This document shows, one piece after another, positions 1 through 64,000 of a stretch of 64,000 bases of DNA; positions within the stretch are counted from its first letter, which is position 1; every line of letters begins with the position of its first letter. Source of the stretch: Nitrospirota bacterium (GTDB taxonomy: Bacteria > Nitrospirota > Thermodesulfovibrionia > Thermodesulfovibrionales > JdFR-86); assembly GCA_963721805.1 (NCBI GenBank), contig CAVRJY010000002.1, positions 32,001 to 96,000 of the forward strand, given 5' to 3'. The position numbers and the translations under genes are program-made. The notes beneath the pieces are model-generated. The model had not been told where the DNA came from and did no database searches. It worked only from the letters and a program-made list of their open reading frames with translations.

Positions 1-627
1 GGCGAGGGCTACAGGCTTATCGAGGCCGCAACCGGAGCGGACGGCCTCCGCGAGGCTGCGATCAAGAACCCCTCGATAGTGTTGCTAGACCTTGGGCTGC
101 CGGACATCGACGGCATCGAGGTTGCAAGGAAGCTCCGCGAGTGGAGTACCGTGCCGGTCATAGTAATTTCAGCACGTGGTCAGGAGGACGACAAGGTAAA
201 GGCCCTCGATGCAGGTGCAAACGATTACCTTACTAAGCCTTTCGGGGTCGGTGAGCTGATGGCGAGAATACGGGTGGCCCTGCGGGGCGCGCTGACGGCC
301 CCCGAGGAGTCGGTTTTCAACGTGGGAGGCCTGACGGTGGATCTCGCCAACCACCGAGTCACCGTCGATGGGGTCGATATGCACCTCACCCCGAAGGAAT
401 TCAAGCTGCTTTCGGTGCTTGTGCGGCAAACGGGCAAGCTCGTCACGCACGGCCAGCTCATGAGGGAGGTCTGGGGACCGGATTATATGAACCAGACCCA
501 TTATTTGAGGATATACATGGCGCAGCTACGACACAAGATTGAGCCTGATCCGGCGCGGCCTCGCTACTTCATCAACGAATCGGGCGTGGGCTACAAATTG
601 TGCGAGGGGTCCAATGTTAAGCCTTAA
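1..627 (+). CDS. kdpE: KDP operon response regulator (OmpR family), 5' end outside window
   Basis: Frame open from base 1. Motifs LLDLGLPDIDG, GANDYLTKPF and the winged-helix LRIYMAQLRHKIEPDPARPRY are typical of KdpE. Confidence 0.9.
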   Translation, partial: GEGYRLIEAATGADGLREAAIKNPSIVLLDLGLPDIDGIEVARKLREWSTVPVIVISARGQEDDKVKALDAGANDYLTKPFGVGELMARIRVALRGALTAPEESVFNVGGLTVDLANHRVTVDGVDMHLTPKEFKLLSVLVRQTGKLVTHGQLMREVWGPDYMNQTHYLRIYMAQLRHKIEPDPARPRYFINESGVGYKLCEGSNVKP

Positions 628-1113
628 TTTGAGGTACAGTAAATAGGCGCGGGGATATAGTGCCAATCAAAGGCGATGATAGGCCAGTGATTAGAAGGCT
701 TGTGGTGTCCATTCTGAACCCTCGGCTATCCTAGAGACGGTGGCGCAGCAATCCTCGCTTACCGTCTCAGACGGCACTGTAATATTCGCTGAGGCTGAAC
801 TTCCGGCATACAATAACCGTAAACCTTCCCTTCTTTCTGCATCGCAAATGCTTGGCCTCGATATTGGAGGGTGTTATAATTTATCGATGAAGATGCATAG
901 AGCGCTAAGGACCGGACCCTACCTTACGTTTTTAGCGACAGCAGTGATAGCTTTTACAGTCGATGTTCTCATGCCAGTCGCAGTAGGGCACCACGCATGG
1001 CATATATCCGGCATGTTACGCAAAAACCATGAAAGAAGGCGATGGAGAACCACCCAAGCCTCAGTGAATAACGGCAAGCTCCGCCTAACACAATATCGAT
1101 TGCTAGGACGGAA

Positions 1114-2340
1114 ATGGAACTATTCAATATCATAGCTATTCTCATCACGCTCTCAGCCGTATTCGGCTATGTGAACCATCGCTTTTTCAAGTTGCCGTCC
1201 ACTATAGGCATGATGCTGATCGCGATCATCATGTCGCTTACGCTTTTCCTGTTGGGACAGTTGGGTATGGAAAGGCACTGGATGACGCTTATGAGGAGCA
1301 TCGACTTCAACAAGACACTGATGGTAGGGATGCTCGGGTTTCTCCTGTTTGCCGGGGCCTTGCACGTAGAACTCAACGAACTACTCAAGAAGAAGTGGGA
1401 GGTTGGCGTCTATGCTACCGTAGGGGTCGTCATCTCGACCTTTATGGTCGGCACGTGCATGTATTACCTCCTCGGATGGCTCGGGCTGGAGCTGAGGTAT
1501 ATCCATTGCCTCCTGTTCGGCGCGCTAATCTCGCCCACCGACCCTATTGCCGTCATCGGAATGCTGAGGCTGGCTGGAGCGCCCAAGGGCCTTGAGGTCC
1601 AGATCGCCGGGGAATCGCTGCTTAACGATGGCATCGGCGTAGTGGTATTCCTTGTGCTGGCCGGAATAGCCTCGGGCGAATATGCGCCATCGCCTAACAC
1701 GGTCCTCATGCTCTTTGGCAGGGAGACGCTCGGGGGGGCGCTGCTGGGCCTGTTAATGGGATGGGTAGCATACCGCCTGCTAAAAAGCATAGACAACTAT
1801 GAGGTCGAGATACTCATATCTCTGTCGTTGGTTATGGGAGGTTACACACTGGCCGCATCGCTGCACACGTCGGGGCCGATAGCGATGGTCGTAGGCGGGG
1901 TGCTGATCGGCAGCCACGGACGCAGGCATGCGATGTCGGAGAAGACTCGCAGCCATCTCGACATGTTCTGGGAGCTGGTGGATGGAACCCTCAATTCGGT
2001 GCTTTTCGTATTGATAGGGCTTCAGCTGCTGTCAGTTACTTTTACGGCGCATACGCTCATGGCCGGGATCATCGCCGTGCCCGTGACGCTCTTCTCCAGG
2101 TGCGTCTCGATAGGCATTCCGCTACGACTGCTCACAATAAGGAAGCGTTTCGATTGGGAGGCGCTCAGGATCATGACCTGGGGCGGCCTCCGGGGCGGCA
2201 TAGCTGTGGCGCTCGCTCTCTCGCTGCCAAACGGCCAGGAACGTGACATAATCATAACCATGACATATATCGTCGTGATATTTTCGGTCCTCGTCCAAGG
2301 GCTGACATTCAAATATGTCGCTACCCCACGCGCGCAGTAA
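1114..2340 (+). CDS. nhaP: CPA1-family Na+/H+ antiporter (NhaP-like)
   Basis: Many TM segments; motifs SPTDPIAV, GESLLNDG and WGGLRG. Confidence 0.9.
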   Translation: MELFNIIAILITLSAVFGYVNHRFFKLPSTIGMMLIAIIMSLTLFLLGQLGMERHWMTLMRSIDFNKTLMVGMLGFLLFAGALHVELNELLKKKWEVGVYATVGVVISTFMVGTCMYYLLGWLGLELRYIHCLLFGALISPTDPIAVIGMLRLAGAPKGLEVQIAGESLLNDGIGVVVFLVLAGIASGEYAPSPNTVLMLFGRETLGGALLGLLMGWVAYRLLKSIDNYEVEILISLSLVMGGYTLAASLHTSGPIAMVVGGVLIGSHGRRHAMSEKTRSHLDMFWELVDGTLNSVLFVLIGLQLLSVTFTAHTLMAGIIAVPVTLFSRCVSIGIPLRLLTIRKRFDWEALRIMTWGGLRGGIAVALALSLPNGQERDIIITMTYIVVIFSVLVQGLTFKYVATPRAQ

Positions 2341-2523
2341 CCCTCTCTAACCCGCCTACTGGAATCGCGTGTAAGCCCCAATCTTCTCTCAGCCATATAA
2401 ATTGGCACTCCAGCCGGTGACAAAGGCTATGACCCGGAGCCTTCTTGCTTGTCCTCGCCCTTGATGGGCACGATTTTACCGCGTCTATTCACTATGCCCA
2501 TGAAACGGACAATTAGATATTCT

Positions 2524-3792
2524 TCAAACGCTCCACTTACAAATTTTATCCTCTACTATTTTCTTCTTGGTCGCATATCGTTCTCTAGATACGCGCACAA
2601 TCTTTTCAGCGTTCATTTCGGTGCCTGATAGGTCTTCAGGCGGCAAGGTGCAGGCAGAAAACGCATCCCTTGCAACACCATCAATCATGAGGCGCAGGTA
2701 AATATGATATTGGGGTAGGTTGCAGAAATGATCGGCCTCGAATGTGTGTCCTAACTCTTCCTCCAAGATGGCAGCGTCTCTTGCTCCGACACGGAATGAT
2801 ATGATCGTCCCGCAATTTCCGAATATTGCGTTTCGTACCTTCTCGTCGATCTGTTCGATGTACTGATTTGCTAGAATCAAATTCAGACGGTACTTTCTTG
2901 CCTCAGATAGGATGTTAGCAAATGACTCTGTCGCAAAGTTTTGGAATTCATCGACGTACAGATAGAAATCTCTTCTGTCCTTTTCAGTCGTATCCACCCT
3001 GGTCATTGCTGCAAGCTGTATCTTTGTAACCAGAAGCGCTCCGAGAAGTGCTGAATTATCCTCTCCGATTCTCCCCTTGCTTAAATTCACAATCAAGATT
3101 TTCTGGTTATCCATTACCTCGCGGACATCAAAAGAAGACTTGCTTTGACCGAGGATATTTCTCATGATTGAACTTGAAAGGAATTGCCCGACCTTGTTTT
3201 GGATCGGTGCGATTGCCTCGCCTCTTAGCTTCTCTGGGTAGCCCGCGAACTCCTTTGTCCAGAAATTGCGCACTACGGGGTCATCGATGTCCTTAGTCTG
3301 CTGCTTTCGGTATCCTTCATCGGCAAGAATTCTCAGAACCCCCAGAAGGGTTGAGTTGGGTATTCCAATAGGGTCAGAATCGCGTTTCTGAGTATGTGTT
3401 CAAGCCGTGGTCCCCAGCTATCGACCCAAATCTTCTTAAACACGCCGACTAAGCCCGAAGCGGTAAGATGCCGGGTAGCGGGGTTCTTGTCTATCATTAC
3501 ATTGAAGGCTATCGGGTATTCCTGATCTACTGGGTTGAAGTAGATGACATCGTTGATTCGATTTGAGGGAATGGCTTTCAGTAGCCGCTCGGCGGAATCA
3601 CCGTGCGGGTCTATGAAGGCCACCCCGTTACCATTTCTGATATCTTGTATGGCAAGATGCTCCAGAAGGTTTGTTTTGCCCATTCCTGTTTTCCCGATAA
3701 TGTACATGTGGCGTCTGCGATCATCTCTTTTGATACCAAATATTTCTCTCGTTTCGGAAATTTGTTTTTGCGAAAAATGTGATTTCTGACAT
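2524..3792 (-). pseudogene. VirD4/TraG-like (TrwB/HerA-type) P-loop ATPase, split by frameshifts near 3745 and 3350
   Basis: Fragments join as MSEITFFAKTNFRN..GIKRDDRRRHMYIIGKTGMGKT (Walker A) ... LYVDEFQNF (Walker B) ... SEARKYRLNLILANQY. Confidence 0.75.
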
Positions 3793-3981
3793 ATGTGTTT
3801 TTCTTACGGTTTAAAAAGCCCTTTGTTAGGGCCTTCATTGGCCTTGAAAAAAGCCCCCTCCTTCTTTGAAGACGAGGGGGCAAGGGTAAAGAGCTATTTG
3901 TTTTGTGTGAAAGACTCGCTTCTCTCAGTATCCTGAAGTACATCTGAAGATTCTTCAGGGCCTGGAAAGGCGATTTCTTCC

Positions 3982-4688
3982 TCATGATCTCTTAAGGCGG
4001 ATTGAGATCATCAGGAACTTGTTCATGAGCTTGAAGTGCTCCTGTGACAGATAGGGCAGTCCGAAATTACAGACTGCCTGGTGCCCGGAGTCCCATAGCT
4101 TGAGGCAGTCGAACATGTCGGTCGTAAAGTAGACCTCCTTGTCGGGCTCAATGCGGTCGTAATACAGGAGATAGAGTTCGGGGTTAAAGGAATGGTGGAA
4201 AACGTGTTTTCCGTCCTTTATCCTTATCCCGTAGTATGCTATCTTCTTTTCGTTCGTCCGTGACGGTAAAGGAGATGGTGCCGGACAGCATGGTTTTCCC
4301 CTTGGGCTTTCCCAACGCCGAACATCTGCAGGTTTCCTGGGATATGCCCATGTTGCTTAAGGTTCTTGTCGAACTCCAGCTCGTAGGTCAGCGTGAGCTG
4401 CTTGGTTATCTTTCCACCGGTGAAGCATGCCTTTTCTTCGAGCAGTTTCTTGGCCGTGTCCCAGTCACATTGCGAAATCGCCATGACCAGTGAGATGATG
4501 TGGCCGCTTCCTTTGCACTCAGGGCAGTACCAGAGGTTCTTTTTCTCTCCGTAGGCCTTTATGACGGCCTGTTTCCCGCACTTGTGGCATGGATACCTAA
4601 TATAGGCTCCATGCTGGCTACCGTCAATCTGAAGAAGCTTGAGGGCCTTGCTCGTATCAACGGCGCAAAGCGTGTTAGCGTAATTCAT
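3982..4688 (-). pseudogene. DnaG-like primase homolog (Zn finger plus Toprim-like remnant), frameshifted
   Basis: CHKC...WYCPECKGSG zinc-finger region. The downstream frame reads IAYYGIRI...VYFTTDMFDCLKLW...AVCNFG, which resembles the DnaG catalytic/Toprim region. Confidence 0.55.
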
Positions 4689-4748
4689 GCACAACCTCCT
4701 TATATGGGTGACTTTTAGGGGTGGATTTGTAGCAAAAAGACATGTTAT

Positions 4749-4802
4749 TATCCAGTAGACAGCTTGTATCCAACAGACAAACGCTTTTAAATCAAGGAGT
4801 TA
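4749..4802 (+). promoter_or_regulatory. att arm: two direct repeats plus IHF site
   Basis: TATCCAGTAGACA (4749) and TATCCAACAGACA (4767). AATCAAGGAGTTA (4790-4802) matches the IHF consensus WATCAANNNNTTR. Confidence 0.6.
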
Positions 4803-4827
4803 AGGATAGAGAGAGTTAGGCCGTTTT

Positions 4828-4873
4828 ATTCGTAATCAGCAGGTCGTGGGTTCGACTCCCATTCCCGGCTCCA
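4828..4873 (+). tRNA. 3' half of tRNA-Thr(CGT) = attR core; not an intact tRNA
   Basis: TTCGTAA anticodon loop, TCAGC, AGGTC, T-arm GTGGG-TTCGACT-CCCAT, acceptor strand TCCCGGC-T-CCA. No matching 5' half (GCCGGG.../D-arm) upstream. Confidence 0.85.
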
Positions 4874-4882
4874 GTAATACCA

Positions 4883-4914
4883 AAGGGTTGCGAGAAATCG
4901 CAGCCCTTTTTTTG
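4883..4914 (+). terminator. Intrinsic terminator of the original tRNA gene
   Basis: AAGGGTTGCG-agaaat-CGCAGCCCTT followed by a T run. Confidence 0.8.
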
Positions 4915-5008
4915 TTGTTTCTTAAGCCGTTACGGTTGACAGGGCTCTGAGAAAATGGGAGGATGAGGCATATGGCCGTGCGCAAATCCGCAGCAGGGGG
5001 TAAGACAG

Positions 5009-5626
5009 ATGGGCAATCCGATTGACGTCGCGGTGTTCGTCGGGAGCCTGAGGGCTGAGGCATTCAGCCGCAGGCTCGCAAACGCCCTGGCCGCGCTGGC
5101 GCCGCCAGAGCTCAGGCTCGGCATCGTCGAGATCGGCCAGATCCCGTTTTACAACCAGGACCTCGAGGCCACGCCGCCCGCGCAATGGACCGCCCTGCGC
5201 CAGCGTATCAGGGCCGCCGACGCGGTGCTCTTCGTGACGCCCGAGTATAACCGCTCGGTCCCGGCCGCGCTTAAAAACGCCATCGACGTCGCATCCCGCC
5301 CCTACGGCCAGTCCGCATGGGACGGCAAGCCCGGAGCGGTCGCAAGCGTATCGCCCGGCGCTATAGGGGGGTTCGGGGCGAACCACCACCTCAGGCAGTC
5401 GCTCGTCTTCCTGAACGTCCCGGCGATGCAGCAGCCCGAACTCTACCTGGGCGGCGCTGCCGAGCTTATCGACCCCTCCGGCACGATCACCAGGGAGGCG
5501 ACGCGTGCGTTTCTGGCCAGGTTCATGCAGGCCTTCGCCGCGTGGATCGTGGCGAACCGGCGCACGGGCGAGGGGATATTTCTGCTGGATAAGGTTGCCG
5601 GAAAAAATGTATCCTCAATGACATGA
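5009..5626 (+). CDS. NAD(P)H-dependent FMN reductase (ChrR/YieF family)
   Basis: Motifs GSLR, TPEYNRSVPAALKNAID and SPGAIGGFGA. Confidence 0.9.
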   Translation: MGNPIDVAVFVGSLRAEAFSRRLANALAALAPPELRLGIVEIGQIPFYNQDLEATPPAQWTALRQRIRAADAVLFVTPEYNRSVPAALKNAIDVASRPYGQSAWDGKPGAVASVSPGAIGGFGANHHLRQSLVFLNVPAMQQPELYLGGAAELIDPSGTITREATRAFLARFMQAFAAWIVANRRTGEGIFLLDKVAGKNVSSMT

Positions 5627-5683
5627 CGTGATCCACGTTTGCAGATGTTCCGGTATTTTTGCCGGTGCGGGGAGAGACACGCG

Positions 5684-6619
5684 ATGTCAGACAGCCAGGT
5701 GATCTATATGATCGGGTTTTCGCTGATAATACAGCTGGCGACCATCACATGCGCGCTGCAGCTTATCGCCGTGACCGGGTGGAAGAAGGCCTGGATACTG
5801 CTCTCGCTGGGCATCACGACGATGGGCATAAGGCGCGCTATGACCTTCGCCGAGCTGCTCGCGGGCGAACCCGTGCAGCCTCACCAGCTCAGCTACGAGA
5901 TATTCGGGCTTGGAGGCTCGGCCCTCATGCTCCTTGGAGTCATACTGATAAAGCCCATCTTCCTTTCGCTGAAAAACGTCGAGAAGTTGCAGGCCGAGGC
6001 GATCAGGGACAAGGACATGCTCATGAAGGAGACGTACCACAGGGTCAAGAACAACCTCTCGGTGATCCAGAGCCTGATGTCGCTGCAGCTCAAGGACATC
6101 AAGGACGAGAACTACAAGGCGTATTTCGTGGACATACAAAACAGGGTCAAGAGCATGAGCATGATCCACGAGAGGCTCCAGCGCTCCGGGGACCTGAAGA
6201 ACATCGACGCCGGAGAGTACCTGCGCAGCCTCTCAAGCACGCTCTTCCACGGCTACAGGACGAACCCCAATATAAGGATCAGCCACGAGATCGAGGACGC
6301 CAGCATGGACGTCGATACCCTGATACCGCTGGGGCTGATCTTAAACGAGCTCGTCTCAAACGCGATGAAGTACGCCTTCCCGGCAGGCAGGGAGGGGGAG
6401 GTCAGGGTCTCGTTTTCGAAGCCCGGCGAGCAGGAATACCTGCTGGTGGTCAAAGACGACGGGGCCGGCCTGCCGCCGGACTTCGATATCAGGCAGGCAG
6501 GCTCGCTGGGGATGAGGATCGTCAAGTCCCTGGCCCGGCAGCTGAACGCCGAGCTTTCCATATCCGGCGAAAACGGGGCCGAGTTCAGGCTCCTCGTCAG
6601 GGGCCGCCCCCACCCCTGA
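5684..6619 (+). CDS. Membrane sensor histidine kinase, HisKA_2 type
   Basis: 3 TM helices; motifs HRVKNNL, NELVSNAMKYAF and DDGAG. Confidence 0.85.
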   Translation: MSDSQVIYMIGFSLIIQLATITCALQLIAVTGWKKAWILLSLGITTMGIRRAMTFAELLAGEPVQPHQLSYEIFGLGGSALMLLGVILIKPIFLSLKNVEKLQAEAIRDKDMLMKETYHRVKNNLSVIQSLMSLQLKDIKDENYKAYFVDIQNRVKSMSMIHERLQRSGDLKNIDAGEYLRSLSSTLFHGYRTNPNIRISHEIEDASMDVDTLIPLGLILNELVSNAMKYAFPAGREGEVRVSFSKPGEQEYLLVVKDDGAGLPPDFDIRQAGSLGMRIVKSLARQLNAELSISGENGAEFRLLVRGRPHP

Positions 6620-6707
6620 GCGCGCTGCTGCCCGGCCCTCTGCGCCGCGCGGCAGCCTTTCTCCCTTACAGGCCCGCCAGATTAGAAGAAAACAGTTTCG
6701 AAACTCC

Positions 6708-6736
6708 TTGACAAACCCGCAGCAATCATATATCAT
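6708..6736 (+). promoter_or_regulatory. sigma70-type promoter
   Basis: TTGACA-N17-TATCAT upstream of the CBS gene. Confidence 0.6.
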
Positions 6737-6794
6737 AATATTAATATGACTGACCCCCGCAAGGGGGCAATACGGCTTAAAAGGAGAAGGCATA

Positions 6795-7214
6795 ATGATA
6801 CGGGCCAAGTACGTGATGTGCAAGAGGACCGCGGTCTCGATAGACACGATGGGCCGCGAGGTGGTACACAAGATGATGGCCAGCGGCTGCCCCGGCATAC
6901 CGGTGGTCGACGAGCGCTCTGAGGTCATAGGGATCGTGAGCATGTGCAACATCCTCAAGGCCGCCAGGGAAAACGGCTCTGAGCTCGACCGGATCTCGGC
7001 CGGGCAGGTGATGTCGCGGATGCCCGTCACCGCGGACGCCGAGGCCTCGCTCGACGAGCTCTCGCGCCTGATGATCGAGCACAACTACCCGGTCATCCCC
7101 ATAGTGAGGGGCAAAAAGCTGATCGGCATCGTAAGCGCGCGAGAGATCATCGACACCTACATGGAGCCGCACCTCTTCAGCTCCTTCGAGGAGAAGGTGG
7201 CCGTCCCGGCCTAA
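6795..7214 (+). CDS. CBS-pair protein
   Basis: Two CBS repeats (IPVVDE..VIGIVS; IPIVRG..LIGIVS); AAGGAG SD. Confidence 0.85.
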   Translation: MIRAKYVMCKRTAVSIDTMGREVVHKMMASGCPGIPVVDERSEVIGIVSMCNILKAARENGSELDRISAGQVMSRMPVTADAEASLDELSRLMIEHNYPVIPIVRGKKLIGIVSAREIIDTYMEPHLFSSFEEKVAVPA

Positions 7215-7235
7215 GCGGCAGAGATCCGTGCGGAG

Positions 7236-9494
7236 CTAGCGGCCCCCGGCGCGCTTAAACGCATCGGCCAGCGAGGTACGCGGCTTATCCGGCTTCGGCG
7301 CGGGCTTGCGGCCGGCCGGGGCTTCCTCCTTATCAGGCCGGAGCTTTGCGGCCTCGGGGTCCTTCTTTAGGGACAGCGATATGCGCCTGCGGCCTATGTC
7401 GACCTCCAGGACGAGGGCATCGACCCGCTGGCCGACCTTCACCGCCTGCGCCGGGTCCTTTACGTACCGGTCCGAGAGCTGGCTTATATGCACCAGGCCG
7501 TCCTGGTGCACGCCAATGTCCACGAACGCGCCGAAGTTCGTGATGTTCGTCACCACGCCCGCAAGCCGCATGCCGGGCTCGAGGTCCTTCAGCTCCGAGA
7601 CGCCCTCCTTAAACGAGAAGCCCTCGAACGCCGCCCTCGGGTCGCGGCCGGGCTTTGCGAGTTCCTCCATGATGTCTTGAAGCGTCGGCAGGCCGACCGT
7701 ATCCGTGATATATGCCGTCAAGTCGATCTTCAGCCGCATCTCGGGCCGCTCGATCAGCTCGCCCACGCTCACGCCCAAATCCGTGGCCATTGCCTCGACG
7801 ATCTGGTAGCTCTCTGGGTGCACCGCGCTTGCGTCGAGCGGGTTTTCGGCCCCGGCAACCCTCAAAAAACCCGCGGCCTGCTCGAACGCCTTGGGCCCGA
7901 GGCGGGGCACCTCCTTAAGTGCGGCGCGCCGCTTAAACGGGCCGTGCTCCTCGCGGTGCCGAACGATGTTCTGTGCGAGGGATGGGCCGAGGCCGGAGAC
8001 ATAGCTCAGGAGCTGGGCGCTCGCGGTATTGACCTCGACGCCGACCGCGTTTACGCAGCTTACGACCACGTCGTCGAGGCCCTGCCTGAGCATGCCCTGG
8101 TCCACGTCGTGCTGATACTGCCCGACCCCTATCGACTTGGGGTCTATCTTTACCAGCTCAGCGAGCGGGTCCATCACCCTGCGGCCTATCGAGACCGATC
8201 CGCGCACCGTTATGTCAGCATCCGGGAACTCCGCCCTCGCGGCCTCGCTCGCGGAGTATATCGACGCGCCGCTCTCGTTTACCGAGACTATCTGGATATC
8301 CCCGCGTAGCCCTATCCCGCGTATGAACGCCTCGGTCTCGCGGCCCGCCGTGCCGTTGCCTATGGCTATGGCCTCGATCTCATATTTCTCGCAGAGCCCG
8401 AGTATCGTGTTTTTCGCCTTTGCCAAAGCCGCATCCGAGCCGAGCAGGAAGACAGTTTCATAATGCTTGAGGCCGCCCTGAGCGTCGAGGCATACGACCT
8501 TGCAGCCGGTGCGGAATCCGGGGTCTATCGCGAGCACGTTTTTCTGGCCCAGAGGAGGGGCGAGCAGGAGCTGCCGCAGGTTTTCCTTGAACACCCGGAT
8601 AGCCTCGTCGTCCGCGCGTTTTTTGAGGGCGAGCCTGAGTTCCGCCTCCATCGAAAACGAGAGCAGCCGCTTGTAGCCGTCCTCGACCGCGAGGCGCACC
8701 TGCCCGGAGTCCGCGCCTGAGCCGCGTACGAACATCGCGGTCAATATAGAGACAGCCCCCTCATCGGGCGGGGTAGCGCGCATGATCAGGCACTCCTCGC
8801 GCTCGCCGCGCCTGATCGCAAGGACCCTATGAGATGGCGCTGAGCGGGCCGGCTCCTCCCAATCGAAATAGTCGCGGTACTTGGCCCCGGCAGCCTCCCT
8901 GTCCTTCGCGACGCGCGAGCGGATCGTCGCGTGCGCGGCATAATAGGCGCGGAGGCGCTCCCTCGCGGCCTTGTCCTCGCTCACCCACTCCGCGATGATG
9001 TCGCGCGCCCCGGCCAGGGCGTCCCCGGCCGAGTTGATTTCCTTCCCGGGGTCGATGAACGCGGCCGCCTCGGACACTGGATCGAGGCCGGTCTGGTTGA
9101 ATATCGCCTGGGCCAGGGGCTCCAGCCCGCGTTCGCGCGCCACCATAGCGCGCGTCCTGCGCTTGGGCCTGTAGGGCAGGTATACGTCTTCGAGTTCGGC
9201 CATCGTACTGGCAGCGGTGACAGCGGTTTTGAGCCCGTCAGTGAGCAGGCCGCGTTCCTCGAGGCTCTTTAAAATAGCGATACGGCGCTTGTCGAGTTCG
9301 TGCAGCTCGGCCATGCGGTCTCTGATCGAGGTTATCGCGACCTCGTCGAGCAGCCCGGTGGCCTCCTTGCGATAGCGCGCTATGAAGGGCACCGTCGCGC
9401 CTTCGTCGAGGAGCGAGGATGCGGCCAGGACCTGTGCCGGTCTGATGCCGAGTTCGGCGGCCACGCGGCCGATGTGTTCCGTGGTTCGTTCCAT
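7236..9494 (-). CDS. tex: Tex-family RNA-binding transcription accessory protein
   Basis: Motifs TVPFIARYRKEATG, DPGFRTGCK and SIGVGQYQHDV; C-terminal S1 domain. Confidence 0.95.
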   Translation of the reverse strand: MERTTEHIGRVAAELGIRPAQVLAASSLLDEGATVPFIARYRKEATGLLDEVAITSIRDRMAELHELDKRRIAILKSLEERGLLTDGLKTAVTAASTMAELEDVYLPYRPKRRTRAMVARERGLEPLAQAIFNQTGLDPVSEAAAFIDPGKEINSAGDALAGARDIIAEWVSEDKAARERLRAYYAAHATIRSRVAKDREAAGAKYRDYFDWEEPARSAPSHRVLAIRRGEREECLIMRATPPDEGAVSILTAMFVRGSGADSGQVRLAVEDGYKRLLSFSMEAELRLALKKRADDEAIRVFKENLRQLLLAPPLGQKNVLAIDPGFRTGCKVVCLDAQGGLKHYETVFLLGSDAALAKAKNTILGLCEKYEIEAIAIGNGTAGRETEAFIRGIGLRGDIQIVSVNESGASIYSASEAARAEFPDADITVRGSVSIGRRVMDPLAELVKIDPKSIGVGQYQHDVDQGMLRQGLDDVVVSCVNAVGVEVNTASAQLLSYVSGLGPSLAQNIVRHREEHGPFKRRAALKEVPRLGPKAFEQAAGFLRVAGAENPLDASAVHPESYQIVEAMATDLGVSVGELIERPEMRLKIDLTAYITDTVGLPTLQDIMEELAKPGRDPRAAFEGFSFKEGVSELKDLEPGMRLAGVVTNITNFGAFVDIGVHQDGLVHISQLSDRYVKDPAQAVKVGQRVDALVLEVDIGRRRISLSLKKDPEAAKLRPDKEEAPAGRKPAPKPDKPRTSLADAFKRAGGR

Positions 9495-9595
9495 TTATAT
9501 TGCAGGCTCCTTGGGGATCGATTCGAAGATACTTATTATAACACCCGCGCGGGGCACTGACGGCTCTTAAGCCGGGTGAACTGACAGGCGCGCCC

Positions 9596-11041
9596 TCAGC
9601 CCTCGGCCGCGATGACGCGGTCGCGGCCCTGGCGCTTGGCCTCATAGAGGGCCTGGTCGGCGCGCTTGATCAGGTCCTTGCCGCTTTCGTTCTCGCGGTA
9701 GTCGGCCACACCGGCGCTGACGGTGATCGTGATCTCGCGGCCTTCGTGCGTCGTGACCGTCAGCTTTACGGCGTTTCGGAGCTTGTCGCCGACCTGTATG
9801 GCAAAGTTTTTGGGGCATTTCCTCAGCAGCACGAAGAACTCCTCCCCGCCCCAGCGGAATACCGAGTCAGAGGAGCGCACCCCGGCCTGCAATATCTTCG
9901 CGGTCCTCTCAAGGACCGCATCGCCGGCCTGGTGGCCGTAGGTGTCGTTTATCTCCTTGAAATGGTCGAGGTCCATGCTCAACAGCGCAAAGGGAGTCCC
10001 GTCGCGCCCGGCCTCGGCCACGGCCGCCTCGAACATCACGTCGAAGGCCTGCCGGTTATAAAGGCCGGTAAGCTTGTCCGTGCTGGCCATCTTCTCTACG
10101 CGCTCCTGGTACGAATGGATCGTCATCCGCGTCAGCCGCACGACGACGAAGCTGATAATTCCGCACACGAGCAGGTTTATCAGGAACGTCGTCCATATCC
10201 GCTTTTTGGCCTCGCGTTCGTTCTGCTCGACGAGCAGGTACCAGCCGAACTCGGGGATGTAGCGGGAGTTTAGGTGTATCGTCTCGCCGTGGCGGCGGAA
10301 CTGGAGCGAATTTTCGTTGGACGCGAAGACCTTGTCCGCGATCGGGCCGAGGCCCTCCATCTGGTGGATATTCGTTACCTCTCCGGGGAACTTGATGCCG
10401 TGGAACTGGACCTGGCCCTTGCTGTCGACGAAGAATATGCTGCGGCCGAACTGGCTCTGGTAGACCTCGATCTTCTTGTTGACGGACTCGACCGTCAGGC
10501 CCACGCCCGTAACTCCGATGAAATTGCCCTTATCGTCGACGACCGGGTAGTTGATGAAGATAGTCATGGTGCCGTCGTTGGCTGGGTCGCGGTCGACGTT
10601 TATCTCGTATTCGGCCTTGCTCTGCCTGGCGCGGAAGTACCAGGCGTCGCCGGGGTCGTCCTCGCTGACCTTCTTGATGACGCCCTTCGCGTGGTAGTAG
10701 AGGCGGGTCCTGTCAGAGACGAAGAAGCTCGTGACCATGCGGTATTTCTTCTGGATCATGCCCAGGTAGCGTGTGATCTCTTTGGGGTCCTTCTCGCCGC
10801 GTAGCACCCAGTCGTGCAGGAATGTGTCGGATGCCATGAGCGAGGAGACGAAGGTCGGGCGCACCAGGTCGCGCTGGATCTCGGAATAGACGTTGTCGCT
10901 CGTCAGCGGGAGCTCGTTTTGCCGGATCTCCTGGCGGAGCGAGGAGAGAGAGACGAAGTACCCTGCAAGGCTCGTGATGAGGAGCCCCACTATGGTGACC
11001 GAGCTTACCGCCACCGCCAGTTTGCCTTTGCGCGAAGACAT
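9596..11041 (-). CDS. Cache-sensor diguanylate cyclase
   Basis: TM-periplasmic-TM architecture; DLDHFKEINDTYGH and RWGGEEF. Confidence 0.9.
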   Translation of the reverse strand: MSSRKGKLAVAVSSVTIVGLLITSLAGYFVSLSSLRQEIRQNELPLTSDNVYSEIQRDLVRPTFVSSLMASDTFLHDWVLRGEKDPKEITRYLGMIQKKYRMVTSFFVSDRTRLYYHAKGVIKKVSEDDPGDAWYFRARQSKAEYEINVDRDPANDGTMTIFINYPVVDDKGNFIGVTGVGLTVESVNKKIEVYQSQFGRSIFFVDSKGQVQFHGIKFPGEVTNIHQMEGLGPIADKVFASNENSLQFRRHGETIHLNSRYIPEFGWYLLVEQNEREAKKRIWTTFLINLLVCGIISFVVVRLTRMTIHSYQERVEKMASTDKLTGLYNRQAFDVMFEAAVAEAGRDGTPFALLSMDLDHFKEINDTYGHQAGDAVLERTAKILQAGVRSSDSVFRWGGEEFFVLLRKCPKNFAIQVGDKLRNAVKLTVTTHEGREITITVSAGVADYRENESGKDLIKRADQALYEAKRQGRDRVIAAEG

Positions 11042-11128
11042 GCCAGCTATTCTAAGCCACAGGGCTCCGGCAGTCAACCTTGCGGGCCATCCCGGCCTTA
11101 TATGGATGTGCCGTCCGCCCGCCTTTTA

Positions 11129-11146
11129 TTCACAATTAGTTCACAA
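11129..11146 (+). promoter_or_regulatory. 11-bp-period direct repeat, OmpR/PhoB-type operator candidate
   Basis: TTCACAA-TTAG-TTCACAA in the divergent intergenic region. Confidence 0.45.
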
Positions 11147-11254
11147 ATAATTCAGGACAACTTCAAAATCTAGGAGTACAATTACCTTAGAAGTGCATAG
11201 ATGTCATTTCGGGACATCATTTTTTAACATGCGACGCAATCGGAGGATCAGGAC

Positions 11255-11770
11255 ATGCGAAAGACTATTCTCATCGCAGTTGCAGCACTGGCATTGATGC
11301 TCTCGGCCCCCGCGGCATGGGCGGCCGACGGCCACGACGGCCGAGACGGCGGCGACGGGATGCGCGGCTCGCGGTCAGGCGGCGCTGTTCAAACCCAGAG
11401 ATGGGGCGGCGGCCAACGCGGCGGACACTGGGGCGGCGGCGAACACTGGGGCGGCCATGACAGGGACTGGCATGGTGGCGGTGGCGGCGTCTGGATCGGC
11501 CCTGGCTGGGACCCGTTCTGGGGCCCATGGTGGTGGGGCGGGGGATATTACCCCTATCCTTCATATCCGTACTACCCGTACGCTCAGCCGCCTGTAGTGG
11601 TTCAGCCCGAAGAGTCTCCGATGTATCAGGAGCCCACGCAGGAGCCCAACCAGCAGTCTTACTGGTATCACTGTGACAACCCGGAGGGATACTATCCCTA
11701 CATAAAAGATTGCCCGGGCGGGTGGCAGAGGGTCGTGCCCACGCCGCCTCCGGCAGGAGGGGGACAATAA
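11255..11770 (+). CDS. Secreted Gly/Trp/Pro/Tyr-rich hypothetical protein
   Basis: Signal peptide, low-complexity core, C-terminal WYHC..PEGYYPYIKDCPGGW motif. Confidence 0.8.
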   Translation: MRKTILIAVAALALMLSAPAAWAADGHDGRDGGDGMRGSRSGGAVQTQRWGGGQRGGHWGGGEHWGGHDRDWHGGGGGVWIGPGWDPFWGPWWWGGGYYPYPSYPYYPYAQPPVVVQPEESPMYQEPTQEPNQQSYWYHCDNPEGYYPYIKDCPGGWQRVVPTPPPAGGGQ

Positions 11771-11773
11771 CCC

Positions 11774-12259
11774 ATGAAACGTGCGATAGTCGTATCAGCC
11801 ATGATAGTGTTCGTGCTGGCCGGTTGCGTGAGCGTTCCGATCGGCCCGAGGGTGATGGTCCTGCCCGCGCCAGGGAAACCCTTTGACGTCTTTGTCTCTG
11901 AGGAGAACACGTGCAGGGCATGGGCCTCGAGGCAGATTGGCCAGAGCACCCAGGAGACGGTCAACCAGAATGTAGCCGCCGGAGCGGTTGTGGGCACGGT
12001 AGTAGGCGCGGGCGTGGGCGCGGCCCTTGGTTCGGTTAGCGGCCATGCGGGCCAGGGCGCCGCGATAGGTGCCGGGACCGGTGCGCTGTTCGGCACCGCG
12101 CAGGGGGCCGAGAACGCGAGGTACTACGGCGAGGAGGCCCAGAGGCGCTATGACATAGCATACATACAGTGCATGTATTCCTATGGCAACCAGGTGCCCG
12201 GACGGCGCGGCAGCAGCAACTACCAGAGCGTCCCGCCTCCGCCTCCGCCTTCGAGGTAG
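11774..12259 (+). CDS. Glycine-zipper lipoprotein
   Basis: LAGC lipobox; GAVVGTVVGAGVGAALG zipper. Confidence 0.85.
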   Translation: MKRAIVVSAMIVFVLAGCVSVPIGPRVMVLPAPGKPFDVFVSEENTCRAWASRQIGQSTQETVNQNVAAGAVVGTVVGAGVGAALGSVSGHAGQGAAIGAGTGALFGTAQGAENARYYGEEAQRRYDIAYIQCMYSYGNQVPGRRGSSNYQSVPPPPPPSR

Positions 12260-12282
12260 CTCGCAGCATTAGACGATAAGAG

Positions 12283-12312
12283 AGCACCCCGCCGAGGCGG
12301 GGTGCTTTTTTT
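12283..12312 (+). terminator. Intrinsic terminator
   Basis: AGCACCCC-gccgaggc-GGGGTGCT followed by a T run. Confidence 0.85.
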
Positions 12313-12333
12313 GTCCGCAATCCAGCCGATTGA

Positions 12334-12426
12334 AACATCATTGTCGCAAGTCCCCATTTTTGTATCATCACGCAAATTATTATTCCCTGCTAATTCAAGA
12401 GGTTGCCTGCTGGCATGGAACTTGTA
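12334..12426 (+). promoter_or_regulatory. sigma54 promoter with IHF site and paired upstream boxes
   Basis: TGGCATG-N4-TTGTA at 12411-12426; IHF-like ATTCAAGAGGTTG just upstream; boxes at 12334 and 12353. Confidence 0.6.
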
Positions 12427-12487
12427 TTTCCGTCCTCGACTGGCTGGACGGCCATGAGGGCGGCTAAATAATTTACTGGAGGACACG

Positions 12488-13273
12488 GTGATGAAGAGAA
12501 GGTTTACGAGTTTGGTATTGGGGTTGCTGCTGGTTCTGGGGGCAACCGGCGTGGCTTTGGCTGATGAGGCCCCGGCCGCGGCCCCTTCCATACCCACATC
12601 CGCTACGGCGTCGGTAAGCTACCTAAGCCAGTATGTCTGGCGCGGCCTCGTCCTGAGCGACGGGTGGGTGATACAGCCCTCGATAGACTTCAACTACGGC
12701 GGGTTTAATGCCAATCTGTGGATGAACTACGACAGGAACCCGGACATCCAGCAGACGAACGAGACTGACCTGACTCTTAAATACACATACTCGGTCAAGG
12801 ACCTGAGCCTGAGCGCGGGCTATATCTACTATGGCGTCGTGGGCGCAAACACCGAAGAGGCGTTCGCCACACTCTCGTACGCGACGATCTTAAACCCGTC
12901 GATCACCTACTACCAGGACCTCCGTCTCGGCGATGGCGGCGGCTTCGCGGTGCTCGCGGTGAGCCAGACGAGCCCTGAGCTCTGGCACGGGATCACGGCC
13001 GGAGGCGGCGCATCTGTGGGGTATGACTGCAACGATGCGGTGATGGGATTTAAGAAGGACGGCAAGAAGTACAGCGGATTCTACAACGGCGAGCTCTCGA
13101 CCTTCGTCAACATACCCGTGACGAAGGCTATCTCGATCAGGCCGTCGCTGGCGTACGACTTCCCGCTTACGAAGGACGCGGCATACATAATGAAGTCCTC
13201 GTCCATGGCCTTCGCGGGTAACGCTCATAACTCCGTGCTCTGGGGCGGAGTGACGGTAGCGCTGGCATTCTAA
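12488..13273 (+). CDS. Putative outer-membrane protein (TIGR02001/Gcw_chp-like) of nitrogen loci
   Basis: Signal peptide, SQYVWRG motif, amphipathic beta-strands, C-terminal Phe. Confidence 0.7.
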   Translation: MMKRRFTSLVLGLLLVLGATGVALADEAPAAAPSIPTSATASVSYLSQYVWRGLVLSDGWVIQPSIDFNYGGFNANLWMNYDRNPDIQQTNETDLTLKYTYSVKDLSLSAGYIYYGVVGANTEEAFATLSYATILNPSITYYQDLRLGDGGGFAVLAVSQTSPELWHGITAGGGASVGYDCNDAVMGFKKDGKKYSGFYNGELSTFVNIPVTKAISIRPSLAYDFPLTKDAAYIMKSSSMAFAGNAHNSVLWGGVTVALAF

Positions 13274-13383
13274 GGAAGGCATCCCTCCCCCCCTCCGGCA
13301 ACGGTCCCCGGCGTGCCGTTGCCGGGGGGAACTCCTTTGGCCCGGCGTGTGTGGATTTCAGCATTTTGTAGAGCGAAGCAGGC

Positions 13384-14205
13384 ATGAGCGACATAGAGAA
13401 AGGCATGAACCCCAAAGACAGACTGATAACGAGCCGCAACCGGGAGCTGGAGGCCGTGCTGGAGGTCAGCCGGGTCCTGACGGGCTCGTTCGACCTGCAG
13501 GAGAACCTGACGGCGGCGATGGAGACGCTGGGGATAATGCTCGATCTGGAGCGCGGGTGCGTGTTCCTCAGAGACGGGGAGACGGACGAGCTTCGGATAA
13601 TTGCGGCGCACGGGCTTACGCGGGATGAGATCTCGCGCGGCATATACAAGGCGGGCGAGGGGATCGTGGGCTCGGTGATCGAGAGCGGGCAGCCGATGTT
13701 CATCCCTGACATCGGGGCCGAGCCGAAGTTTTTAAACCGCACCGGGTCGAGGCCGACGAAGAAGGGCATCTCGTTCATCTGCGTGCCTATCATGCTCAAG
13801 GGCGCGGCGATGGGCGTGCTGAGCGTAGACCGGATATACTCCGATGAGCGCGGCGGGCTGGACGACGACCTCCGCGTGCTGGGGATAGTCTCATGGTTCA
13901 TAGCGCAGTTCGTCGCGTTTGAGGGCTACGCCCGGCAGGGCAGCATATCGCTTATGAAACCTCGCTGGGAGCATGCATTGGCCAATCCCGGATCTTCGGG
14001 AGCGGGCTCGCTCAGAGATGAGGTGATCAACCTCGAGCGCGAGCGGATGATTCGGGCGCTTACCGAAAACTCCTTCGTGCAGCACCGCGCAGCGACGGCC
14101 CTCGGCATCACGCCGCGGCAGTTCGGCTACAGGCTCAGGAAGTACGGCATCGACCCCGACGCCCTCAAATACGCGACCAGGATCCATACCGACCAGGGCG
14201 TCTAA
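13384..14205 (+). CDS. NifA-like GAF + Fis-type HTH protein lacking the AAA+ domain
   Basis: GAF motifs GEGIVGSV, EPKFLNRTGSR, SFICVPI and GVLSVDR; HTH VQHRAATALGITPRQFGYRLRKYGI; no Walker A or GAFTGA. Confidence 0.8.
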   Translation: MSDIEKGMNPKDRLITSRNRELEAVLEVSRVLTGSFDLQENLTAAMETLGIMLDLERGCVFLRDGETDELRIIAAHGLTRDEISRGIYKAGEGIVGSVIESGQPMFIPDIGAEPKFLNRTGSRPTKKGISFICVPIMLKGAAMGVLSVDRIYSDERGGLDDDLRVLGIVSWFIAQFVAFEGYARQGSISLMKPRWEHALANPGSSGAGSLRDEVINLERERMIRALTENSFVQHRAATALGITPRQFGYRLRKYGIDPDALKYATRIHTDQGV

Positions 14206-14312
14206 CAAAACCTTTACAACCCTACCATTATGTCCTACAATTTCGTATGATGTTGCGGATTGGTAACCTCACGCCTCGCCTGAACTCCCTGATATATCGG
14301 CAAATATGTATT

Positions 14313-14328
14313 TGGCACGAAAAGTGGA
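14313..14328 (+). promoter_or_regulatory. sigma54 promoter of glnK-amtB
   Basis: TGGCACG-N4-GTGGA: strong -24, degenerate -12. Confidence 0.5.
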
Positions 14329-14361
14329 TATCAATTTGGTAACCAGCATCAATAATGTTAG

Positions 14362-14718
<357 letters not shown>

Positions 14719-14722
14719 GGCC

Positions 14723-16111
14723 ATGAGACTCCACAGGGTATTCGCTGCACTGGTATTGATGCTGATGCTCGGCATGATGGGCTCTGCTGTAGCCTTCGCG
14801 GATGAGGGGGGCGCGGCCCCTCTCACTACGGCCCAGTCCGCTGTTGTAGCCGCAGTACCCGCCGCCCCGGCCCCGGCGGCCCCGAAGGTCGACAGCGGCG
14901 ATACCGCATGGATGCTGGCCGCGACCGCGCTGGTCATGTTTATGACCCCCGGCCTCGCGCTCTTCTACGGCGGCATGGTGCGGCGCAAAAACGTGCTCGG
15001 CACGATGATGCACAGCTTCATCATACTTTGCATGGTGAGCATCGCGTGGATAGTGTACGTATACAGCATGGCCTTCGGCCCGTCGATTCACGGCTTCGTC
15101 GGCAACCTCGACTGGCTGGGGCTTCGGGGCGTCGGAGCGGCGCCGAGCGACAAGTACGGCTCGACCATACCGCACATCCTATTTATGATGTATCAGGGCA
15201 TGTTCGCGATCATCACGCCGGCGCTCATCACCGGCGCGTTCGCGGAGCGCATGAAGTTCAAGGCCCTCGTGCTGTTTTCGATCCTCTGGCTGACGGTCGT
15301 GTACGCGCCCGTATGCCACTGGGTCTGGAACGTCGACGGCTGGCTCGCCAAGAAGGGCGCGCTTGACTTTGCGGGCGGCACGGTCGTGCATATAAACTCG
15401 GCCATCGCGGGCCTGGTCGGCGCGTTCATGCTCGGCAAGAGGAAGGGCTATCAGGTGGAGGCGATGCCTCCGCACAACCTGACGCTCACCTTCATAGGCG
15501 GCGCGATACTCTGGTTTGGGTGGTTCGGGTTCAATGCCGGAAGCGCGCTTGGCGCTAACGGCCTGGCCGGATTTGCGTTCGTCAACACCAACACCGGTGC
15601 GGCCGCGGCCGCACTGGGCTGGTCGCTCGCGGAGTGGATGCACCACGGCAAGGCCACCGTGCTCGGCGCTGTGTCGGGCTGCGTGGCCGGGCTGGTTGCG
15701 ATCACGCCGGCGGCGGGTTTCGTGACCCCGATGGCAGCTATCGCAATCGGCATCGGCGGCGGGGTGCTCTGCTATCTGGCCGTAAGCGTCAGGCCCAAGC
15801 TCGGTTATGACGATTCGCTCGACGTCTTCAGCGTGCACGGCATAGGCGGCATATGGGGCGCGCTCGCCACCGGACTGTTCGCGACCAAGCTCATCAACCC
15901 TGCCGGAGGCGACGGCCTGTTCTACGGCAACCCCGGTCAGCTCGGCGTGCAGGCGACCGCCGTAGTCGCGACGCTGGTATACTCCGGCGTGGTGAGCTTC
16001 ATACTCTACAAGGTAGTTGACCTGCTCGTCGGACTGAAGGTCTCGGTGGATGACGAACGCAAGGGGCTGGATCTGTCCCAGCACGGGGAAGAGGGCTACC
16101 AGGGGTTCTGA
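14723..16111 (+). CDS. amtB: Ammonium transporter
   Basis: Motifs GDTAWML, DFAGGTVVH, WFGFNAGS and DDSLDVFSVHG. Confidence 0.95.
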   Translation: MRLHRVFAALVLMLMLGMMGSAVAFADEGGAAPLTTAQSAVVAAVPAAPAPAAPKVDSGDTAWMLAATALVMFMTPGLALFYGGMVRRKNVLGTMMHSFIILCMVSIAWIVYVYSMAFGPSIHGFVGNLDWLGLRGVGAAPSDKYGSTIPHILFMMYQGMFAIITPALITGAFAERMKFKALVLFSILWLTVVYAPVCHWVWNVDGWLAKKGALDFAGGTVVHINSAIAGLVGAFMLGKRKGYQVEAMPPHNLTLTFIGGAILWFGWFGFNAGSALGANGLAGFAFVNTNTGAAAAALGWSLAEWMHHGKATVLGAVSGCVAGLVAITPAAGFVTPMAAIAIGIGGGVLCYLAVSVRPKLGYDDSLDVFSVHGIGGIWGALATGLFATKLINPAGGDGLFYGNPGQLGVQATAVVATLVYSGVVSFILYKVVDLLVGLKVSVDDERKGLDLSQHGEEGYQGF

Positions 16112-16171
16112 GAGATTTTTATCCGTATACACGCGGGGGTGGAGCGACGTGCTCCATCCCCGCTTACTTTT

Positions 16172-16351
16172 TTCAAAGCGCGCCAAATCGCTTGATACGT
16201 CGTTGGGCTTCAAAGACTCGCCCTCTATGTACGCCCAAGTACACCATCGGGCGGTCTTCTCGCCCTGCCTTGTCTGAAGACGATTTGGGCGCGCTTTCGG
16301 GGGTTAATAGCTGCTACGCAGATGGACCCCCGCGCCCCCGTGGTCAACGGC
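16172..16351 (-). repeat. RPE/CIR-like palindromic element, module A left arm
   Basis: AAAGCGCGCCAAATCG...CGATTTGGGCGCGCTTT hairpin ending in GGTCAACGGC; near-identical inverted copy at 17777-17951. Confidence 0.9.
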
Positions 16352-16391
16352 ATGATTAGAGATATTGCATTTGCTTATGATAGGTGTGCTA

Positions 16392-17414
16392 TCAATTAGT
16401 TAGTTTTGAGCTAATCCCACTTAAATACTCAAGCGCGCTGTCTTCATCGTATATTACCTTTGTCCCATATATTTCATGAAGGGCTAATGGTTTATCGCAT
16501 ATCCAATGTGCAAGGCTTGTTTCAGTTAGAAAGGCATCACAATAGGGTAAAGCCCATTGAGCATGAGAAATATCTGTCAGGTCGTTTGGCTTAAATCGCT
16601 GGCTTTTGTTATATCTAAATAACGCATGGATACTTGCGCCAATATGAATCCAAGGCAATTCCTTGTTAATCTTCTTTTGATCGAAGGCAGCGTAAATGAA
16701 TAGTCGCGTTTGTTTAACTAACTCAGTTCGAACTGTTTCATCCCATGAAGGTGCATGGCCTGTATTCTTAGCATCAAGAAATTCCCAGACCCCATCGATG
16801 TCGTCTTTGAGAACATCCAAGCTTCCTGTAATCTCTAGCATGAATACTTCGTGAAATGTTTTCCAATCTTGGTTTTCATCCTTTCCGTGATTCAGTCTTG
16901 CTATTAAATCTTCTGAATTTTTAGTGTGAAATTCTCCAGAAATATCCTCAGTTTTTCTCCATACATACTTTGCCGGGGTATATGGTTGATTGCCTTTAAC
17001 TTTACTCTCACTATTACGAATAAACAAGATGAGTTCTTGTCCAGCAATACTCAGCGGTGATAAGAAAGTTATCTGTTGGCTTAGTTCGTCCATCACTTTT
17101 GCGATCTGAAGCTTTCCTTGCTCATTACCGTAATTAATTAAATCTTTATGCACATGGGGGCTAAGAGGACAAATTGCAATATTTGAGCGGACGAGCATTT
17201 TCAATATATTGAAGATGTCTACTTGCCTAGGAGATGCCTTGCCAATTGAAGCATTGCTCATATTAATCCAATAGTTGGTATCAAGGTAAATCCTATGCTT
17301 CTTGAGCATTTCTTCTCCAAGTTCGATTTTTGATTGCTCATAAAGTTCTTCATTATGCATAGAAACTATTTTAAACCTTTGTGCAGAATTATTCTCTTGA
17401 AACCATGCGGACAC
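16392..17414 (-). CDS. AT-rich cargo protein, PIN-like nuclease fold likely
   Basis: IYLDTNYWI near the N-terminus and NDLTDISHA..ALPYCDAFLTE near the C-terminus fit PIN-type acidic motifs. Confidence 0.6.
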   Translation of the reverse strand: MSAWFQENNSAQRFKIVSMHNEELYEQSKIELGEEMLKKHRIYLDTNYWINMSNASIGKASPRQVDIFNILKMLVRSNIAICPLSPHVHKDLINYGNEQGKLQIAKVMDELSQQITFLSPLSIAGQELILFIRNSESKVKGNQPYTPAKYVWRKTEDISGEFHTKNSEDLIARLNHGKDENQDWKTFHEVFMLEITGSLDVLKDDIDGVWEFLDAKNTGHAPSWDETVRTELVKQTRLFIYAAFDQKKINKELPWIHIGASIHALFRYNKSQRFKPNDLTDISHAQWALPYCDAFLTETSLAHWICDKPLALHEIYGTKVIYDEDSALEYLSGISSKLTN

Positions 17415-17506
17415 TCATGAGCAATAAAGCAATTCCATCTTGTGTCCGAAGCTGGCACACAATCACAAGATACGCCCCCATACCACAACACCCCGGAACT
17501 GGTCAA

Positions 17507-17536
17507 TGGGAACTGGTTCCTAGGAACCAGTTCCCA
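17507..17536. repeat. Perfect 30-bp palindrome
   Basis: TGGGAACTGGTTCCTAGGAACCAGTTCCCA equals its own reverse complement. Confidence 0.9.
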
Positions 17537-17636
17537 GGAAGCGGTTCCCATGGACGCGTTCCGCCTTTTCGTTCTATCATCGCGCATGAAGTATATAGCA
17601 GATATATTAACGGGACGGAAAACCGGGCGGCCACAT

Positions 17637-17951
17637 GAAAAACGTTTCTGAACGCATGAACACAGGGGTAGCTAAAAAGCGATGAAATCCGCGAGGTTGA
17701 GATGCGTTTTGTTTTTTCATTTGAACGCCCTAAAAAAATACGCGCGGCCGCGCGCGATAACTATGTATATAACTAAGCCGTTGACCTTGTGGGGCGCGGG
17801 GGGCGTCCTTCATCCGTGCCCCCCGAAAGCGCGCCCAAATCGTCTTCAGACAAGGCAGGGCGAGAAGACCGCCCGATGGTGTACTGTGACGTACATGGAG
17901 GGCGAGTCTTTGATGCCCAACGACGTATCAAGCGATTTGGCGCGCTTTGAA
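17637..17951 (+). repeat. Module A right ('long') arm: conserved subterminal segment plus palindromic element
   Basis: 17637-17776 is similar to 34426-34565; 17777-17951 is GCCGTTGACC plus hairpin. Confidence 0.9.
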
Positions 17952-17964
17952 GAAGGATAGTTTG

Positions 17965-19314
17965 CTAAACCAAAAGGTAGTATCTCACCCAGACGTACAG
18001 GGTAGATACCCCGACCGTCAGTATCATGATCGGCATGCCTATGGACATGAAGCGCAGGAACGACACCTTCCGCCCTGCGCGTTCCGCCATCTCCAGCACT
18101 ATCACGTTTGCGGACGCGCCGATAGCCGTCCCGTTTCCGCCGAGGCAGGCCCCAAGCGCGAGCGACCACCATACGGGCATCAGTTCGTGGTGCTGCAGGA
18201 GCTGGACCCCGCTCAAGTTCGGCCAGAGCTGCCTGCCTATGTCCACTATGAGCGGGTTCATCGTCGCCACATAAGGGATGTTGTCGATGAACGCCGAGGC
18301 GAAGGCCGAAAACCACATCACGACCATCGAGGTCGCGAGCATCCGGCCGTGCGTGATGTCCAGGACCCTTATGGCGAGCCAGTTTATGAGCCCGACCTTC
18401 ACGACCGCGCCTACGATGATGAAAAGCCCGATGAAGAAAAATATCGTCGGCCACTCGACCTCGGCGAATACCGCGTGCAGGTTCTCGGGCCGCGACAGGA
18501 GCAGGAGCGCCCCGGCCCCCGCAAGCGCAACGGTCGCGGGCTGCAGGTGCAGTGTCCCGTGCAGGACGAAGCCGACCAGCACGACCGCGAGCACGCACAG
18601 GGACTTGGTGAGCATCACCGGATCGGTAATCGCCTCGCGCTCGTCCATCGCCATCACGCGCGCCTTGAGCGCGTCCGTGGCCCGCAGCTTCCGGCCCCAG
18701 ATCAGCCTTATCGCGCCGAGATAGCTGATCATTACCAGCGCTATCGCGGGCGTGAGGTGAATGATGAAGTCCATGAAGTCCAGATGCGCCTTAGACGCGA
18801 TCATTATGTTCGGCGGGTCGCCGATGAGCGTGGCGGTGCCGCCTATGTTCGAGGCCAGCGCGCACGAGATCAGAAACGGCACGGGGTCGAGCTCCAGCGC
18901 GTCGGCGATGAGCATGGTCACCGGCCCGATCAGGAGCACGGTGGTCACGTTGTCGAGGACGGCGCTCAGTATGGCGGTGACTATCGAGAACGCGGCCAGT
19001 ATGCGGAATGGCTCGCCCCGGCCCCACTTCGCGCTCTTTATCGCGATGTACTCAAACAGCCCGGTCGGCCGCGTCAGGTTCACGATGATCATCATCGAGA
19101 TCAGCAGGCATATGACGTTCCAGTCCACGCCGAGCTCCTCGGTGTGGAACGCGTCGTGCTGGTCGAGCACGCGCAGCACGAGCAGCACCGCCGCGCCGAG
19201 TATCGCGACCGTGGTCTTGTGGAGCTTCTCAGAGACGATCAGCGCATAGGCGAGCGCGAACACCCCGGCCGCGATCCAGAACTGCGCGCTGAACGCGGGA
19301 TCGACCGGGATCAT
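17965..19314 (-). CDS. ArsB/NhaD (IT superfamily) permease
   Basis: Motifs LDNVTTVL, SNIGGTATLIGDPPNI and GGNGTAIGASAN. Confidence 0.9.
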   Translation of the reverse strand: MIPVDPAFSAQFWIAAGVFALAYALIVSEKLHKTTVAILGAAVLLVLRVLDQHDAFHTEELGVDWNVICLLISMMIIVNLTRPTGLFEYIAIKSAKWGRGEPFRILAAFSIVTAILSAVLDNVTTVLLIGPVTMLIADALELDPVPFLISCALASNIGGTATLIGDPPNIMIASKAHLDFMDFIIHLTPAIALVMISYLGAIRLIWGRKLRATDALKARVMAMDEREAITDPVMLTKSLCVLAVVLVGFVLHGTLHLQPATVALAGAGALLLLSRPENLHAVFAEVEWPTIFFFIGLFIIVGAVVKVGLINWLAIRVLDITHGRMLATSMVVMWFSAFASAFIDNIPYVATMNPLIVDIGRQLWPNLSGVQLLQHHELMPVWWSLALGACLGGNGTAIGASANVIVLEMAERAGRKVSFLRFMSIGMPIMILTVGVSTLYVWVRYYLLV

Positions 19315-19393
19315 CTCGATTCACCATTGCCGAGGCGGCCGCTCGGCTTAACCATCAAGTTCCTGGCCCTCATGGGCACCCCTCTCTCCCCTC

Positions 19394-19424
19394 AAAGAAA
19401 CGCCCCGCATCGTCACGGGGCGTT
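19394..19424 (-). terminator. Hairpin terminator after the second PII gene
   Basis: AACGCCCCG/CGGGGCGTT stem followed by TTCTTT on the minus strand. Confidence 0.6.
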
Positions 19425-19461
19425 CCCTGAGGGGTTAGTTAATATCCGGGCGTCGCGGCGA

Positions 19462-19800
<339 letters not shown>

Positions 19801-19813
19801 TTATCCGGTCCTC

Positions 19814-21455
19814 CTATCTGTGTGTGTGGCGCGTCTGGAAGTCAGGGTATGCGGTGACGCCCACCTCGGCCTGGTCCAGACCTTCGATTTCGACCTCTTC
19901 AGGGACCCTGAGCTTGATGAACTTGTCGAGGACCTTGAAGAAGACGTATGAGATCGCAAATACGTATACGAAGTTCGTCAGCGTGCCTATGCACTGGGCC
20001 GCGAACTGCGAGGCGTCACCATAGAACAGGCCCTTGACCGTGCCGGCCACGCCGTTGAAGCCGTCGCCGTAGGTGCCGTCCGCGAAGAGGCCCAGGGAGA
20101 GCACGCCCCATGCGCCGTTTACGCCGTGCACTGAAAACGCGCCTACCGGATCGTCGACTTTGAGCGTGCGCTCGACGAAGAACACCGAGATGATGACGAG
20201 TATGCCCGCTATCGCGCCGATCAGCACCGCCGAGGGCGCGGTGACGAAAGCGCACGGAGCGGTGATCGCGACGAGCCCGGCCAGCATGCCGTTGCACATC
20301 ATGCTGATGTCAGGCTTGCCGTAGCGAGCCCACATGAAGATCATCGAGGAGAACGCGCCGGCGGCCGAGGCGAGCATCGTGTTGGTCGCGATGACGCCGA
20401 TGCGGAGGTCGCCGCCCGCGAGCGTCGAGCCCGCATTGAAACCGAACCAGCCGAAGGCCAGTATGAACGTGCCGACGACGGCCATCGGGATGTGGTGGCC
20501 GGGGATCGCGAAGATCTTGCCGTCCTTATACTTGCCGATCCTGGGGCCGAGCACTATCGCGCCGGCGAGGGCCGCGACGCCGCCGGTCATGTGCACGACG
20601 GACGATCCGGCGAAGTCCACGTGGCCGTGGCCGAGGCCGAAGTTCGTGCCGAGCTGCGGAGAGGAACCCGCCGCCCCATACCCAGTTGGCGAAGAGCGGG
20701 TAGATAACCGCTCCGACGAATATGCCGTATATGATGAAGCTCTTGAAGCTCCAGCGCTCGGCCATCGAGCCGGTCGGGATCGTCGCTGTCGTGTCCATGA
20801 AGACCATCTGGAACAGGAAGAGCGCGAAGACCGAGGCGTCATACGTCACGCCCGAGAGGAAAAATCCCCTCATCCCGAACAGGCCCATGTCGTGGCCGAA
20901 CAGGTGAAGCGTGAACTCGTGGTTGAGTACGCCTGCGCCACCGAGCGAGGCCACGCCGCCCACGCCTCCCATCTGGAGCGCGAAGCCGCATATCCAGTAG
21001 CCGAGCATGCCCAAGCCGTACACCATGAAGTTCATGGCCATCGTGTGGCCCGCGTTCTTGGCCTGCGTGAAACCGGCCTCGACCATCGCGAAGCCTGCCT
21101 GCATGAACATGACCAGGAACCCGGCGACCAGCGTCCAGACCATGTTGATAGCTATCCTGTTGTGGCCGATGACGTCCGCGAGCTTCGTGGCCAGGGGCTC
21201 GGCCTTCGAGAGCGCCGCCATGTCCTCCTTGCTCGGGGCGCCGGAGGTCGCGCCTATCACGTCCGCGGCGCCGCCTGTGTTCGCGCCCGAGGGATCAGGC
21301 TTCGGCTCTTCAGCGGCAGCCGCAGGAGCCGCCGGAGCGGTCGTGGCCGTGGCGTTGACTGCCGCAGGCGCAACTGCGGCTTCGTCGGCATACGCCAGAT
21401 ATGCCGAGCCCGCTATCATTACAATCATCATCAGTGCCATCAACAACCGCTTCAT
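19814..21455 (-). CDS. amt: Second ammonium transporter; +1 frameshift near 20658 (probably sequencing error)
   Basis: N-half FMQAGFAMVEAG..NWVWGGGFLS joins C-half QLGTNFGLGHGHVDFAGSSVVH in another frame. Confidence 0.85.
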
Positions 21456-21556
21456 TTCGGTTCACCTCTTTTTCTTAAATGTTTATTTCCCATCGGCCGG
21501 GATAATAATATCGCCGGCCTGCCCCCGCCGCTGATTCGAGATATCGACATGACTAT

Positions 21557-21660
21557 TGCCAGAAGCATGCCAGCGGCTATCGGCTTGATTTATAAAGGAA
21601 CTGCAAAGGGAACAAAGATGAGACGAGATGCCGATGTTGTAGGGCGCTTACGTTTTTGTC
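21557..21660 (-). promoter_or_regulatory. sigma54 promoter with paired upstream boxes
   Basis: Minus strand TGGCATG-N4-TGGCA (21557-21572); boxes GACAAAAACGTA and TACAACATCGGC 19 bp apart. Confidence 0.65.
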
Positions 21661-21693
21661 GAGGGTTGCGTCGTGGATGCGGTTGAAGATGGC

Positions 21694-22263
21694 TTACTTA
21701 GTGACAGGTACTATCCCGTATTCGCGAAGGGCCGCGCTGACCTCATTGACAGGAAGCCCGATCACGTTATCGAGCGGGCCGTCGATGGACTTGACGAACG
21801 CGGCGGCACCGCCCTGGATCGCATACGCGCCTGCCTTGCCAATCGGCTCGCCGGTGACGACATACGCGGCTATCTCGGCCTCGTTAAGCGGCCGGAAACG
21901 TACTTTTGTCGCGACCGCTCCGGATGCCATCTTATCGCCTTCGAGCACCGCGTAGCCGGTGATCACCTCGTGCTCAGCCCCGCCAAGCATTTCAAGCATT
22001 CGCGTAGCGTCGGCATCGTCGCGCGGCTTGCCGAGCACGCTCGCGCCGATCACGACTATCGTATCAGCGGCGAGCACGACCGCATCAGGCATGTGCATGG
22101 CTCGGGCCTTGCCCTCCGCGATCACGCGCGCAAGCTCAACGGGATCAAGTGTGAGGGTCATGTCTTCAACATAGGGACTCTCGATCACAGAGAACTCGTA
22201 TCCGGCATCGGCGAGCAGCTTGCGCCTGCGCGGGGATGCCGAGGCGAGTACGAGCCTAGACAT
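21694..22263 (-). CDS. maf: Maf-family nucleotide pyrophosphatase
   Basis: Motifs LASASPRR, ADTIV, GKP, KAGAYAIQG and NVIGLP. Confidence 0.95.
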   Translation of the reverse strand: MSRLVLASASPRRRKLLADAGYEFSVIESPYVEDMTLTLDPVELARVIAEGKARAMHMPDAVVLAADTIVVIGASVLGKPRDDADATRMLEMLGGAEHEVITGYAVLEGDKMASGAVATKVRFRPLNEAEIAAYVVTGEPIGKAGAYAIQGGAAAFVKSIDGPLDNVIGLPVNEVSAALREYGIVPVTK

Positions 22264-23422
22264 ATTCCGCTGCCGCGTGGCCCGAGGCCCATGCCCAGTG
22301 CAGGTTATACCCGCCGAGGTCCCCCGTGACGTCGAGCACCTCGCCTATGAAGTAGAGCCCCTTCACCCCCGAGGCCTCGAAGGTCTTCGACGATATCGCT
22401 GTGGTGCGCACGCCGCCTTTCGTCACCTCCGCCTTGTCCCAGCCCTCTGTACCGGCCGGGATTATCTCCCACCTGCCGAGCCTCTCGGCGATCATGCGCA
22501 ACTCGCGCTCCGGGATCTCGCGCATCGGACGCGATCCTCCGGCCAGCCGCGCCAGCAGCTCGGCCAGGCGCTGCGGCATATGGCGGCCAAGCAGGGTCTT
22601 GAGTTCCATCTTCTCGGCGCGGCCATCCATCAGCACCTCAAGCGCATCAGGCATAAACTCGATATGAAGAGGCCTGCCGTCCGTCCAGTGCAGCGAGGCC
22701 CGAAGCCCGGCCGGGCCCGAGAGCCCGCGGTGAGTTATAAGGAGTTCGTCGCTGAGCTCGTGGCCGTCAGGGCAGAGGATCGTGACGTGGTGCGAGATGC
22801 CGGAGAGCTGCCCCCATACCGCGCGTTCGTCCTTGCTGAGCACGAACGGCACGAGCGCCGGGCGCGGCTGCACGACATCGAGCCCGAAGCTGCGGGCGAG
22901 GTCGAGGCCGAGCGCGGAGGCGCCGAGCTTTTCGTACGATAGCCCGCCAGTAGCTATCACCAGCGACTTGCACTCGATGATCCCGTGCACCTCCGTGAAC
23001 ACCCTGAAGCGCGCGCCCTTCTTATCCGCGCCCGCGACCTTCGCGCCGAACCGGAAGCCCGCCCCGGCAGCCGTCGCATCCTCATGGAGCATCGCCGCGA
23101 CCTGTGCGGCCGATCCGAGGCAGAACAGCCTTCCCTGCTCGCGCTCCTCCCATTCGATACCGTGGCGGTCCAGGAGCGCGGTGAAGTCGCGCGGAGTGAA
23201 CCGCGCGAGCGCTGATTTCACGAAGTGCGGATTTTCAGAGACGTAGTGCCCGGGGGTCATATCGAGGTTGCTGAAGTTGCACCTGCCGCCGCCGGTGGCC
23301 ATGATCTTCACTCCGGGCCGGGGGTTATGGTCGAGGACGAGCACGTCCCGGCCGCGAGACGCCGCGCCTGCCGCACAGATCAGCCCGGCCGCACCGGCCC
23401 CTATGATCACGACATCGTTCAT
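22256..23422 (-). CDS. HI0933/BaiN-family flavoprotein
   Basis: Motifs GAGAAG, TGGGRCNFSN, VTKGGV and GGYNLHWAWASG. Confidence 0.9.
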   Translation of the reverse strand: MNDVVIIGAGAAGLICAAGAASRGRDVLVLDHNPRPGVKIMATGGGRCNFSNLDMTPGHYVSENPHFVKSALARFTPRDFTALLDRHGIEWEEREQGRLFCLGSAAQVAAMLHEDATAAGAGFRFGAKVAGADKKGARFRVFTEVHGIIECKSLVIATGGLSYEKLGASALGLDLARSFGLDVVQPRPALVPFVLSKDERAVWGQLSGISHHVTILCPDGHELSDELLITHRGLSGPAGLRASLHWTDGRPLHIEFMPDALEVLMDGRAEKMELKTLLGRHMPQRLAELLARLAGGSRPMREIPERELRMIAERLGRWEIIPAGTEGWDKAEVTKGGVRTTAISSKTFEASGVKGLYFIGEVLDVTGDLGGYNLHWAWASGHAAAEYV

Positions 23423-23553
23423 GATCTATATTCTACTTCAGCAGCCGTCCCGGCCGCATCCGCGCAGCGGAAACCCTTGACATGGAACGATGGGCTGCAT
23501 ATTATAGTTGCAGGTTAGGGTATGAAATGGCGGACAACCTAAGGAGGCGGAGG

Positions 23554-24735
23554 ATGGCTGGCATAGAGGAAGCGAGGAAAAGGCTGAACGTCCCCGCGGG
23601 CAACAGGCTGATCCTCTGCCTCGACGGCGGAGGGATACGAGGGATAATGACCCTGCAGCTCCTAAAGGCGCTCGAGGCCAGCGCAGGGGTATCGTGCCTC
23701 GAACTGTTCGATATGGTCGCCGGGACATCGACCGGCGGCATAATAGCGGGGCTGCTGGCCGCCGGCAAGACGATTGATGAGATCGGGGCCCTGTATGAGC
23801 AACTAGTAAAACAGGTATTCACTAAGAAAAGCGTCATAGCGAACCGCTTTGCAAACCCTCCCGAATACACCAAGAAATACTACCGCAAAAAGCTCAAGCA
23901 GACCACTGGCGATATCACGATTGCCGAGGCATGCAAGAAACAGAAGATCGACCTGATGCTGACATCCAAGGACGTGGCCGCGGGCGAGGAGACATTCTTC
24001 TCGTTCTTCCATGAGGACAGCACCGGGGCGAACACCTATGGCGAGGTGCTGCTTCGGGCCGCGATGGAGGCTACGATGTCAGCGCCGACGTACTTCACCC
24101 CTTTGGAGAGGTTCGTCGACGGCGGCGTCACGACATATAACAACCCCTCGCTCGCGGCCGTGATCGAGGCTGTGAAGTACGGCACGCCGGGCAAGTATTC
24201 GAGCGGCGCCCTTACGGTATTCAGCTTCGGCACCGGCTGCAGGCCGCAGTTTGTAAGCCCGGCGAACGTCCCCGACCCTGACGGCCCGGACGCCGCGTTC
24301 TGGCTCCAGTGGCTGATGACCGAGGCCGGTGACGACGCCTCGGACATGCAGGGCTTCCTCTTCCGCTCCGGCTTCATAGCAGGGCTCGATTACCGCCGTT
24401 TTCAGATCTCGCTCGATGAAAAAGCCATCGGGCAGCTCCCGGACTGCGATATCTCAGGCATCCCGGAGGTGAACGCGGACCGCCTCAAAGACCTCCCGGA
24501 CGAGGTACTGAAGGGCATCGCGCTCGATGACGTCGGCCGCTTTCCACTGATGAAGGTGATCGGCCGGCAGATGGCGGAATTCATAAGCGATAAGGAAAAC
24601 CAGCCGGACGGCCCCTTCACGCGTGGGCTGGTCGACGATGACGGGCGGGACCTGCTCGTAACGCGGATTGGAGATAAGGATGCTATTTTAAGGAACATGA
24701 GCGACCCGGCATGGCTCGACAGCCGTCCGGATTGA
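23554..24735 (+). CDS. Patatin-like phospholipase
   Basis: Motifs DGGGIRG, GTSTG, SAP and DGG. Confidence 0.9.
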   Translation: MAGIEEARKRLNVPAGNRLILCLDGGGIRGIMTLQLLKALEASAGVSCLELFDMVAGTSTGGIIAGLLAAGKTIDEIGALYEQLVKQVFTKKSVIANRFANPPEYTKKYYRKKLKQTTGDITIAEACKKQKIDLMLTSKDVAAGEETFFSFFHEDSTGANTYGEVLLRAAMEATMSAPTYFTPLERFVDGGVTTYNNPSLAAVIEAVKYGTPGKYSSGALTVFSFGTGCRPQFVSPANVPDPDGPDAAFWLQWLMTEAGDDASDMQGFLFRSGFIAGLDYRRFQISLDEKAIGQLPDCDISGIPEVNADRLKDLPDEVLKGIALDDVGRFPLMKVIGRQMAEFISDKENQPDGPFTRGLVDDDGRDLLVTRIGDKDAILRNMSDPAWLDSRPD

Positions 24736-24787
24736 TGTTTGAGGCTATCGCGCTGAGGATATAAAACAGGGCGGCCCGTGAGGGCCG

Positions 24788-25822
24788 CTATTGATGCTGA
24801 GCGCGCGAGATCATCTGCTTGATGGCCTTCTTTGCGTTAATTTCAAGTATTTCAATCTCAGGGTGCATATTAGCGAAAACCCTGAAGACCTCGTCAGCAA
24901 AGGGCTGCCCGATAGTGTCTATACCCTCGAAATTCAATACGACCACCTTGAAACGTTCGAATCGCGCCAAAAGTCGTTTGGCCTGTGAGCGCGATATCAA
25001 TTGCTCATCTCCGTATCTGGCAAGGCGCACAGGTACGACAGTCTTTGAGAAGGTGAACTCCTCGTCGCTCGTAAACTTATTGAAAACGCCCTGTGTGGTA
25101 CGGGTCGTGCCGTTATTGAGCTCCATATAAACCCCTGTGCCCATTACATCATCATCGTGGTTCAGTGCCCAGTATTTGTCGCTGGCTGCTCGGTGAGAAA
25201 ATGACATGTCGTGTGAGTAAATAACAAAATAGTCAAACATATTGGAGGTAAAAAAAATTCCTTCACCGGAGTGTCTAGTCGGGTCGGTCGTAAGTTTTCC
25301 TTTAGAGAGTTCCAGAATCGCATGGTGTTCGTCTTCAAGGTTTAGTTTGCGGACGAGTTTCCTGAATATGCCTTCTCCGTCATCCATGATATTAACCTTG
25401 GTGCTTGCAGTCGTCATCTTGATAGTTACTATGATAACTTTGCCGCCGGAATGATCGATAGCGTTATTGAGCATCTCAGTGAACCCATACTGGAGAATAT
25501 CCATGACGTTATTGGGAAGCCCCTGCTCATGAAGTTTTGGTGCTATATCATTTCTCCATACCACGTCCTCCTGAAGCTTTCCGTCTAGCTTGTAGGATGT
25601 TTTTAACTCAAAGATCGGTGCAGGCTTATATATGCGACTGCGTCTCTCGCCTTCGGCGATAAGCTTTTTATCGGCCACAAGCGATTGCAGGTGCTTGCCA
25701 ACGGCCTGACGTGAGATGCCGAAATGCTCCGCTGAATATGAGGCGATGTCATTTTTGTGGGCGCTTACGTGAGACAGGATAAACCGCCTGACATCCTCAC
25801 TCTTTGTGCGCTTGACCGCCAT
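24788..25822 (-). CDS. HTH + HATPase + STAS-like (DUF4325) protein
   Basis: HTH GISRQAVGKHL; EMLNNAIDHS, DDGEG, HSGEGIFF; C-terminal SRSQAKRL..FADEVF. Confidence 0.8.
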   Translation of the reverse strand: MAVKRTKSEDVRRFILSHVSAHKNDIASYSAEHFGISRQAVGKHLQSLVADKKLIAEGERRSRIYKPAPIFELKTSYKLDGKLQEDVVWRNDIAPKLHEQGLPNNVMDILQYGFTEMLNNAIDHSGGKVIIVTIKMTTASTKVNIMDDGEGIFRKLVRKLNLEDEHHAILELSKGKLTTDPTRHSGEGIFFTSNMFDYFVIYSHDMSFSHRAASDKYWALNHDDDVMGTGVYMELNNGTTRTTQGVFNKFTSDEEFTFSKTVVPVRLARYGDEQLISRSQAKRLLARFERFKVVVLNFEGIDTIGQPFADEVFRVFANMHPEIEILEINAKKAIKQMISRAQHQ

Positions 25823-25907
25823 TATTCGGCCATCTCCTGATTGACAATATCCATAGCTTATTTTAGCAACTTATATGGTATATTTGTCAATGTTAAATGG
25901 TAAGTAA

Positions 25908-25941
25908 AAAACATGGGGCGGCCCCTGCGGGCCGCCCCATG
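25908..25941 (-). terminator. fhs terminator
   Basis: CATGGGGCGGCCC/GGGCCGCCCCATG stem next to an A run (U tail on minus strand). Confidence 0.8.
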
Positions 25942-25994
25942 TGGAAAATCGACTCCTTATACCCCGACAAATCCAGAGGATTTGGGGGGAGTGT

Positions 25995-27758
25995 TTAGAA
26001 TAATCCCTTGACCTTGCCGGTCTCGGTATCGACGTCCACCCTGCGGTAGGCTGGGTCTGAGCTCGTGCCGGGCATGAGCTTTATCGTGCCCGCGACCGGG
26101 ACGACGAAACCCGCGCCCTTGTAAGTGAGGATGTCGCGGATCTGGAGCCTCCAGCCCTTCGGCACGCCTTTTAAGCTCGGGTTGTCGGTCAGGGAGAGGT
26201 GGGTCTTGACCATGCAGGTGCCGAGCTTCGCGAGCTCCGGGTCGGCCTCCATCTTTTTTGCCTTGGCCTCGGCCTCGGCCGTGTAGTCCACGCCGTCAGC
26301 GCCGTAGACCTCGGTAGCGATCAGCTCGATGCGCTTTCTAAGCGGGGTCTCGATCTCGTAGAGGAACTTGAAGTCGTTAGGCTCGTTGCACGCGTCGACG
26401 ACCGCGTCGGCGAGCTCGAGCGCGCCCTCTCCGCCGTACTGCCAGTGCTTGCTAAGCGCGACGCGCGCCCCCGCGGCCTCGGCGATCCTCCGCACGGCCT
26501 TGATCTCGTTGTCCGTGTCGCTGTAGAAGGCGTTGATGCAGACGACCGGGTTGATCCCGGCCTTCTTGATGGTGTTGACGTGGTGGATGAGGTTCGCGCA
26601 TCCGGCCTCGACCCAGCCGACGTTCTCGCCGGTGTACTCCGACGGCATCGGCTTTCCGGGCACAGGGATCGGCGCGCCGCCGTGGCACTTAAGCGCGCGT
26701 ATCGTCGCGACGAGCACGGCCGCGTGCGGTTTTAATCCGGAATAGCGGCACTTCAGGTTCCAGAACTTCTCGAATCCGATGTCGGCCGCGAAGCCGCTCT
26801 CGGTGACGTTGTAGTCCGCGAGCTTCAGGCCGATGCGGTCAGCGATGATCGAGCTCTGCCCGATCGCGATATTCGCGAAAGGCCCGGCGTGCACGAGCAC
26901 GGGCTGGCCCTCGATCGTCTGGATGAGGTTCGGGTTTAGGGCCTCGACCATCCATGCGGTCATCGCGCCCGCGACGTCGAGGTCCTCGGTCGTGATCGGC
27001 GCGCCGCTCTTGCTGTATGCCACGACCATCCTGCCCATGCGCTCGCGCATGTCCTTGAGGTCCTTCGCCACGGCCAGTATCGCCATGATCTCGGACGATA
27101 CCGCTATCGCGAAGCCGGACTGCATCATGAAGCCGTCCATCTTGGTGCCCATGCCGATTACGATGTTGCGCAGCGACTGGGCGCAGAAGTCGATGATCCA
27201 CTTCATCTCGACGTTGCGCGGGTCGATGTCGAGCCTCTTGAGTTTTCTCTTGGCAAGCTGCTCGTCGTTATAGTTGGCCTCGTGCTGCATGCGGGAGGTA
27301 AGGGCGACCATCGCGAGGTTGTGCGCGTTGATGATCGCGTTCATGTCGCCCGTGAGGCCGAGCGAGAACGGCGTAAGCGGGATGCACTGGCTCAGGCCGC
27401 CGCCCGCTGCCGAGCCCTTGATGTTCATCGTCGGGCCGCCGGAGGGCTGGCGGATAGCGGCTATTACGCTCTTGCCTCGCTTGCCGAGGCCCTGCGTCAG
27501 GCCGATCGTGGTCGTGGACTTGCCCTCGCCAAGGGGCGTGGGGGTGATCGCGGTGACGTCGATGTACTTGCCGTCGGGCCTGCCCGCGGTGCGCTTCAGC
27601 ACGGCCTTGAAATCGATCTTGCCGATGTGGTGGCCGTGGGGCAGGAGCTCCTGCTTCTCGAGGCCGAGTTTCTCGGCAATCTCGTATATGCTCTTCATGT
27701 TCTTCTCGGCGTCTTCTGCTATCTGCCAGTCTGCGTTCTTCGTCGGATCAAGCGCCAT
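25995..27758 (-). CDS. fhs: Formate-tetrahydrofolate ligase
   Basis: Motifs [22 protein letters not shown] and ATIRALK. Confidence 0.97.
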
Positions 27759-27854
27759 CTCTCTCTAGTCCTCCCTGTATGGTATAGTGCATGTCATCTC
27801 GCGCAATCATCTATAGTGCAATTAGGCGGCCCCCAAGCGGAGGCCGCCTTCATA

Positions 27855-29693
27855 TCATTCCCTGTCTATGGATGCGAACTTGCAGGCGTCGAAGCACGCA
27901 CCGCACTTTATGCACTTGTCCTGGTCGATCTCGTGCGGCTTTTTCTTCTCGCCGGAGACCGCTCCCGAGGGGCATGCGCGCTTGCACGCGCCGCATCCGG
28001 TGCAGGTCTTGGGTATGACCAGGTACTTAAGCAGCGGCTTGCAGACCTTGGCCGGGCACCGGCCCTGGATGTGCGCCTCGTACTCGTCGCGGAAATAGCG
28101 TATCGTGCTAAGTATCGGGTTGGGCGCGCCCTGCCCCAAGCCGCAGAGCGAGGAGTCGATGACCGTCCTGCCGAGGTCCTCGAGCGTCTCGATGTCGCCG
28201 GGCTTGCCGTGGCCGGTCGTGATGCGCTCCATGATCTCAAGGAGGCGCTTCGTCCCGATGCGGCACGGGACGCACTTGCCGCACGACTCCTCCTGCGTGA
28301 AGTGCAGGAAGTACTTGGCGATGCTCACCATGCAGTCGTCCTCGTCCAGTACGATCATCCCGCCGGAGCCCACGAACGAGCCGATCTTCTTCAGCGACTC
28401 AAAATCCACCGGCGTGTCGATCAGCGAGTAGGGGATGCAGCCTCCGGATGGCCCTCCGGTCTGTACGGCTTTGAGCTGCTTGTCGCCCTCGATCCCGCCG
28501 CCCACGTTATAGATGATCTCGCGTAGCGGCATGCCCATCGGGACCTCGATCAGCCCGGTGTTGCGCACCTTGCCGGTCAGGGCGAAGGCCTTAGTGCCGG
28601 TCGACTGCTCGGTGCCATAGGACTTAAACCAGTCCGCGCCCTTGACTATGATGTACGGGACGTTGGCGAACGTCTCGACGTTGTTTAAGACCGAGGGCTT
28701 GTTCCAGAGGCCCTTGTATACGGAGTTCGGCGGGGTCTGGCGGGGCATCCCGCGCTTGCCCTCGATAGAGCGCATAAGGGCGGTGGACTCTCCGCATACG
28801 AACGCCCCGGCGCCCTGGTAGAGGTCGATCTCGAGCGAGTAGCCGGTGCCGAGGATGTTCTTGCCCAGCAGGTTGCGCTCCTTGGCCTCGCGGATAGCGA
28901 TGTTCAGGCGCTCTACGGCTATGGGGTATTCGGCCCGGACGTATATGTAGCCCTGGTCAGCGCCTATGGCGTAGCCGCCGATTATCATGCCCTCGATGAC
29001 GGAGTGGGGGTTGCCCTCCAGTATCGCGCGGTCCATGAACGCGCCGGGGTCGCCCTCGTCCGCGTTGCAGATGATGTAGTGCTGGTCGGACTGCGCCTTG
29101 CGGCAGCTGTCCCACTTGCGCCCTGTAGGGAAGCCCGCGCCGCCGCGGCCGCGAAGGCCGGACTGCGTGATCACGTCGATGACCGCCTCCTGGCTCATCG
29201 GGGAGCGGACGAACTGCGCGGTTCCGCAGGAGCACTCGGAACTCTCGGCGGCCGTTTTATCTGCGGAAGGGGCGGGAGCGAGGACCTTCCTTAGCGCCGC
29301 GTACCCCCCGGCGCTGATGTATGACTCTATGCTCTCGGGGTCCACGACGCCCACGTCCGCAAGCACGATCTTGGCCTGGCCCTTGTGGAACTTGTGGTAT
29401 TCCTCCGGCACGAGCCACTCGGCCACCGGAGTGCCGCCCGCGACGTGCTCGGCCACGATGCGCTCGACCATATCGGGCTTGACGTACTGATAGGTGAATG
29501 AGCCGTTATCGGCTATCACCTCGACCAGGCAGTCGCGCGAGCAGAGGCCCTTGCAGCCGACCTGGTGCATCGAGCAGTGCTGCTTGATCGTGGCGGTCAC
29601 GTTTGCGGCCGCGAGGGAGCCCTCGAACGCCTTTATGACGTCAGCGCCGCCGGTGGCTATGCCTCCGGGGCCCATGCAGATGCGGATTTCCAT
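27855..29693 (-). CDS. NuoF/HydB-like NADH-binding flavin Fe-S subunit
   Basis: Motifs GRGGAGFPTG, NADEGDPG, GAFVCGE and SCGKCVPC; two C-terminal 4Fe-4S motifs. Confidence 0.92.
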   Translation of the reverse strand: MEIRICMGPGGIATGGADVIKAFEGSLAAANVTATIKQHCSMHQVGCKGLCSRDCLVEVIADNGSFTYQYVKPDMVERIVAEHVAGGTPVAEWLVPEEYHKFHKGQAKIVLADVGVVDPESIESYISAGGYAALRKVLAPAPSADKTAAESSECSCGTAQFVRSPMSQEAVIDVITQSGLRGRGGAGFPTGRKWDSCRKAQSDQHYIICNADEGDPGAFMDRAILEGNPHSVIEGMIIGGYAIGADQGYIYVRAEYPIAVERLNIAIREAKERNLLGKNILGTGYSLEIDLYQGAGAFVCGESTALMRSIEGKRGMPRQTPPNSVYKGLWNKPSVLNNVETFANVPYIIVKGADWFKSYGTEQSTGTKAFALTGKVRNTGLIEVPMGMPLREIIYNVGGGIEGDKQLKAVQTGGPSGGCIPYSLIDTPVDFESLKKIGSFVGSGGMIVLDEDDCMVSIAKYFLHFTQEESCGKCVPCRIGTKRLLEIMERITTGHGKPGDIETLEDLGRTVIDSSLCGLGQGAPNPILSTIRYFRDEYEAHIQGRCPAKVCKPLLKYLVIPKTCTGCGACKRACPSGAVSGEKKKPHEIDQDKCIKCGACFDACKFASIDRE

Positions 29694-29697
29694 ATTC

Positions 29698-30195
29698 CTA
29701 TAGTCCTTTCAGGTGCCTGATTTCCTTGACAACCGCATCGGGCTTCGCGGTACCATGGACCTTCTTGTTGATCAGCACGGCGGGGGCCATCGAGCAGGTG
29801 CCGAGGCAGGCGACTCGCTCTAAGGTGAACTCCATGTCCTCGGTCGTCCGGCCGCCGTCCTCGAGCCCGAGCTCGGCCTCGGCCTTGGCGTAGATCTTCT
29901 CGGAGCCCTTGACGTGGCACGCGGTGCCGCAGCATACGGTGATCACATTGCGGCCCTTCGGCTCGTGGTAGAACAGCGAGTAGAACGTCGCCACGCCGTA
30001 GAACTTGCTGCGCGGGACGTTCAGGCGGTCGGCGATCCAGTTGACCGCCTCCTCCGGCACGTAGCCGAAGATCTCCTGCATCTCCTGAAGGACAGGGATC
30101 GTGTTGCCCGGCATAGCCCGGTATTTTTCGTAGACGCCCGAGAGTTTTTCGATCGCGCCCGGAGCCGACAAGACGGAAGTCGCAGTATCGCCCAT
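29698..30195 (-). CDS. NuoE/HydC-like 2Fe-2S subunit
   Basis: Motifs VATFY, CCGTACHVKG and CLGTC. Confidence 0.92.
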   Translation of the reverse strand: MGDTATSVLSAPGAIEKLSGVYEKYRAMPGNTIPVLQEMQEIFGYVPEEAVNWIADRLNVPRSKFYGVATFYSLFYHEPKGRNVITVCCGTACHVKGSEKIYAKAEAELGLEDGGRTTEDMEFTLERVACLGTCSMAPAVLINKKVHGTAKPDAVVKEIRHLKGL

Positions 30196-30306
30196 GAGTT
30201 AGTCTCCCTTTGGAAAGCCGGATTAGATATTGTATATGATGAATACGCTATTTTCAACGAAAAGCCCTAATTAAGGCTATTTAAATTATTTATTTATTAA
30301 TTGCTA

Positions 30307-30633
30307 TCAGCGCATCTGAAGCGGCCTGCGCTCCGGCACGTACGCGTGCCTGAGCACGCCGGAGTTCCATTCCCGGCTTACGTACAGGCCGCAGTAGCAG
30401 CTCCCGAACTCAGCGACGTCAGGCTCGCGGTAGACGCACGGGCATATGATGTCGCGGTCGGCCTCGCGGTCGTTCTTCGCCAGGCGGCACGGGCATGAGC
30501 GGTAGCCGTAGCGTGCCTCGTTTTTAAGCAGCCCCTCCATGAGCTGAAGGACATGCCCCTCGTCCGCGTTAAGCTCGAAGCCCTGTTGAGCCGCGAACTT
30601 GCGAAGCGTCTCCATCAGGCGTTCGGGCGTCAT
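30307..30633 (-). CDS. Ferredoxin:thioredoxin reductase catalytic subunit
   Basis: CPC...CPC...CYC motifs. Confidence 0.9.
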   Translation of the reverse strand: MTPERLMETLRKFAAQQGFELNADEGHVLQLMEGLLKNEARYGYRSCPCRLAKNDREADRDIICPCVYREPDVAEFGSCYCGLYVSREWNSGVLRHAYVPERRPLQMR

Positions 30634-30884
30634 TTCCCTGTACAGGCCTCGCGGATCTTCTCCTCGTCATAGCCAACGATCACCTGATCGCCGACGATCA
30701 TCGTCGGGAAGGTCATCGCGGGGTTGTATTTCTTGACCTCGTTTGAGGCTGACCATTGCGAGGAGCCCTCCAGCGTGTCGACCTCGGTGCAGTCGTAGGC
30801 CACGCCGAGGGAGTCCAGCAGGGCCTTCGTCTTGCGGCAGGCCGGGCAGGTGCTCAGGGCATAGAGCTTAACGTTAGTCTGCAT
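30630..30884 (-). CDS. Glutaredoxin/NrdH-like protein
   Basis: CPAC active site and TFPT; overlaps the FTR start. Confidence 0.9.
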   Translation of the reverse strand: MQTNVKLYALSTCPACRKTKALLDSLGVAYDCTEVDTLEGSSQWSASNEVKKYNPAMTFPTMIVGDQVIVGYDEEKIREACTGK

Positions 30885-30941
30885 GCGGGCTCCTTTCGTA
30901 TAGTTATATTATAACAGGCCGGAGTGCGGCGTTTGTTATAA

Positions 30942-31817
30942 TTGGGGATAAGGCAAGGGGAGGGCGCATTGACGCCAAATCTTACGATAGGCGAGGTCAA
31001 GATAACGTGGCTGCACGGCGGGGTATTCGAGCTCGACGGCGGGACGATGTTCGGCCCGGTGCCGCGCGTGCTCTGGGAAAAACGCTTCGCCTACCACGGG
31101 GACAACTACATAAGCCTGCTTAACCACCCGATGCTCGTGCGCGCCCCATGGGGTACAGCGATAATCGACACCGGCCTGGGCAACAAGCTCACCGAGAAGC
31201 AAAAAAAGATATTCCGCGTGACCGAGGACTGGCGGCTGCTGGAATCGCTCGCGGAGCAGGGCGTCAGCCGCGATCAGATAGACTTCGTGGTGCTCACCCA
31301 CCTCGATTACGACCACGCCGGGGGCGTGGTGATGCATAACCAAGAAGGCGTGGCGGAGCTCACGTTCCCGCGCGCGCAGCACATTGTGCAGCGTGCGGAG
31401 TGGGAGGATGCGATATCGCCTAATAAGCGCGCCGCGCACTCCTACTGGAAGCGGAACTTTGATGGGCTGGTAGCGGGTGAGAACCTCTTGCTCGCTGAAG
31501 GCCCGCACGAGGTGATGGAGGGGTTGGCCGTGTTCCCGACCGGGGGCCACACGCGCGGGCATCAGGCCGTGGTCATATCCTCCGGCGGGCAGAAGGCGGT
31601 GCACCTGGCCGACCTGCTGCCCACGCACGCGCACTTTAACCCGCTCTGGGTTACGTCATACGACAACTTCCCTCTCGATGCGGTCGAGCGCAAGGAGCAG
31701 TTCGAAAAACTCTTCGTCTCTCAGGGCGCGTGGTTTCTCTTCTACCACGACCCGTTCATGGCCGCGTGCCGCTTCGACCCCAGGGGCGAGGTCATCGAGA
31801 AACTTGACTGGCGCTGA
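30942..31817 (+). CDS. MBL-fold hydrolase (YtnP-like)
   Basis: Motifs [18 protein letters not shown] and GHTRGH; start may be ~30969. Confidence 0.9.
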
Positions 31818-33292
31818 TGCCTAAGAAAGCCGTCATCGTCGGCGCGGGCCCGGCCGGGCTCACCGCCGCGTATGAACTGCTCACCAGGACCGATATCGTC
31901 CCGACGGTGCTTGAGGCCTCCGAAGACATCGGCGGCATCTCGAAGACCGTCCATTACAAGGGCAACCGCATCGACATCGGAGGGCACCGCTTCTTCTCGA
32001 AGTCCGAGCGAGTCATGCGCTGGTGGGCCGACGTATTCCCGATAGAGGCCGCGCCGGAGCCGGACCCCAAGCACACCGACAAGGTCATGCTGCGGCGAGA
32101 CCGCCTCTCGCGGATATTCTTCCTCGGGAAGTTCTTCCCGTACCCGATCCGGCTGACTCTGGACGTGATGCGCAAGCTGGGCGCGCTTCGTGCATTTAAG
32201 ATATGCCTGAGCTACCTCATGGTCCGCCTCAGGCCGATCAGGCCCGAGCGGTCGCTCGAGGACTTCTTCATCAACCGCTTCGGACGCGAGCTGTACCTCA
32301 CGTTTTTTAAGGGCTACACCGAGAAGGTCTGGGGCGCGCCGTGCGCCGAGATCTCGCCCGAGTGGGGCGCTCAGAGGATCAAGGGCCTCTCGGTAGGGCG
32401 GGCGGTCAGCCACGCGATAAGGCAGTCGCTTGGGGGTGGGCAGCCGGCCGTTGAGACGAGCCTGATCGAGAATTTTTTGTACCCCAAGCTCGGGCCGGGC
32501 CAGCTCTGGGAGGAGGTCGCGGCGCGGGTGCAGCAGCGCGGGGGCAAGGTGATAACGGGCGCGGAGGTGGTGGGCGTCGAGACCTCGGGCAGGCGCGTGA
32601 CTGCTGTCACGGCCAAAGACCGGCAGACGGGCGGGCTTCAGCGCCATGAGGCGGACTGGTTCTTCTCGACCATGCCGGTGCGCGAACTTGTCGCGGCGAT
32701 GGGCGAGGCGGTGCCGCAAGATGTGAGGGACGCGGCTGCGGGCCTGCAATACCGCGATTTCATGACCGTGGGGCTGCTGCTTAAAAAGCTCAAGACTCCG
32801 GTGCCGGACAACTGGATATACGTCCAGGAGCGCGGGGTCAGGATCGGGAGGCTACAGGTCTTCAATAACTGGAGCCCGTGGCTCGTAGCCGACCCGGAAG
32901 GCACGGTATGGCTGGGGCTTGAGTACTTCTGCACCGAGGGGGACGGGATGTGGTCGATGCCTGACGACGAGTTCGCGCGGTTCGCGATAGGCGAGCTTGC
33001 CTCGATCGGGCTGATCGATCCAGCCGACGTCCTCGACCATAAGGTGCTTCGCGTGCCCAAGGCATATCCGGCATACATCGGCGGGTACGATAGATTCGGC
33101 GTGGTCAGGCGATACCTCGACGGACTCGAAAACCTCTTCCTGATCGGCCGAAACGGGATGCACCGGTATAACAATATGGACCACTCGATGCTGACCGCGA
33201 TGGCCGCGGTCGAAAACATCATCGCTGGGCGCACTGACAAGACCAATATATGGGCGATCAACGCTGAGGACGACTATCACGAGGGTTCATGA
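31817..33292 (+). CDS. NAD(P)/FAD-dependent oxidoreductase (glycan-locus type, UDP-Galp mutase/PPO-like)
   Basis: Motifs [18 protein letters not shown] and [14 protein letters not shown]. Confidence 0.85.
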
Positions 33293-33461
33293 AAGCGCTC
33301 CAAATCGCTTGATACTGCGTCACGCCTCGCAGCCCGATCCTCAACGTATGTCCATATACGCCTCCGGTCGGTCTGCTCGCCGCTCCTTGTCTGAAGACGA
33401 TTTGGGCGCGCTTTCGGGGGAGAGAATAACGTAGCCCCCCGCGCCCCACGAGGTCAACGGC
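33290..33461 (-). repeat. Palindromic element, module B left ('short') arm
   Basis: GAAAGCGCTCCAAATCG...CGATTTGGGCGCGCTTTC plus GGTCAACGGC; overlaps the upstream TGA stop. Confidence 0.9.
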
Positions 33462-33524
33462 TTATATTAAGAGCATCATGACCGTTGCCCCTGCCGCACA
33501 TGGAATGGAAGGGAATTCAGTCGA

Positions 33525-34085
33525 TTAATCCTCAGCTCTCCATGCGATAAGGTCTAAGTGTATTCGATGATTAAAACTGTATTCATTTTTTGCCATATCT
33601 GTTGCAACTGACTGATAATTATCGTTTGTTACCTTATTTATTGCAGTTATCGTAGTCCATTTAGTGTTCTTATTATGGGAATCTAATTTTTTACCAACAT
33701 AGCTATCTAAAGGGACTTCAAGGAACGGCATTAAATGGCTCAACTGATATTTTTCATATATGAATCGATTATAACAAGCGTTGCGCATAAATATATTTAA
33801 ACATTTTCGCGCTATACCCCAAAGCGCAGTCTTTTCCTTAGAGTGATCTATGATTAAATATAATTTGTCAACCAAATTCTTTGTATGCTCGTCTATTATG
33901 TTTGAGTAATCCGCTTCATTCATAATCAACCTGAATTGATTGAAATCCATTCCGCCCAGATATTCTCTAACGCATTTACCAGTCCCCGTTGGATATCCCC
34001 TTACTGTACTAACCCCTATGGAAACGTTTGCGAGATGTTTCGTTAATGCCTTATAAAAATCAAATACATTGGCCTTATCATTCAT
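33525..34085 (-). CDS. AT-rich cargo hypothetical protein
   Basis: 186-aa ORF with GGAGG SD; motif GIARKCLNIFMR...VPLDS; function not assignable. Confidence 0.7.
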   Translation of the reverse strand: MNDKANVFDFYKALTKHLANVSIGVSTVRGYPTGTGKCVREYLGGMDFNQFRLIMNEADYSNIIDEHTKNLVDKLYLIIDHSKEKTALWGIARKCLNIFMRNACYNRFIYEKYQLSHLMPFLEVPLDSYVGKKLDSHNKNTKWTTITAINKVTNDNYQSVATDMAKNEYSFNHRIHLDLIAWRAED

Positions 34086-34425
34086 GTTTCATAGCCTCCA
34101 CTCTGTGATTTAATATGAAACAATAAAACTGAGAGAGTTAAATGGCACCAGCCAGTTCTCATCCCGATGTGCATCATGCTCCAAAGATACCACAACCGCT
34201 CGGAGTATACCAAACATTTTTCCGAGGGCTGCCGACGTTCATTAACCATAGTTAATCGAAAGTTAGTAGAAAACGCACGGGCATCAATTTTTCCTATCAA
34301 CTTAGGTTTATATATAAACCGTAGGATATCGCTTTTTTCATTTCTTTGTGATTTAATACGGGATGATGCTTAGATGGGTATTTTTGAGGTCGCGGAAAGC
34401 GAAGTTGGACGCCGATGGAGCGGTG

Positions 34426-34762
34426 GAAAACGTTTCTGAACGCATGAACATGGGAGTGGTCAAATTATCGATGAAATCCGCTGGCTTGGACTGTTTTTTC
34501 TCTGTTCATTTGAACGCTCAAAAAAAATGCGCGTACGCGCGCGGTAAGTATGTATATAACTAAGGTGACGAGCGCAGGTCTAATTAAGCCGTTGACCACG
34601 AGGCGCGGAGGCAGCGGCTGGGCCGCGCACTTCGCAAAGCGCGATAAATCGCGTCAGGCTAGGAACGGCGAGGAAAACGTCCGCAAGTGTACTGAGACGT
34701 ACTCTGGAGGACGGATTTCCGAAGCCGTGACAACGTATCACGCGACTTTAGCGCGCTTTCAA
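34426..34762 (+). repeat. Module B right ('long') arm
   Basis: Subterminal AAAACGTTTCTGAACGCATGAACA...CATTTGAACGC..A-tract..GCGCG..TATGTATATAACTAAG is shared with module A; hairpin at 34588-34762. Confidence 0.9.
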
Positions 34763-34809
34763 GAGGGCAAAGTTTGCAGCAGCTTTAGCCAAGAAGGTAT
34801 AATGCGTTG

Positions 34810-35937
34810 ATGAAGAAAGCGCTGATAACGGGCATCACCGGCCAGGACGGTTCCTATCTGGCCGAGCTGCTTCTGGAGAAGGACTACGAAGTCCACGGCA
34901 TGGTCCGCCGCTCCAGCATGTTCAACCGCGGCCGCATCGACCACATATACGTCGACCCGCACGCTAAGGGCGCGCACCTCTTCCTGCACTACAGCGACCT
35001 CGCGGACGCCGGCAACATCACGAGCCTGATCTACAACGTCGCGCCTGACGAGATATACCACCTCGGCGCGCAGAGCCACGTCCGCGTGAGCTTCGACGTC
35101 CCTGAGTACACGGGCGACGTGACCGGTCTCGGGACCACGCGCATACTCGACGCGATGCACAGGAGCGGCTCGAAGGCGCGGTTCTATCAGGCCTCGTCAA
35201 GCGAGATGTTCGGCGCCACACAGCCACCTCAGAACGAGAGTTCGCCGTTTTATCCGCGCAGCCCCTATGCGGCCGCGAAGGTCTACGCCTACTGGATGAC
35301 CGTCAACTACCGCGAGGCCTACGGGATGTATGCCTGTAACGGGATACTGTTTAACCACGAGAGCCCGCGCCGGGGCGAGAACTTCATCACGCGCAAGATC
35401 ACGCTCTCGCTCGCGAACATACTGGCCGGCCGCGCGGAGAAGCTCTACCTCGGCAACCTCGAGGCCCGGCGCGACTGGGGCTTCGCCCCGGAGTACGTCG
35501 AGTGCCAGTGGCGCATCCTGCAGCAGGACCGCCCGGCGGATTACGTTATCGGCACAGGCGAGAGCCACTCGGTCCGCGAGTTCCTGCTCGAGGCATTCGA
35601 GTACGCGGGGATAGGGCTTGAGCTTAAGGGCACGGGCGCGGGCATCAAGGGCGTCATAAGCTCGGTGCGCGGCGACTGCCCGCTCAAGCCCGGACACGTC
35701 GTGCTCGAGATAGACCCGAAGTTCTTCCGCCCGACCGAGGTCGACTACCTGCTTGCGGACATAACGCGTTCGCGCGAGGTTTTAGGATGGGAGCCGAAGG
35801 TCACGTTTAAGGAACTCGTGCGGATCATGGTGGACGCGGACCTCATCGGCCACGGGCTCGCTGCCCCCGGCGACGGCCAGCGCGTACTGAAGGAAAAGGG
35901 CCTCACCTGGTTTAAGGCCGACTCGACCTCCCGCTGA
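34810..35937 (+). CDS. gmd: GDP-mannose 4,6-dehydratase
   Basis: Motifs [22 protein letters not shown] and FNHESPRRG. Confidence 0.97.
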
Positions 35938-35964
35938 CAGGCGCGGCCTGCCTCTCTTCTCTGA

Positions 35965-37059
35965 CTATCTGCCGAGTGGTATATGGATATGAAACGCGGT
36001 GCCCTTGCCGGGGTCGCTCTCCAGCGTGATATACCCCCGGTTGCGCTTGATGATGCGGTAGGTCATCGCGAGGCCGAGCCCCGTGCCCTCGCCCGGCGGC
36101 TTGGTTGTGTAGAACGGCTGGTAGACGTGCTCCATCGCATCCTGCGGGATGCCGCAGCCGGTGTCCGCGACGGTCACTATCGCATAGCGGCCGGGCGCGA
36201 TGAACTCGTTCGGCGCGGATGGGCGCTCCGGGATGTCCGCTGCACGGGTCGTGATCGTGAGGCGGCCCCCGTCGGGCATCGCGTCGCGGGCGTTTATGAT
36301 CAGGTTTATCAGCGCCTGCTCGATCTGTCCGGCAGAGCCCTCGACGTGAGGCAGGGATTGGTCGAGGTCGAGCCTGACCTCTATCGAGCTTGGTATGAGC
36401 CGGGAGGCCATCTGCATCGTCTCGCCCACGACCGCGTTGAGATCAACCGGCAGGCCCTCGACGTACTCCGAGCGCGCGAAGTCCAGAAGCTGCCCCACGG
36501 CCTCGGCGGCCTTGTCCGACGAGCGCTCGATGATGCGCGCATACTGCACGATCTCGGGGGTGGCGGCGGCGTGGGTGCTGATGAGTTCGGAGTACGAGCT
36601 GATGGAGGTTAGCACGTTTTTGAAGTAGTGCGTGATGCCGCCGGCGAGCATGCCGATGGCCTCCATCTTCTGGGAGTGCATGAGCTGCTTTTCGTGCTCG
36701 ACCTTCGAGGTCTCGTCCGTGACGACCATGAGCACCACGCTCGGGCTCGCATCGGCGCGCTCGCGTATGGGGTAGGCCTTGACGCCGAGCGTCCGCCTGC
36801 CGGTGTCGAGCGTGTGCGAGGCGGCCTCGCCCAGATTTAGCGCGGCCAGCACTGGGCACTTGCCCGGCTCATCGGAGCATGGGGCATCGCGCCCCATCAG
36901 CGCCCTGTGGCAGGCCATCCCGGCGATCGCGGCCTGGCCGATGCCGCTTAAGCGCGCGAAGGCGCGGTTGGCGTGCAGGATGCGGCGCTGGGGGCTTACC
37001 AGCGCGACCCCCTCCTCGACCTCGTCGAGCAGTGCACCTATGACGCTGTCCATCGGCAT
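35965..37059 (-). CDS. PAS-domain histidine kinase (NtrB/CckA-like)
   Basis: PAS domain; QKMEAIGMLAGGITH, NARDAM and GTGLGL. Confidence 0.9.
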   Translation of the reverse strand: MPMDSVIGALLDEVEEGVALVSPQRRILHANRAFARLSGIGQAAIAGMACHRALMGRDAPCSDEPGKCPVLAALNLGEAASHTLDTGRRTLGVKAYPIRERADASPSVVLMVVTDETSKVEHEKQLMHSQKMEAIGMLAGGITHYFKNVLTSISSYSELISTHAAATPEIVQYARIIERSSDKAAEAVGQLLDFARSEYVEGLPVDLNAVVGETMQMASRLIPSSIEVRLDLDQSLPHVEGSAGQIEQALINLIINARDAMPDGGRLTITTRAADIPERPSAPNEFIAPGRYAIVTVADTGCGIPQDAMEHVYQPFYTTKPPGEGTGLGLAMTYRIIKRNRGYITLESDPGKGTAFHIHIPLGR

Positions 37060-37081
37060 TATCTACTATACACGGAGGCGG

Positions 37082-37837
37082 CTATTTCTGCTCCAGCAGC
37101 CTGCGGCGCATCTTGTGCACCGCGATGGGGACGAGCGCGGACGTTACGGCCACGAGCCAGAGCATGTCGGCCCACGGCAGCTCGCCCCAGGCGGTGCCGC
37201 GCATCACGTTGACCATGTGGTACAGCGGGGTGAAGAACGCAACACCCCTGACGGCATCGGGCATCTGGTCCAGCGGGAAGAATATCCCGGAGAACAGGAA
37301 CATCGGCGTCATGAAGAGCGTGAAGTAGTAGTTGAAGTAGTAGATCACCGGGATGATCGAGGCGTAGATTATGCCGAGGGCCGCGAACAGCAGGCCGCTT
37401 ACGAGCAGCATCGGTATGCTCACCAGTATCATCGGCGAGTGCACGAGCCCGAACATCACGAGCACGAGGATGATGATGATGCCGTAGAGCACGCTCTTGC
37501 TCGCGCCCCAGAGCATCTCGCCGAGCACCAGCTCGGTGGCCGAGACCGGGGTGGCGAGTATCGCGTCGAACGTGTGCTGGTGGACCATGCGGATGTAGGT
37601 GTTGTACGTGCATTCGAACGTCGCGGCGAACATCGCCGAGGACGCCACGATGCCCGGCGCGATGAACTGCACGTAGCTCATCCCGTGTATCGGCTCGACG
37701 AACCCGCCGAGCCCCATGCCCATCCCGAGGAGGTAGAGCATCGGCTCGATAAAGTTTAGCGCGATGCTCGACTGGTAGAGCTTAGTAAATACGGTGTAGT
37801 TGCGCTGCCATACCCGAAACGCCCGCCGGAGCACCAT
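37082..37837 (-). CDS. ABC-2 permease (NodJ-like)
   Basis: Motifs YVQFIAPGI and PMFLFSGIFFP. Confidence 0.88.
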   Translation of the reverse strand: MVLRRAFRVWQRNYTVFTKLYQSSIALNFIEPMLYLLGMGMGLGGFVEPIHGMSYVQFIAPGIVASSAMFAATFECTYNTYIRMVHQHTFDAILATPVSATELVLGEMLWGASKSVLYGIIIILVLVMFGLVHSPMILVSIPMLLVSGLLFAALGIIYASIIPVIYYFNYYFTLFMTPMFLFSGIFFPLDQMPDAVRGVAFFTPLYHMVNVMRGTAWGELPWADMLWLVAVTSALVPIAVHKMRRRLLEQK

Positions 37838-37839
37838 GC

Positions 37840-38598
37840 CTAGCCCTCCGCCTCGTGCGGGTTGATCAGGGGGCGGCCGGTTATCGCCATGTACAGCTCT
37901 TCGAGGTTCGTCACGCCGTGGGCCTTGATCAGCTCTTGCGGGGTGCCGGTGTCGATGACATGGCCGAGGTCTATGACCGCCACGCGGTCGCATAGCCGCT
38001 CGGCCTCCTCCATGTAGTGCGTCGTGATCAGGATGGTCGAGCCCCCGGCCTTCAGGCGCTCGATGTTGTCCCAGACTTCGTGGCGGCTGCGGGGGTCGAA
38101 CCCGGTAGTCGGCTCGTCGAGCACCATGACCTCGGGTTCGTTTATGAGCGCGCGAGCGAGGATGAGCTTGCGCTTCATGCCGCCCGACAGGGCCTCGATG
38201 TTCACCGAGGCCTTATCCGCGATGCCGAAGAACTTGAGCAGCTCGGCTGCACGCGGCACCGAGACCGACTTCGGGATGTCGAAGTACCTCGCATAGACCA
38301 CGAGGTTCTCTAACACCGTGAGGTCCGGGTCGAGGCTGTCTTCCTGCGGGGCCACGCCGAGGCGGGCCTTGATCTCTGACGGCTTTGCGGTGACGTCCAT
38401 CCCGAAGACCTTCACGCTGCCCGCGCTCGGCGGATAGAAGCAGGTGAGGATCTTCATCGTGGTAGTCTTGCCCGCACCGTTGGGGCCGAGGAAGCCGAAG
38501 CACTCGCCCTTCTTGATAGAAAAAGATATTCCGTCCAGCGCGCAGAGCTTGCCGTAGTATTTAGTCAGGCCTGAGACCTCTATGATTGAGTCAGTCAT
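37840..38598 (-). CDS. ABC ATPase (NodI-like)
   Basis: Motifs GPNGAGKTT, LSGGMKR and DEPTTG. Confidence 0.92.
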   Translation of the reverse strand: MTDSIIEVSGLTKYYGKLCALDGISFSIKKGECFGFLGPNGAGKTTTMKILTCFYPPSAGSVKVFGMDVTAKPSEIKARLGVAPQEDSLDPDLTVLENLVVYARYFDIPKSVSVPRAAELLKFFGIADKASVNIEALSGGMKRKLILARALINEPEVMVLDEPTTGFDPRSRHEVWDNIERLKAGGSTILITTHYMEEAERLCDRVAVIDLGHVIDTGTPQELIKAHGVTNLEELYMAITGRPLINPHEAEG

Positions 38599-38628
38599 AG
38601 CTCAAATTATAGCAGAGGCACCGGAACC

Positions 38629-40008
38629 TTATGCGACTAATGGCAGGGTAATCGTGACGATCAGGCCGCCGCCCCCGGCATTTGAGGCCGCGACGGTGCC
38701 GTGATGGAAGGCTACCGCGCGCTCGGTGATCGAGAGCCCAAGCCCCGCGCCGCCGCTTCGGCGGTCGCGGGAGTATGATGCGCGGTAAAACGGACGGAAG
38801 ATGTTGGTGAGGTCAGCCTCGGGTATGCCGTGGCCGTGGTCGCGCACCGTGATCTCGGCGCATGGCGCAGGCGCTCCTGTTATGCGTCGAAGCGTGATGT
38901 CTACCGTAGTGTCCTCGCCGGTATGCCGGATAGCGTTTCTGACGACGTTTTCTATCGCGCGCCGAAGCAGCTCCTCGTTGCCATTGACTACGCACCCGGC
39001 GCACTCAATGACGCGCACGCCACGATTTCCCTGCGTCTCGAATTGTGCGTCCTTTGCGATCTCGCCGACGAGCCGCGCGAGATCCACCGGCCCTGTCTGA
39101 AGCGTCCGCACCCCGTTATCGAGGCTCGTGAGCGTAAGCACCTGGCCGATCATGTCCCCAAGCCTTGCCGATTCGAGCTCGATCCTGTCGAGTTCCCTGC
39201 GCGCCTCCTCGCCGGTCTTCTTCCGTGCGAGTTCCAGCGCCACGTTTAGGCGCGCCAGCGGAGAGCGCAGCTCGTGCGATATGTCGCCAAGCAGCTGTAT
39301 GTGCAGCCGCATAAGCGTTTCGAGGCGCTCGGCCATCTTATCGAAATCCCCGGCCAGATCCGATATCTCGTCGTTCCTCGGGGCAAGCGCTGGCCCGATC
39401 CGCGCCTTAAGGTCTCCGGCCGAGAATCTCTGCGTGGCCTCGCTGAGCTTTATGATCGGCGAGGTGATATACCGCGCAAGGATATAACAGCACGGGAGCC
39501 CAAGGACGATGATTACCGCTATCAGGCGCAGAAACAGCATAAACGGCTCTTTCGGGCCGGGCCTGAAAGGGTCGGGGGGCAGCACTCCTATCACGTTGTA
39601 CTGCCTGCCGTCGGCCCCCTTTATTGCCAGCGCCATGACATCTTTGCCATCGCGTGGCGGCGGGCCATCCTCTGGCTGCGGCCTGATCCTTATCGCGTCA
39701 GGCGGCAATTGCCGACCGCTTATCTCAACTCCGGACTCGTCCACGATGTATGCCTTTATGTCGTAGTCGTCCTCAAGGTGCTTCGTAAGTGCCGCGAGCG
39801 AGGCGGTGTCTCCGTGCAGGTATCGATCCAGTCCCGCCTGCCCGTAGATGTTAAGGGCGACGTTAAAGGGGTGCTGATGGTGGCCGGGCTGCGGCCATTT
39901 GTTTGTCAGCCTGTCGATCAGTAACTGCGCGGTGACCACTACAGCTATCGCCAACAGAAACCATAGGTAGATCTTGATGAATATGCGGGCGCTGGCGGGC
40001 TTAGGCAT
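38629..40008 (-). CDS. CpxA-like HAMP histidine kinase
   Basis: Motifs DISHELRSPLARL, ENVVRNAIR and GGAGLGL. Confidence 0.88.
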   Translation of the reverse strand: MPKPASARIFIKIYLWFLLAIAVVVTAQLLIDRLTNKWPQPGHHQHPFNVALNIYGQAGLDRYLHGDTASLAALTKHLEDDYDIKAYIVDESGVEISGRQLPPDAIRIRPQPEDGPPPRDGKDVMALAIKGADGRQYNVIGVLPPDPFRPGPKEPFMLFLRLIAVIIVLGLPCCYILARYITSPIIKLSEATQRFSAGDLKARIGPALAPRNDEISDLAGDFDKMAERLETLMRLHIQLLGDISHELRSPLARLNVALELARKKTGEEARRELDRIELESARLGDMIGQVLTLTSLDNGVRTLQTGPVDLARLVGEIAKDAQFETQGNRGVRVIECAGCVVNGNEELLRRAIENVVRNAIRHTGEDTTVDITLRRITGAPAPCAEITVRDHGHGIPEADLTNIFRPFYRASYSRDRRSGGAGLGLSITERAVAFHHGTVAASNAGGGGLIVTITLPLVA

Positions 40009-40702
40009 CCGGGCTGTCCGTATAAATATATCCAGCGCTTCGTATGGTCTTGATGCGCTCGGCCCCTCCGGCCTTTTCTCCGAGCTTTTTCCTGAGCTTG
40101 CTGATATGCACGTCTATGCTGCGGTCGAAGGTCGAGAGGGGCCTGCCCAATACGGTCTTTGCCAGCTCCTTGCGCGAGACGAGCATGCCGGAGTTTCGGA
40201 GCAGGACTTCGAGCAGGCCGAACTCGACCGATGTGAGTTCCACGGGTTCGCCCTGGCGGAGCACGACGCGCATGCCGAGATCCATAGTCACATCGCCGAC
40301 CTCTATCTTTCTTTGCGCCCCGGCCTCTACCGGCTTCTCGGGCTTTGTGCGCCTGAGGATCGCCCGCAGCCGCGCGACCAGTTCTCTGGGACTGAAGGGC
40401 TTTGACAGGTAATCGTCGGCCCCCATCTCAAGGCCAACGACCCGGTCGGTCTCGTCACCGCGCGCAGTCAGCATCACTACGGGTGTGGAGATCCGGGTCC
40501 GGAGGCGGGTCAGCACCTCAAAACCGTTAAAGACCGGGAGCATGACGTCCAGTATTATGGCGTCATAGCTCCCCTCGATGGCGAGCGCGAGCCCCTGCCT
40601 GCCGTCATGGGCGGTATCAACCCTGAACCCCTCTCCCGAGAGGTGCTCCACGAGCAGTTCGCACAGCTCGGTGTCGTCGTCTATGACGAGCAGGCGTTTC
40701 AT
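40001..40702 (-). CDS. CpxR-like response regulator
   Basis: Receiver plus winged helix; FDRSIDVHISKLRKKL. Confidence 0.9.
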   Translation of the reverse strand: MKRLLVIDDDTELCELLVEHLSGEGFRVDTAHDGRQGLALAIEGSYDAIILDVMLPVFNGFEVLTRLRTRISTPVVMLTARGDETDRVVGLEMGADDYLSKPFSPRELVARLRAILRRTKPEKPVEAGAQRKIEVGDVTMDLGMRVVLRQGEPVELTSVEFGLLEVLLRNSGMLVSRKELAKTVLGRPLSTFDRSIDVHISKLRKKLGEKAGGAERIKTIRSAGYIYTDSPDA

Positions 40703-40769
40703 GGTTTTGTCAGTCCAAATGACCTCAACATCGTTGATTTTACCCTATTTTTGGAGCGAGTCCGCGATA

Positions 40770-40784
40770 TTTACAAAACTTTAC
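40770..40784. promoter_or_regulatory. CpxR-type box
   Basis: TTTAC-N5-TTTAC (reverse of GTAAA-N5-GTAAA) between the divergent genes. Confidence 0.65.
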
Positions 40785-40883
40785 AAAAGATTAATGTTTC
40801 TTAACGCGCAGGTTACATTCCTGCGCCGATAACAACAATTGAAGCGGTCAGCTTCGGACGGAAATTTTGGAAGGAGGACTCAA

Positions 40884-41813
40884 ATGTCAGTATCTTCAGT
40901 AGGAGGATCCAGCTCACAGTTCCTCAGCCAGCTGTTTAACAAGCTGGACACAAACAGCGACGGCAGCATCAGTACGGACGAACTCGGCAAAAGCGATCTC
41001 GCAAAGAAATCTGGTATGAGCTCAAGCGACTTAGTCACCCTTATGGACTCAAACGGTGACGGGAGCGTAAGCAAGGACGAGCTCGGCGCGGGAATGAAAA
41101 AGCTTCACGACCAGATGCAGTCACAAAAGATGTCGCAGATCTTCAGCGCCCTAGACTCAAGCGGCGACGGCTCAATCAGCCTGAGCGAGCTGAAGAGCGC
41201 GCTATCTTCAGCCACATCTGGCAGCTCTTCGAGTAACACGTCGAGCAGCTCTTCTAGCGACACATCGAGTAGCGATTCGACCGACGCGTCTAGCAGCACT
41301 TCAGGCGACGCCTCGAAACTGTTCAGCGCCCTGGATACAAATGGCGATGGCAGCATAAGCAAAAGCGAGTTTACGACCGCCATGCAAAACGCAGGCGGCC
41401 CCGGCGGCCCTCCCCCCGGCCCCCCTCCGTCGGACAGCGCCACCAGCGGCAACAGCAGCGACAACAGCATTTCGCTGAGTTCGCTTGTGGACGCCATCAA
41501 CTCGGCCAGCGGCAGCTCCAGCTCATCTTCCACAAGCTCAAGCTCGTCCTCAAGCACAAGCAGCAGTTCCTCGACCACCGACCCAAAGGACCTCAACGGA
41601 GACGGCACCGTAACCGCTGCCGAGGAGCTCAAGTACGACCTGCAGCACGGAACCGGCAACCTCTCGGCGGACGACGTGGCCAACGTCGTCATGAAGGCGA
41701 TAGAACAGTATGCGCAGACGAGCGCAAGCGGCAGCAGCTCGTCGGGGTCTGGCAGCACTAGCTCAACGGGCGGCGGCTCCACAGCGGGCGTAGGCACCAG
41801 CATCTATGCCTGA
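40884..41813 (+). CDS. Ser-rich multi-EF-hand protein
   Basis: Five DxNxDGx(I/V) loops; poly-Ser linkers; GGAGG SD. Confidence 0.88.
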   Translation: MSVSSVGGSSSQFLSQLFNKLDTNSDGSISTDELGKSDLAKKSGMSSSDLVTLMDSNGDGSVSKDELGAGMKKLHDQMQSQKMSQIFSALDSSGDGSISLSELKSALSSATSGSSSSNTSSSSSSDTSSSDSTDASSSTSGDASKLFSALDTNGDGSISKSEFTTAMQNAGGPGGPPPGPPPSDSATSGNSSDNSISLSSLVDAINSASGSSSSSSTSSSSSSSTSSSSSTTDPKDLNGDGTVTAAEELKYDLQHGTGNLSADDVANVVMKAIEQYAQTSASGSSSSGSGSTSSTGGGSTAGVGTSIYA

Positions 41814-41854
41814 TAATGGCCGTATAGACTGACTCCACAGCTGACCGCCTCCTC

Positions 41855-41897
41855 ACTGCCCATGAGAGGACGCTACCCCCGTCCTTTCATGGGCAGT
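41855..41897. terminator. Long hairpin between convergent genes
   Basis: ACTGCCCATGAGAGGACG / CGTCCTTTCATGGGCAGT. Confidence 0.6.
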
Positions 41898-41917
41898 CCC
41901 TCCCGCCGGACGCCGGT

Positions 41918-43216
41918 CTATAGTTTGTCCGTCCCCTCCATATGAGCCGAGAACATGCCCTTCAGGATGTTCGACGCGCAGAACTTGCCGCACATAGTGC
42001 AGGAGTCGGGCGAGTCCTCGCTCCGCTTTGCCTTGATCTCCCGTGCTCGCTCCGGGTCTATCGCAAGCTCCATCTGGCGCTTCCAGTCGATGTCGCGGCG
42101 GGCCTTGGACATCTCCTTGTCGCGGCCGCGCTTGCCAAGCTTGATCATGTCCCCGATATGGGCCGCGATCCTCGATGCCATCACGCCCTCGCGCACGTCC
42201 TCGGGGAACGGCAGACCGAGGTGCTCGGCCGGGGTGACATAGCAGATGAAGTCAGCGCCGAACGATGATGAGAGCGACGCGCCGATGGCGGCGGTGATGT
42301 GGTCATAGCCCGGCGCAACGTCTGTGGTGATCGGGCCGAGCATGTAAAACGGGGCCTCGCCGCTCATGCGCTTCTGCATTATCACGTTGGCCTCGATCTC
42401 GTCTATCGGAATGTGGCCCGGCCCCTCGACCATGGTCTGGCAGCCCATCTCTCTACCAAGTTCGGCGAGTTCGCAATTAATAAGCAGCTCCTGGATCTGC
42501 ACCCTGTCGCTGGAGTCGTGTATAGCGCCGGCCCTGAAGCCGTTTCCGAGGCTCAGGACGACGTCGTATTTCTTGAGCGTCTCTACGACCCTGTCGAATT
42601 TTTCGTAGAGGGGGTTCTCGCGGTCGTTGTGCATCATCCATGCGGTGAGGTACGAGCCGCCCTTCGAGACGAGCCCGCCGTAGCGGTATTTCTGGCGCTT
42701 CAGCATCTCTATCGTCATGCGGTTGATCCCGCAGTGTATCGCCATGAACGATACGCCCTCGCTGCACTGGCGTTCGAGCACGTCCCACAGAAGCTCCTCC
42801 GGCATATCGACCGCCGAGCCGTAGCGCTCGATAGCTGTGGCGAATGCCTCATATAGCGGGACAGTTCCCAGCGGCAGGCTGATCGCGCCCATGATCTCGC
42901 GCCGGACGCCTGCGATGTCGTCCCCGACGCTCAGGTCCATCAGCGTGTCTGCCCCGGCCCGCTCGGCCACGCGCGCCTTTTCCACTTCCATCTTGATGTC
43001 CGAGATCGCGGTCGACGTCCCGATGCTGGCGTTGATCTTGGTGCGCAGGCCCTTGCCGATGCCAAGGACATTGCACTTCGCGAGGTCGTTTGATGGGATC
43101 ACGATCTTCCCGGAGGCCACGCGCCGCCTGACTGTCTCGGGGTCGAGACCTTCGGCCTCTGCGACGGATACGATCTTGGGGGGCAGTCCGGATTGAGCGA
43201 GTTGAAGCTGAGTCAT
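41918..43216 (-). CDS. bzaF: 5-hydroxybenzimidazole synthase (ThiC paralog)
   Basis: ThiC-like with CTMCGKFC. Motifs YRYGGLVSKGG and SLGNG.RAGAIHD match Geobacter-type BzaF as I recall it; preceded by a B12 rather than a TPP riboswitch. Confidence 0.82.
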   Translation of the reverse strand: MTQLQLAQSGLPPKIVSVAEAEGLDPETVRRRVASGKIVIPSNDLAKCNVLGIGKGLRTKINASIGTSTAISDIKMEVEKARVAERAGADTLMDLSVGDDIAGVRREIMGAISLPLGTVPLYEAFATAIERYGSAVDMPEELLWDVLERQCSEGVSFMAIHCGINRMTIEMLKRQKYRYGGLVSKGGSYLTAWMMHNDRENPLYEKFDRVVETLKKYDVVLSLGNGFRAGAIHDSSDRVQIQELLINCELAELGREMGCQTMVEGPGHIPIDEIEANVIMQKRMSGEAPFYMLGPITTDVAPGYDHITAAIGASLSSSFGADFICYVTPAEHLGLPFPEDVREGVMASRIAAHIGDMIKLGKRGRDKEMSKARRDIDWKRQMELAIDPERAREIKAKRSEDSPDSCTMCGKFCASNILKGMFSAHMEGTDKL

Positions 43217-43387
43217 GAGGCACCTCTTTGAGCATGGGAATCCCTTGAACGATACGGATACTTGGGGAAGGTGAGCGGGTGTGCTCCGCCATTCCCGGTC
43301 CTCGCCAGGGGCCGCATTGCCTGAAAATCAGGTTGCGGCATAGGCGGTCATTTATCCCCGTGCGTTACCTCGCACGAGGTGGCCGTC

Positions 43388-43745
43388 TCTCCAGGCAGGT
43401 CTTCTGACTCCCGGTTCGTCCTACTCGTCCTGCCTTCCCGTCCTTTCGAACAGTGGCGTTGAACCTATCTCAAAATTGCTTCTGGCTGCAAGAGGCTGAA
43501 ATCGCGGGATACTGTGTCGTAAAGGGAAAAATCGTTCCTCGATGTAGCGCTGCTACACCTGCGTCCGATTTTTCCTTTACTCCTTGTCTGCCACGATTTC
43601 CCCTCTCTTTCGCTTCAGAATCAATTTTGAGACAGGTTCCGCTGAACTTTCGTCCCCGGTTACAGCGGCGGGACCGTCCCCGAATCCAACGGGGTTCCCT
43701 ATTAAGCCCCCGGTCTGAGATCAGACCGTATGGGCGCCTGGAGCA
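43388..43745 (-). ncRNA. Cobalamin riboswitch (with ~180-nt insertion)
   Basis: Minus strand: AATAGGGAA, GTCCCGCCGCTGTAA, GCCACTG, GGGAAGG and B12 box AGTCAGAAGACCTGCC. Confidence 0.92.
43461..43639 (-). repeat. RPE/CIR-like palindromic element inside the riboswitch
   Basis: Terminal IR GAACCTATCTCAAAATTG / CAATTTTGAGACAGGTTC; core AAATCGCG.GATAC...CCTC..GTA..TACAC...CCTTGTCTG..ACGATTT as in the other copies. Confidence 0.85.
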
Positions 43746-43871
43746 GAGATTATATGAAAAACCGGAGGACCAAAGCAAGATCGTATTTCAGCCCCCGGCG
43801 AGGCGGCCCCCTTCGGCGGGAAGAACTCTATGTTATTGACACTATTTCCTAAAGTTTGCTAAGGTTCTTAG

Positions 43872-44660
43872 ATGGGCAGAGGTATGTCTATTATATTATT
43901 GGCTGCCGCGGTTTTGCTGGCGGCAGCACAAGGGGCCTCTGCGGTGGACATCGCGGGGGTTCAGCCCACGTCTCCATACGGGATATTCTCCACGATAATG
44001 ACGAACTCCCCGGCCCAGGGCCACTCGGCCGTTAGCTTCGGCCTCGAGACCACGATCAAGCCCGGCTACACGCGGTTCGTGACCGGGCTCGCCACGGGCA
44101 TCACGGACACGATGGAGGCCGGCCTGACCATACCCTACATCAGCCGCCAGGGCGGCGGACTTGAGGACATCACGCTCAGCTTCAAGCACCGCGTGCTGGA
44201 GGAGACGGACTACACGCCCTCGGTCGCATATCTGCTGGACGCCGCGCTCGACTCCGGCGTGGAGGATTCCACTACCGACGGCGCGCTGGGCGCAGGCCTG
44301 CTGCTTTCGAAGCGCGCGGGGCCCTTGAGGGGCCATGTAAACCTCCTGTACAGCAAGCCGTTTCAGCCCGGCCTGCGCGGCGACGTGAGGTTTGCGGCAG
44401 GCGTGGATTTCTCCGCCAGCAACAGCTCGAAGCTCCTGGCCGAGTACGTCATGAGCAAGGGCTATGACTCCCCGAACTTCATCCAGGAGGGGGCGCGCTT
44501 CGGATACCGCTTCATATATGACGAAGGCGTTTTCACCACGGTCGGCATCGGGATGGACATCGGCCAGAGAGTACCCAACTACAGGGTGATCGCCTCGCTC
44601 TCGGTGCTGTTCCCGCGCGTCGGGCACATCATCGAGAAGGTCTACGAAGAGGGCAACTAA
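43872..44660 (+). CDS. Putative outer-membrane beta-barrel protein
   Basis: Signal peptide, amphipathic strands, G..DITLSFKHR motif. Confidence 0.6.
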   Translation: MGRGMSIILLAAAVLLAAAQGASAVDIAGVQPTSPYGIFSTIMTNSPAQGHSAVSFGLETTIKPGYTRFVTGLATGITDTMEAGLTIPYISRQGGGLEDITLSFKHRVLEETDYTPSVAYLLDAALDSGVEDSTTDGALGAGLLLSKRAGPLRGHVNLLYSKPFQPGLRGDVRFAAGVDFSASNSSKLLAEYVMSKGYDSPNFIQEGARFGYRFIYDEGVFTTVGIGMDIGQRVPNYRVIASLSVLFPRVGHIIEKVYEEGN

Positions 44661-44663
44661 GCC

Positions 44664-45179
44664 GTGTTCGATATAGGGTTTCAGGAGCTTATCGTGATAT
44701 TCCTCGTGGCGCTATTCGTGCTCGGGCCGGAGAAGCTCCCCGAGGCGGCCAGGTCCCTCGGAAAGCTGGTCGCACACCTGAAACGCTCCATGGGAGATCT
44801 CAAGTCCGAGATGGACAAAGAGATCAACGCAGCGAAATACACCGTCACCGAACACCAGGTCCCGAACCTCAGGGGCGAGCCTGTAACGCTCAAGAGCGTT
44901 ACCGAAAAAGAAGAGCCGTCCCCTCCTGCCGGAGACAAGGCCGCCGCAGATGTCAAGCCAGAGGGGTCCGAGACCCCAGTCGGGCCGCCCATTGACGGGG
45001 AGCCCGCTCCCGTAGAAAGGCCCGCTCCCGAGGCGCCTTTAGAGAAGGGGGCCGTCGCCCCCGCCCCCACCCGGCCCCAGACCTCTGCGTGGCCCACGGC
45101 AACGTCCGTCCAGCCGGAGCCTCACTCAGAGCAGCGGGAGCCTGAATCAGAAAAGCACGATGCGGAGGGGAAGGCCTGA
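44664..45179 (+). CDS. tatB: Twin-arginine translocase subunit B
   Basis: MFDIGFQELIVI..VLGPEKLP. Confidence 0.92.
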   Translation: MFDIGFQELIVIFLVALFVLGPEKLPEAARSLGKLVAHLKRSMGDLKSEMDKEINAAKYTVTEHQVPNLRGEPVTLKSVTEKEEPSPPAGDKAAADVKPEGSETPVGPPIDGEPAPVERPAPEAPLEKGAVAPAPTRPQTSAWPTATSVQPEPHSEQREPESEKHDAEGKA

Positions 45180-45970
45180 TGGCGGACGAGGCCAAGCTTC
45201 CGATCATGGGGCACCTGGCCGAGCTGCGGCGCAGGCTGTTTCAAAGCGCGGTGGCCATAGCGCTCCTGTTTACGGTCACCTTCACCTATTCGGAGTACAT
45301 CTTCCGCGCGCTAGTCCTGCCGATGTCGAGCGACGTCGAGTTCTCGACCTCAGCGCCCTTCCTGAAATTCGTCCCCCGCGAGGGAGGCATCTCGAAGCTC
45401 GTCTTCCTCGCCCCGGCCGAGGCCTTCTGGGCCCACATGAAGATCGCGCTGATCGCGGCCGTGATACTTTGCGTCCCGGTGCTGCTTTTCCATGTCTGGA
45501 GGTTCATCTCCCCCGGGCTGAAGGACGAGGAGCGCCGCTACGTGCTGCCGTTTATCGTGATCGGCACGGGGCTGTTCGTGGCGGGGGCGGCGTTTTGTTT
45601 TTTCCTCGTCCTGCCGTTTGCGATGAAGTTCCTGCTCACGTACAAGACCGAGAACATGACCGCGATGATCACGGTCGAGAAGTACGTGGACTTCACCCTG
45701 AAGTTCGTCCTGGCCTTCGGCATCGTCTTTGAGCTCCCTATCGTGCTCGTCTTCCTGACCCGCATGGGGATAGTCTCGACCGACACGCTCGCCAAGAACC
45801 GCAAGTACGCGGTGCTCGCCGCGTTCGTCGTCGCGGCCTTCCTGACGCCGACCCCCGACGCCTTCAACCAGACGCTGATGGCCGTGCCGATGATCGTGCT
45901 CTATGAGGGCGGCATCTGGGCCTCGCGCCTCATCGCGGCCGCCTCCAGGAAGAAGGCGCCAGCGCAATGA
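45179..45970 (+). CDS. tatC: Twin-arginine translocase subunit C
   Basis: Motifs HLAELRRRL, FISPGL, FELP and LTPTPD. Confidence 0.95.
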   Translation: MADEAKLPIMGHLAELRRRLFQSAVAIALLFTVTFTYSEYIFRALVLPMSSDVEFSTSAPFLKFVPREGGISKLVFLAPAEAFWAHMKIALIAAVILCVPVLLFHVWRFISPGLKDEERRYVLPFIVIGTGLFVAGAAFCFFLVLPFAMKFLLTYKTENMTAMITVEKYVDFTLKFVLAFGIVFELPIVLVFLTRMGIVSTDTLAKNRKYAVLAAFVVAAFLTPTPDAFNQTLMAVPMIVLYEGGIWASRLIAAASRKKAPAQ

Positions 45971-46239
45971 TACGCGGCAAGAACATAAAGATGGCCGTCA
46001 TCGACATAGCCGACGGCTATACGATAGTAAACCCCATACTCCTGAAGCCCCTCGACGACGAGACGCTCAAGGAGCTCTACGTCGGGCTCCAGAAGGCGAT
46101 GGTCGACATACGCCGCGAGAAGTTCCCTTTCCACGACTCCGAGGCCCTGAGGTTTCGGAACATGAAGCTCCAGAGGCTCAACACCTCCGCGATGGTCGTC
46201 AGGGCCTACGCGAAGACCAAGCGCATACTGCTGTTCTGA
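45967..46239 (+). CDS. Hypothetical protein
   Basis: ATGA overlap with tatC; host-like codon usage. Confidence 0.75.
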   Translation: MIRGKNIKMAVIDIADGYTIVNPILLKPLDDETLKELYVGLQKAMVDIRREKFPFHDSEALRFRNMKLQRLNTSAMVVRAYAKTKRILLF

Positions 46240-46301
46240 GGGCCTCACGCGGGCGGGTTTTCGTTGACACCCCAAGGTGTCTGATGCTATCGTTAATAAG
46301 A

Positions 46302-47987
46302 GTGGATAACCCTCTTGATGCATCAAAACAGGCGGAAAAACGCGAACTTTCGTGGGATGCCCACATGGTGCGGGATCTCATACAGTCGTTCCTGAAGGCG
46401 CGCAAGAACCTCAAGCTCTACCCCGAGAACAACCCCATATTCGTCAACACCATCGAGGACGTCTTCAAGCGCACCTCCGAGCTGCTCTCGGAACGCGACG
46501 GCATCACGCTGCGCATCACCCGAAACGAGATCCACTATAACGGCGAGCAGGTCTACGAGGGCTCGGGCAAGGACGACAACCTCGCGCTTTTCTTCTTCCG
46601 CGACGGCCTCAGGGAGCTGACGCTCAAGCCCGGTATCGAGAAGGCCGAGCTGAGACGGTTCCTGGACATCATCTCGGCCGACCTCGAACGCGAGAACGCC
46701 GAGGACGACCTCGTCACGCTGCTTTGGCAGAGCGACTTCAGCAGCATAACGTACAAGGTCGACGAGGCGCTGGTGCTTGAGGAGGACATGGGCTACGAGG
46801 AGAGCGCCACTGAGCAGGCCAGGGAGGGCGCGGACACCGGGGAGGGCATCAAGCAGGCATACGACGAGGCCAAAGCCGCGCCCGATCCCGCCGTGGACAT
46901 CCAGATCGCGCTGCTCACTGGCGAGGACCTCAAGTACCTCCAAGCCGAGATCGAGATGGACGGCGAGGACAAGACCGGCAAGGCGGTCGAGATAATCTTC
47001 GGCATGCTGGCCAAGACGACCACGGTAACCGAGATCAGGGATATGGCCCAGGTCCTGTGCAACGCGATCGACTACTGCATGCAGCAGGGCAACTTAAAAG
47101 CCCTTGCCCGGATCGTCACCCGCACGAAGGCCGCCATCGGCCGCATTCAAAACGACGAGGTCAGGGGCCTCCTGCGCACCGTCTCCGCCTACGCGTCCTC
47201 ACAGGGGACGGTGCGGGGGCTGGGCGTGCTCCTGGAGGCCGGCCGCACCGTCAACGAGGAGGCGCTCTCTGAGTACGTCGCGGTGCTGGAGCCCGGCGCG
47301 GTCGGATCGTTCATGGCGCTGTTGGGCGAGGTCAGGACGCCCTCGGTGCGCGAGATCATAATGAAGACGCTCGTCAGGATCGGCCGCGGCAACGTCGAGG
47401 CGGTCGCCCGCGGGCTCAAGGACAGGCGCGAGGGCTACGTGGCCGCGACCGTCAACCTGCTGCGCGCCATCGGCGGCAGGCAGGCGGCCGACAGCCTCAT
47501 GAGGTTCCCCATGCACCCGGACGCGCGCGTGCGGCGCGAGGTCGTGCGCGCGATAGGCGAGATCGGCGGCCCCGATGCCGCCGGCGCGATGATGCCCTAC
47601 CTCGACGACGCCGAGCCGGCCGTGAGGGCCGCGGCCGTCAGGGCGCTCGCGGCCAACGGCAGCGAGCTCTCGCGCATGGTGCTTATGACGCGCGCCTCCG
47701 ACAAGGGAGCGCTTTCGATGGAGTACGAGGATCTCAGGATCTATTTCGAGGCCCTCGCCAAGTGGCCGGACTCCGAGATGGTCGGGTTCATGGAAGGCAT
47801 ACTCAGGGAGTCGAGCCTTTTTAACCGCGCCAAGCGCGCCGAACTGAAGGCATGCGCCGCATACTCCCTGGGCCTCATGGGCGTGCCGGGGGCCGTGCCG
47901 ATCCTCCAGAAGTACGCGGGCTCCGGCAACAAGCTGATAGCCGACCAGGCGGGCATCGCGCTTAGGAGGTACGGCCATGGAAGATAG
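46302..47987 (+). CDS. HEAT-repeat protein
   Basis: C-terminal HEAT repeats (DARVRREVVRAIG, EPAVRAAAVRAL). GTG start inferred downstream of a TTGACA promoter at 46264. Confidence 0.8.
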   Translation: MDNPLDASKQAEKRELSWDAHMVRDLIQSFLKARKNLKLYPENNPIFVNTIEDVFKRTSELLSERDGITLRITRNEIHYNGEQVYEGSGKDDNLALFFFRDGLRELTLKPGIEKAELRRFLDIISADLERENAEDDLVTLLWQSDFSSITYKVDEALVLEEDMGYEESATEQAREGADTGEGIKQAYDEAKAAPDPAVDIQIALLTGEDLKYLQAEIEMDGEDKTGKAVEIIFGMLAKTTTVTEIRDMAQVLCNAIDYCMQQGNLKALARIVTRTKAAIGRIQNDEVRGLLRTVSAYASSQGTVRGLGVLLEAGRTVNEEALSEYVAVLEPGAVGSFMALLGEVRTPSVREIIMKTLVRIGRGNVEAVARGLKDRREGYVAATVNLLRAIGGRQAADSLMRFPMHPDARVRREVVRAIGEIGGPDAAGAMMPYLDDAEPAVRAAAVRALAANGSELSRMVLMTRASDKGALSMEYEDLRIYFEALAKWPDSEMVGFMEGILRESSLFNRAKRAELKACAAYSLGLMGVPGAVPILQKYAGSGNKLIADQAGIALRRYGHGR

Positions 47988-49371
47988 GGCCCTGCAGGAC
48001 CTCGCGCGCGACCTCATCAACCAGATCGCGGTCATGGTCAAGACCTCGCAGCTGCACGACCCCTCCAACGTTGCCGTAAAGAGCTCGATAGAGAAATTCG
48101 TGGCGCTCGCCGCAACGGCTACCGCTGAAGGCCCCTTCATGGTCGAACTGGTGGGGGAGTATTTCTACGCCGACGGCACGCGCATCAAGTACGCGATGGA
48201 GCTGATCGTGAACTTCGACTTCCTGATGCGCGAGTTCCGGAAGCACGCGATGGGGAGCATCACGTTTAACGGCCCGGTGACGGCCGACGAGATGGTCGTG
48301 TTCCTCAAGGCCTTCATAGCCACCGGGTTTGCTGCCGAGCCCTACGAGGAGCTCAGGGCCGCGCTCGAGGGGCTCCCGAACATAGAGATAGGCGTGATCA
48401 GGAAGGTCCGCGACGAGGACGGCGAGGTCGACATACGCAAGGCCGTGAAGTCCACTTATTTCAACGCGGTCACCCAGACGAAGGGCATGATGAACAAGAT
48501 CCGCAACGGCGAGCGCGTCGACGTAAAGCGCGCCAAGCGCATGATGCAGTCCGTCGTCGACATGCTGCTGTCGGAGGAGGAGACCCTCCTGGGCATGACC
48601 GCTATCAAGGACTATGACGACTACACGTTCCACCACTCGGTCAACGTGAGCATACTGTCCGTCTCGCTCGGGCAGAAACTCGGGCTGTCCAAAAACGCGC
48701 TTATGGAACTGGGGCTCGCGGCCCTGTTCCACGACGTAGGCAAGACCGAAGTCCCGGCCGAGGTGCTCAACAAGCCCACCTCGTTCACCGAGGAGGAGTG
48801 GGACATCATGCGCCGCCACCCGCTGTGGGGCGTGCGCGCGATACTGAAGATGAAGGGCTTCGACTCGCTCTCGGTGCGCGCCGCTATCGTAGCCTACGAG
48901 CACCACATACACCTCGACAACGCCGGATACCCGGAGAAGACCTACGCCGAGGGGCTTGACCTCTACTCCCGGATCATCAGCATCGCCGACCAGTACGACG
49001 CCGTGACCTCGGCGCGCGTATACTCGCGCACCCCGCTTCAGCCGGACAAGGCGCTGAGCCTGCTCGTGGAGCGCTCCGGGGTGCAGCTCGACGCGCGCCT
49101 GCTGAAGCTGTTCATCAACATGGTCGGCCTGTTCCCGGTCGGCTCGGGCGTCATGCTCGACACCGGCGAGATGGCCCTCGTCTTCGGCAACAACATGGCC
49201 TTCCCCACGCGCCCCAAGGTGATGATCATCGCAGATAGCAAGGGCAACAAGGTCCAGGGCAGGATGGCGGACCTCACCGAGAAGGACGCCGCTGGCGGCT
49301 ATAAGCACTCGATCTCAAGCACACTCGATCCCCACAAATACAAGATAAACCTCGCCGAATACATGCTCTAG
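47977..49371 (+). CDS. HD-GYP domain protein
   Basis: Motifs HSVNV, HDVGK, HH..LDNAGYP and ADQYDA. Confidence 0.9.
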   Translation: MEDRALQDLARDLINQIAVMVKTSQLHDPSNVAVKSSIEKFVALAATATAEGPFMVELVGEYFYADGTRIKYAMELIVNFDFLMREFRKHAMGSITFNGPVTADEMVVFLKAFIATGFAAEPYEELRAALEGLPNIEIGVIRKVRDEDGEVDIRKAVKSTYFNAVTQTKGMMNKIRNGERVDVKRAKRMMQSVVDMLLSEEETLLGMTAIKDYDDYTFHHSVNVSILSVSLGQKLGLSKNALMELGLAALFHDVGKTEVPAEVLNKPTSFTEEEWDIMRRHPLWGVRAILKMKGFDSLSVRAAIVAYEHHIHLDNAGYPEKTYAEGLDLYSRIISIADQYDAVTSARVYSRTPLQPDKALSLLVERSGVQLDARLLKLFINMVGLFPVGSGVMLDTGEMALVFGNNMAFPTRPKVMIIADSKGNKVQGRMADLTEKDAAGGYKHSISSTLDPHKYKINLAEYML

Positions 49372-49504
49372 GGGTGCCACGGGCACCTCTTACTCTCAGC
49401 AATCGGTCGACTGATTTCTAATTGGGGCAAGGTTGCCACGGAACTGGTGCTGCATGATGGGGTGCGCGGCCGAATAAGACAAAGTTTCGAGCTGAGGCCG
49501 CGGC

Positions 49505-51058
49505 TTAGGCTTCCGCCTTTTTCTTCTTCATCACGTAGAGCTGCTGCGAGATCGACAGCAGGTTGTTGACCAGCCAGTAGAGCACGAGCCCGGAGGCGAA
49601 GTTAAGGAACATGAAGGTGAAGATGACGGGCATGAGCATCATGACCTTCCGCTGGGTCGCATCTCCGGTGGCGGGGGTCATCTTCTGCTGCACTAACATG
49701 GAGACGCCCATCACGAGCGGCAGGACGTAGTAGGGGTCCTTCCCCGAGAGGTCGTGGATCCATAGCGCGAACGGCGCGCCGCGCAGCTCTATCGATACCA
49801 GCAGCACCTTGTAGAGCGCGAAGAACACCGGTATCTGCAGCAGCATCGGCAGGCAGCCGCCCATTGGGTTTACCTTGTGTTTCTTGTACAGCTCCATCGT
49901 CTCCTGCTGCATGCGGGCCGGGTCCTTGGCGAATTTTTCCTTGATCTCGGCCATCCGCGGCTGCAGGTCCTGCAGCCTGCGCATGGATTCCTGCCCCTTG
50001 TTGACTATCGGGATAAACGGGATGCGGATCAGGATCGTCAGTATGATGATGGACCAGCCGTAGTTGTGGACGAGGCCGTTTATGCGGTTGAGCATCCAGA
50101 ATATCGGGCGGGCGATGATCGAGAAAAACCCGAAGTCCACGATGCTCTCGATGCCGAGGTTGAGTTTCTTTAGGTTGTCGAGTTCCTTCGGCCCGGCATA
50201 GAGCGTGAAGTCGTACGAGCCGGTGCCCTGTGCCCCGAATATCCCGATCGCACCTTCTGCGCCCTTGCCCTTCCATACGCGCGCACCGCCAACGCTGGTG
50301 CCGGGCACGAGCGCCGAGAAGAAATACTTGTCCTCGAGCGCGACCCACTTAAGCGGGCCGGTCAGCGTCTCGGTCGTCTCGATCTTGCCTTCCTTGTACT
50401 CCTTGCGGTCGGTGTCCACCAGGGCTACCGGCCCGGTATGGAGGCTCTTGTCCGGCACGTTGATGCCGAGCGCGGTGCCGAGCGTGATCTCATACTCCGG
50501 GAGCCCGCGCACGTCGTCATGAATGTTGATCAGGTAGGAGTCCTGCTTGAACGTATATGTGCGCTGAACCGCCCGGCTGCTGTCAGAGAACTTGCATATC
50601 AGCGTGGCGCTCTCATGGCCCGGCCCGAGCGTGATGGCGTCCGGGGCGTCGCACTCAAACGGCTGCTCGGAGAGCGAGAAATCTTCCTTCGAGCCTATGG
50701 CGAGGGCCGGGGAGCCGTCATTGAGTATCGAGATCGGGCTGCCGTCGGGGTTCTGGAACTTCTTGAGCGTCATCGCGGTCATCGTGCCGCCGCGAGTGCT
50801 GAATGTTGCGGTGTAGAAGTCGGTCGAGACGGTGATCGAGCGGGCGGCTGGCGCGGCTGCCGCGGTGGCGTTCTGGACGCCCGTGGGCGGCGCAGTGGCC
50901 GCCGGGACCGTGAGCGCCGCGTTTGCGGGCGCGGCCGCGGGGGCGTTGACCGCCTGCGGTGACGCCTTCTGCACCGGGGCGCTCGGGATGTAGAAGTACT
51001 GGTATGCCAGGAGCACCAGGACAGAGAGTCCGACGGCTACCAGCGCCCTTCTTTCCAT
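49505..51058 (-). CDS. yidC: Membrane protein insertase
   Basis: Motifs YAGPK, NYGWSII, NPMGGCLP and LYWLVNN. Confidence 0.96.
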   Translation of the reverse strand: MERRALVAVGLSVLVLLAYQYFYIPSAPVQKASPQAVNAPAAAPANAALTVPAATAPPTGVQNATAAAAPAARSITVSTDFYTATFSTRGGTMTAMTLKKFQNPDGSPISILNDGSPALAIGSKEDFSLSEQPFECDAPDAITLGPGHESATLICKFSDSSRAVQRTYTFKQDSYLINIHDDVRGLPEYEITLGTALGINVPDKSLHTGPVALVDTDRKEYKEGKIETTETLTGPLKWVALEDKYFFSALVPGTSVGGARVWKGKGAEGAIGIFGAQGTGSYDFTLYAGPKELDNLKKLNLGIESIVDFGFFSIIARPIFWMLNRINGLVHNYGWSIIILTILIRIPFIPIVNKGQESMRRLQDLQPRMAEIKEKFAKDPARMQQETMELYKKHKVNPMGGCLPMLLQIPVFFALYKVLLVSIELRGAPFALWIHDLSGKDPYYVLPLVMGVSMLVQQKMTPATGDATQRKVMMLMPVIFTFMFLNFASGLVLYWLVNNLLSISQQLYVMKKKKAEA

Positions 51059-51059
51059 T

Positions 51060-51335
51060 TTATTTCATCCCCGGATCAGGCCTTAGATTTGTGCGGTTAG
51101 ATGGGATCTGCAAAAGCGGCACCGGGTCGTACCCGCCCGGGTGCCATGGATGGCAGCGCGAGATGCGGCAAATTGCCAGCCATGAGCCTCGAAGCGCACC
51201 GTGGCGCTCTATGGCCTCGCGGGCGTAGTCCGAACACGTGGGCGCGAACCTGCAGCTGCCCCCTAATAGCGGGGAGAGCAGGAGCTTATAAAGCCCGATG
51301 AGGAGTATGAGGGACTTCCTTGGCAGATTGGGCAT
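51060..51335 (-). CDS. yidD: Membrane protein insertion efficiency factor
   Basis: [10 protein letters not shown]...[14 protein letters not shown]. Confidence 0.95.
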
Positions 51336-51364
51336 GGGGGAGCGTGGCGGTGAGAGACGGAGCG

Positions 51365-51505
51365 CTACAGCGAGAGCCTTCTACGGCCCTTTGCGCGCCT
51401 TCTCCTGATGACCTCGCGTCCGCCCGGCGTGCGCATCCTCTTGCGGAACCCGTGGACCCTGCTCCTTTTCTTCTTGTGCGGATTGTATGTTGTGTATGCA
51501 GGCAT
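51365..51505 (-). CDS. rpmH: 50S ribosomal protein L34 (absent from ORF track)
   Basis: [46 protein letters not shown]. Confidence 0.96.
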
Positions 51506-51548
51506 AGTTCGATACTATAATCTCCGGCCCCCCGGAATGTCAACCGGG

Positions 51549-52646
51549 CTATACCAGCAGCCTGTCGCGCTTCGAGGTGATGTCTTTTAAAAGGGACTCG
51601 AACGAGGCGATGAAGGACTTGACCCCGTCGGCCTCGAGCTTCTCCGTGCAGGCGTCTATGTCTATGCCGCGGCCGCGGAGCTTATCGAATACGCCCGCGG
51701 CCTCGCCGATCCCGTCGTCTATCGCGACGCGCACCGAGCCCTTGGCCTTGAAGGCGTGCAGCGTGGCCTCCGGCAGCGTGTTTACGGTGTCCGGGGCGAT
51801 GATCTCCTCTACGTACTTCACTGGGCTGTAAGCGGGGTTCTTCGTCCCGGTGCTGGCCCAGAGCAGGCGCTGCACCGATGCGCCCTTAAGCGCGCCAAAG
51901 CGCGCCGAGCCGAACGCGGAGCGGAAGTGGCTGTACGCGACCTTCGCGTTTGCGACCGCAGCGAGGCCCATCAGCGAGGCGTCCGCGCCCTGCGACTCGA
52001 GGATGCCGTCGACCATCGTATCTACGCGGCTTACGAAGAAGCTCGCGACCGATGCTATGCCCGAGACCGGCTTGCCCTCCGCCGCTCGGCGCTCAAGCCC
52101 GCGCAGGTAAGCCTCGGTGACGTCGATGTAGCGCGCGACCGAAAACAGCAGCGTGACGTTTACGCTCACGCCCTGATATATGAGTTCCTCTATCGCGGGG
52201 ATGCCCTCGCGGGTGGCCGGGACCTTGATCAGGATATTAGGAAGGTTGAGGCGCGAATACAGCTCGCGGGCCTCGGCCACCGTGGCCGCCGCGTCGTATG
52301 CGATATCCGGGGAGACCTCGATGCTCACGAAGCCGTCAGCCCCAGCCGTGGCGTCGAACACCGGGCGGAGCACCGCCGCCGCATCCGCGATGTCGTCGAG
52401 CGCGAGGCCGAAAAACAGCTCCTTCTCGCCGCGCATGCCGCCCTTGAGCAGGGCGCGCAGGCGCGAGTCGTAGTCGCTGCTCCCCACTATCGCCTTTTGG
52501 AAGATCGTGGGGTTGGAGGTCACTCCGGTGATCGCGTCTTCCGAGACCCAGCGCTGCAGTTCGCCGGAGTCGACCAGTTTGCGGCTTAGGTTATCCAGCC
52601 AGACGCTCTGGCCCACACGATTCAATTGACGAAGATTGTTCCCCAT
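51549..52646 (-). CDS. tal: Transaldolase
   Basis: Motifs SVWLDNLSR, GVTSNPTIF, IKVPAT and VNVTLLFS. Confidence 0.95.
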   Translation of the reverse strand: MGNNLRQLNRVGQSVWLDNLSRKLVDSGELQRWVSEDAITGVTSNPTIFQKAIVGSSDYDSRLRALLKGGMRGEKELFFGLALDDIADAAAVLRPVFDATAGADGFVSIEVSPDIAYDAAATVAEARELYSRLNLPNILIKVPATREGIPAIEELIYQGVSVNVTLLFSVARYIDVTEAYLRGLERRAAEGKPVSGIASVASFFVSRVDTMVDGILESQGADASLMGLAAVANAKVAYSHFRSAFGSARFGALKGASVQRLLWASTGTKNPAYSPVKYVEEIIAPDTVNTLPEATLHAFKAKGSVRVAIDDGIGEAAGVFDKLRGRGIDIDACTEKLEADGVKSFIASFESLLKDITSKRDRLLV

Positions 52647-52714
52647 TTTAAAAACCCTCCCCAAGATTGGATGTGGGTATTCTAACAATTCCGGCTGCCT
52701 GCATGAAAGTGCGC

Positions 52715-53030
52715 GAAAGTCGCGCCAAATCGCGTGATACGTTGTCACGGCTTCGAAGACGCGCCCTCGGAGTACGTCTCAGTACACCGTCGGGCGGTCT
52801 TCTCGCCGTTCCTAGTCTGACGCTGATTTCTCGCGCTTTAAGTTTCTGATGTCTCCATGAGCGAGCGGTCAACGGCATGGTTTGAGGGCCGGTCATACGC
52901 ATATATACGCATATCGCGCGCGCGCGTTTTATTTTATGTGTTCGGATGTTTGAGGCAAATAAGCGGCTAACCATCTGGAAAACATCGTTTTTCTGAGTCC
53001 GGCGCTGTTCGGATGTTCGGATAATTCGCG
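52715..53030 (-). repeat. Module C left ('long') arm
   Basis: Hairpin 52715-52876 is closest to module B right arm (shared GAGTACGTCTCAGTACAC). Diverged subterminal segment has CCGAACA repeats, an A tract, (CG)n and TATATA. Confidence 0.85.
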
Positions 53031-53429
53031 CGGTTTTCGACCCTGCCTCCGAACGCGCGTCGATGCCCGCCTCATTCGCTTCACAGCCCATCGGATATGC
53101 ATCTATCTTGCTCATAGCACCACTATACAACAAACAATGCGATACTTTGGTTTATATATAAACCGAAGTTGATAGGAAAAATTGACCCTCGTGCGTTTTC
53201 TATTAACTATAGTTAGTGAAGATGGCAGTCTGAATCGAGGCATTCTTGTGAAATAATGAACCGTGACTATTTTAGAACGAACCTTTGCCGGGTATCCCGC
53301 GGCCATAGCCGCTTTCACAATAGCCCTCGTGCTTTATGGGTATTGCCCGGCCACCGTGGAAATATTTCGATTGGATTTTAATACACCAATGCGGCGGATA
53401 GTGCTATGCTACAAGCGAACAACATTTTT

Positions 53430-53485
53430 TTAAGGAGAAAACCTTAAGGAGAAAACCTTAAGGAGAAAACCTTAAGGAGAAAACC
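53430..53485 (+). repeat. 4 x 14-bp perfect tandem repeat containing the SD
   Basis: (TTAAGGAGAAAACC)4 ends 4 bp before ATG 53490. Confidence 0.95.
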
Positions 53486-53489
53486 ATAC

Positions 53490-54617
53490 ATGGATGATTC
53501 AAAGGAAATCCGTAAATACGAAAAAACCATCGAAGAGAAAAATGTTCTCATCGAGAAGTTACGGGATTCAGTTGCTCTTTTTTCCCGGCAAGCAGATGAC
53601 GCGCAAGTAGCGCGAATTTTCGCTGAGTATATATTCAATACGGTACACGAACCAGTTTTGATCATTGATGGTGAATTCAAGGTCATCACCGCCAATGTCT
53701 CTTTTTATCGCGACTTTGCTGTTACAGAGCAAGACATTGCAAAGAAGTCCCTCTTCAGCATGGCGGACAACAAGTTGGACATCCCGGGATTAAGGAATCT
53801 CCTCAATGAGATATTGCCAGGCAGCGGCCGGATACATAATTTTCAGGTGGAAATCGAACTGGCCGGGATCGGGCTCAGAAAGTTCCTCCTGAATGCCACT
53901 AAAGTCCCCCAAACGGACGATACGAGAGAGTTTATCCTGCTTGCATTCAATGACGTAACCGAGCAATCCCGGATGGATGAGCAAAAAGACACCCTGATGA
54001 GAGAGATGCACCACAGGATAAAAAACAACCTCGCCGTCATCCAGGCGCTGCTGAGGCTTCAGTCAAAGGATATCGACGATGAAATAGCCAGGGAATATTT
54101 CGATGAGACCCATGCGCGTGTGCAATCGATATCCCTGATCCATGAGATGCTGTATCAATCCCGCGACCTTTCAAACATCAATTTCCTGGAATACATAGGC
54201 AAGCTGATTAAATCCCTCGTCCGTTACAATAAAGAAAATTCAATGGTAAGCATTTCGTTAAACATCGAGTCTATTACCCTTGACCTTGACAGCATGCTGC
54301 CGCTTGGATTAATAGTCACCGAACTTGTGACAAACGCATTCAAGTACGCGTTCCCTGATGGAAGGAGCGGGCATATAACGATCGGGCTTTCAAGCAAGGA
54401 TAATGATCACCATGTCCTCAGCGTAAAGGATGACGGGGTAGGCATCCCTCAGGACTTCGATATCAATAAGGCCGATTCTTTTGGGATGAAGATCATATCA
54501 TCCCTGGTCAAGCAGATCAGGGGGGGCTTGGAAATCCTCAGAGATGGCGGGTCGGAATTCAGGATCAGCTTCCGCAACTTGAAGCCATCCGATTTAGCGG
54601 AAAAAAGCGGTTCATAG
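53490..54617 (+). CDS. PAS + HisKA_2 histidine kinase (cargo)
   Basis: PAS domain; HHRIKNNL, ELVTNAFKYAF and DDGVG. Confidence 0.88.
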   Translation: MDDSKEIRKYEKTIEEKNVLIEKLRDSVALFSRQADDAQVARIFAEYIFNTVHEPVLIIDGEFKVITANVSFYRDFAVTEQDIAKKSLFSMADNKLDIPGLRNLLNEILPGSGRIHNFQVEIELAGIGLRKFLLNATKVPQTDDTREFILLAFNDVTEQSRMDEQKDTLMREMHHRIKNNLAVIQALLRLQSKDIDDEIAREYFDETHARVQSISLIHEMLYQSRDLSNINFLEYIGKLIKSLVRYNKENSMVSISLNIESITLDLDSMLPLGLIVTELVTNAFKYAFPDGRSGHITIGLSSKDNDHHVLSVKDDGVGIPQDFDINKADSFGMKIISSLVKQIRGGLEILRDGGSEFRISFRNLKPSDLAEKSGS

Positions 54618-54846
54618 GCTGCGCTGGTCCCGGATAGCATTGACGGTTCAACTCCCGGTCGCATGTCTTTAAAGGAAACTTCCCAAGATGGACGATCTGT
54701 TCAAGGGCGCCGGGGGACTCTTGGCCCGCGCCATCGCCAATCACGCATATACCGTTTCATAATTTTGAACGCATATTTTTCTTGATTTATTATTTCCCCC
54801 GGCACATAATACTCGGCAGAAATATATCTCGCTGGGGAGGCGAACA

Positions 54847-54969
54847 ATGGCTAAGGATAAATTTTTAAGGTTGTTGTGTCTTTTGGTGTCTGTTGTGCTC
54901 GTTTCATTTGTCGCAGGCTGCACTGGCAGCGGCAGCAGCGGGAGCGTCTTTACTGGACGAACAGCTTGA
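54847..54969 (+). pseudogene. Truncated (or very small) lipoprotein gene
   Basis: GGAGG SD; MAKDKFLRLLCLLVSVVLVSFVAGC lipobox, then stop after 40 aa overlapping the convergent gene. Confidence 0.5.
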
Positions 54970-56531
54970 ATTTCTTTTGCGTAATTCTCAGGTACCATTT
55001 CAGGAAAGCGGGAGTGTAAATAACCTTTATGAATTTACTGAGGAACTTATAACGTTTGCTCTGCGCCCAAAACCTCTTGAGGCAATGCCTGCATTGCACG
55101 AGCTTGTTGAAATACCGCAATGAAGCCGGGAAAAGCCATAACTCGGTATTTTCTTGCAGGACATTGAAATTCTTATAGGTGTTGAGTTTGTTGCAGTGCG
55201 GGCACTCGACGCTCAAAGAAGTATCGTCGACCTGCTCCGGGACGGAGGAGGGACTATGATTTATCCTCGCCTTGGTGATTTCCGTCAGGATATAGCAGAT
55301 ATCGTCGACGGGCATCTGGGTCATATTGTACTGGTCGAAGAAATGATTTTCTATATAGTCGATCTTGTCGGAGATGATGCCTTTTTCCACGCAATAGCGG
55401 TAGAGGACGCTGTCGGGGCACGGGAATATAAAATGCAAGAATATGGCGGCCCAGCTGTGCTCCTTCCAGAAAGCCATCGTCTCGTTGAAGGTTTCAAGCG
55501 TTTCTGCGACGTCGCCGAAGATAAAGCCCGCCTGCAGGCCGATGTTATTTTCGAAGGTCATATGCAGGGCCGCGTGGATCTGCTCGGGGGATATTTTCTT
55601 TTTCATGCTTTTCAGTATCGTGTCGCTGTAGCTCTCAAACCCGAAGCTGACGAGATAGCAGCCGGCTTCCTTCATCGCCTTCAGCATTTCGGAAGAAATC
55701 CTGTCGACGCGGAGCTGGCAGAACCATACCACGTCCCACTGGACCGTTTTCTTCAATTCGGAAAACTTCCTGCAGAACTCAAAGACCCTGTCCTCGTTAT
55801 ACGCAAACAGCTCGTCATAAATCGAGACGAGGTTGATGCGGTACTTCGGGATGGCCAGGCTTAGCTCCTCGATTATCGAGTCTATCGAGCGCTGCCTGTA
55901 TTTGTTGCCCAGCGGGTGATAGCAAAATGTGCACTGGTAGGGGCAGGAACGCGACGCGATGAGCGGGTAGACCCGCGGATAATCGAATAAATAATTGACG
56001 ATATTGTCGGAGGACTTGGCCGCATCCAGCGACAGGCCCAGTTCGAGCGCTTCCCAATCCGGCAAGGGCAATGCGTCTAGGGCGTCTATGGGTTTCCTCT
56101 TGCCGGTGCATACAAACTTGCCGTTGTCGAAAAAACCGATGCCGTCCACCCCGTCGACGGGCGCGCCGCTTCGGATGGCCGTGACAAGTTCGACTATGGT
56201 GACCTCTCCCTCGCCTATAACCGCATAATCGATCCCAAGGTGCGACGATATAAGTTTCGGGTTCGGAGGTTATTATGCCGCCGCCCACTATCAGCTTGCA
56301 GCCGAAAGGCTTCGCGGTCTGGATTATCTTCCTTATCTCTTTCAGCTCGCAGGAGAGGCCGCCTGTGGCGACGATATCGTACTTGTTGTCTCTCAGGACC
56401 TGCGGCAGCGTGCCGGCCCTGTGTTTGCTCAGACAATCGACGTCAAAACCCGCTTGTTTCAAGGAGGCGACGATATAAGCGATACCTGGAGACTCAAGTG
56501 AGTTCGGCGGATTTACACATAAAATTTTCAT
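54950..56531 (-). CDS. B12-binding radical SAM protein; +1 frameshift near 56255 (cargo)
   Basis: N-terminal B12-binding region (VNPP, IVGGG, IGEGE); CPYQCTFC; GFES; C-terminal CPHC..CRHC. Confidence 0.85.
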
Positions 56532-56726
56532 ATATTTATAAGCGGTTTCCCCTTAGAGATATATTTATTTTCGATAGCATAGCACATGGACAACCGCCAT
56601 TGTGAGAAATATAGGCATTAAATAGCCGAAATTATCTTGCGGCAACCATGGGCTGCTTACCGCCCCTGTGATATAATTCACGATGGCCAGGGACACCGCG
56701 CGGGCGTATTATTAAATCCAATCTAA

Positions 56727-56903
56727 GTCTTTGACCTCGTGGGGGTGCGGGGGGGCGTCCGTTGTCCTCTCCCCCCGAAAGCGCGCCCAAATCGGCTTCA
56801 GACTAGGAACCGGACGAAAAACGACCGCAGTCGTATATGGACATACTTCGAGGATCGTTTTTCGGACGGTGACGACGTATCAAGCGATTTGGAGCGCTTT
56901 GAA
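56727..56903 (+). repeat. Module C right ('short') arm
   Basis: GTCTTTGACC plus hairpin; shares apex GTATATGGACATAC with module B left arm. Confidence 0.9.
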
Positions 56904-56963
56904 AAAAAGCCAGTGCAGCCATTTTCTAATTAATGGGCCTCTTTCCCTATGATATAATTGCCA

Positions 56964-58355
56964 ATGGCTGCCGATAAAGGTCTCTTAAGGAAGCTCCCCA
57001 AGGTGGACGACCTGCTGAAGGCCGCCGGGGGGCTGATCGCACGATACCCGAGGCGCTACGTCCTCGACGCGATCCGCTCGACTATAGAGGCCCGGCGCGC
57101 CGATATCCTCGCTGGCAACAAAGTAGACCTCTCCCCCGATGCGATCATGCCTGAGGTCGAGGCCGCGGTCGAGGGGATGTGGGCCCTGAGCCTCGTGCCG
57201 GTTATCAACGCCACCGGCATCGTCATCCATACCAACCTCGGCCGCTCGCCGTTGAGCGAGGCCGCGATAGAGAACGTCGTGAGGGCCAGCCGGGGGTACT
57301 CGAACCTCGAATACGATATCGAACGCGGCGAGCGCGGCGAGCGCTACAGCCACATCACGCGCCTGCTTCAGGAGACGACCGGGGCCGAGGACGGCATCGC
57401 GGTCAACAACAACGCGGCCGCGGTGCTCGTCTGCCTGAGCGCGCTCGCGCGCGGCCGCGAGGTCGTGGTATCGCGAGGCGAGCTGGTCGAGATCGGCGGC
57501 TCGTTCCGCATCCCGGACGTCATGGCCCAAAGCGGCGCGGTCCTTCGCGAGGTCGGCTCTACGAACAAGACGCACCTTGGCGACTACGAGCGCGCGGTCA
57601 ACGAAAACACCGCGCTCATCCTCAAGGTCCACCAGTCGAACTACCGCATCACCGGCTTCACGTCCGAGGTCTCGATCCCGGAGCTCGTCGCGCTTGGGGC
57701 CAGAAACGGCATCCCTGTGATGCACGACCTCGGCAGCGGCTGCCTCATCGAGCTTGCCGGCCACGGCATGCCCGGCGAGCCCTCGGTGCGCGAGGTAGTT
57801 AAGTGTTGCCCGGATAAATCCGGCCCCGATATAGTCACCTTCAGCGGGGACAAGCTATTGGGCGGCCCGCAGGCCGGGCTGATCGTTGGGGCAAAGAGAT
57901 ACATCGACGGGATACGCAGGCACCCGCTGCTGCGTGCGGTGCGCATAGACAAGCTCACTCTGGCCGCCTTGGAGGCGACCCTGCGCGCGTATATCGACGA
58001 GGACGCAGCGCTTCGAGAGATCCCGGCGCTACGCATGCTCTTGGAGCCTTCCGAGTCCGTGAGGCTGAGGGCGCAGAAGCTCAGCCGCATGCTGAAGGGG
58101 GTCGCGGCGCGCGTCGTGGAGGACGAGACATACTCCGGCGGCGGCGCGCTCCCGATGCAGAAGGTGCGGTCGTGGGCCGTGGCGATACCGCCCGAGGGGG
58201 GGCTTTCGGTCAACGCGCTTGAACTTAAGTTGCGCACAGGCGAGCCGCACGTAATCGCGCGCATAAGCGGCGACGCGCTCCTGCTTAACATGCGCACCGT
58301 CCCGGACGCGGAGCTGGCGCCGCTGGCCGCGCGGGTCAGGGAGGCCCTGGGATGA
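56964..58355 (+). CDS. selA: L-seryl-tRNA(Sec) selenium transferase
   Basis: Motifs INATGIVIHTNLGR, SNLEYD, EIGGSFRIPD and FSGDKLLGGPQAG. Confidence 0.97.
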   Translation: MAADKGLLRKLPKVDDLLKAAGGLIARYPRRYVLDAIRSTIEARRADILAGNKVDLSPDAIMPEVEAAVEGMWALSLVPVINATGIVIHTNLGRSPLSEAAIENVVRASRGYSNLEYDIERGERGERYSHITRLLQETTGAEDGIAVNNNAAAVLVCLSALARGREVVVSRGELVEIGGSFRIPDVMAQSGAVLREVGSTNKTHLGDYERAVNENTALILKVHQSNYRITGFTSEVSIPELVALGARNGIPVMHDLGSGCLIELAGHGMPGEPSVREVVKCCPDKSGPDIVTFSGDKLLGGPQAGLIVGAKRYIDGIRRHPLLRAVRIDKLTLAALEATLRAYIDEDAALREIPALRMLLEPSESVRLRAQKLSRMLKGVAARVVEDETYSGGGALPMQKVRSWAVAIPPEGGLSVNALELKLRTGEPHVIARISGDALLLNMRTVPDAELAPLAARVREALG

Positions 58356-59032
58356 GCTGGTACAATTCGGCCGATACCCAGGAGGCCTTGATACGGCTTT
58401 TGGTGGCGGCCGTCCTGGGCGGCATAATCGGTTTCGAGCGCCAGCGCCATGGCCGCCCGGCCGGGTTTCGCACCCACCTGCTCGTCTCCGTGGCATCGGC
58501 GCTCCTGATGGTGCTGGCCGGGCAGCTCCAGCACCGCTTCACCGACCCCCTGTATCGCATCGACCCCACGCGCGTCGCGGCCGGGGCGATCACGGGCATA
58601 GGATTTCTGGGCGCGGGCGTGATATTCCGGGCAGGCGCGACCGTGCAGGGCCTGACCACCGCGGCCTGCCTCTGGATGGCCACCGCTGTCGGGCTTGCGG
58701 CCGGGGCCGGGGCGTATACGCCGAGCGTCATCGCGGTCTGCATCACGATCTTCGCGCTCCTGGCGCTCCGGTACGTCGAGCGCCGTACGCTCCAGATAAT
58801 GTTCCGCACGATCTCGATAGCGTCGGACTCGATCATGTCCGAAGACGAGATCAAGGCCGTGCTCGACCGCCACGGGCTGCAGATCAACAACATCGACTAC
58901 GAGGCCGACATCGCGGCCGGCACGTCCCACTATACGATCTCGGTGGCGTATGACAGCATCGTCAGGATGGCCCCGCTGCTTTCGGACCTCTCGGCGCTCA
59001 AGGGCATGCGCCGCGTCGCTATCCGCGTATAG
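58352..59032 (+). CDS. MgtC/SapB family protein
   Basis: Motifs IGFER, AGFRTH, GIGFLGAG and GLTTAA. Confidence 0.92.
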   Translation: MSWYNSADTQEALIRLLVAAVLGGIIGFERQRHGRPAGFRTHLLVSVASALLMVLAGQLQHRFTDPLYRIDPTRVAAGAITGIGFLGAGVIFRAGATVQGLTTAACLWMATAVGLAAGAGAYTPSVIAVCITIFALLALRYVERRTLQIMFRTISIASDSIMSEDEIKAVLDRHGLQINNIDYEADIAAGTSHYTISVAYDSIVRMAPLLSDLSALKGMRRVAIRV

Positions 59033-59140
59033 TAAATCGCTTCGGCCGCCAGAGGCTGAGATCGCGGCAAAGAAAAGGGGCCAGTCGGCCCCATACCACC
59101 AATCGGGCTGTCCCAGATGCTATAATATAGATTCAAAATC

Positions 59141-60142
59141 ATGGCAACTTATCTGGATTTCGAGAGGCCGATCGAGGACCTGGAGCTCAAGATCGAGGAG
59201 CTCCGGCGCATCTCGGACGGCACGGACCTGGACATATCCTCCGAGCTCAAGAAGCTCGACCGCAAGGCCGGGGAGCTTAGGGCCGAGATATTTTCGGGCC
59301 TCACGCGCTGGCAGAAGACCCAGCTCGCGCGCCACCCCGACCGCCCATACACGCTCGACTATATCGGGCTGATTGTAAAGGATTTTATCGAGCTGCACGG
59401 CGACCGCCGCTTCAGCGACGACCTCGCGATAGTCGGCGGCCTCGGCAGGATAGGGGACGTCTCGGTGATGGTCATAGGCCACCAGAAGGGCAGGGGCGTG
59501 AAGCGCCGCATCGAGCGCAACTTCGGCCAGCCCCACCCGGAGGGCTACCGCAAGGCGATGCGCCTGATGCGCCTGGCCGAGCGGTATAAAAAGCCGGTCG
59601 TCACGTTCATCGACACCCCCGGCGCATACCCCGGCATCGGGGCCGAGGAGCGCGGGCAGGCCGAGGCGATAGCGACGAACCTGATGGAGATGTCCCGCCT
59701 GCGCGTGCCGATAGTCTCGGTCGTGATCGGCGAGGGCGGCAGCGGCGGGGCGCTCGCATTGGGCGTGGCCGACCGCCTCTATATGCTCGAACACTCGGTG
59801 TATTCCGTGATATCCCCCGAGGGCTGCGCCTCGATACTCTGGCGCAAGAGCGGGGCGCTCACGGCCGAGGACTTCGCGCGCGCCGCGGACGCCCTGAAGC
59901 TCACCGCGCAGGACCTGCAGGAGTTCAAGGTCATAAACGGCATCATCCCCGAGCCGATGGGCGGCGCCCACCGCGACCCGGCCGAGGTCGCCCGCGGCAT
60001 CGAGGCGGCCGTCACACAGGCGCTTGCCGAGCTGATGCCGAAGGCCCCCGGAAAGCTCACCGAGGAGCGCTACCGCAAGCTCCGCCGCCTCGGCGAGTAC
60101 ACGGACGAGCAGAAGACCGCGGCCAACGCGGACGAAGGCTAA
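59141..60142 (+). CDS. accA: Acetyl-CoA carboxylase carboxyltransferase alpha
   Basis: Motifs YLDFERP, ELHGDR, PEGYRKA and GEGGSGGAL. Confidence 0.97.
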
Positions 60143-60178
60143 ATTGCCCAACATATATCCGACAGGAGACGCTCACCG

Positions 60179-61493
60179 ATGATCGCACGCTATACGAGGA
60201 CCGAGATGGGCAGGCTCTGGGAGCTTGAAAACAAATACCGCACGTGGCTCGACGTAGAGCTGGCGGCCTGCGAGGCATGGGCCAGCCACGGCGAGATCCC
60301 AAAGGAAGCCCTCCGCGAGATCAAAAAGACCGCGGCCTTCAACGTCGAGCGCATCGAGGAGATAGAGGCCGAGGTCAAGCACGACGTGATCGCCTTCCTC
60401 ACCTCGGTGGCCGAGTACGTCGGCCCGGACAGCAGGTATATCCACAAGGGGCTCACGTCATCGGACGTCGTCGATACCGCGACCTCGATCCTGATGCGTC
60501 AGGCCTCGGACATCATCATACAGGACCTCGGCGAGCTCCTCGACGTGCTAAAGCGCCAGGCCTTCGCCCATAAAGACACGGTCTGCATAGGCCGGAGCCA
60601 CGGCGTTCACGCCGAGCCGATGGTCTTCGGGCTCAAGTTCGCGCTGTGGTATGAGGACATGAGGCGCAACCTCTGCCGCATGGAGCGCGCCCGTGAGGTC
60701 ATAAGCGTGGGCAAGCTCTCCGGGGCCGTGGGGACGTTTTCGAACATCCCGCCGGCGATAGAGGAGAAGGTGTTAAAGAAGCTCGGCCTCGCGCCCGAGC
60801 CGGTCGCCACGCAGGTAGTCCAGCGCGACCGCCACGCCGAATACATGACCACGCTGGCGCTGATCGCGGCCGGGATAGAGAAGATCTCGATAGAACTCCG
60901 CCACCTCCAGCGCACGGAGGTCCTCGAGGCCGAGGAGCCGTTTAGCAAGGGCCAGAAGGGATCCTCCGCGATGCCGCACAAGCGCAACCCGATAGGGGCC
61001 GAGAACCTCTCCGGCCTGTCGCGCATCGTGCGCACCAATGCCATAGCCGCGCTTGAGTCCGTCGCGCTCTGGCACGAGCGCGACATATCGCACTCCTCGG
61101 TCGAGCGCGTCATCATCCCAGACAGCACGATACTGGTCGACTACATGCTCGTGCGGCTGCGCGGCATCCTCGACGGGCTGCTCGTCTACCCGGAGCGAAT
61201 GAAGAAGAACATGGACGCCTCGTTCGGGCTTTATAACTCTCAGCGCGTGATGCTCGCGCTTGATCGCCAAGGGCATGACGCGCGAGGACGCTTACGCCCT
61301 CGTGCAGCGCAACGCGATGGCCGCCTGGAAGCAGAAGAAGGACTTCCAGCTGCTGCTCGACAAAGACCGCGAGGTCAGAAAGCATATGAGCAAGGACGAG
61401 CTGAAGTCCGCGTTCGACCTGCAGCCGTACCTGAAGAACATAGGATACATCTATAAACGCGTGTTCGGGGGCCGCCTGGCCCATCGCGCTTAA
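60179..61493 (+). CDS. purB: Adenylosuccinate lyase; +1 frameshift near 61261 (probably sequencing error)
   Basis: [11 protein letters not shown]; the C-terminus [16 protein letters not shown] continues in the alternate frame to 61493. Confidence 0.93.
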
Positions 61494-61550
61494 TAACATC
61501 AGCGCCCTGTTGTTTCGGGCGGACTCAGCGAGTTGAAAGGACATGCCGGT

Positions 61551-61958
61551 ATGGGCGGTATCAAGCTGACGACTTTCAGGTGCGGCACCGGGAGGACTCC
61601 CGGCGAGGGGCTGCGCATAGGAACCGTGCGGTATCTCCCGCGCGGAGTCAAGAAAGAAAACTACGCCAAGGAAAACTTCTTCGACGTCTGGCTCCCGATC
61701 GTCGCGCCATCGAGGGAGCTGCTGACCGAGTTCAAGAAGCACGACATAAACGACCCCAAGACACTGGAGACGTTCTTCGGCCGGTACGAGCACGAGATGA
61801 AAAACAGCACCGACGCCAGACAGACGATCCACCTGCTTGCCGCTGTTGCCGCGGAGACGCCGATAGCCATTGGCTGCTATTGCGAGGACGAGAGCCAGTG
61901 CCACCGGATCGTGCTTAAGCGGATCATCCACGAGGTCTCCAAAGGGCAATGGGCATGA
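61551..61958 (+). CDS. DUF488 (YeaO-like) protein
   Basis: Motifs RYLPRGVKKE, WLPIVAPSREL and CYCEDESQCHR. Confidence 0.85.
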   Translation: MGGIKLTTFRCGTGRTPGEGLRIGTVRYLPRGVKKENYAKENFFDVWLPIVAPSRELLTEFKKHDINDPKTLETFFGRYEHEMKNSTDARQTIHLLAAVAAETPIAIGCYCEDESQCHRIVLKRIIHEVSKGQWA

Positions 61959-62551
61959 GACGCACGCTCTGGATAGCACTCGCGTTGCTCATCTGCGCCA
62001 TGATGTCCGGCGAGGCCAGCGCCGCGCGCACCGCCGAGGTGAGGCCGAAGGAGTTAGTGGTGCATAAGCGCGCCTCGGCCGCATCCCCTGTGCTTACGAG
62101 GCTCATGACCGGGCAGAGGGTGGTCGTGCAATCCGAGGCCTCGGGCTGGTGCCGGATCTCGGTGCCCGGCGGGAAGAAGCCCATCGGCTACGTGCCATGC
62201 GACGCCTTGCAAACCCCATCCGCGCCGCAGCCGGCCGCATCCGTGCCGGCCGCGCCTCAGCAGCTCGCCTCGCTGCCCGCCCCGGGTCCGCGCCCGTATT
62301 CGGACATCACCGTGAAGCTTTACATGGCCGACTGGTGAGGGTACTGCAAGAGGGCGCGTGCGTTCCTCAAGGGCCTTGGGGTGAAGGTCGTGGAATATAA
62401 CATCGAGAAGGACGAGGCAGCAGCCGAGCGCCATCGCGCGCTCGGGGGCCGTGGCGTGCCCCTGATCGACGTCGAGGGCATTATCATCCCCGGCTACGGA
62501 GAGGACGAGGTAAAAGCTGCGATCGAGAAACGCTCCAGGGAACCTAAATAG
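61955..62551 (+). CDS. Exported SH3 + glutaredoxin selenoprotein (UGA 62336-62338 read as Sec)
   Basis: Signal peptide, SH3b-like domain, Pro/Ala linker, then LYMADW-U-GYC..EYNIEKD..GGRGVPLIDVEG..GY to TAG 62549-62551. Confidence 0.88.
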
Positions 62552-63915
62552 TAAAAGTTATCCTGAACTCCGTCCCGCGCTCCCTGCTTATCCGCACCGC
62601 GCCGCCGATCTGTCCGACGAGCGACCGTATGATCACGAGCCCGAGGGATTTCGAGCTCTCCAGATCCACCTCGGGCGGAAGCCCGATGCCGGTATCCCTG
62701 ACGGCCAGCTCGTATGCGCAATCGCCCGCGGACCTGAGCGAGACGCTCAGCTCACCGCCCGCCTCGCCGGGGAAAGCGTGCTTCAGCGCGTTTGAGACGA
62801 GCTCGTTTACGATCAGCCCCAGCGGTATGACGGTATCGACGTCGAGCATGACGTCTTCTATGTCGCAGCTAAGCGTCACGGCCCTCGTGTCGTCGTCATA
62901 GGCGTCGAAGACCAGGGCCGCGAGGTCGCGGAAATATTTTGATGCGTCTACCTTCGAGGTGCCGCCGGCGTCCTGCAGGATCTGGTGTATCATCGATATG
63001 CTCTTGACCCGGTTTCTGGCGTCGATGAGGTAGCCCTTCGAGAGCTTGTCGTCGACGTTTGCGAGCTGCGACGAAAGCAGACTCTGCACTATCGCGAGGT
63101 TGTTCTTGACCCTGTGGTGTATTTCCCTGATGAGCATCTCTTTCTCGTCGAGCGACCTGCGGAGCTCGGCCTCCATCCGGTGGACGGCCTCGTACGCGGC
63201 CTCCATGTTGCTGAAGATCGACCGCCAGTAGGTCTGCTGCCTCCTGCCCTCGGCCATGAGCCCGAGGCACTTGCACAGCAGGTCGCGCGCCTCGCCGCCC
63301 TGCAACGTCAGGTCCGGCGGGCAGGCGTCCGCTGCCAGGAGCGCGTTTACGCGTGCTCCGCCATGGCCGTGGAACCTGATCCTGAAGAAGTCCCTGTTGT
63401 CGCCGTTGTCGACCTCGATCAGGTCGAGGTCCATCGCGGCCGACATCCCGCCGAGGATGATCCCCCGTTCGAGGTCGCGGTTAAACGGGGTTGTGCTGCG
63501 CACGAGCGCGGTGCCGGCCCTGTTCGTCGATCGAGACGAGGCTGAAGTTGCCGAGCATCGCCTCGGGGCCGCGCACGACGCTGCGGTATCCGTCCGAGCC
63601 GCCCTGGAAGCGGAGGAAGTCCACGCCGCTTTTTATGAGCTCGCGGCCTGGGCCGAAGTTATACCAGTTGTCCATCATGCTCTGGCCGATCCGCTCGAGG
63701 ATCGGCTCGGGGTCGCGGTATTTCTCGACCACGATCCCCTGGAGCTCGAAGAGCACCTTAAGCGGATACCAGCCCGTGACGCTGATGTCCTGTATGATAT
63801 CGTCGACCGCGCCGCCGGCGATAATCTGGAGGTTCACGCTGGAAGTGACGAACCCGTATAGCAGCGCGCCCAGCACCTCGAGCCCGGCATAGTCCTTTTG
63901 AGGGCTATTGTCCAT
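62544..63915 (-). CDS. HisKA_2 histidine kinase with N-terminal sensor domain; +1 frameshift near 63519
   Basis: HHRVKNNL and NELVSNALKHAF; ORF 63481-63915 joins it if one G is removed. Confidence 0.8.
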
Positions 63916-64000
63916 AGACCTCCGCCGAGAAGAAGTTCTCGGCCTTTTCGCGCCCTATGGTGGTGGCCGGGCCGTGGCCCGGCAGCACGGCCGTATCGTC

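Follow-up and report, generated by a model that had tools for sequence, protein, structure and literature searches.

Inverted structured repeats bracket about fifty gene-carrying, integrase-less modules in a Nitrospirota genome

In a Nitrospirota genome (2.78 Mb, 94% complete, about 60% GC), about 50 gene-carrying modules that lack an integrase are bracketed by inverted structured repeats, and our results support their grouping as a genome-wide class. The window, a stretch of 64,000 nucleotides (contig CAVRJY010000002.1, positions 32,001 to 96,000), contains three of them. The analysis of the whole genome confirmed that the pattern is real, holds genome-wide and exceeds chance. Tentatively, we regard the repeats as resident docking heads, at which cassettes would be joined or swapped by conservative recombination in trans, in the manner of pdif modules.

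Results

Three modules in the window

Each of the six arms in the window consists of a long imperfect hairpin and a second GC hairpin. The preliminary description, made from the sequence alone, had placed these arms in three inverted pairs, and our positions agree with it within a few bases. The features are as follows.

Module A
16169..16353, plus strand: left arm, short end, hairpins 1 and 2 (nhmmer E 3.2e-49, model positions 1-179)
16342-16351: left head GGTCAACGGC (sequence read)
16392..17414, minus strand: cargo A, a 340-aa ORF with no assigned function (ORF call; module interior GC 0.404)
17509 and 17523: two GGAACnnGTTCC palindromes, just inside the junction module
17560..17784, minus strand: junction module, long end (nhmmer extension matches)
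17645 and 17718: TGAAC-type repeats in the junction module
17741-17754: GC palindrome of the junction module, followed by a T-run (read inward, minus strand)
17775..17954, minus strand: right arm, long end (nhmmer E 3.5e-51)
17777-17786: right head GCCGTTGACC

Module B
33286..33463, plus strand: left arm, short end, with the head at 33452-33461
33525..34085, minus strand: cargo B, a 186-aa ORF with no assigned function (module interior GC 0.389)
34230..34584, minus strand: junction module (nhmmer score 355)
34305: palindrome GGTTTATATATAAACC in the junction module
34433 and 34507: TGAAC-type repeats in the junction module
34542-34529: inward terminator-like hairpin and T-run of the junction module
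34585..34764, minus strand: right arm, long end, hairpin-2 type 2 (nhmmer E 1.6e-41)
34588-34597: right head

Module C
52712..52878, plus strand: left arm, long end, type 2 (nhmmer E 7e-41), with the head at 52867-52876
52877..53260, plus strand: junction module (nhmmer, sequence read)
52915-52926: GC palindrome CGCGCGCGCGCG of the junction module, followed by a T-run
52940 and 53007: GTTCGGATG iterons; 53149: GGTTTATATATAAACC
53490..56605: cargo C, three ORFs (module interior GC 0.483)
53490-54617, plus strand: 375-aa PAS/HisKA_2 histidine kinase
54950-56149, minus strand: 399-aa radical SAM protein, weak match to PADLOC PDC-M51A
56240-56605, plus strand: 121-aa ORF, no match
56725..56906, minus strand: right arm, short end, type 1 (nhmmer E 2.8e-47)
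56727-56736: right variant head GTCTTTGACC

Single repeat fragment
43498..43610, plus strand: weak hairpin-only fragment (model positions 16-129, nhmmer E 1.3e-05)

The cargo had been described as AT-richer than the backbone, and the interior GC values of A, B and C listed above stand against 0.59-0.68 in the neighbouring kilobases. The head motif was also found as described on the inner edge of the arms, as GGTCAACGGC / GCCGTTGACC in five of them and as the variant GTCTTTGACC in the right arm of C. The two arms of module A are mutually complementary (96% over 135 nt in the repeat search). The reported cross-match between B and C is real: the left arm of B matches the right arm of C over 129 nt at 81%, and the right arm of B matches the left arm of C over 42-54 nt at 85-86%. 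At the outer edge, the left arm of B contains the TGA stop codon of the upstream 491-aa oxidoreductase ORF (31817-33292). The hairpin-only fragment adjoins a cobalamin riboswitch (43614-43756, minus strand).

The repeat family and its fold

The whole genome (2,775,341 bp) was searched with nhmmer. The structured repeat of about 180 nt gave 237 matches, 174 of them full length (90 on the plus and 84 on the minus strand). In every copy, a T-rich outer end is followed inward by a hairpin of 125 nt, then by a second GC hairpin and finally by a head of 21 nt. The head, GGTCAACGGC-WTTGATTAGAG, is conserved and forms an imperfect dyad (6-5-6). The breakpoint between arm and cargo falls within it. At one locus two heads stand in tandem, and the junction module starts with the second.

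Folded as DNA, the left arm of module A reached -45.5 kcal/mol (z -5.5), and none of 200 shuffled sequences was as good. Across the family, a fold of 37 pairs is conserved, with 93% of the cells paired and compensatory changes in 21 pairs. None of 500 shuffles reached the real value, and only 29-44% of the cells were paired in the slid controls. No Rfam family matched the arms, even at E values up to 1. The mean identity among arms is about 73%, and exact 22- to 24-mers are common to 66-75 copies. Diverged hairpin cores, with no evident cargo, occur outside this genome as well, in 3 of the 10 genomes of the family and 1 of the 30 of the order that were examined. The best explanation for the arms is that they are copies of an intergenic repeat that is abundant, polar and structured.

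Inward pairing and GC content across the genome

Fifty inward-facing pairs less than 7 kb apart were found in the whole genome, and we treated these as modules. The inner GC content is below 0.50 in 40 of them, compared with about 60% for the genome, so that the pairing around low-GC cargo seen in the window recurs in the genome scan. The orientation of neighbouring full arms is not random. At distances below 6 kb, 49 pairs face inward (median inner GC 0.459) and 15 outward; the latter and the remaining two arrangements, with 12 and 10 pairs, have median GC values of 0.59-0.62. Approximately 100 of the 174 full copies belong to pairs that face inward around foreign genes. Modules occur on six contigs, where they are interspersed with housekeeping genes. 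Some head-to-head pairs are nearly empty, their arms being only 8 bp and 65 bp apart.

The same polarity was detected from the side of the islands. Of 154 low-GC islands, 72 are faced by a head (27 on both sides, 45 on one side), only 5 are faced by an outer end, and 82 have no arm at the edge. Among 74 solo arms, the adjoining kilobase has a GC content below 0.5 in 15 cases on the head side and in 1 case on the side of the outer end.

An improbable reading of this polarity is that the arms came second: a mobile or selected repeat that acts as an insulator or terminator would insert, or be kept, where host genes meet foreign AT-rich DNA, its head lying on the foreign side, and the islets would have arrived by other means. 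The outer ends do point at the 3' end of a gene in 105 of the 174 arms, 57 of these within 15 bp of the stop codon (from crude ORF calls). The high stability of the hairpins, the independent origin of the arms (see below) and the hairpin cores without evident cargo in related genomes are also in agreement with it. However, large islands and the 82 islands mentioned above carry no arms, and the junction module described below invariably meets the head at one and the same position. Furthermore, the outer ends of arms in the window also face the starts of genes, namely gmd and selA. Thus, the polarity tracks the cargo and not host transcription. We know of no mechanism that senses island borders.

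The junction module

The extra segment at one end of a module, which the preliminary description had put at about 140 bp, was indeed confined to one end per module (the right end of A and B, the left end of C). It was longer than described, at about 210 bp (A), 355 bp (B) and 384 bp (C). Genome-wide, 57 loci carry such a junction module, and 48 of these directly adjoin an arm head and share the orientation of that arm. At the sensitivity used, one junction module was found in 29 of the 50 modules, none in 21 and two in none.

The junction module is non-coding. Substitutions by codon position (2341/2390/2581) gave no coding signature, and neither did the codon-position test for the 85-aa ORF on the minus strand of the junction module of C. 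An inward terminator-like site is present in 35 of 48 long ends but in only 17 of 133 short ends. The palindrome CGCGCGCGCGCG of C was not listed as a terminator in a simple terminator scan. Four to five iterons occur in 27 of 48 long ends, and none in 128 of 133 short ends. The first ORF of the cargo is directed away from the long end in 16 modules and toward it in 11. Since the orientation of the cargo relative to the long end is inconsistent, the junction module is not simply a promoter.

In 19 modules the long end is the right one, in 10 the left one. This distribution, together with the about random orientation of the cargo, the inverted sites that flank each segment and the presence of one serine and several tyrosine recombinases in the genome, would suit heads that serve as sites of a DNA invertase, with cassettes that flip as phase-variable units and do not move. 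We consider this very improbable. No single module was seen in both orientations, no promoter logic was found in either direction, outward or inward, and the foreign, site-unique and AT-rich content would be left unexplained.

Cargo content

The content of every module differs genome-wide, as had been stated for the three modules in the window; apart from secondary IS copies, the cargo is unique to each. Toxin-antitoxin and candidate defence genes are abundant in it by Pfam and PADLOC. The Pfam families include HepT/MNT (in three modules), MazEF, ParE, Gp49, Abi_C, a KAP NTPase and HEPN proteins, and the PADLOC matches include PD-T4-6, PDC-S20, PDC-S59 and a TIR effector. No transposase or integrase was detected by Pfam in the three cargos of the window, in accordance with the preliminary description. 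Neither the 340-aa ORF of cargo A nor the 186-aa ORF of cargo B matched Pfam, PADLOC or NCBIfam. Cargo A was not found in the 40 relatives searched. Its look-alikes in a sequence atlas are unnamed clusters, mostly of Pseudomonadota.

Kinship of the arms, target duplications and recombinases

Within a module, the two arms are no more related than arms picked from the repeat population at large, and they appear to have arisen independently. The partner arm was the nearest relative for 1 of 100 arms (Spearman correlation 0.15). The median identity was 0.75 within modules versus 0.72 between modules (permutation p about 0.09). Long-arm and short-arm types combine independently (counts 8/8/6/7), and the junction subtypes A, B and C are found on both arm types in proportion. 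The claim that the arms are the left and right ends of one travelling element was therefore not borne out.

No flanking repeat of at least 10 bp was found in the 50 modules. Flanking repeats of 3-8 bp were found in at most 4 of 44 modules at any boundary offset, a number within or barely above the range of shuffled partners. The absence of a target duplication, noted earlier for the window, thus extends to the modules of the whole genome. Among the solo arms, 2 of 74 are flanked by a duplication.

The enzymes encoded in the genome were also surveyed. The HUH or RAYT-like enzyme that had been proposed to act in trans was not found: a search with PF01797 gave only six identical IS200-type copies of 143-144 aa in 602-bp units, with hairpins unrelated to the arms, and no RAYT. 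These copies are the sole Y1 transposases. The seven tyrosine recombinases, of which one is XerD-like and one XerC-like, and the one serine recombinase are not located beside an arm, and no recombinase could be linked to the heads. The best score of the seven against the integron integrase model TIGR02249 was 126.5, versus a cut-off of 265. The DDE transposases are limited to an IS481-like element, which has unrelated ends of its own and duplications of 7-8 bp, and one fragment. No cognate IS was found, the ends of the sole multi-copy ISs being unrelated to the arms. IS110, TnpB and Y2 families were not found in the genome, the search for Y2 having been run without a positive control. As a separate observation, two IS families home to the platform that the repeats define.

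Of the preliminary proposal of a non-autonomous, gene-carrying mobile element, the integrase-less class, the asymmetric ends and the low-GC cargo are supported, and the arms as transposon ends are not. A composite transposon of this type, such as a mobile insertion cassette or MITE pair, with the arms as terminal inverted repeats and the whole module moved in trans, appears rather unlikely. The inverted arms of about 180 nt that bracket cargo, the MITE-like appearance of the near-empty pairs and a degree of pairing far above independent placement speak in its favor, and a non-autonomous element fits because the cargo has no transposase. In contrast, there is no target duplication, partner arms are unrelated, arm type and junction subtype assort freely, no module was found twice, and no autonomous copy was found among the DDE enzymes listed above. 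Frequent gene conversion among about 200 copies could erase the signal of co-origin, so that a transposon with the arms as its ends could still be correct.

Homologous recombination, with the arms as portable homology, is somewhat more plausible but still unlikely. By this route, DNA from other strains in the order arm-cargo-arm would replace the content of an arm pair after transformation or other transfer, similar to what has been suggested for the minimal mobile elements of Neisseria. The homology would come from about 200 arms and their long conserved blocks, which include the exact 22- to 24-mers. No dedicated enzyme is required, consistent with the empty enzyme census, and a target duplication is neither expected nor seen. 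However, crossovers inside the arms should bring the inner arm parts along with the cargo, whereas the hairpin-2 type is independent of both the partner arm and the junction subtype. Furthermore, the conserved join is the 21-nt head, which is too short for efficient RecA action, and the mean identity of the arms is low (about 73%).

Discussion

A proposed docking mechanism

In the docking reading, which we tentatively prefer, the mobile or exchangeable unit would be the AT-rich cassette between two inward heads, with its one or few accessory genes. At one end, the cassette would often start with the non-coding junction module, in which an inward terminator-like hairpin is combined with four to five GTTCGGATG-type iterons and one palindrome or an array of them. 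Most likely, cassettes would join heads or swap between head pairs, and conservative recombination of this kind would leave no target duplication. The reaction would be catalysed by a recombinase encoded elsewhere, in the way proposed for Xer on pdif modules or as in recombinase-mediated cassette exchange at inverted sites. We infer movement of the cassettes, crossover at the head and binding of an accessory protein to the iterons. Several findings are against docking. The survey linked no recombinase to the heads, no junction module was seen in 21 of the 50 modules at the sensitivity used, 82 of the 154 low-GC islands are without an arm at the edge, and the orientation of the cargo relative to the long end is inconsistent. 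Furthermore, if the arms are resident, the approximately 50 head-to-head pairs are unexplained. According to a rough estimate, 174 arms distributed over about 2,500 gene ends would be expected to give only a handful of chance pairs.

It is possible, although doubtful, that the modules represent a dispersed, chromosome-wide counterpart of the integron in an uncultured lineage. About 50 two-head landing pads would then exchange defence, toxin-antitoxin and other accessory cassettes and be served in trans by a site-specific recombinase, either new or a recruited Xer-type enzyme, with the iteron junction as the accessory site. Gene-cassette systems would thereby gain a new class.

If cassettes dock at the heads, the genome would hold a cassette economy about as large as that of a sedentary chromosomal integron, with about 50 slots in 2.8 Mb and with no integrase, attC array or plasmid. 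Besides integrons and pdif modules, this would be a third architecture for storing and swapping small genes of accessory or anti-phage function, and it would indicate a usable pair of recombinase and site. In the most sober reading, structured repeats border about half of the small foreign islets of the genome, and this provides a sequence rule for locating accessory and defence genes in this group. The two IS families present a clear case of homing to a repeat-defined platform.

Comparison with known systems

Palindrome elements derived from IS200/IS605 have no inverted ends, cause no duplication and carry subterminal hairpins, and TnpA recognises the same hairpins. The single arms are polar and hairpin-rich, and duplications flank only the 2 solo arms counted above; the sole TnpA of this genome carries different hairpins. 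Mobile insertion cassettes and MITE-flanked composite units (PMC5444012, PMC6382973) resemble our modules in the inverted repeats around passenger genes and the lack of an internal transposase. Their short IS-derived inverted repeats, fixed target duplication and cognate IS, present in the same or in related genomes, were not found here.

REP/BIME elements and REPINs (PMC3116915, PMC3337134) are also abundant extragenic hairpin repeats of about 100-200 nt, often located just past stop codons, vertically inherited in related lineages and hot spots of IS insertion. The arms share the REPIN feature of an abundant extragenic repeat whose two inverted halves make up a long hairpin (174 full copies, 37-pair fold). 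The REPIN/RAYT system has a RAYT gene for a Y1 HUH transposase, usually in single copy and with the repeats on its flanks, whereas no RAYT was found in this genome. The arms also differ in their polarity and in having a dedicated head. To our knowledge, inward pairs around foreign genes have not been described for REPINs.

The analogy with pdif modules and integron cassettes drawn in the preliminary description fits the architecture. As in sedentary chromosomal integrons with their species-specific attC repeats (PMC13638679), many unique, AT-richer and mostly promoterless-looking cassettes are rich in toxin-antitoxin genes, the boundaries are imperfect palindromes that, like attC, have a conserved fold and are similar within a species, and the platform is specifically targeted by insertion sequences. 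In contrast to integrons, no integron integrase was found in this genome, each cassette has two inverted boundary elements where an integron cassette has one attC, and the cassettes are dispersed and do not form a tandem array of one orientation behind attI. By eye, GGTCAAC and GTTGACC in the head each agree at only 6 of 7 positions with RYYYAAC and GTTRRRY, the core sites that in integrons stand at the ends of the folded site.

The pdif modules, which are Xer-dependent and reside on Acinetobacter plasmids, have 28-bp XerC/XerD sites. Like the modules described here, they are small and integrase-less, contain one or a few genes, commonly of toxin-antitoxin or accessory type, and are bounded by two inverted sites (recombination sites in pdif) with no target duplication and no recombinase inside. 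The enzyme is encoded elsewhere, as we propose for the heads. By eye, the head is presumably unlike the dif consensus. In this genome, in contrast to pdif, the boundaries are structured repeats of about 180 nt with a 21-nt head, the modules are scattered on the chromosome among housekeeping genes and not lined up on plasmids, and one end has a junction module that bears iterons.

Structure and Fold of the Arms

Module A, B and C are the three modules in the analyzed stretch (C2:32001-96000; the genome is 2.78 Mb in 9 contigs, with about 60% GC), a module being an inward-facing pair of arms with the DNA that they enclose. All six arms, which are hairpin repeat copies of about 180 nt, were recovered by a repeat search of the window, together with the relations among them claimed in the preliminary description. 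The arms of module A were 96% complementary across 135 nt, B-left and C-right matched at 81% across 129 nt, and B-right and C-left matched at 85-86% across 42-54 nt. The cargo is AT-richer than its GC-rich backbone, as had been described: the GC contents of the interiors are 0.404 (A), 0.389 (B) and 0.483 (C), against 0.59-0.68 in the flanking kilobases.

From the outer end inward, each arm consists of a T-rich edge, an imperfect hairpin 1 of 125 nt closed by the pairing of AAAGCGCGCCAAATCG with CGATTTGGGCGCGCTTT, and a variable GC hairpin (hairpin 2). The expected motif GGTCAACGGC was found at the inner edges, in the conserved head where the arm meets the cargo. As single-stranded DNA, the A-left arm folded at -45.5 kcal/mol (z -5.5). 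On an alignment of 100 module arms, 93% of the cells were paired in a 37-pair structure, a percentage that is inflated because the structure was derived from one copy and then counted. The compensatory counts are not inflated in this way, and both partners changed in 21 of the 37 pairs. Of 500 shuffles, not one attained any of five measures for this structure, and the paired cells fell to 29-44% when the partners were slid by 1-3 columns. RNAalifold on a MAFFT alignment of the arms gave just 17 pairs. The arm is a conserved fold. The strand comparison of wobble pairs (82 G-T versus 57 A-C) showed a mild asymmetry, too weak for a call between RNA and DNA. In Rfam, neither the arms nor the junction module, a non-coding segment next to some heads, matched a family, either at the gathering score or with E relaxed to 1.

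Pairing and Polarity of the Genome-wide Copies

The model scan suggested in the preliminary description was performed with a profile from the six window arms; + denotes an arm whose outer end lies to the left of its head. It gave 237 matches genome-wide, of which 174 were full length (90 + and 84 -).

Table. Neighbouring full arms less than 6 kb apart (orientation; pairs; median GC between them)
Heads inward (+-); 49; 0.459
Heads outward (-+); 15; 0.619
Same direction (++); 12; 0.606
Same direction (--); 10; 0.589

At a 7-kb limit, 50 modules were obtained, with interiors of 8-6,031 bp and an inner GC below 0.50 in 40. Counted among the 50 is at least one arm pair, at C1 489149-495320 (GC 0.645, znuABC/fur), that we rejected as a cassette module; it is merely two arms around host genes. 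The polarity was also seen from the side of the low-GC islands (stretches of at least 600 bp, n = 154). A head faces the island in 72 (on both sides in 27, on one side in 45), and an outer end in only 5. With the solo arms, which are full arms without a module partner, GC was below 0.5 in the kilobase past the head in 15/74 and past the outer end in 1/74. Since the copies form pairs, show polarity and surround low-GC DNA, and are not random, unpaired and devoid of low-GC enrichment, the preliminary proposal is not refuted by its own test. Homing of the arms to island borders, another way to read these positions, seems improbable to us.

The outer end points toward the 3' end of a gene in 105 of the 174 arms, 57 of them within 15 bp of the stop by crude ORF calls; at module B, the arm edge contains the TGA stop of the oxidoreductase gene.

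Partial copies were observed at the following positions.
C1:456393-456634, C1:962560-963039 and C1:1056547-1057310, tandem arrays of partial repeat units, and internal heads
Window 43498-43610 (+), weak hairpin-only repeat fragment
Window 43614-43756 (-), cobalamin riboswitch (Rfam RF00174, 38.1 bits), directly adjoining the fragment

One array has model positions 1-73 in three copies head-to-tail, and another has positions 18-117 three times with a spacing of 193 bp. Inside one module, several internal heads lie in direct orientation. Slippage or recombination of the repeat may have produced these arrangements.

Junction Module at the Long End

An extra conserved segment at one end of each module had been described. 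The segment exists, but it is about 210-385 bp rather than about 140 bp, and it was detected at one end in 29/50 modules, at both ends in 0/50 and at neither in 21/50. The long end, which carries this junction module, is the right one in 19 modules and the left one in 10. Pure inversion of segments, which concerns orientation, is a highly improbable account of the modules.

The junction module occurs at 57 genome loci, and at 48 it directly abuts an arm head, with both pointing the same way. Its order from the head inward is a GC palindrome with a T-run, iterons, and a palindrome or palindrome array. The terminator-like GC palindrome and T-run are present in 35/48 long ends versus 17/133 short ends. 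Four or five GTTCGGATG-like repeats were found in 27/48 long ends, and none in 128/133 short ends. The last element is the palindrome GGTTTATATATAAACC in B and C; in A, it is instead an array of GGAACnnGTTCC palindromes.

Two functions were considered and rejected. An 85-aa ORF through the junction module, seen in 13 modules, lacks a coding signature: codon positions 1/2/3 had 2341/2390/2581 substitutions, and the single-base differences were 447 synonymous versus 1237 non-synonymous. As for a general cargo promoter, the first ORF is directed away in 16 modules and toward in 11, and promoter consensus scans were unremarkable (0 and 3 sites versus about 1 expected).

Breakpoint at the Head and Independence of the Arms

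Past GGTCAACGGC, the short ends and solo arms retain the consensus WTTGATTAGAG and then diverge. Therefore, the head is about 21 nt; its sequence reads as an imperfect dyad, GGTCAA-CGGCA-TTGATT. Two hairpin-2 types are found among the arms. The type is independent of the presence of the junction module (29/107 type-1 and 19/74 type-2 arms are long), of the junction subtype, and of the type of the partner arm (counts 8/8/6/7). At one locus, two heads lie in tandem and the second begins the junction module. Thus, the parts outside and inside the head assort freely. Homologous recombination via the arms is in our judgment unlikely.

The paired arms had been proposed to be the two ends of one element. 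Our results do not bear this out. The median core identity was 0.75 within and 0.72 between modules (permutation p about 0.09), identity of at least 0.9 was found in 6/50 within-module and 510/4,900 between-module pairs, and the partner arm was the nearest relative in just 1/100 cases. The distances of the two arms from the consensus were uncorrelated (Spearman 0.15, p 0.29). The absence of an obvious target duplication, also described before, was confirmed: a flanking repeat of at least 10 bp was present in 0/50 modules, and the length distribution was that of shuffled partners. For 3-8 bp repeats over 15 × 15 boundary offsets, at most 4/44 modules matched at any offset.

A MITE-pair transposon with the arms as its ends, moved by a cut- or copy-and-paste DDE mechanism, fits poorly with the unrelated partner arms and the lack of flanking duplication. 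A joint origin of the arms could be obscured if gene conversion among the about 200 copies is heavy; therefore, we retain this explanation, at a low probability.

Among the solo arms, 2/74 have a long flanking duplication (16 bp and 11 bp), and no 4-8 bp flanking duplication was found. One of the two is as follows.
C5:73523-73705, solo arm with the 16-bp exact direct repeat AATGCGCACTGTTGGC on both sides

A second direct head at the far cargo end, as expected from circle integration, was rejected: orphan head motifs numbered 24 + 21 versus about 16 by chance per strand, and include few real fragments.

Cargo of the Modules

The modules contain 97 ORFs of at least 100 aa, many without a Pfam match. 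The toxin-antitoxin proteins identified by Pfam were HepT with an MNT partner in three modules, MazF with MazE, ParE, and two Gp49/HigB-like proteins. Pfam also gave Abi_C, a KAP NTPase, a Cthe_2314-type HEPN protein, an HNH endonuclease, a large HD-CE/TPR NTPase, a Ser/Thr kinase, SRAP and two GNAT acetyltransferases. PADLOC, applied to 59/97 ORFs (those unnamed by Pfam and a few more), matched PD-T4-6/mad6-like, PDC-S20, PDC-S59, PDC-S32 and a TIR-effector-like stretch; in module C, the radical SAM protein matched PDC-M51A. The only cargo common to more than one module is two insertion sequences and a few distantly related toxin-antitoxin paralogues.

Cargo A (340 aa, no family) was not found in the 40 relatives searched, and its look-alikes in a protein atlas are unnamed clusters, most often from Pseudomonadota. 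Cargo B is 186 aa without a family, and cargo C comprises a PAS/HisKA_2 kinase, the radical SAM protein and a 121-aa ORF.

Around module A, two glnK-like P-II genes (115 and 112 aa) make up a 351-nt inverted repeat whose complementarity is 71%.
Window 14366-14716, glnK-like gene
Window 19464-19814, glnK-like gene

Each adjoins an amtB-like gene. Module A and the permease gene lie between these two ammonium-transporter pairs, which face each other.

Recombinases and Insertion Sequences

In the genome, which is 94% complete, we performed an enzyme census. An HUH/RAYT-like enzyme acting in trans, one of the candidates suggested earlier, was not supported: no RAYT was found, and the Y1 enzymes are solely six identical IS200-type copies. 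For the other candidate, a tyrosine recombinase, seven are present (among them the XerC-like and XerD-like genes at C2:584638 and C1:636956), but by coordinates none adjoins an arm, and 0/7 reached the integron-integrase cut-off. The single serine recombinase (C2:319522) is not beside an arm by coordinates. The rve-type transposases are ten copies of one IS481-like element and one fragment. Neither IS110 nor TnpB was found in the genome, nor was Y2, in a search without a positive control.

Table. Copies of the two insertion sequences
IS481-like, outside the window
C1:81101-82300
C1:762294-763493
C1:669723-670922
C1:963112-964311
C1:1454652-1455851
C2:113386-114910
C2:286368-287567
C2:405829-407028
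C4:309075-310274
C6:5531-6730
IS200-type
C1:42213-42814
C1:366468-367069
C1:1251880-1252481
C1:1452029-1452629
C4:138454-139056
C4:146419-147021

The IS481-like element is 1,200 bp long, has the ends TGTAAAGGTTACGC.../...GGACTTTTACA and encodes an rve transposase of 344 aa. Its ten copies are nearly identical, and the coordinates place every one of them 300-620 bp inside a long-arm head, bordering the GGAACnnGTTCC palindrome array. A 7-8 bp duplication, such as CCCCGGAA, accompanies 8/9 copies inspected. The element appears to home to the junction module. Every copy of the IS200-type element (602 bp, 143-aa Y1 transposase) lies in a module or no more than about 600 bp from an arm, two of them directly after the GGTTTATATATAAACC palindrome; its hairpins (CCCCGTGGCTTGCCACGGGG) are unrelated to the arms.

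Two other regions of the contig carry recombinase genes.
C2:150-25450, low-GC island immediately upstream of the window, about 25 kb long, with a 445-aa tyrosine recombinase and edges without arms
C2:300000-335000, three integrase genes and the only serine recombinase of the genome

Thus, larger islands take a different, conventional route.

Relatives, Metagenomes and Reads

With a covariance model of the arm, diverged copies were detected in other genomes, most of them comprising only the hairpin core (model positions 14-134). Of the other genomes of the same family, 3/10 had matches (17, 19 and 4-5; 150 candidates scored per genome), and in other families of the order, 1/30. BLAST of one arm against 40 relatives found none. 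At 12 sampled repeat loci of relatives, no AT-rich cargo was seen on the head side.

The query with the oxidoreductase beside module B gave 80 loci at 43-59% identity in many phyla, without a close relative. Family-level homologues of the permease (70-73% identity), selA (59-67%) and amtB (57-69%) were not syntenic with the window; no arm was detected beside selA in these genomes, and the amtB contigs gave no covariance-model arm match. gmd was not found in them with the query used.

An exact arm 22-mer in one metagenome contig was rejected as a repeat copy by the covariance model (7.9 bits). Viral contigs gave 0 matches for two patterns, and neither plasmids nor phages matched the arm with its junction module. 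In four freshwater-sediment/soil sequencing runs, 0.00-0.17 of the sampled words were present; the run contigs were short and low in depth, their listed joints link repeat copies or fall in conserved genes, and none of the contigs spans a cargo-less module.

Proposed Arrangement and Comparison with Known Systems

Neither resident arms alone nor co-travelling arms alone account for the strong pairing and the unrelated partners together. We tentatively favor a system of two layers, by analogy with pdif modules and cassette exchange, as a possible explanation. The first layer would be an old, polar and resident structured repeat like REP/REPIN, present as the bare hairpin in related genera too. 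The second would be the cassette, that is, everything between two inward-facing heads; its joining at the head may take place in either orientation and leave no duplication. In pdif modules and recombinase-mediated cassette exchange, the exchange occurs between inverted sites.

A literature search at the level of titles and abstract openings gave no account of such a paired-arm cassette arrangement. That this is a genuinely new class of cassette system is somewhat doubtful. The arrangement differs from an integron by the lack of IntI and of an array and by two inverted boundary elements per cassette, from the REPIN/RAYT system by the absence of RAYT, and from a mobile insertion cassette by the lack of duplication and of a cognate IS. 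The pdif modules are the most similar in working, whereas the boundary element here is different and much larger, the layout is scattered on the chromosome, and an iteron-bearing junction module is present.
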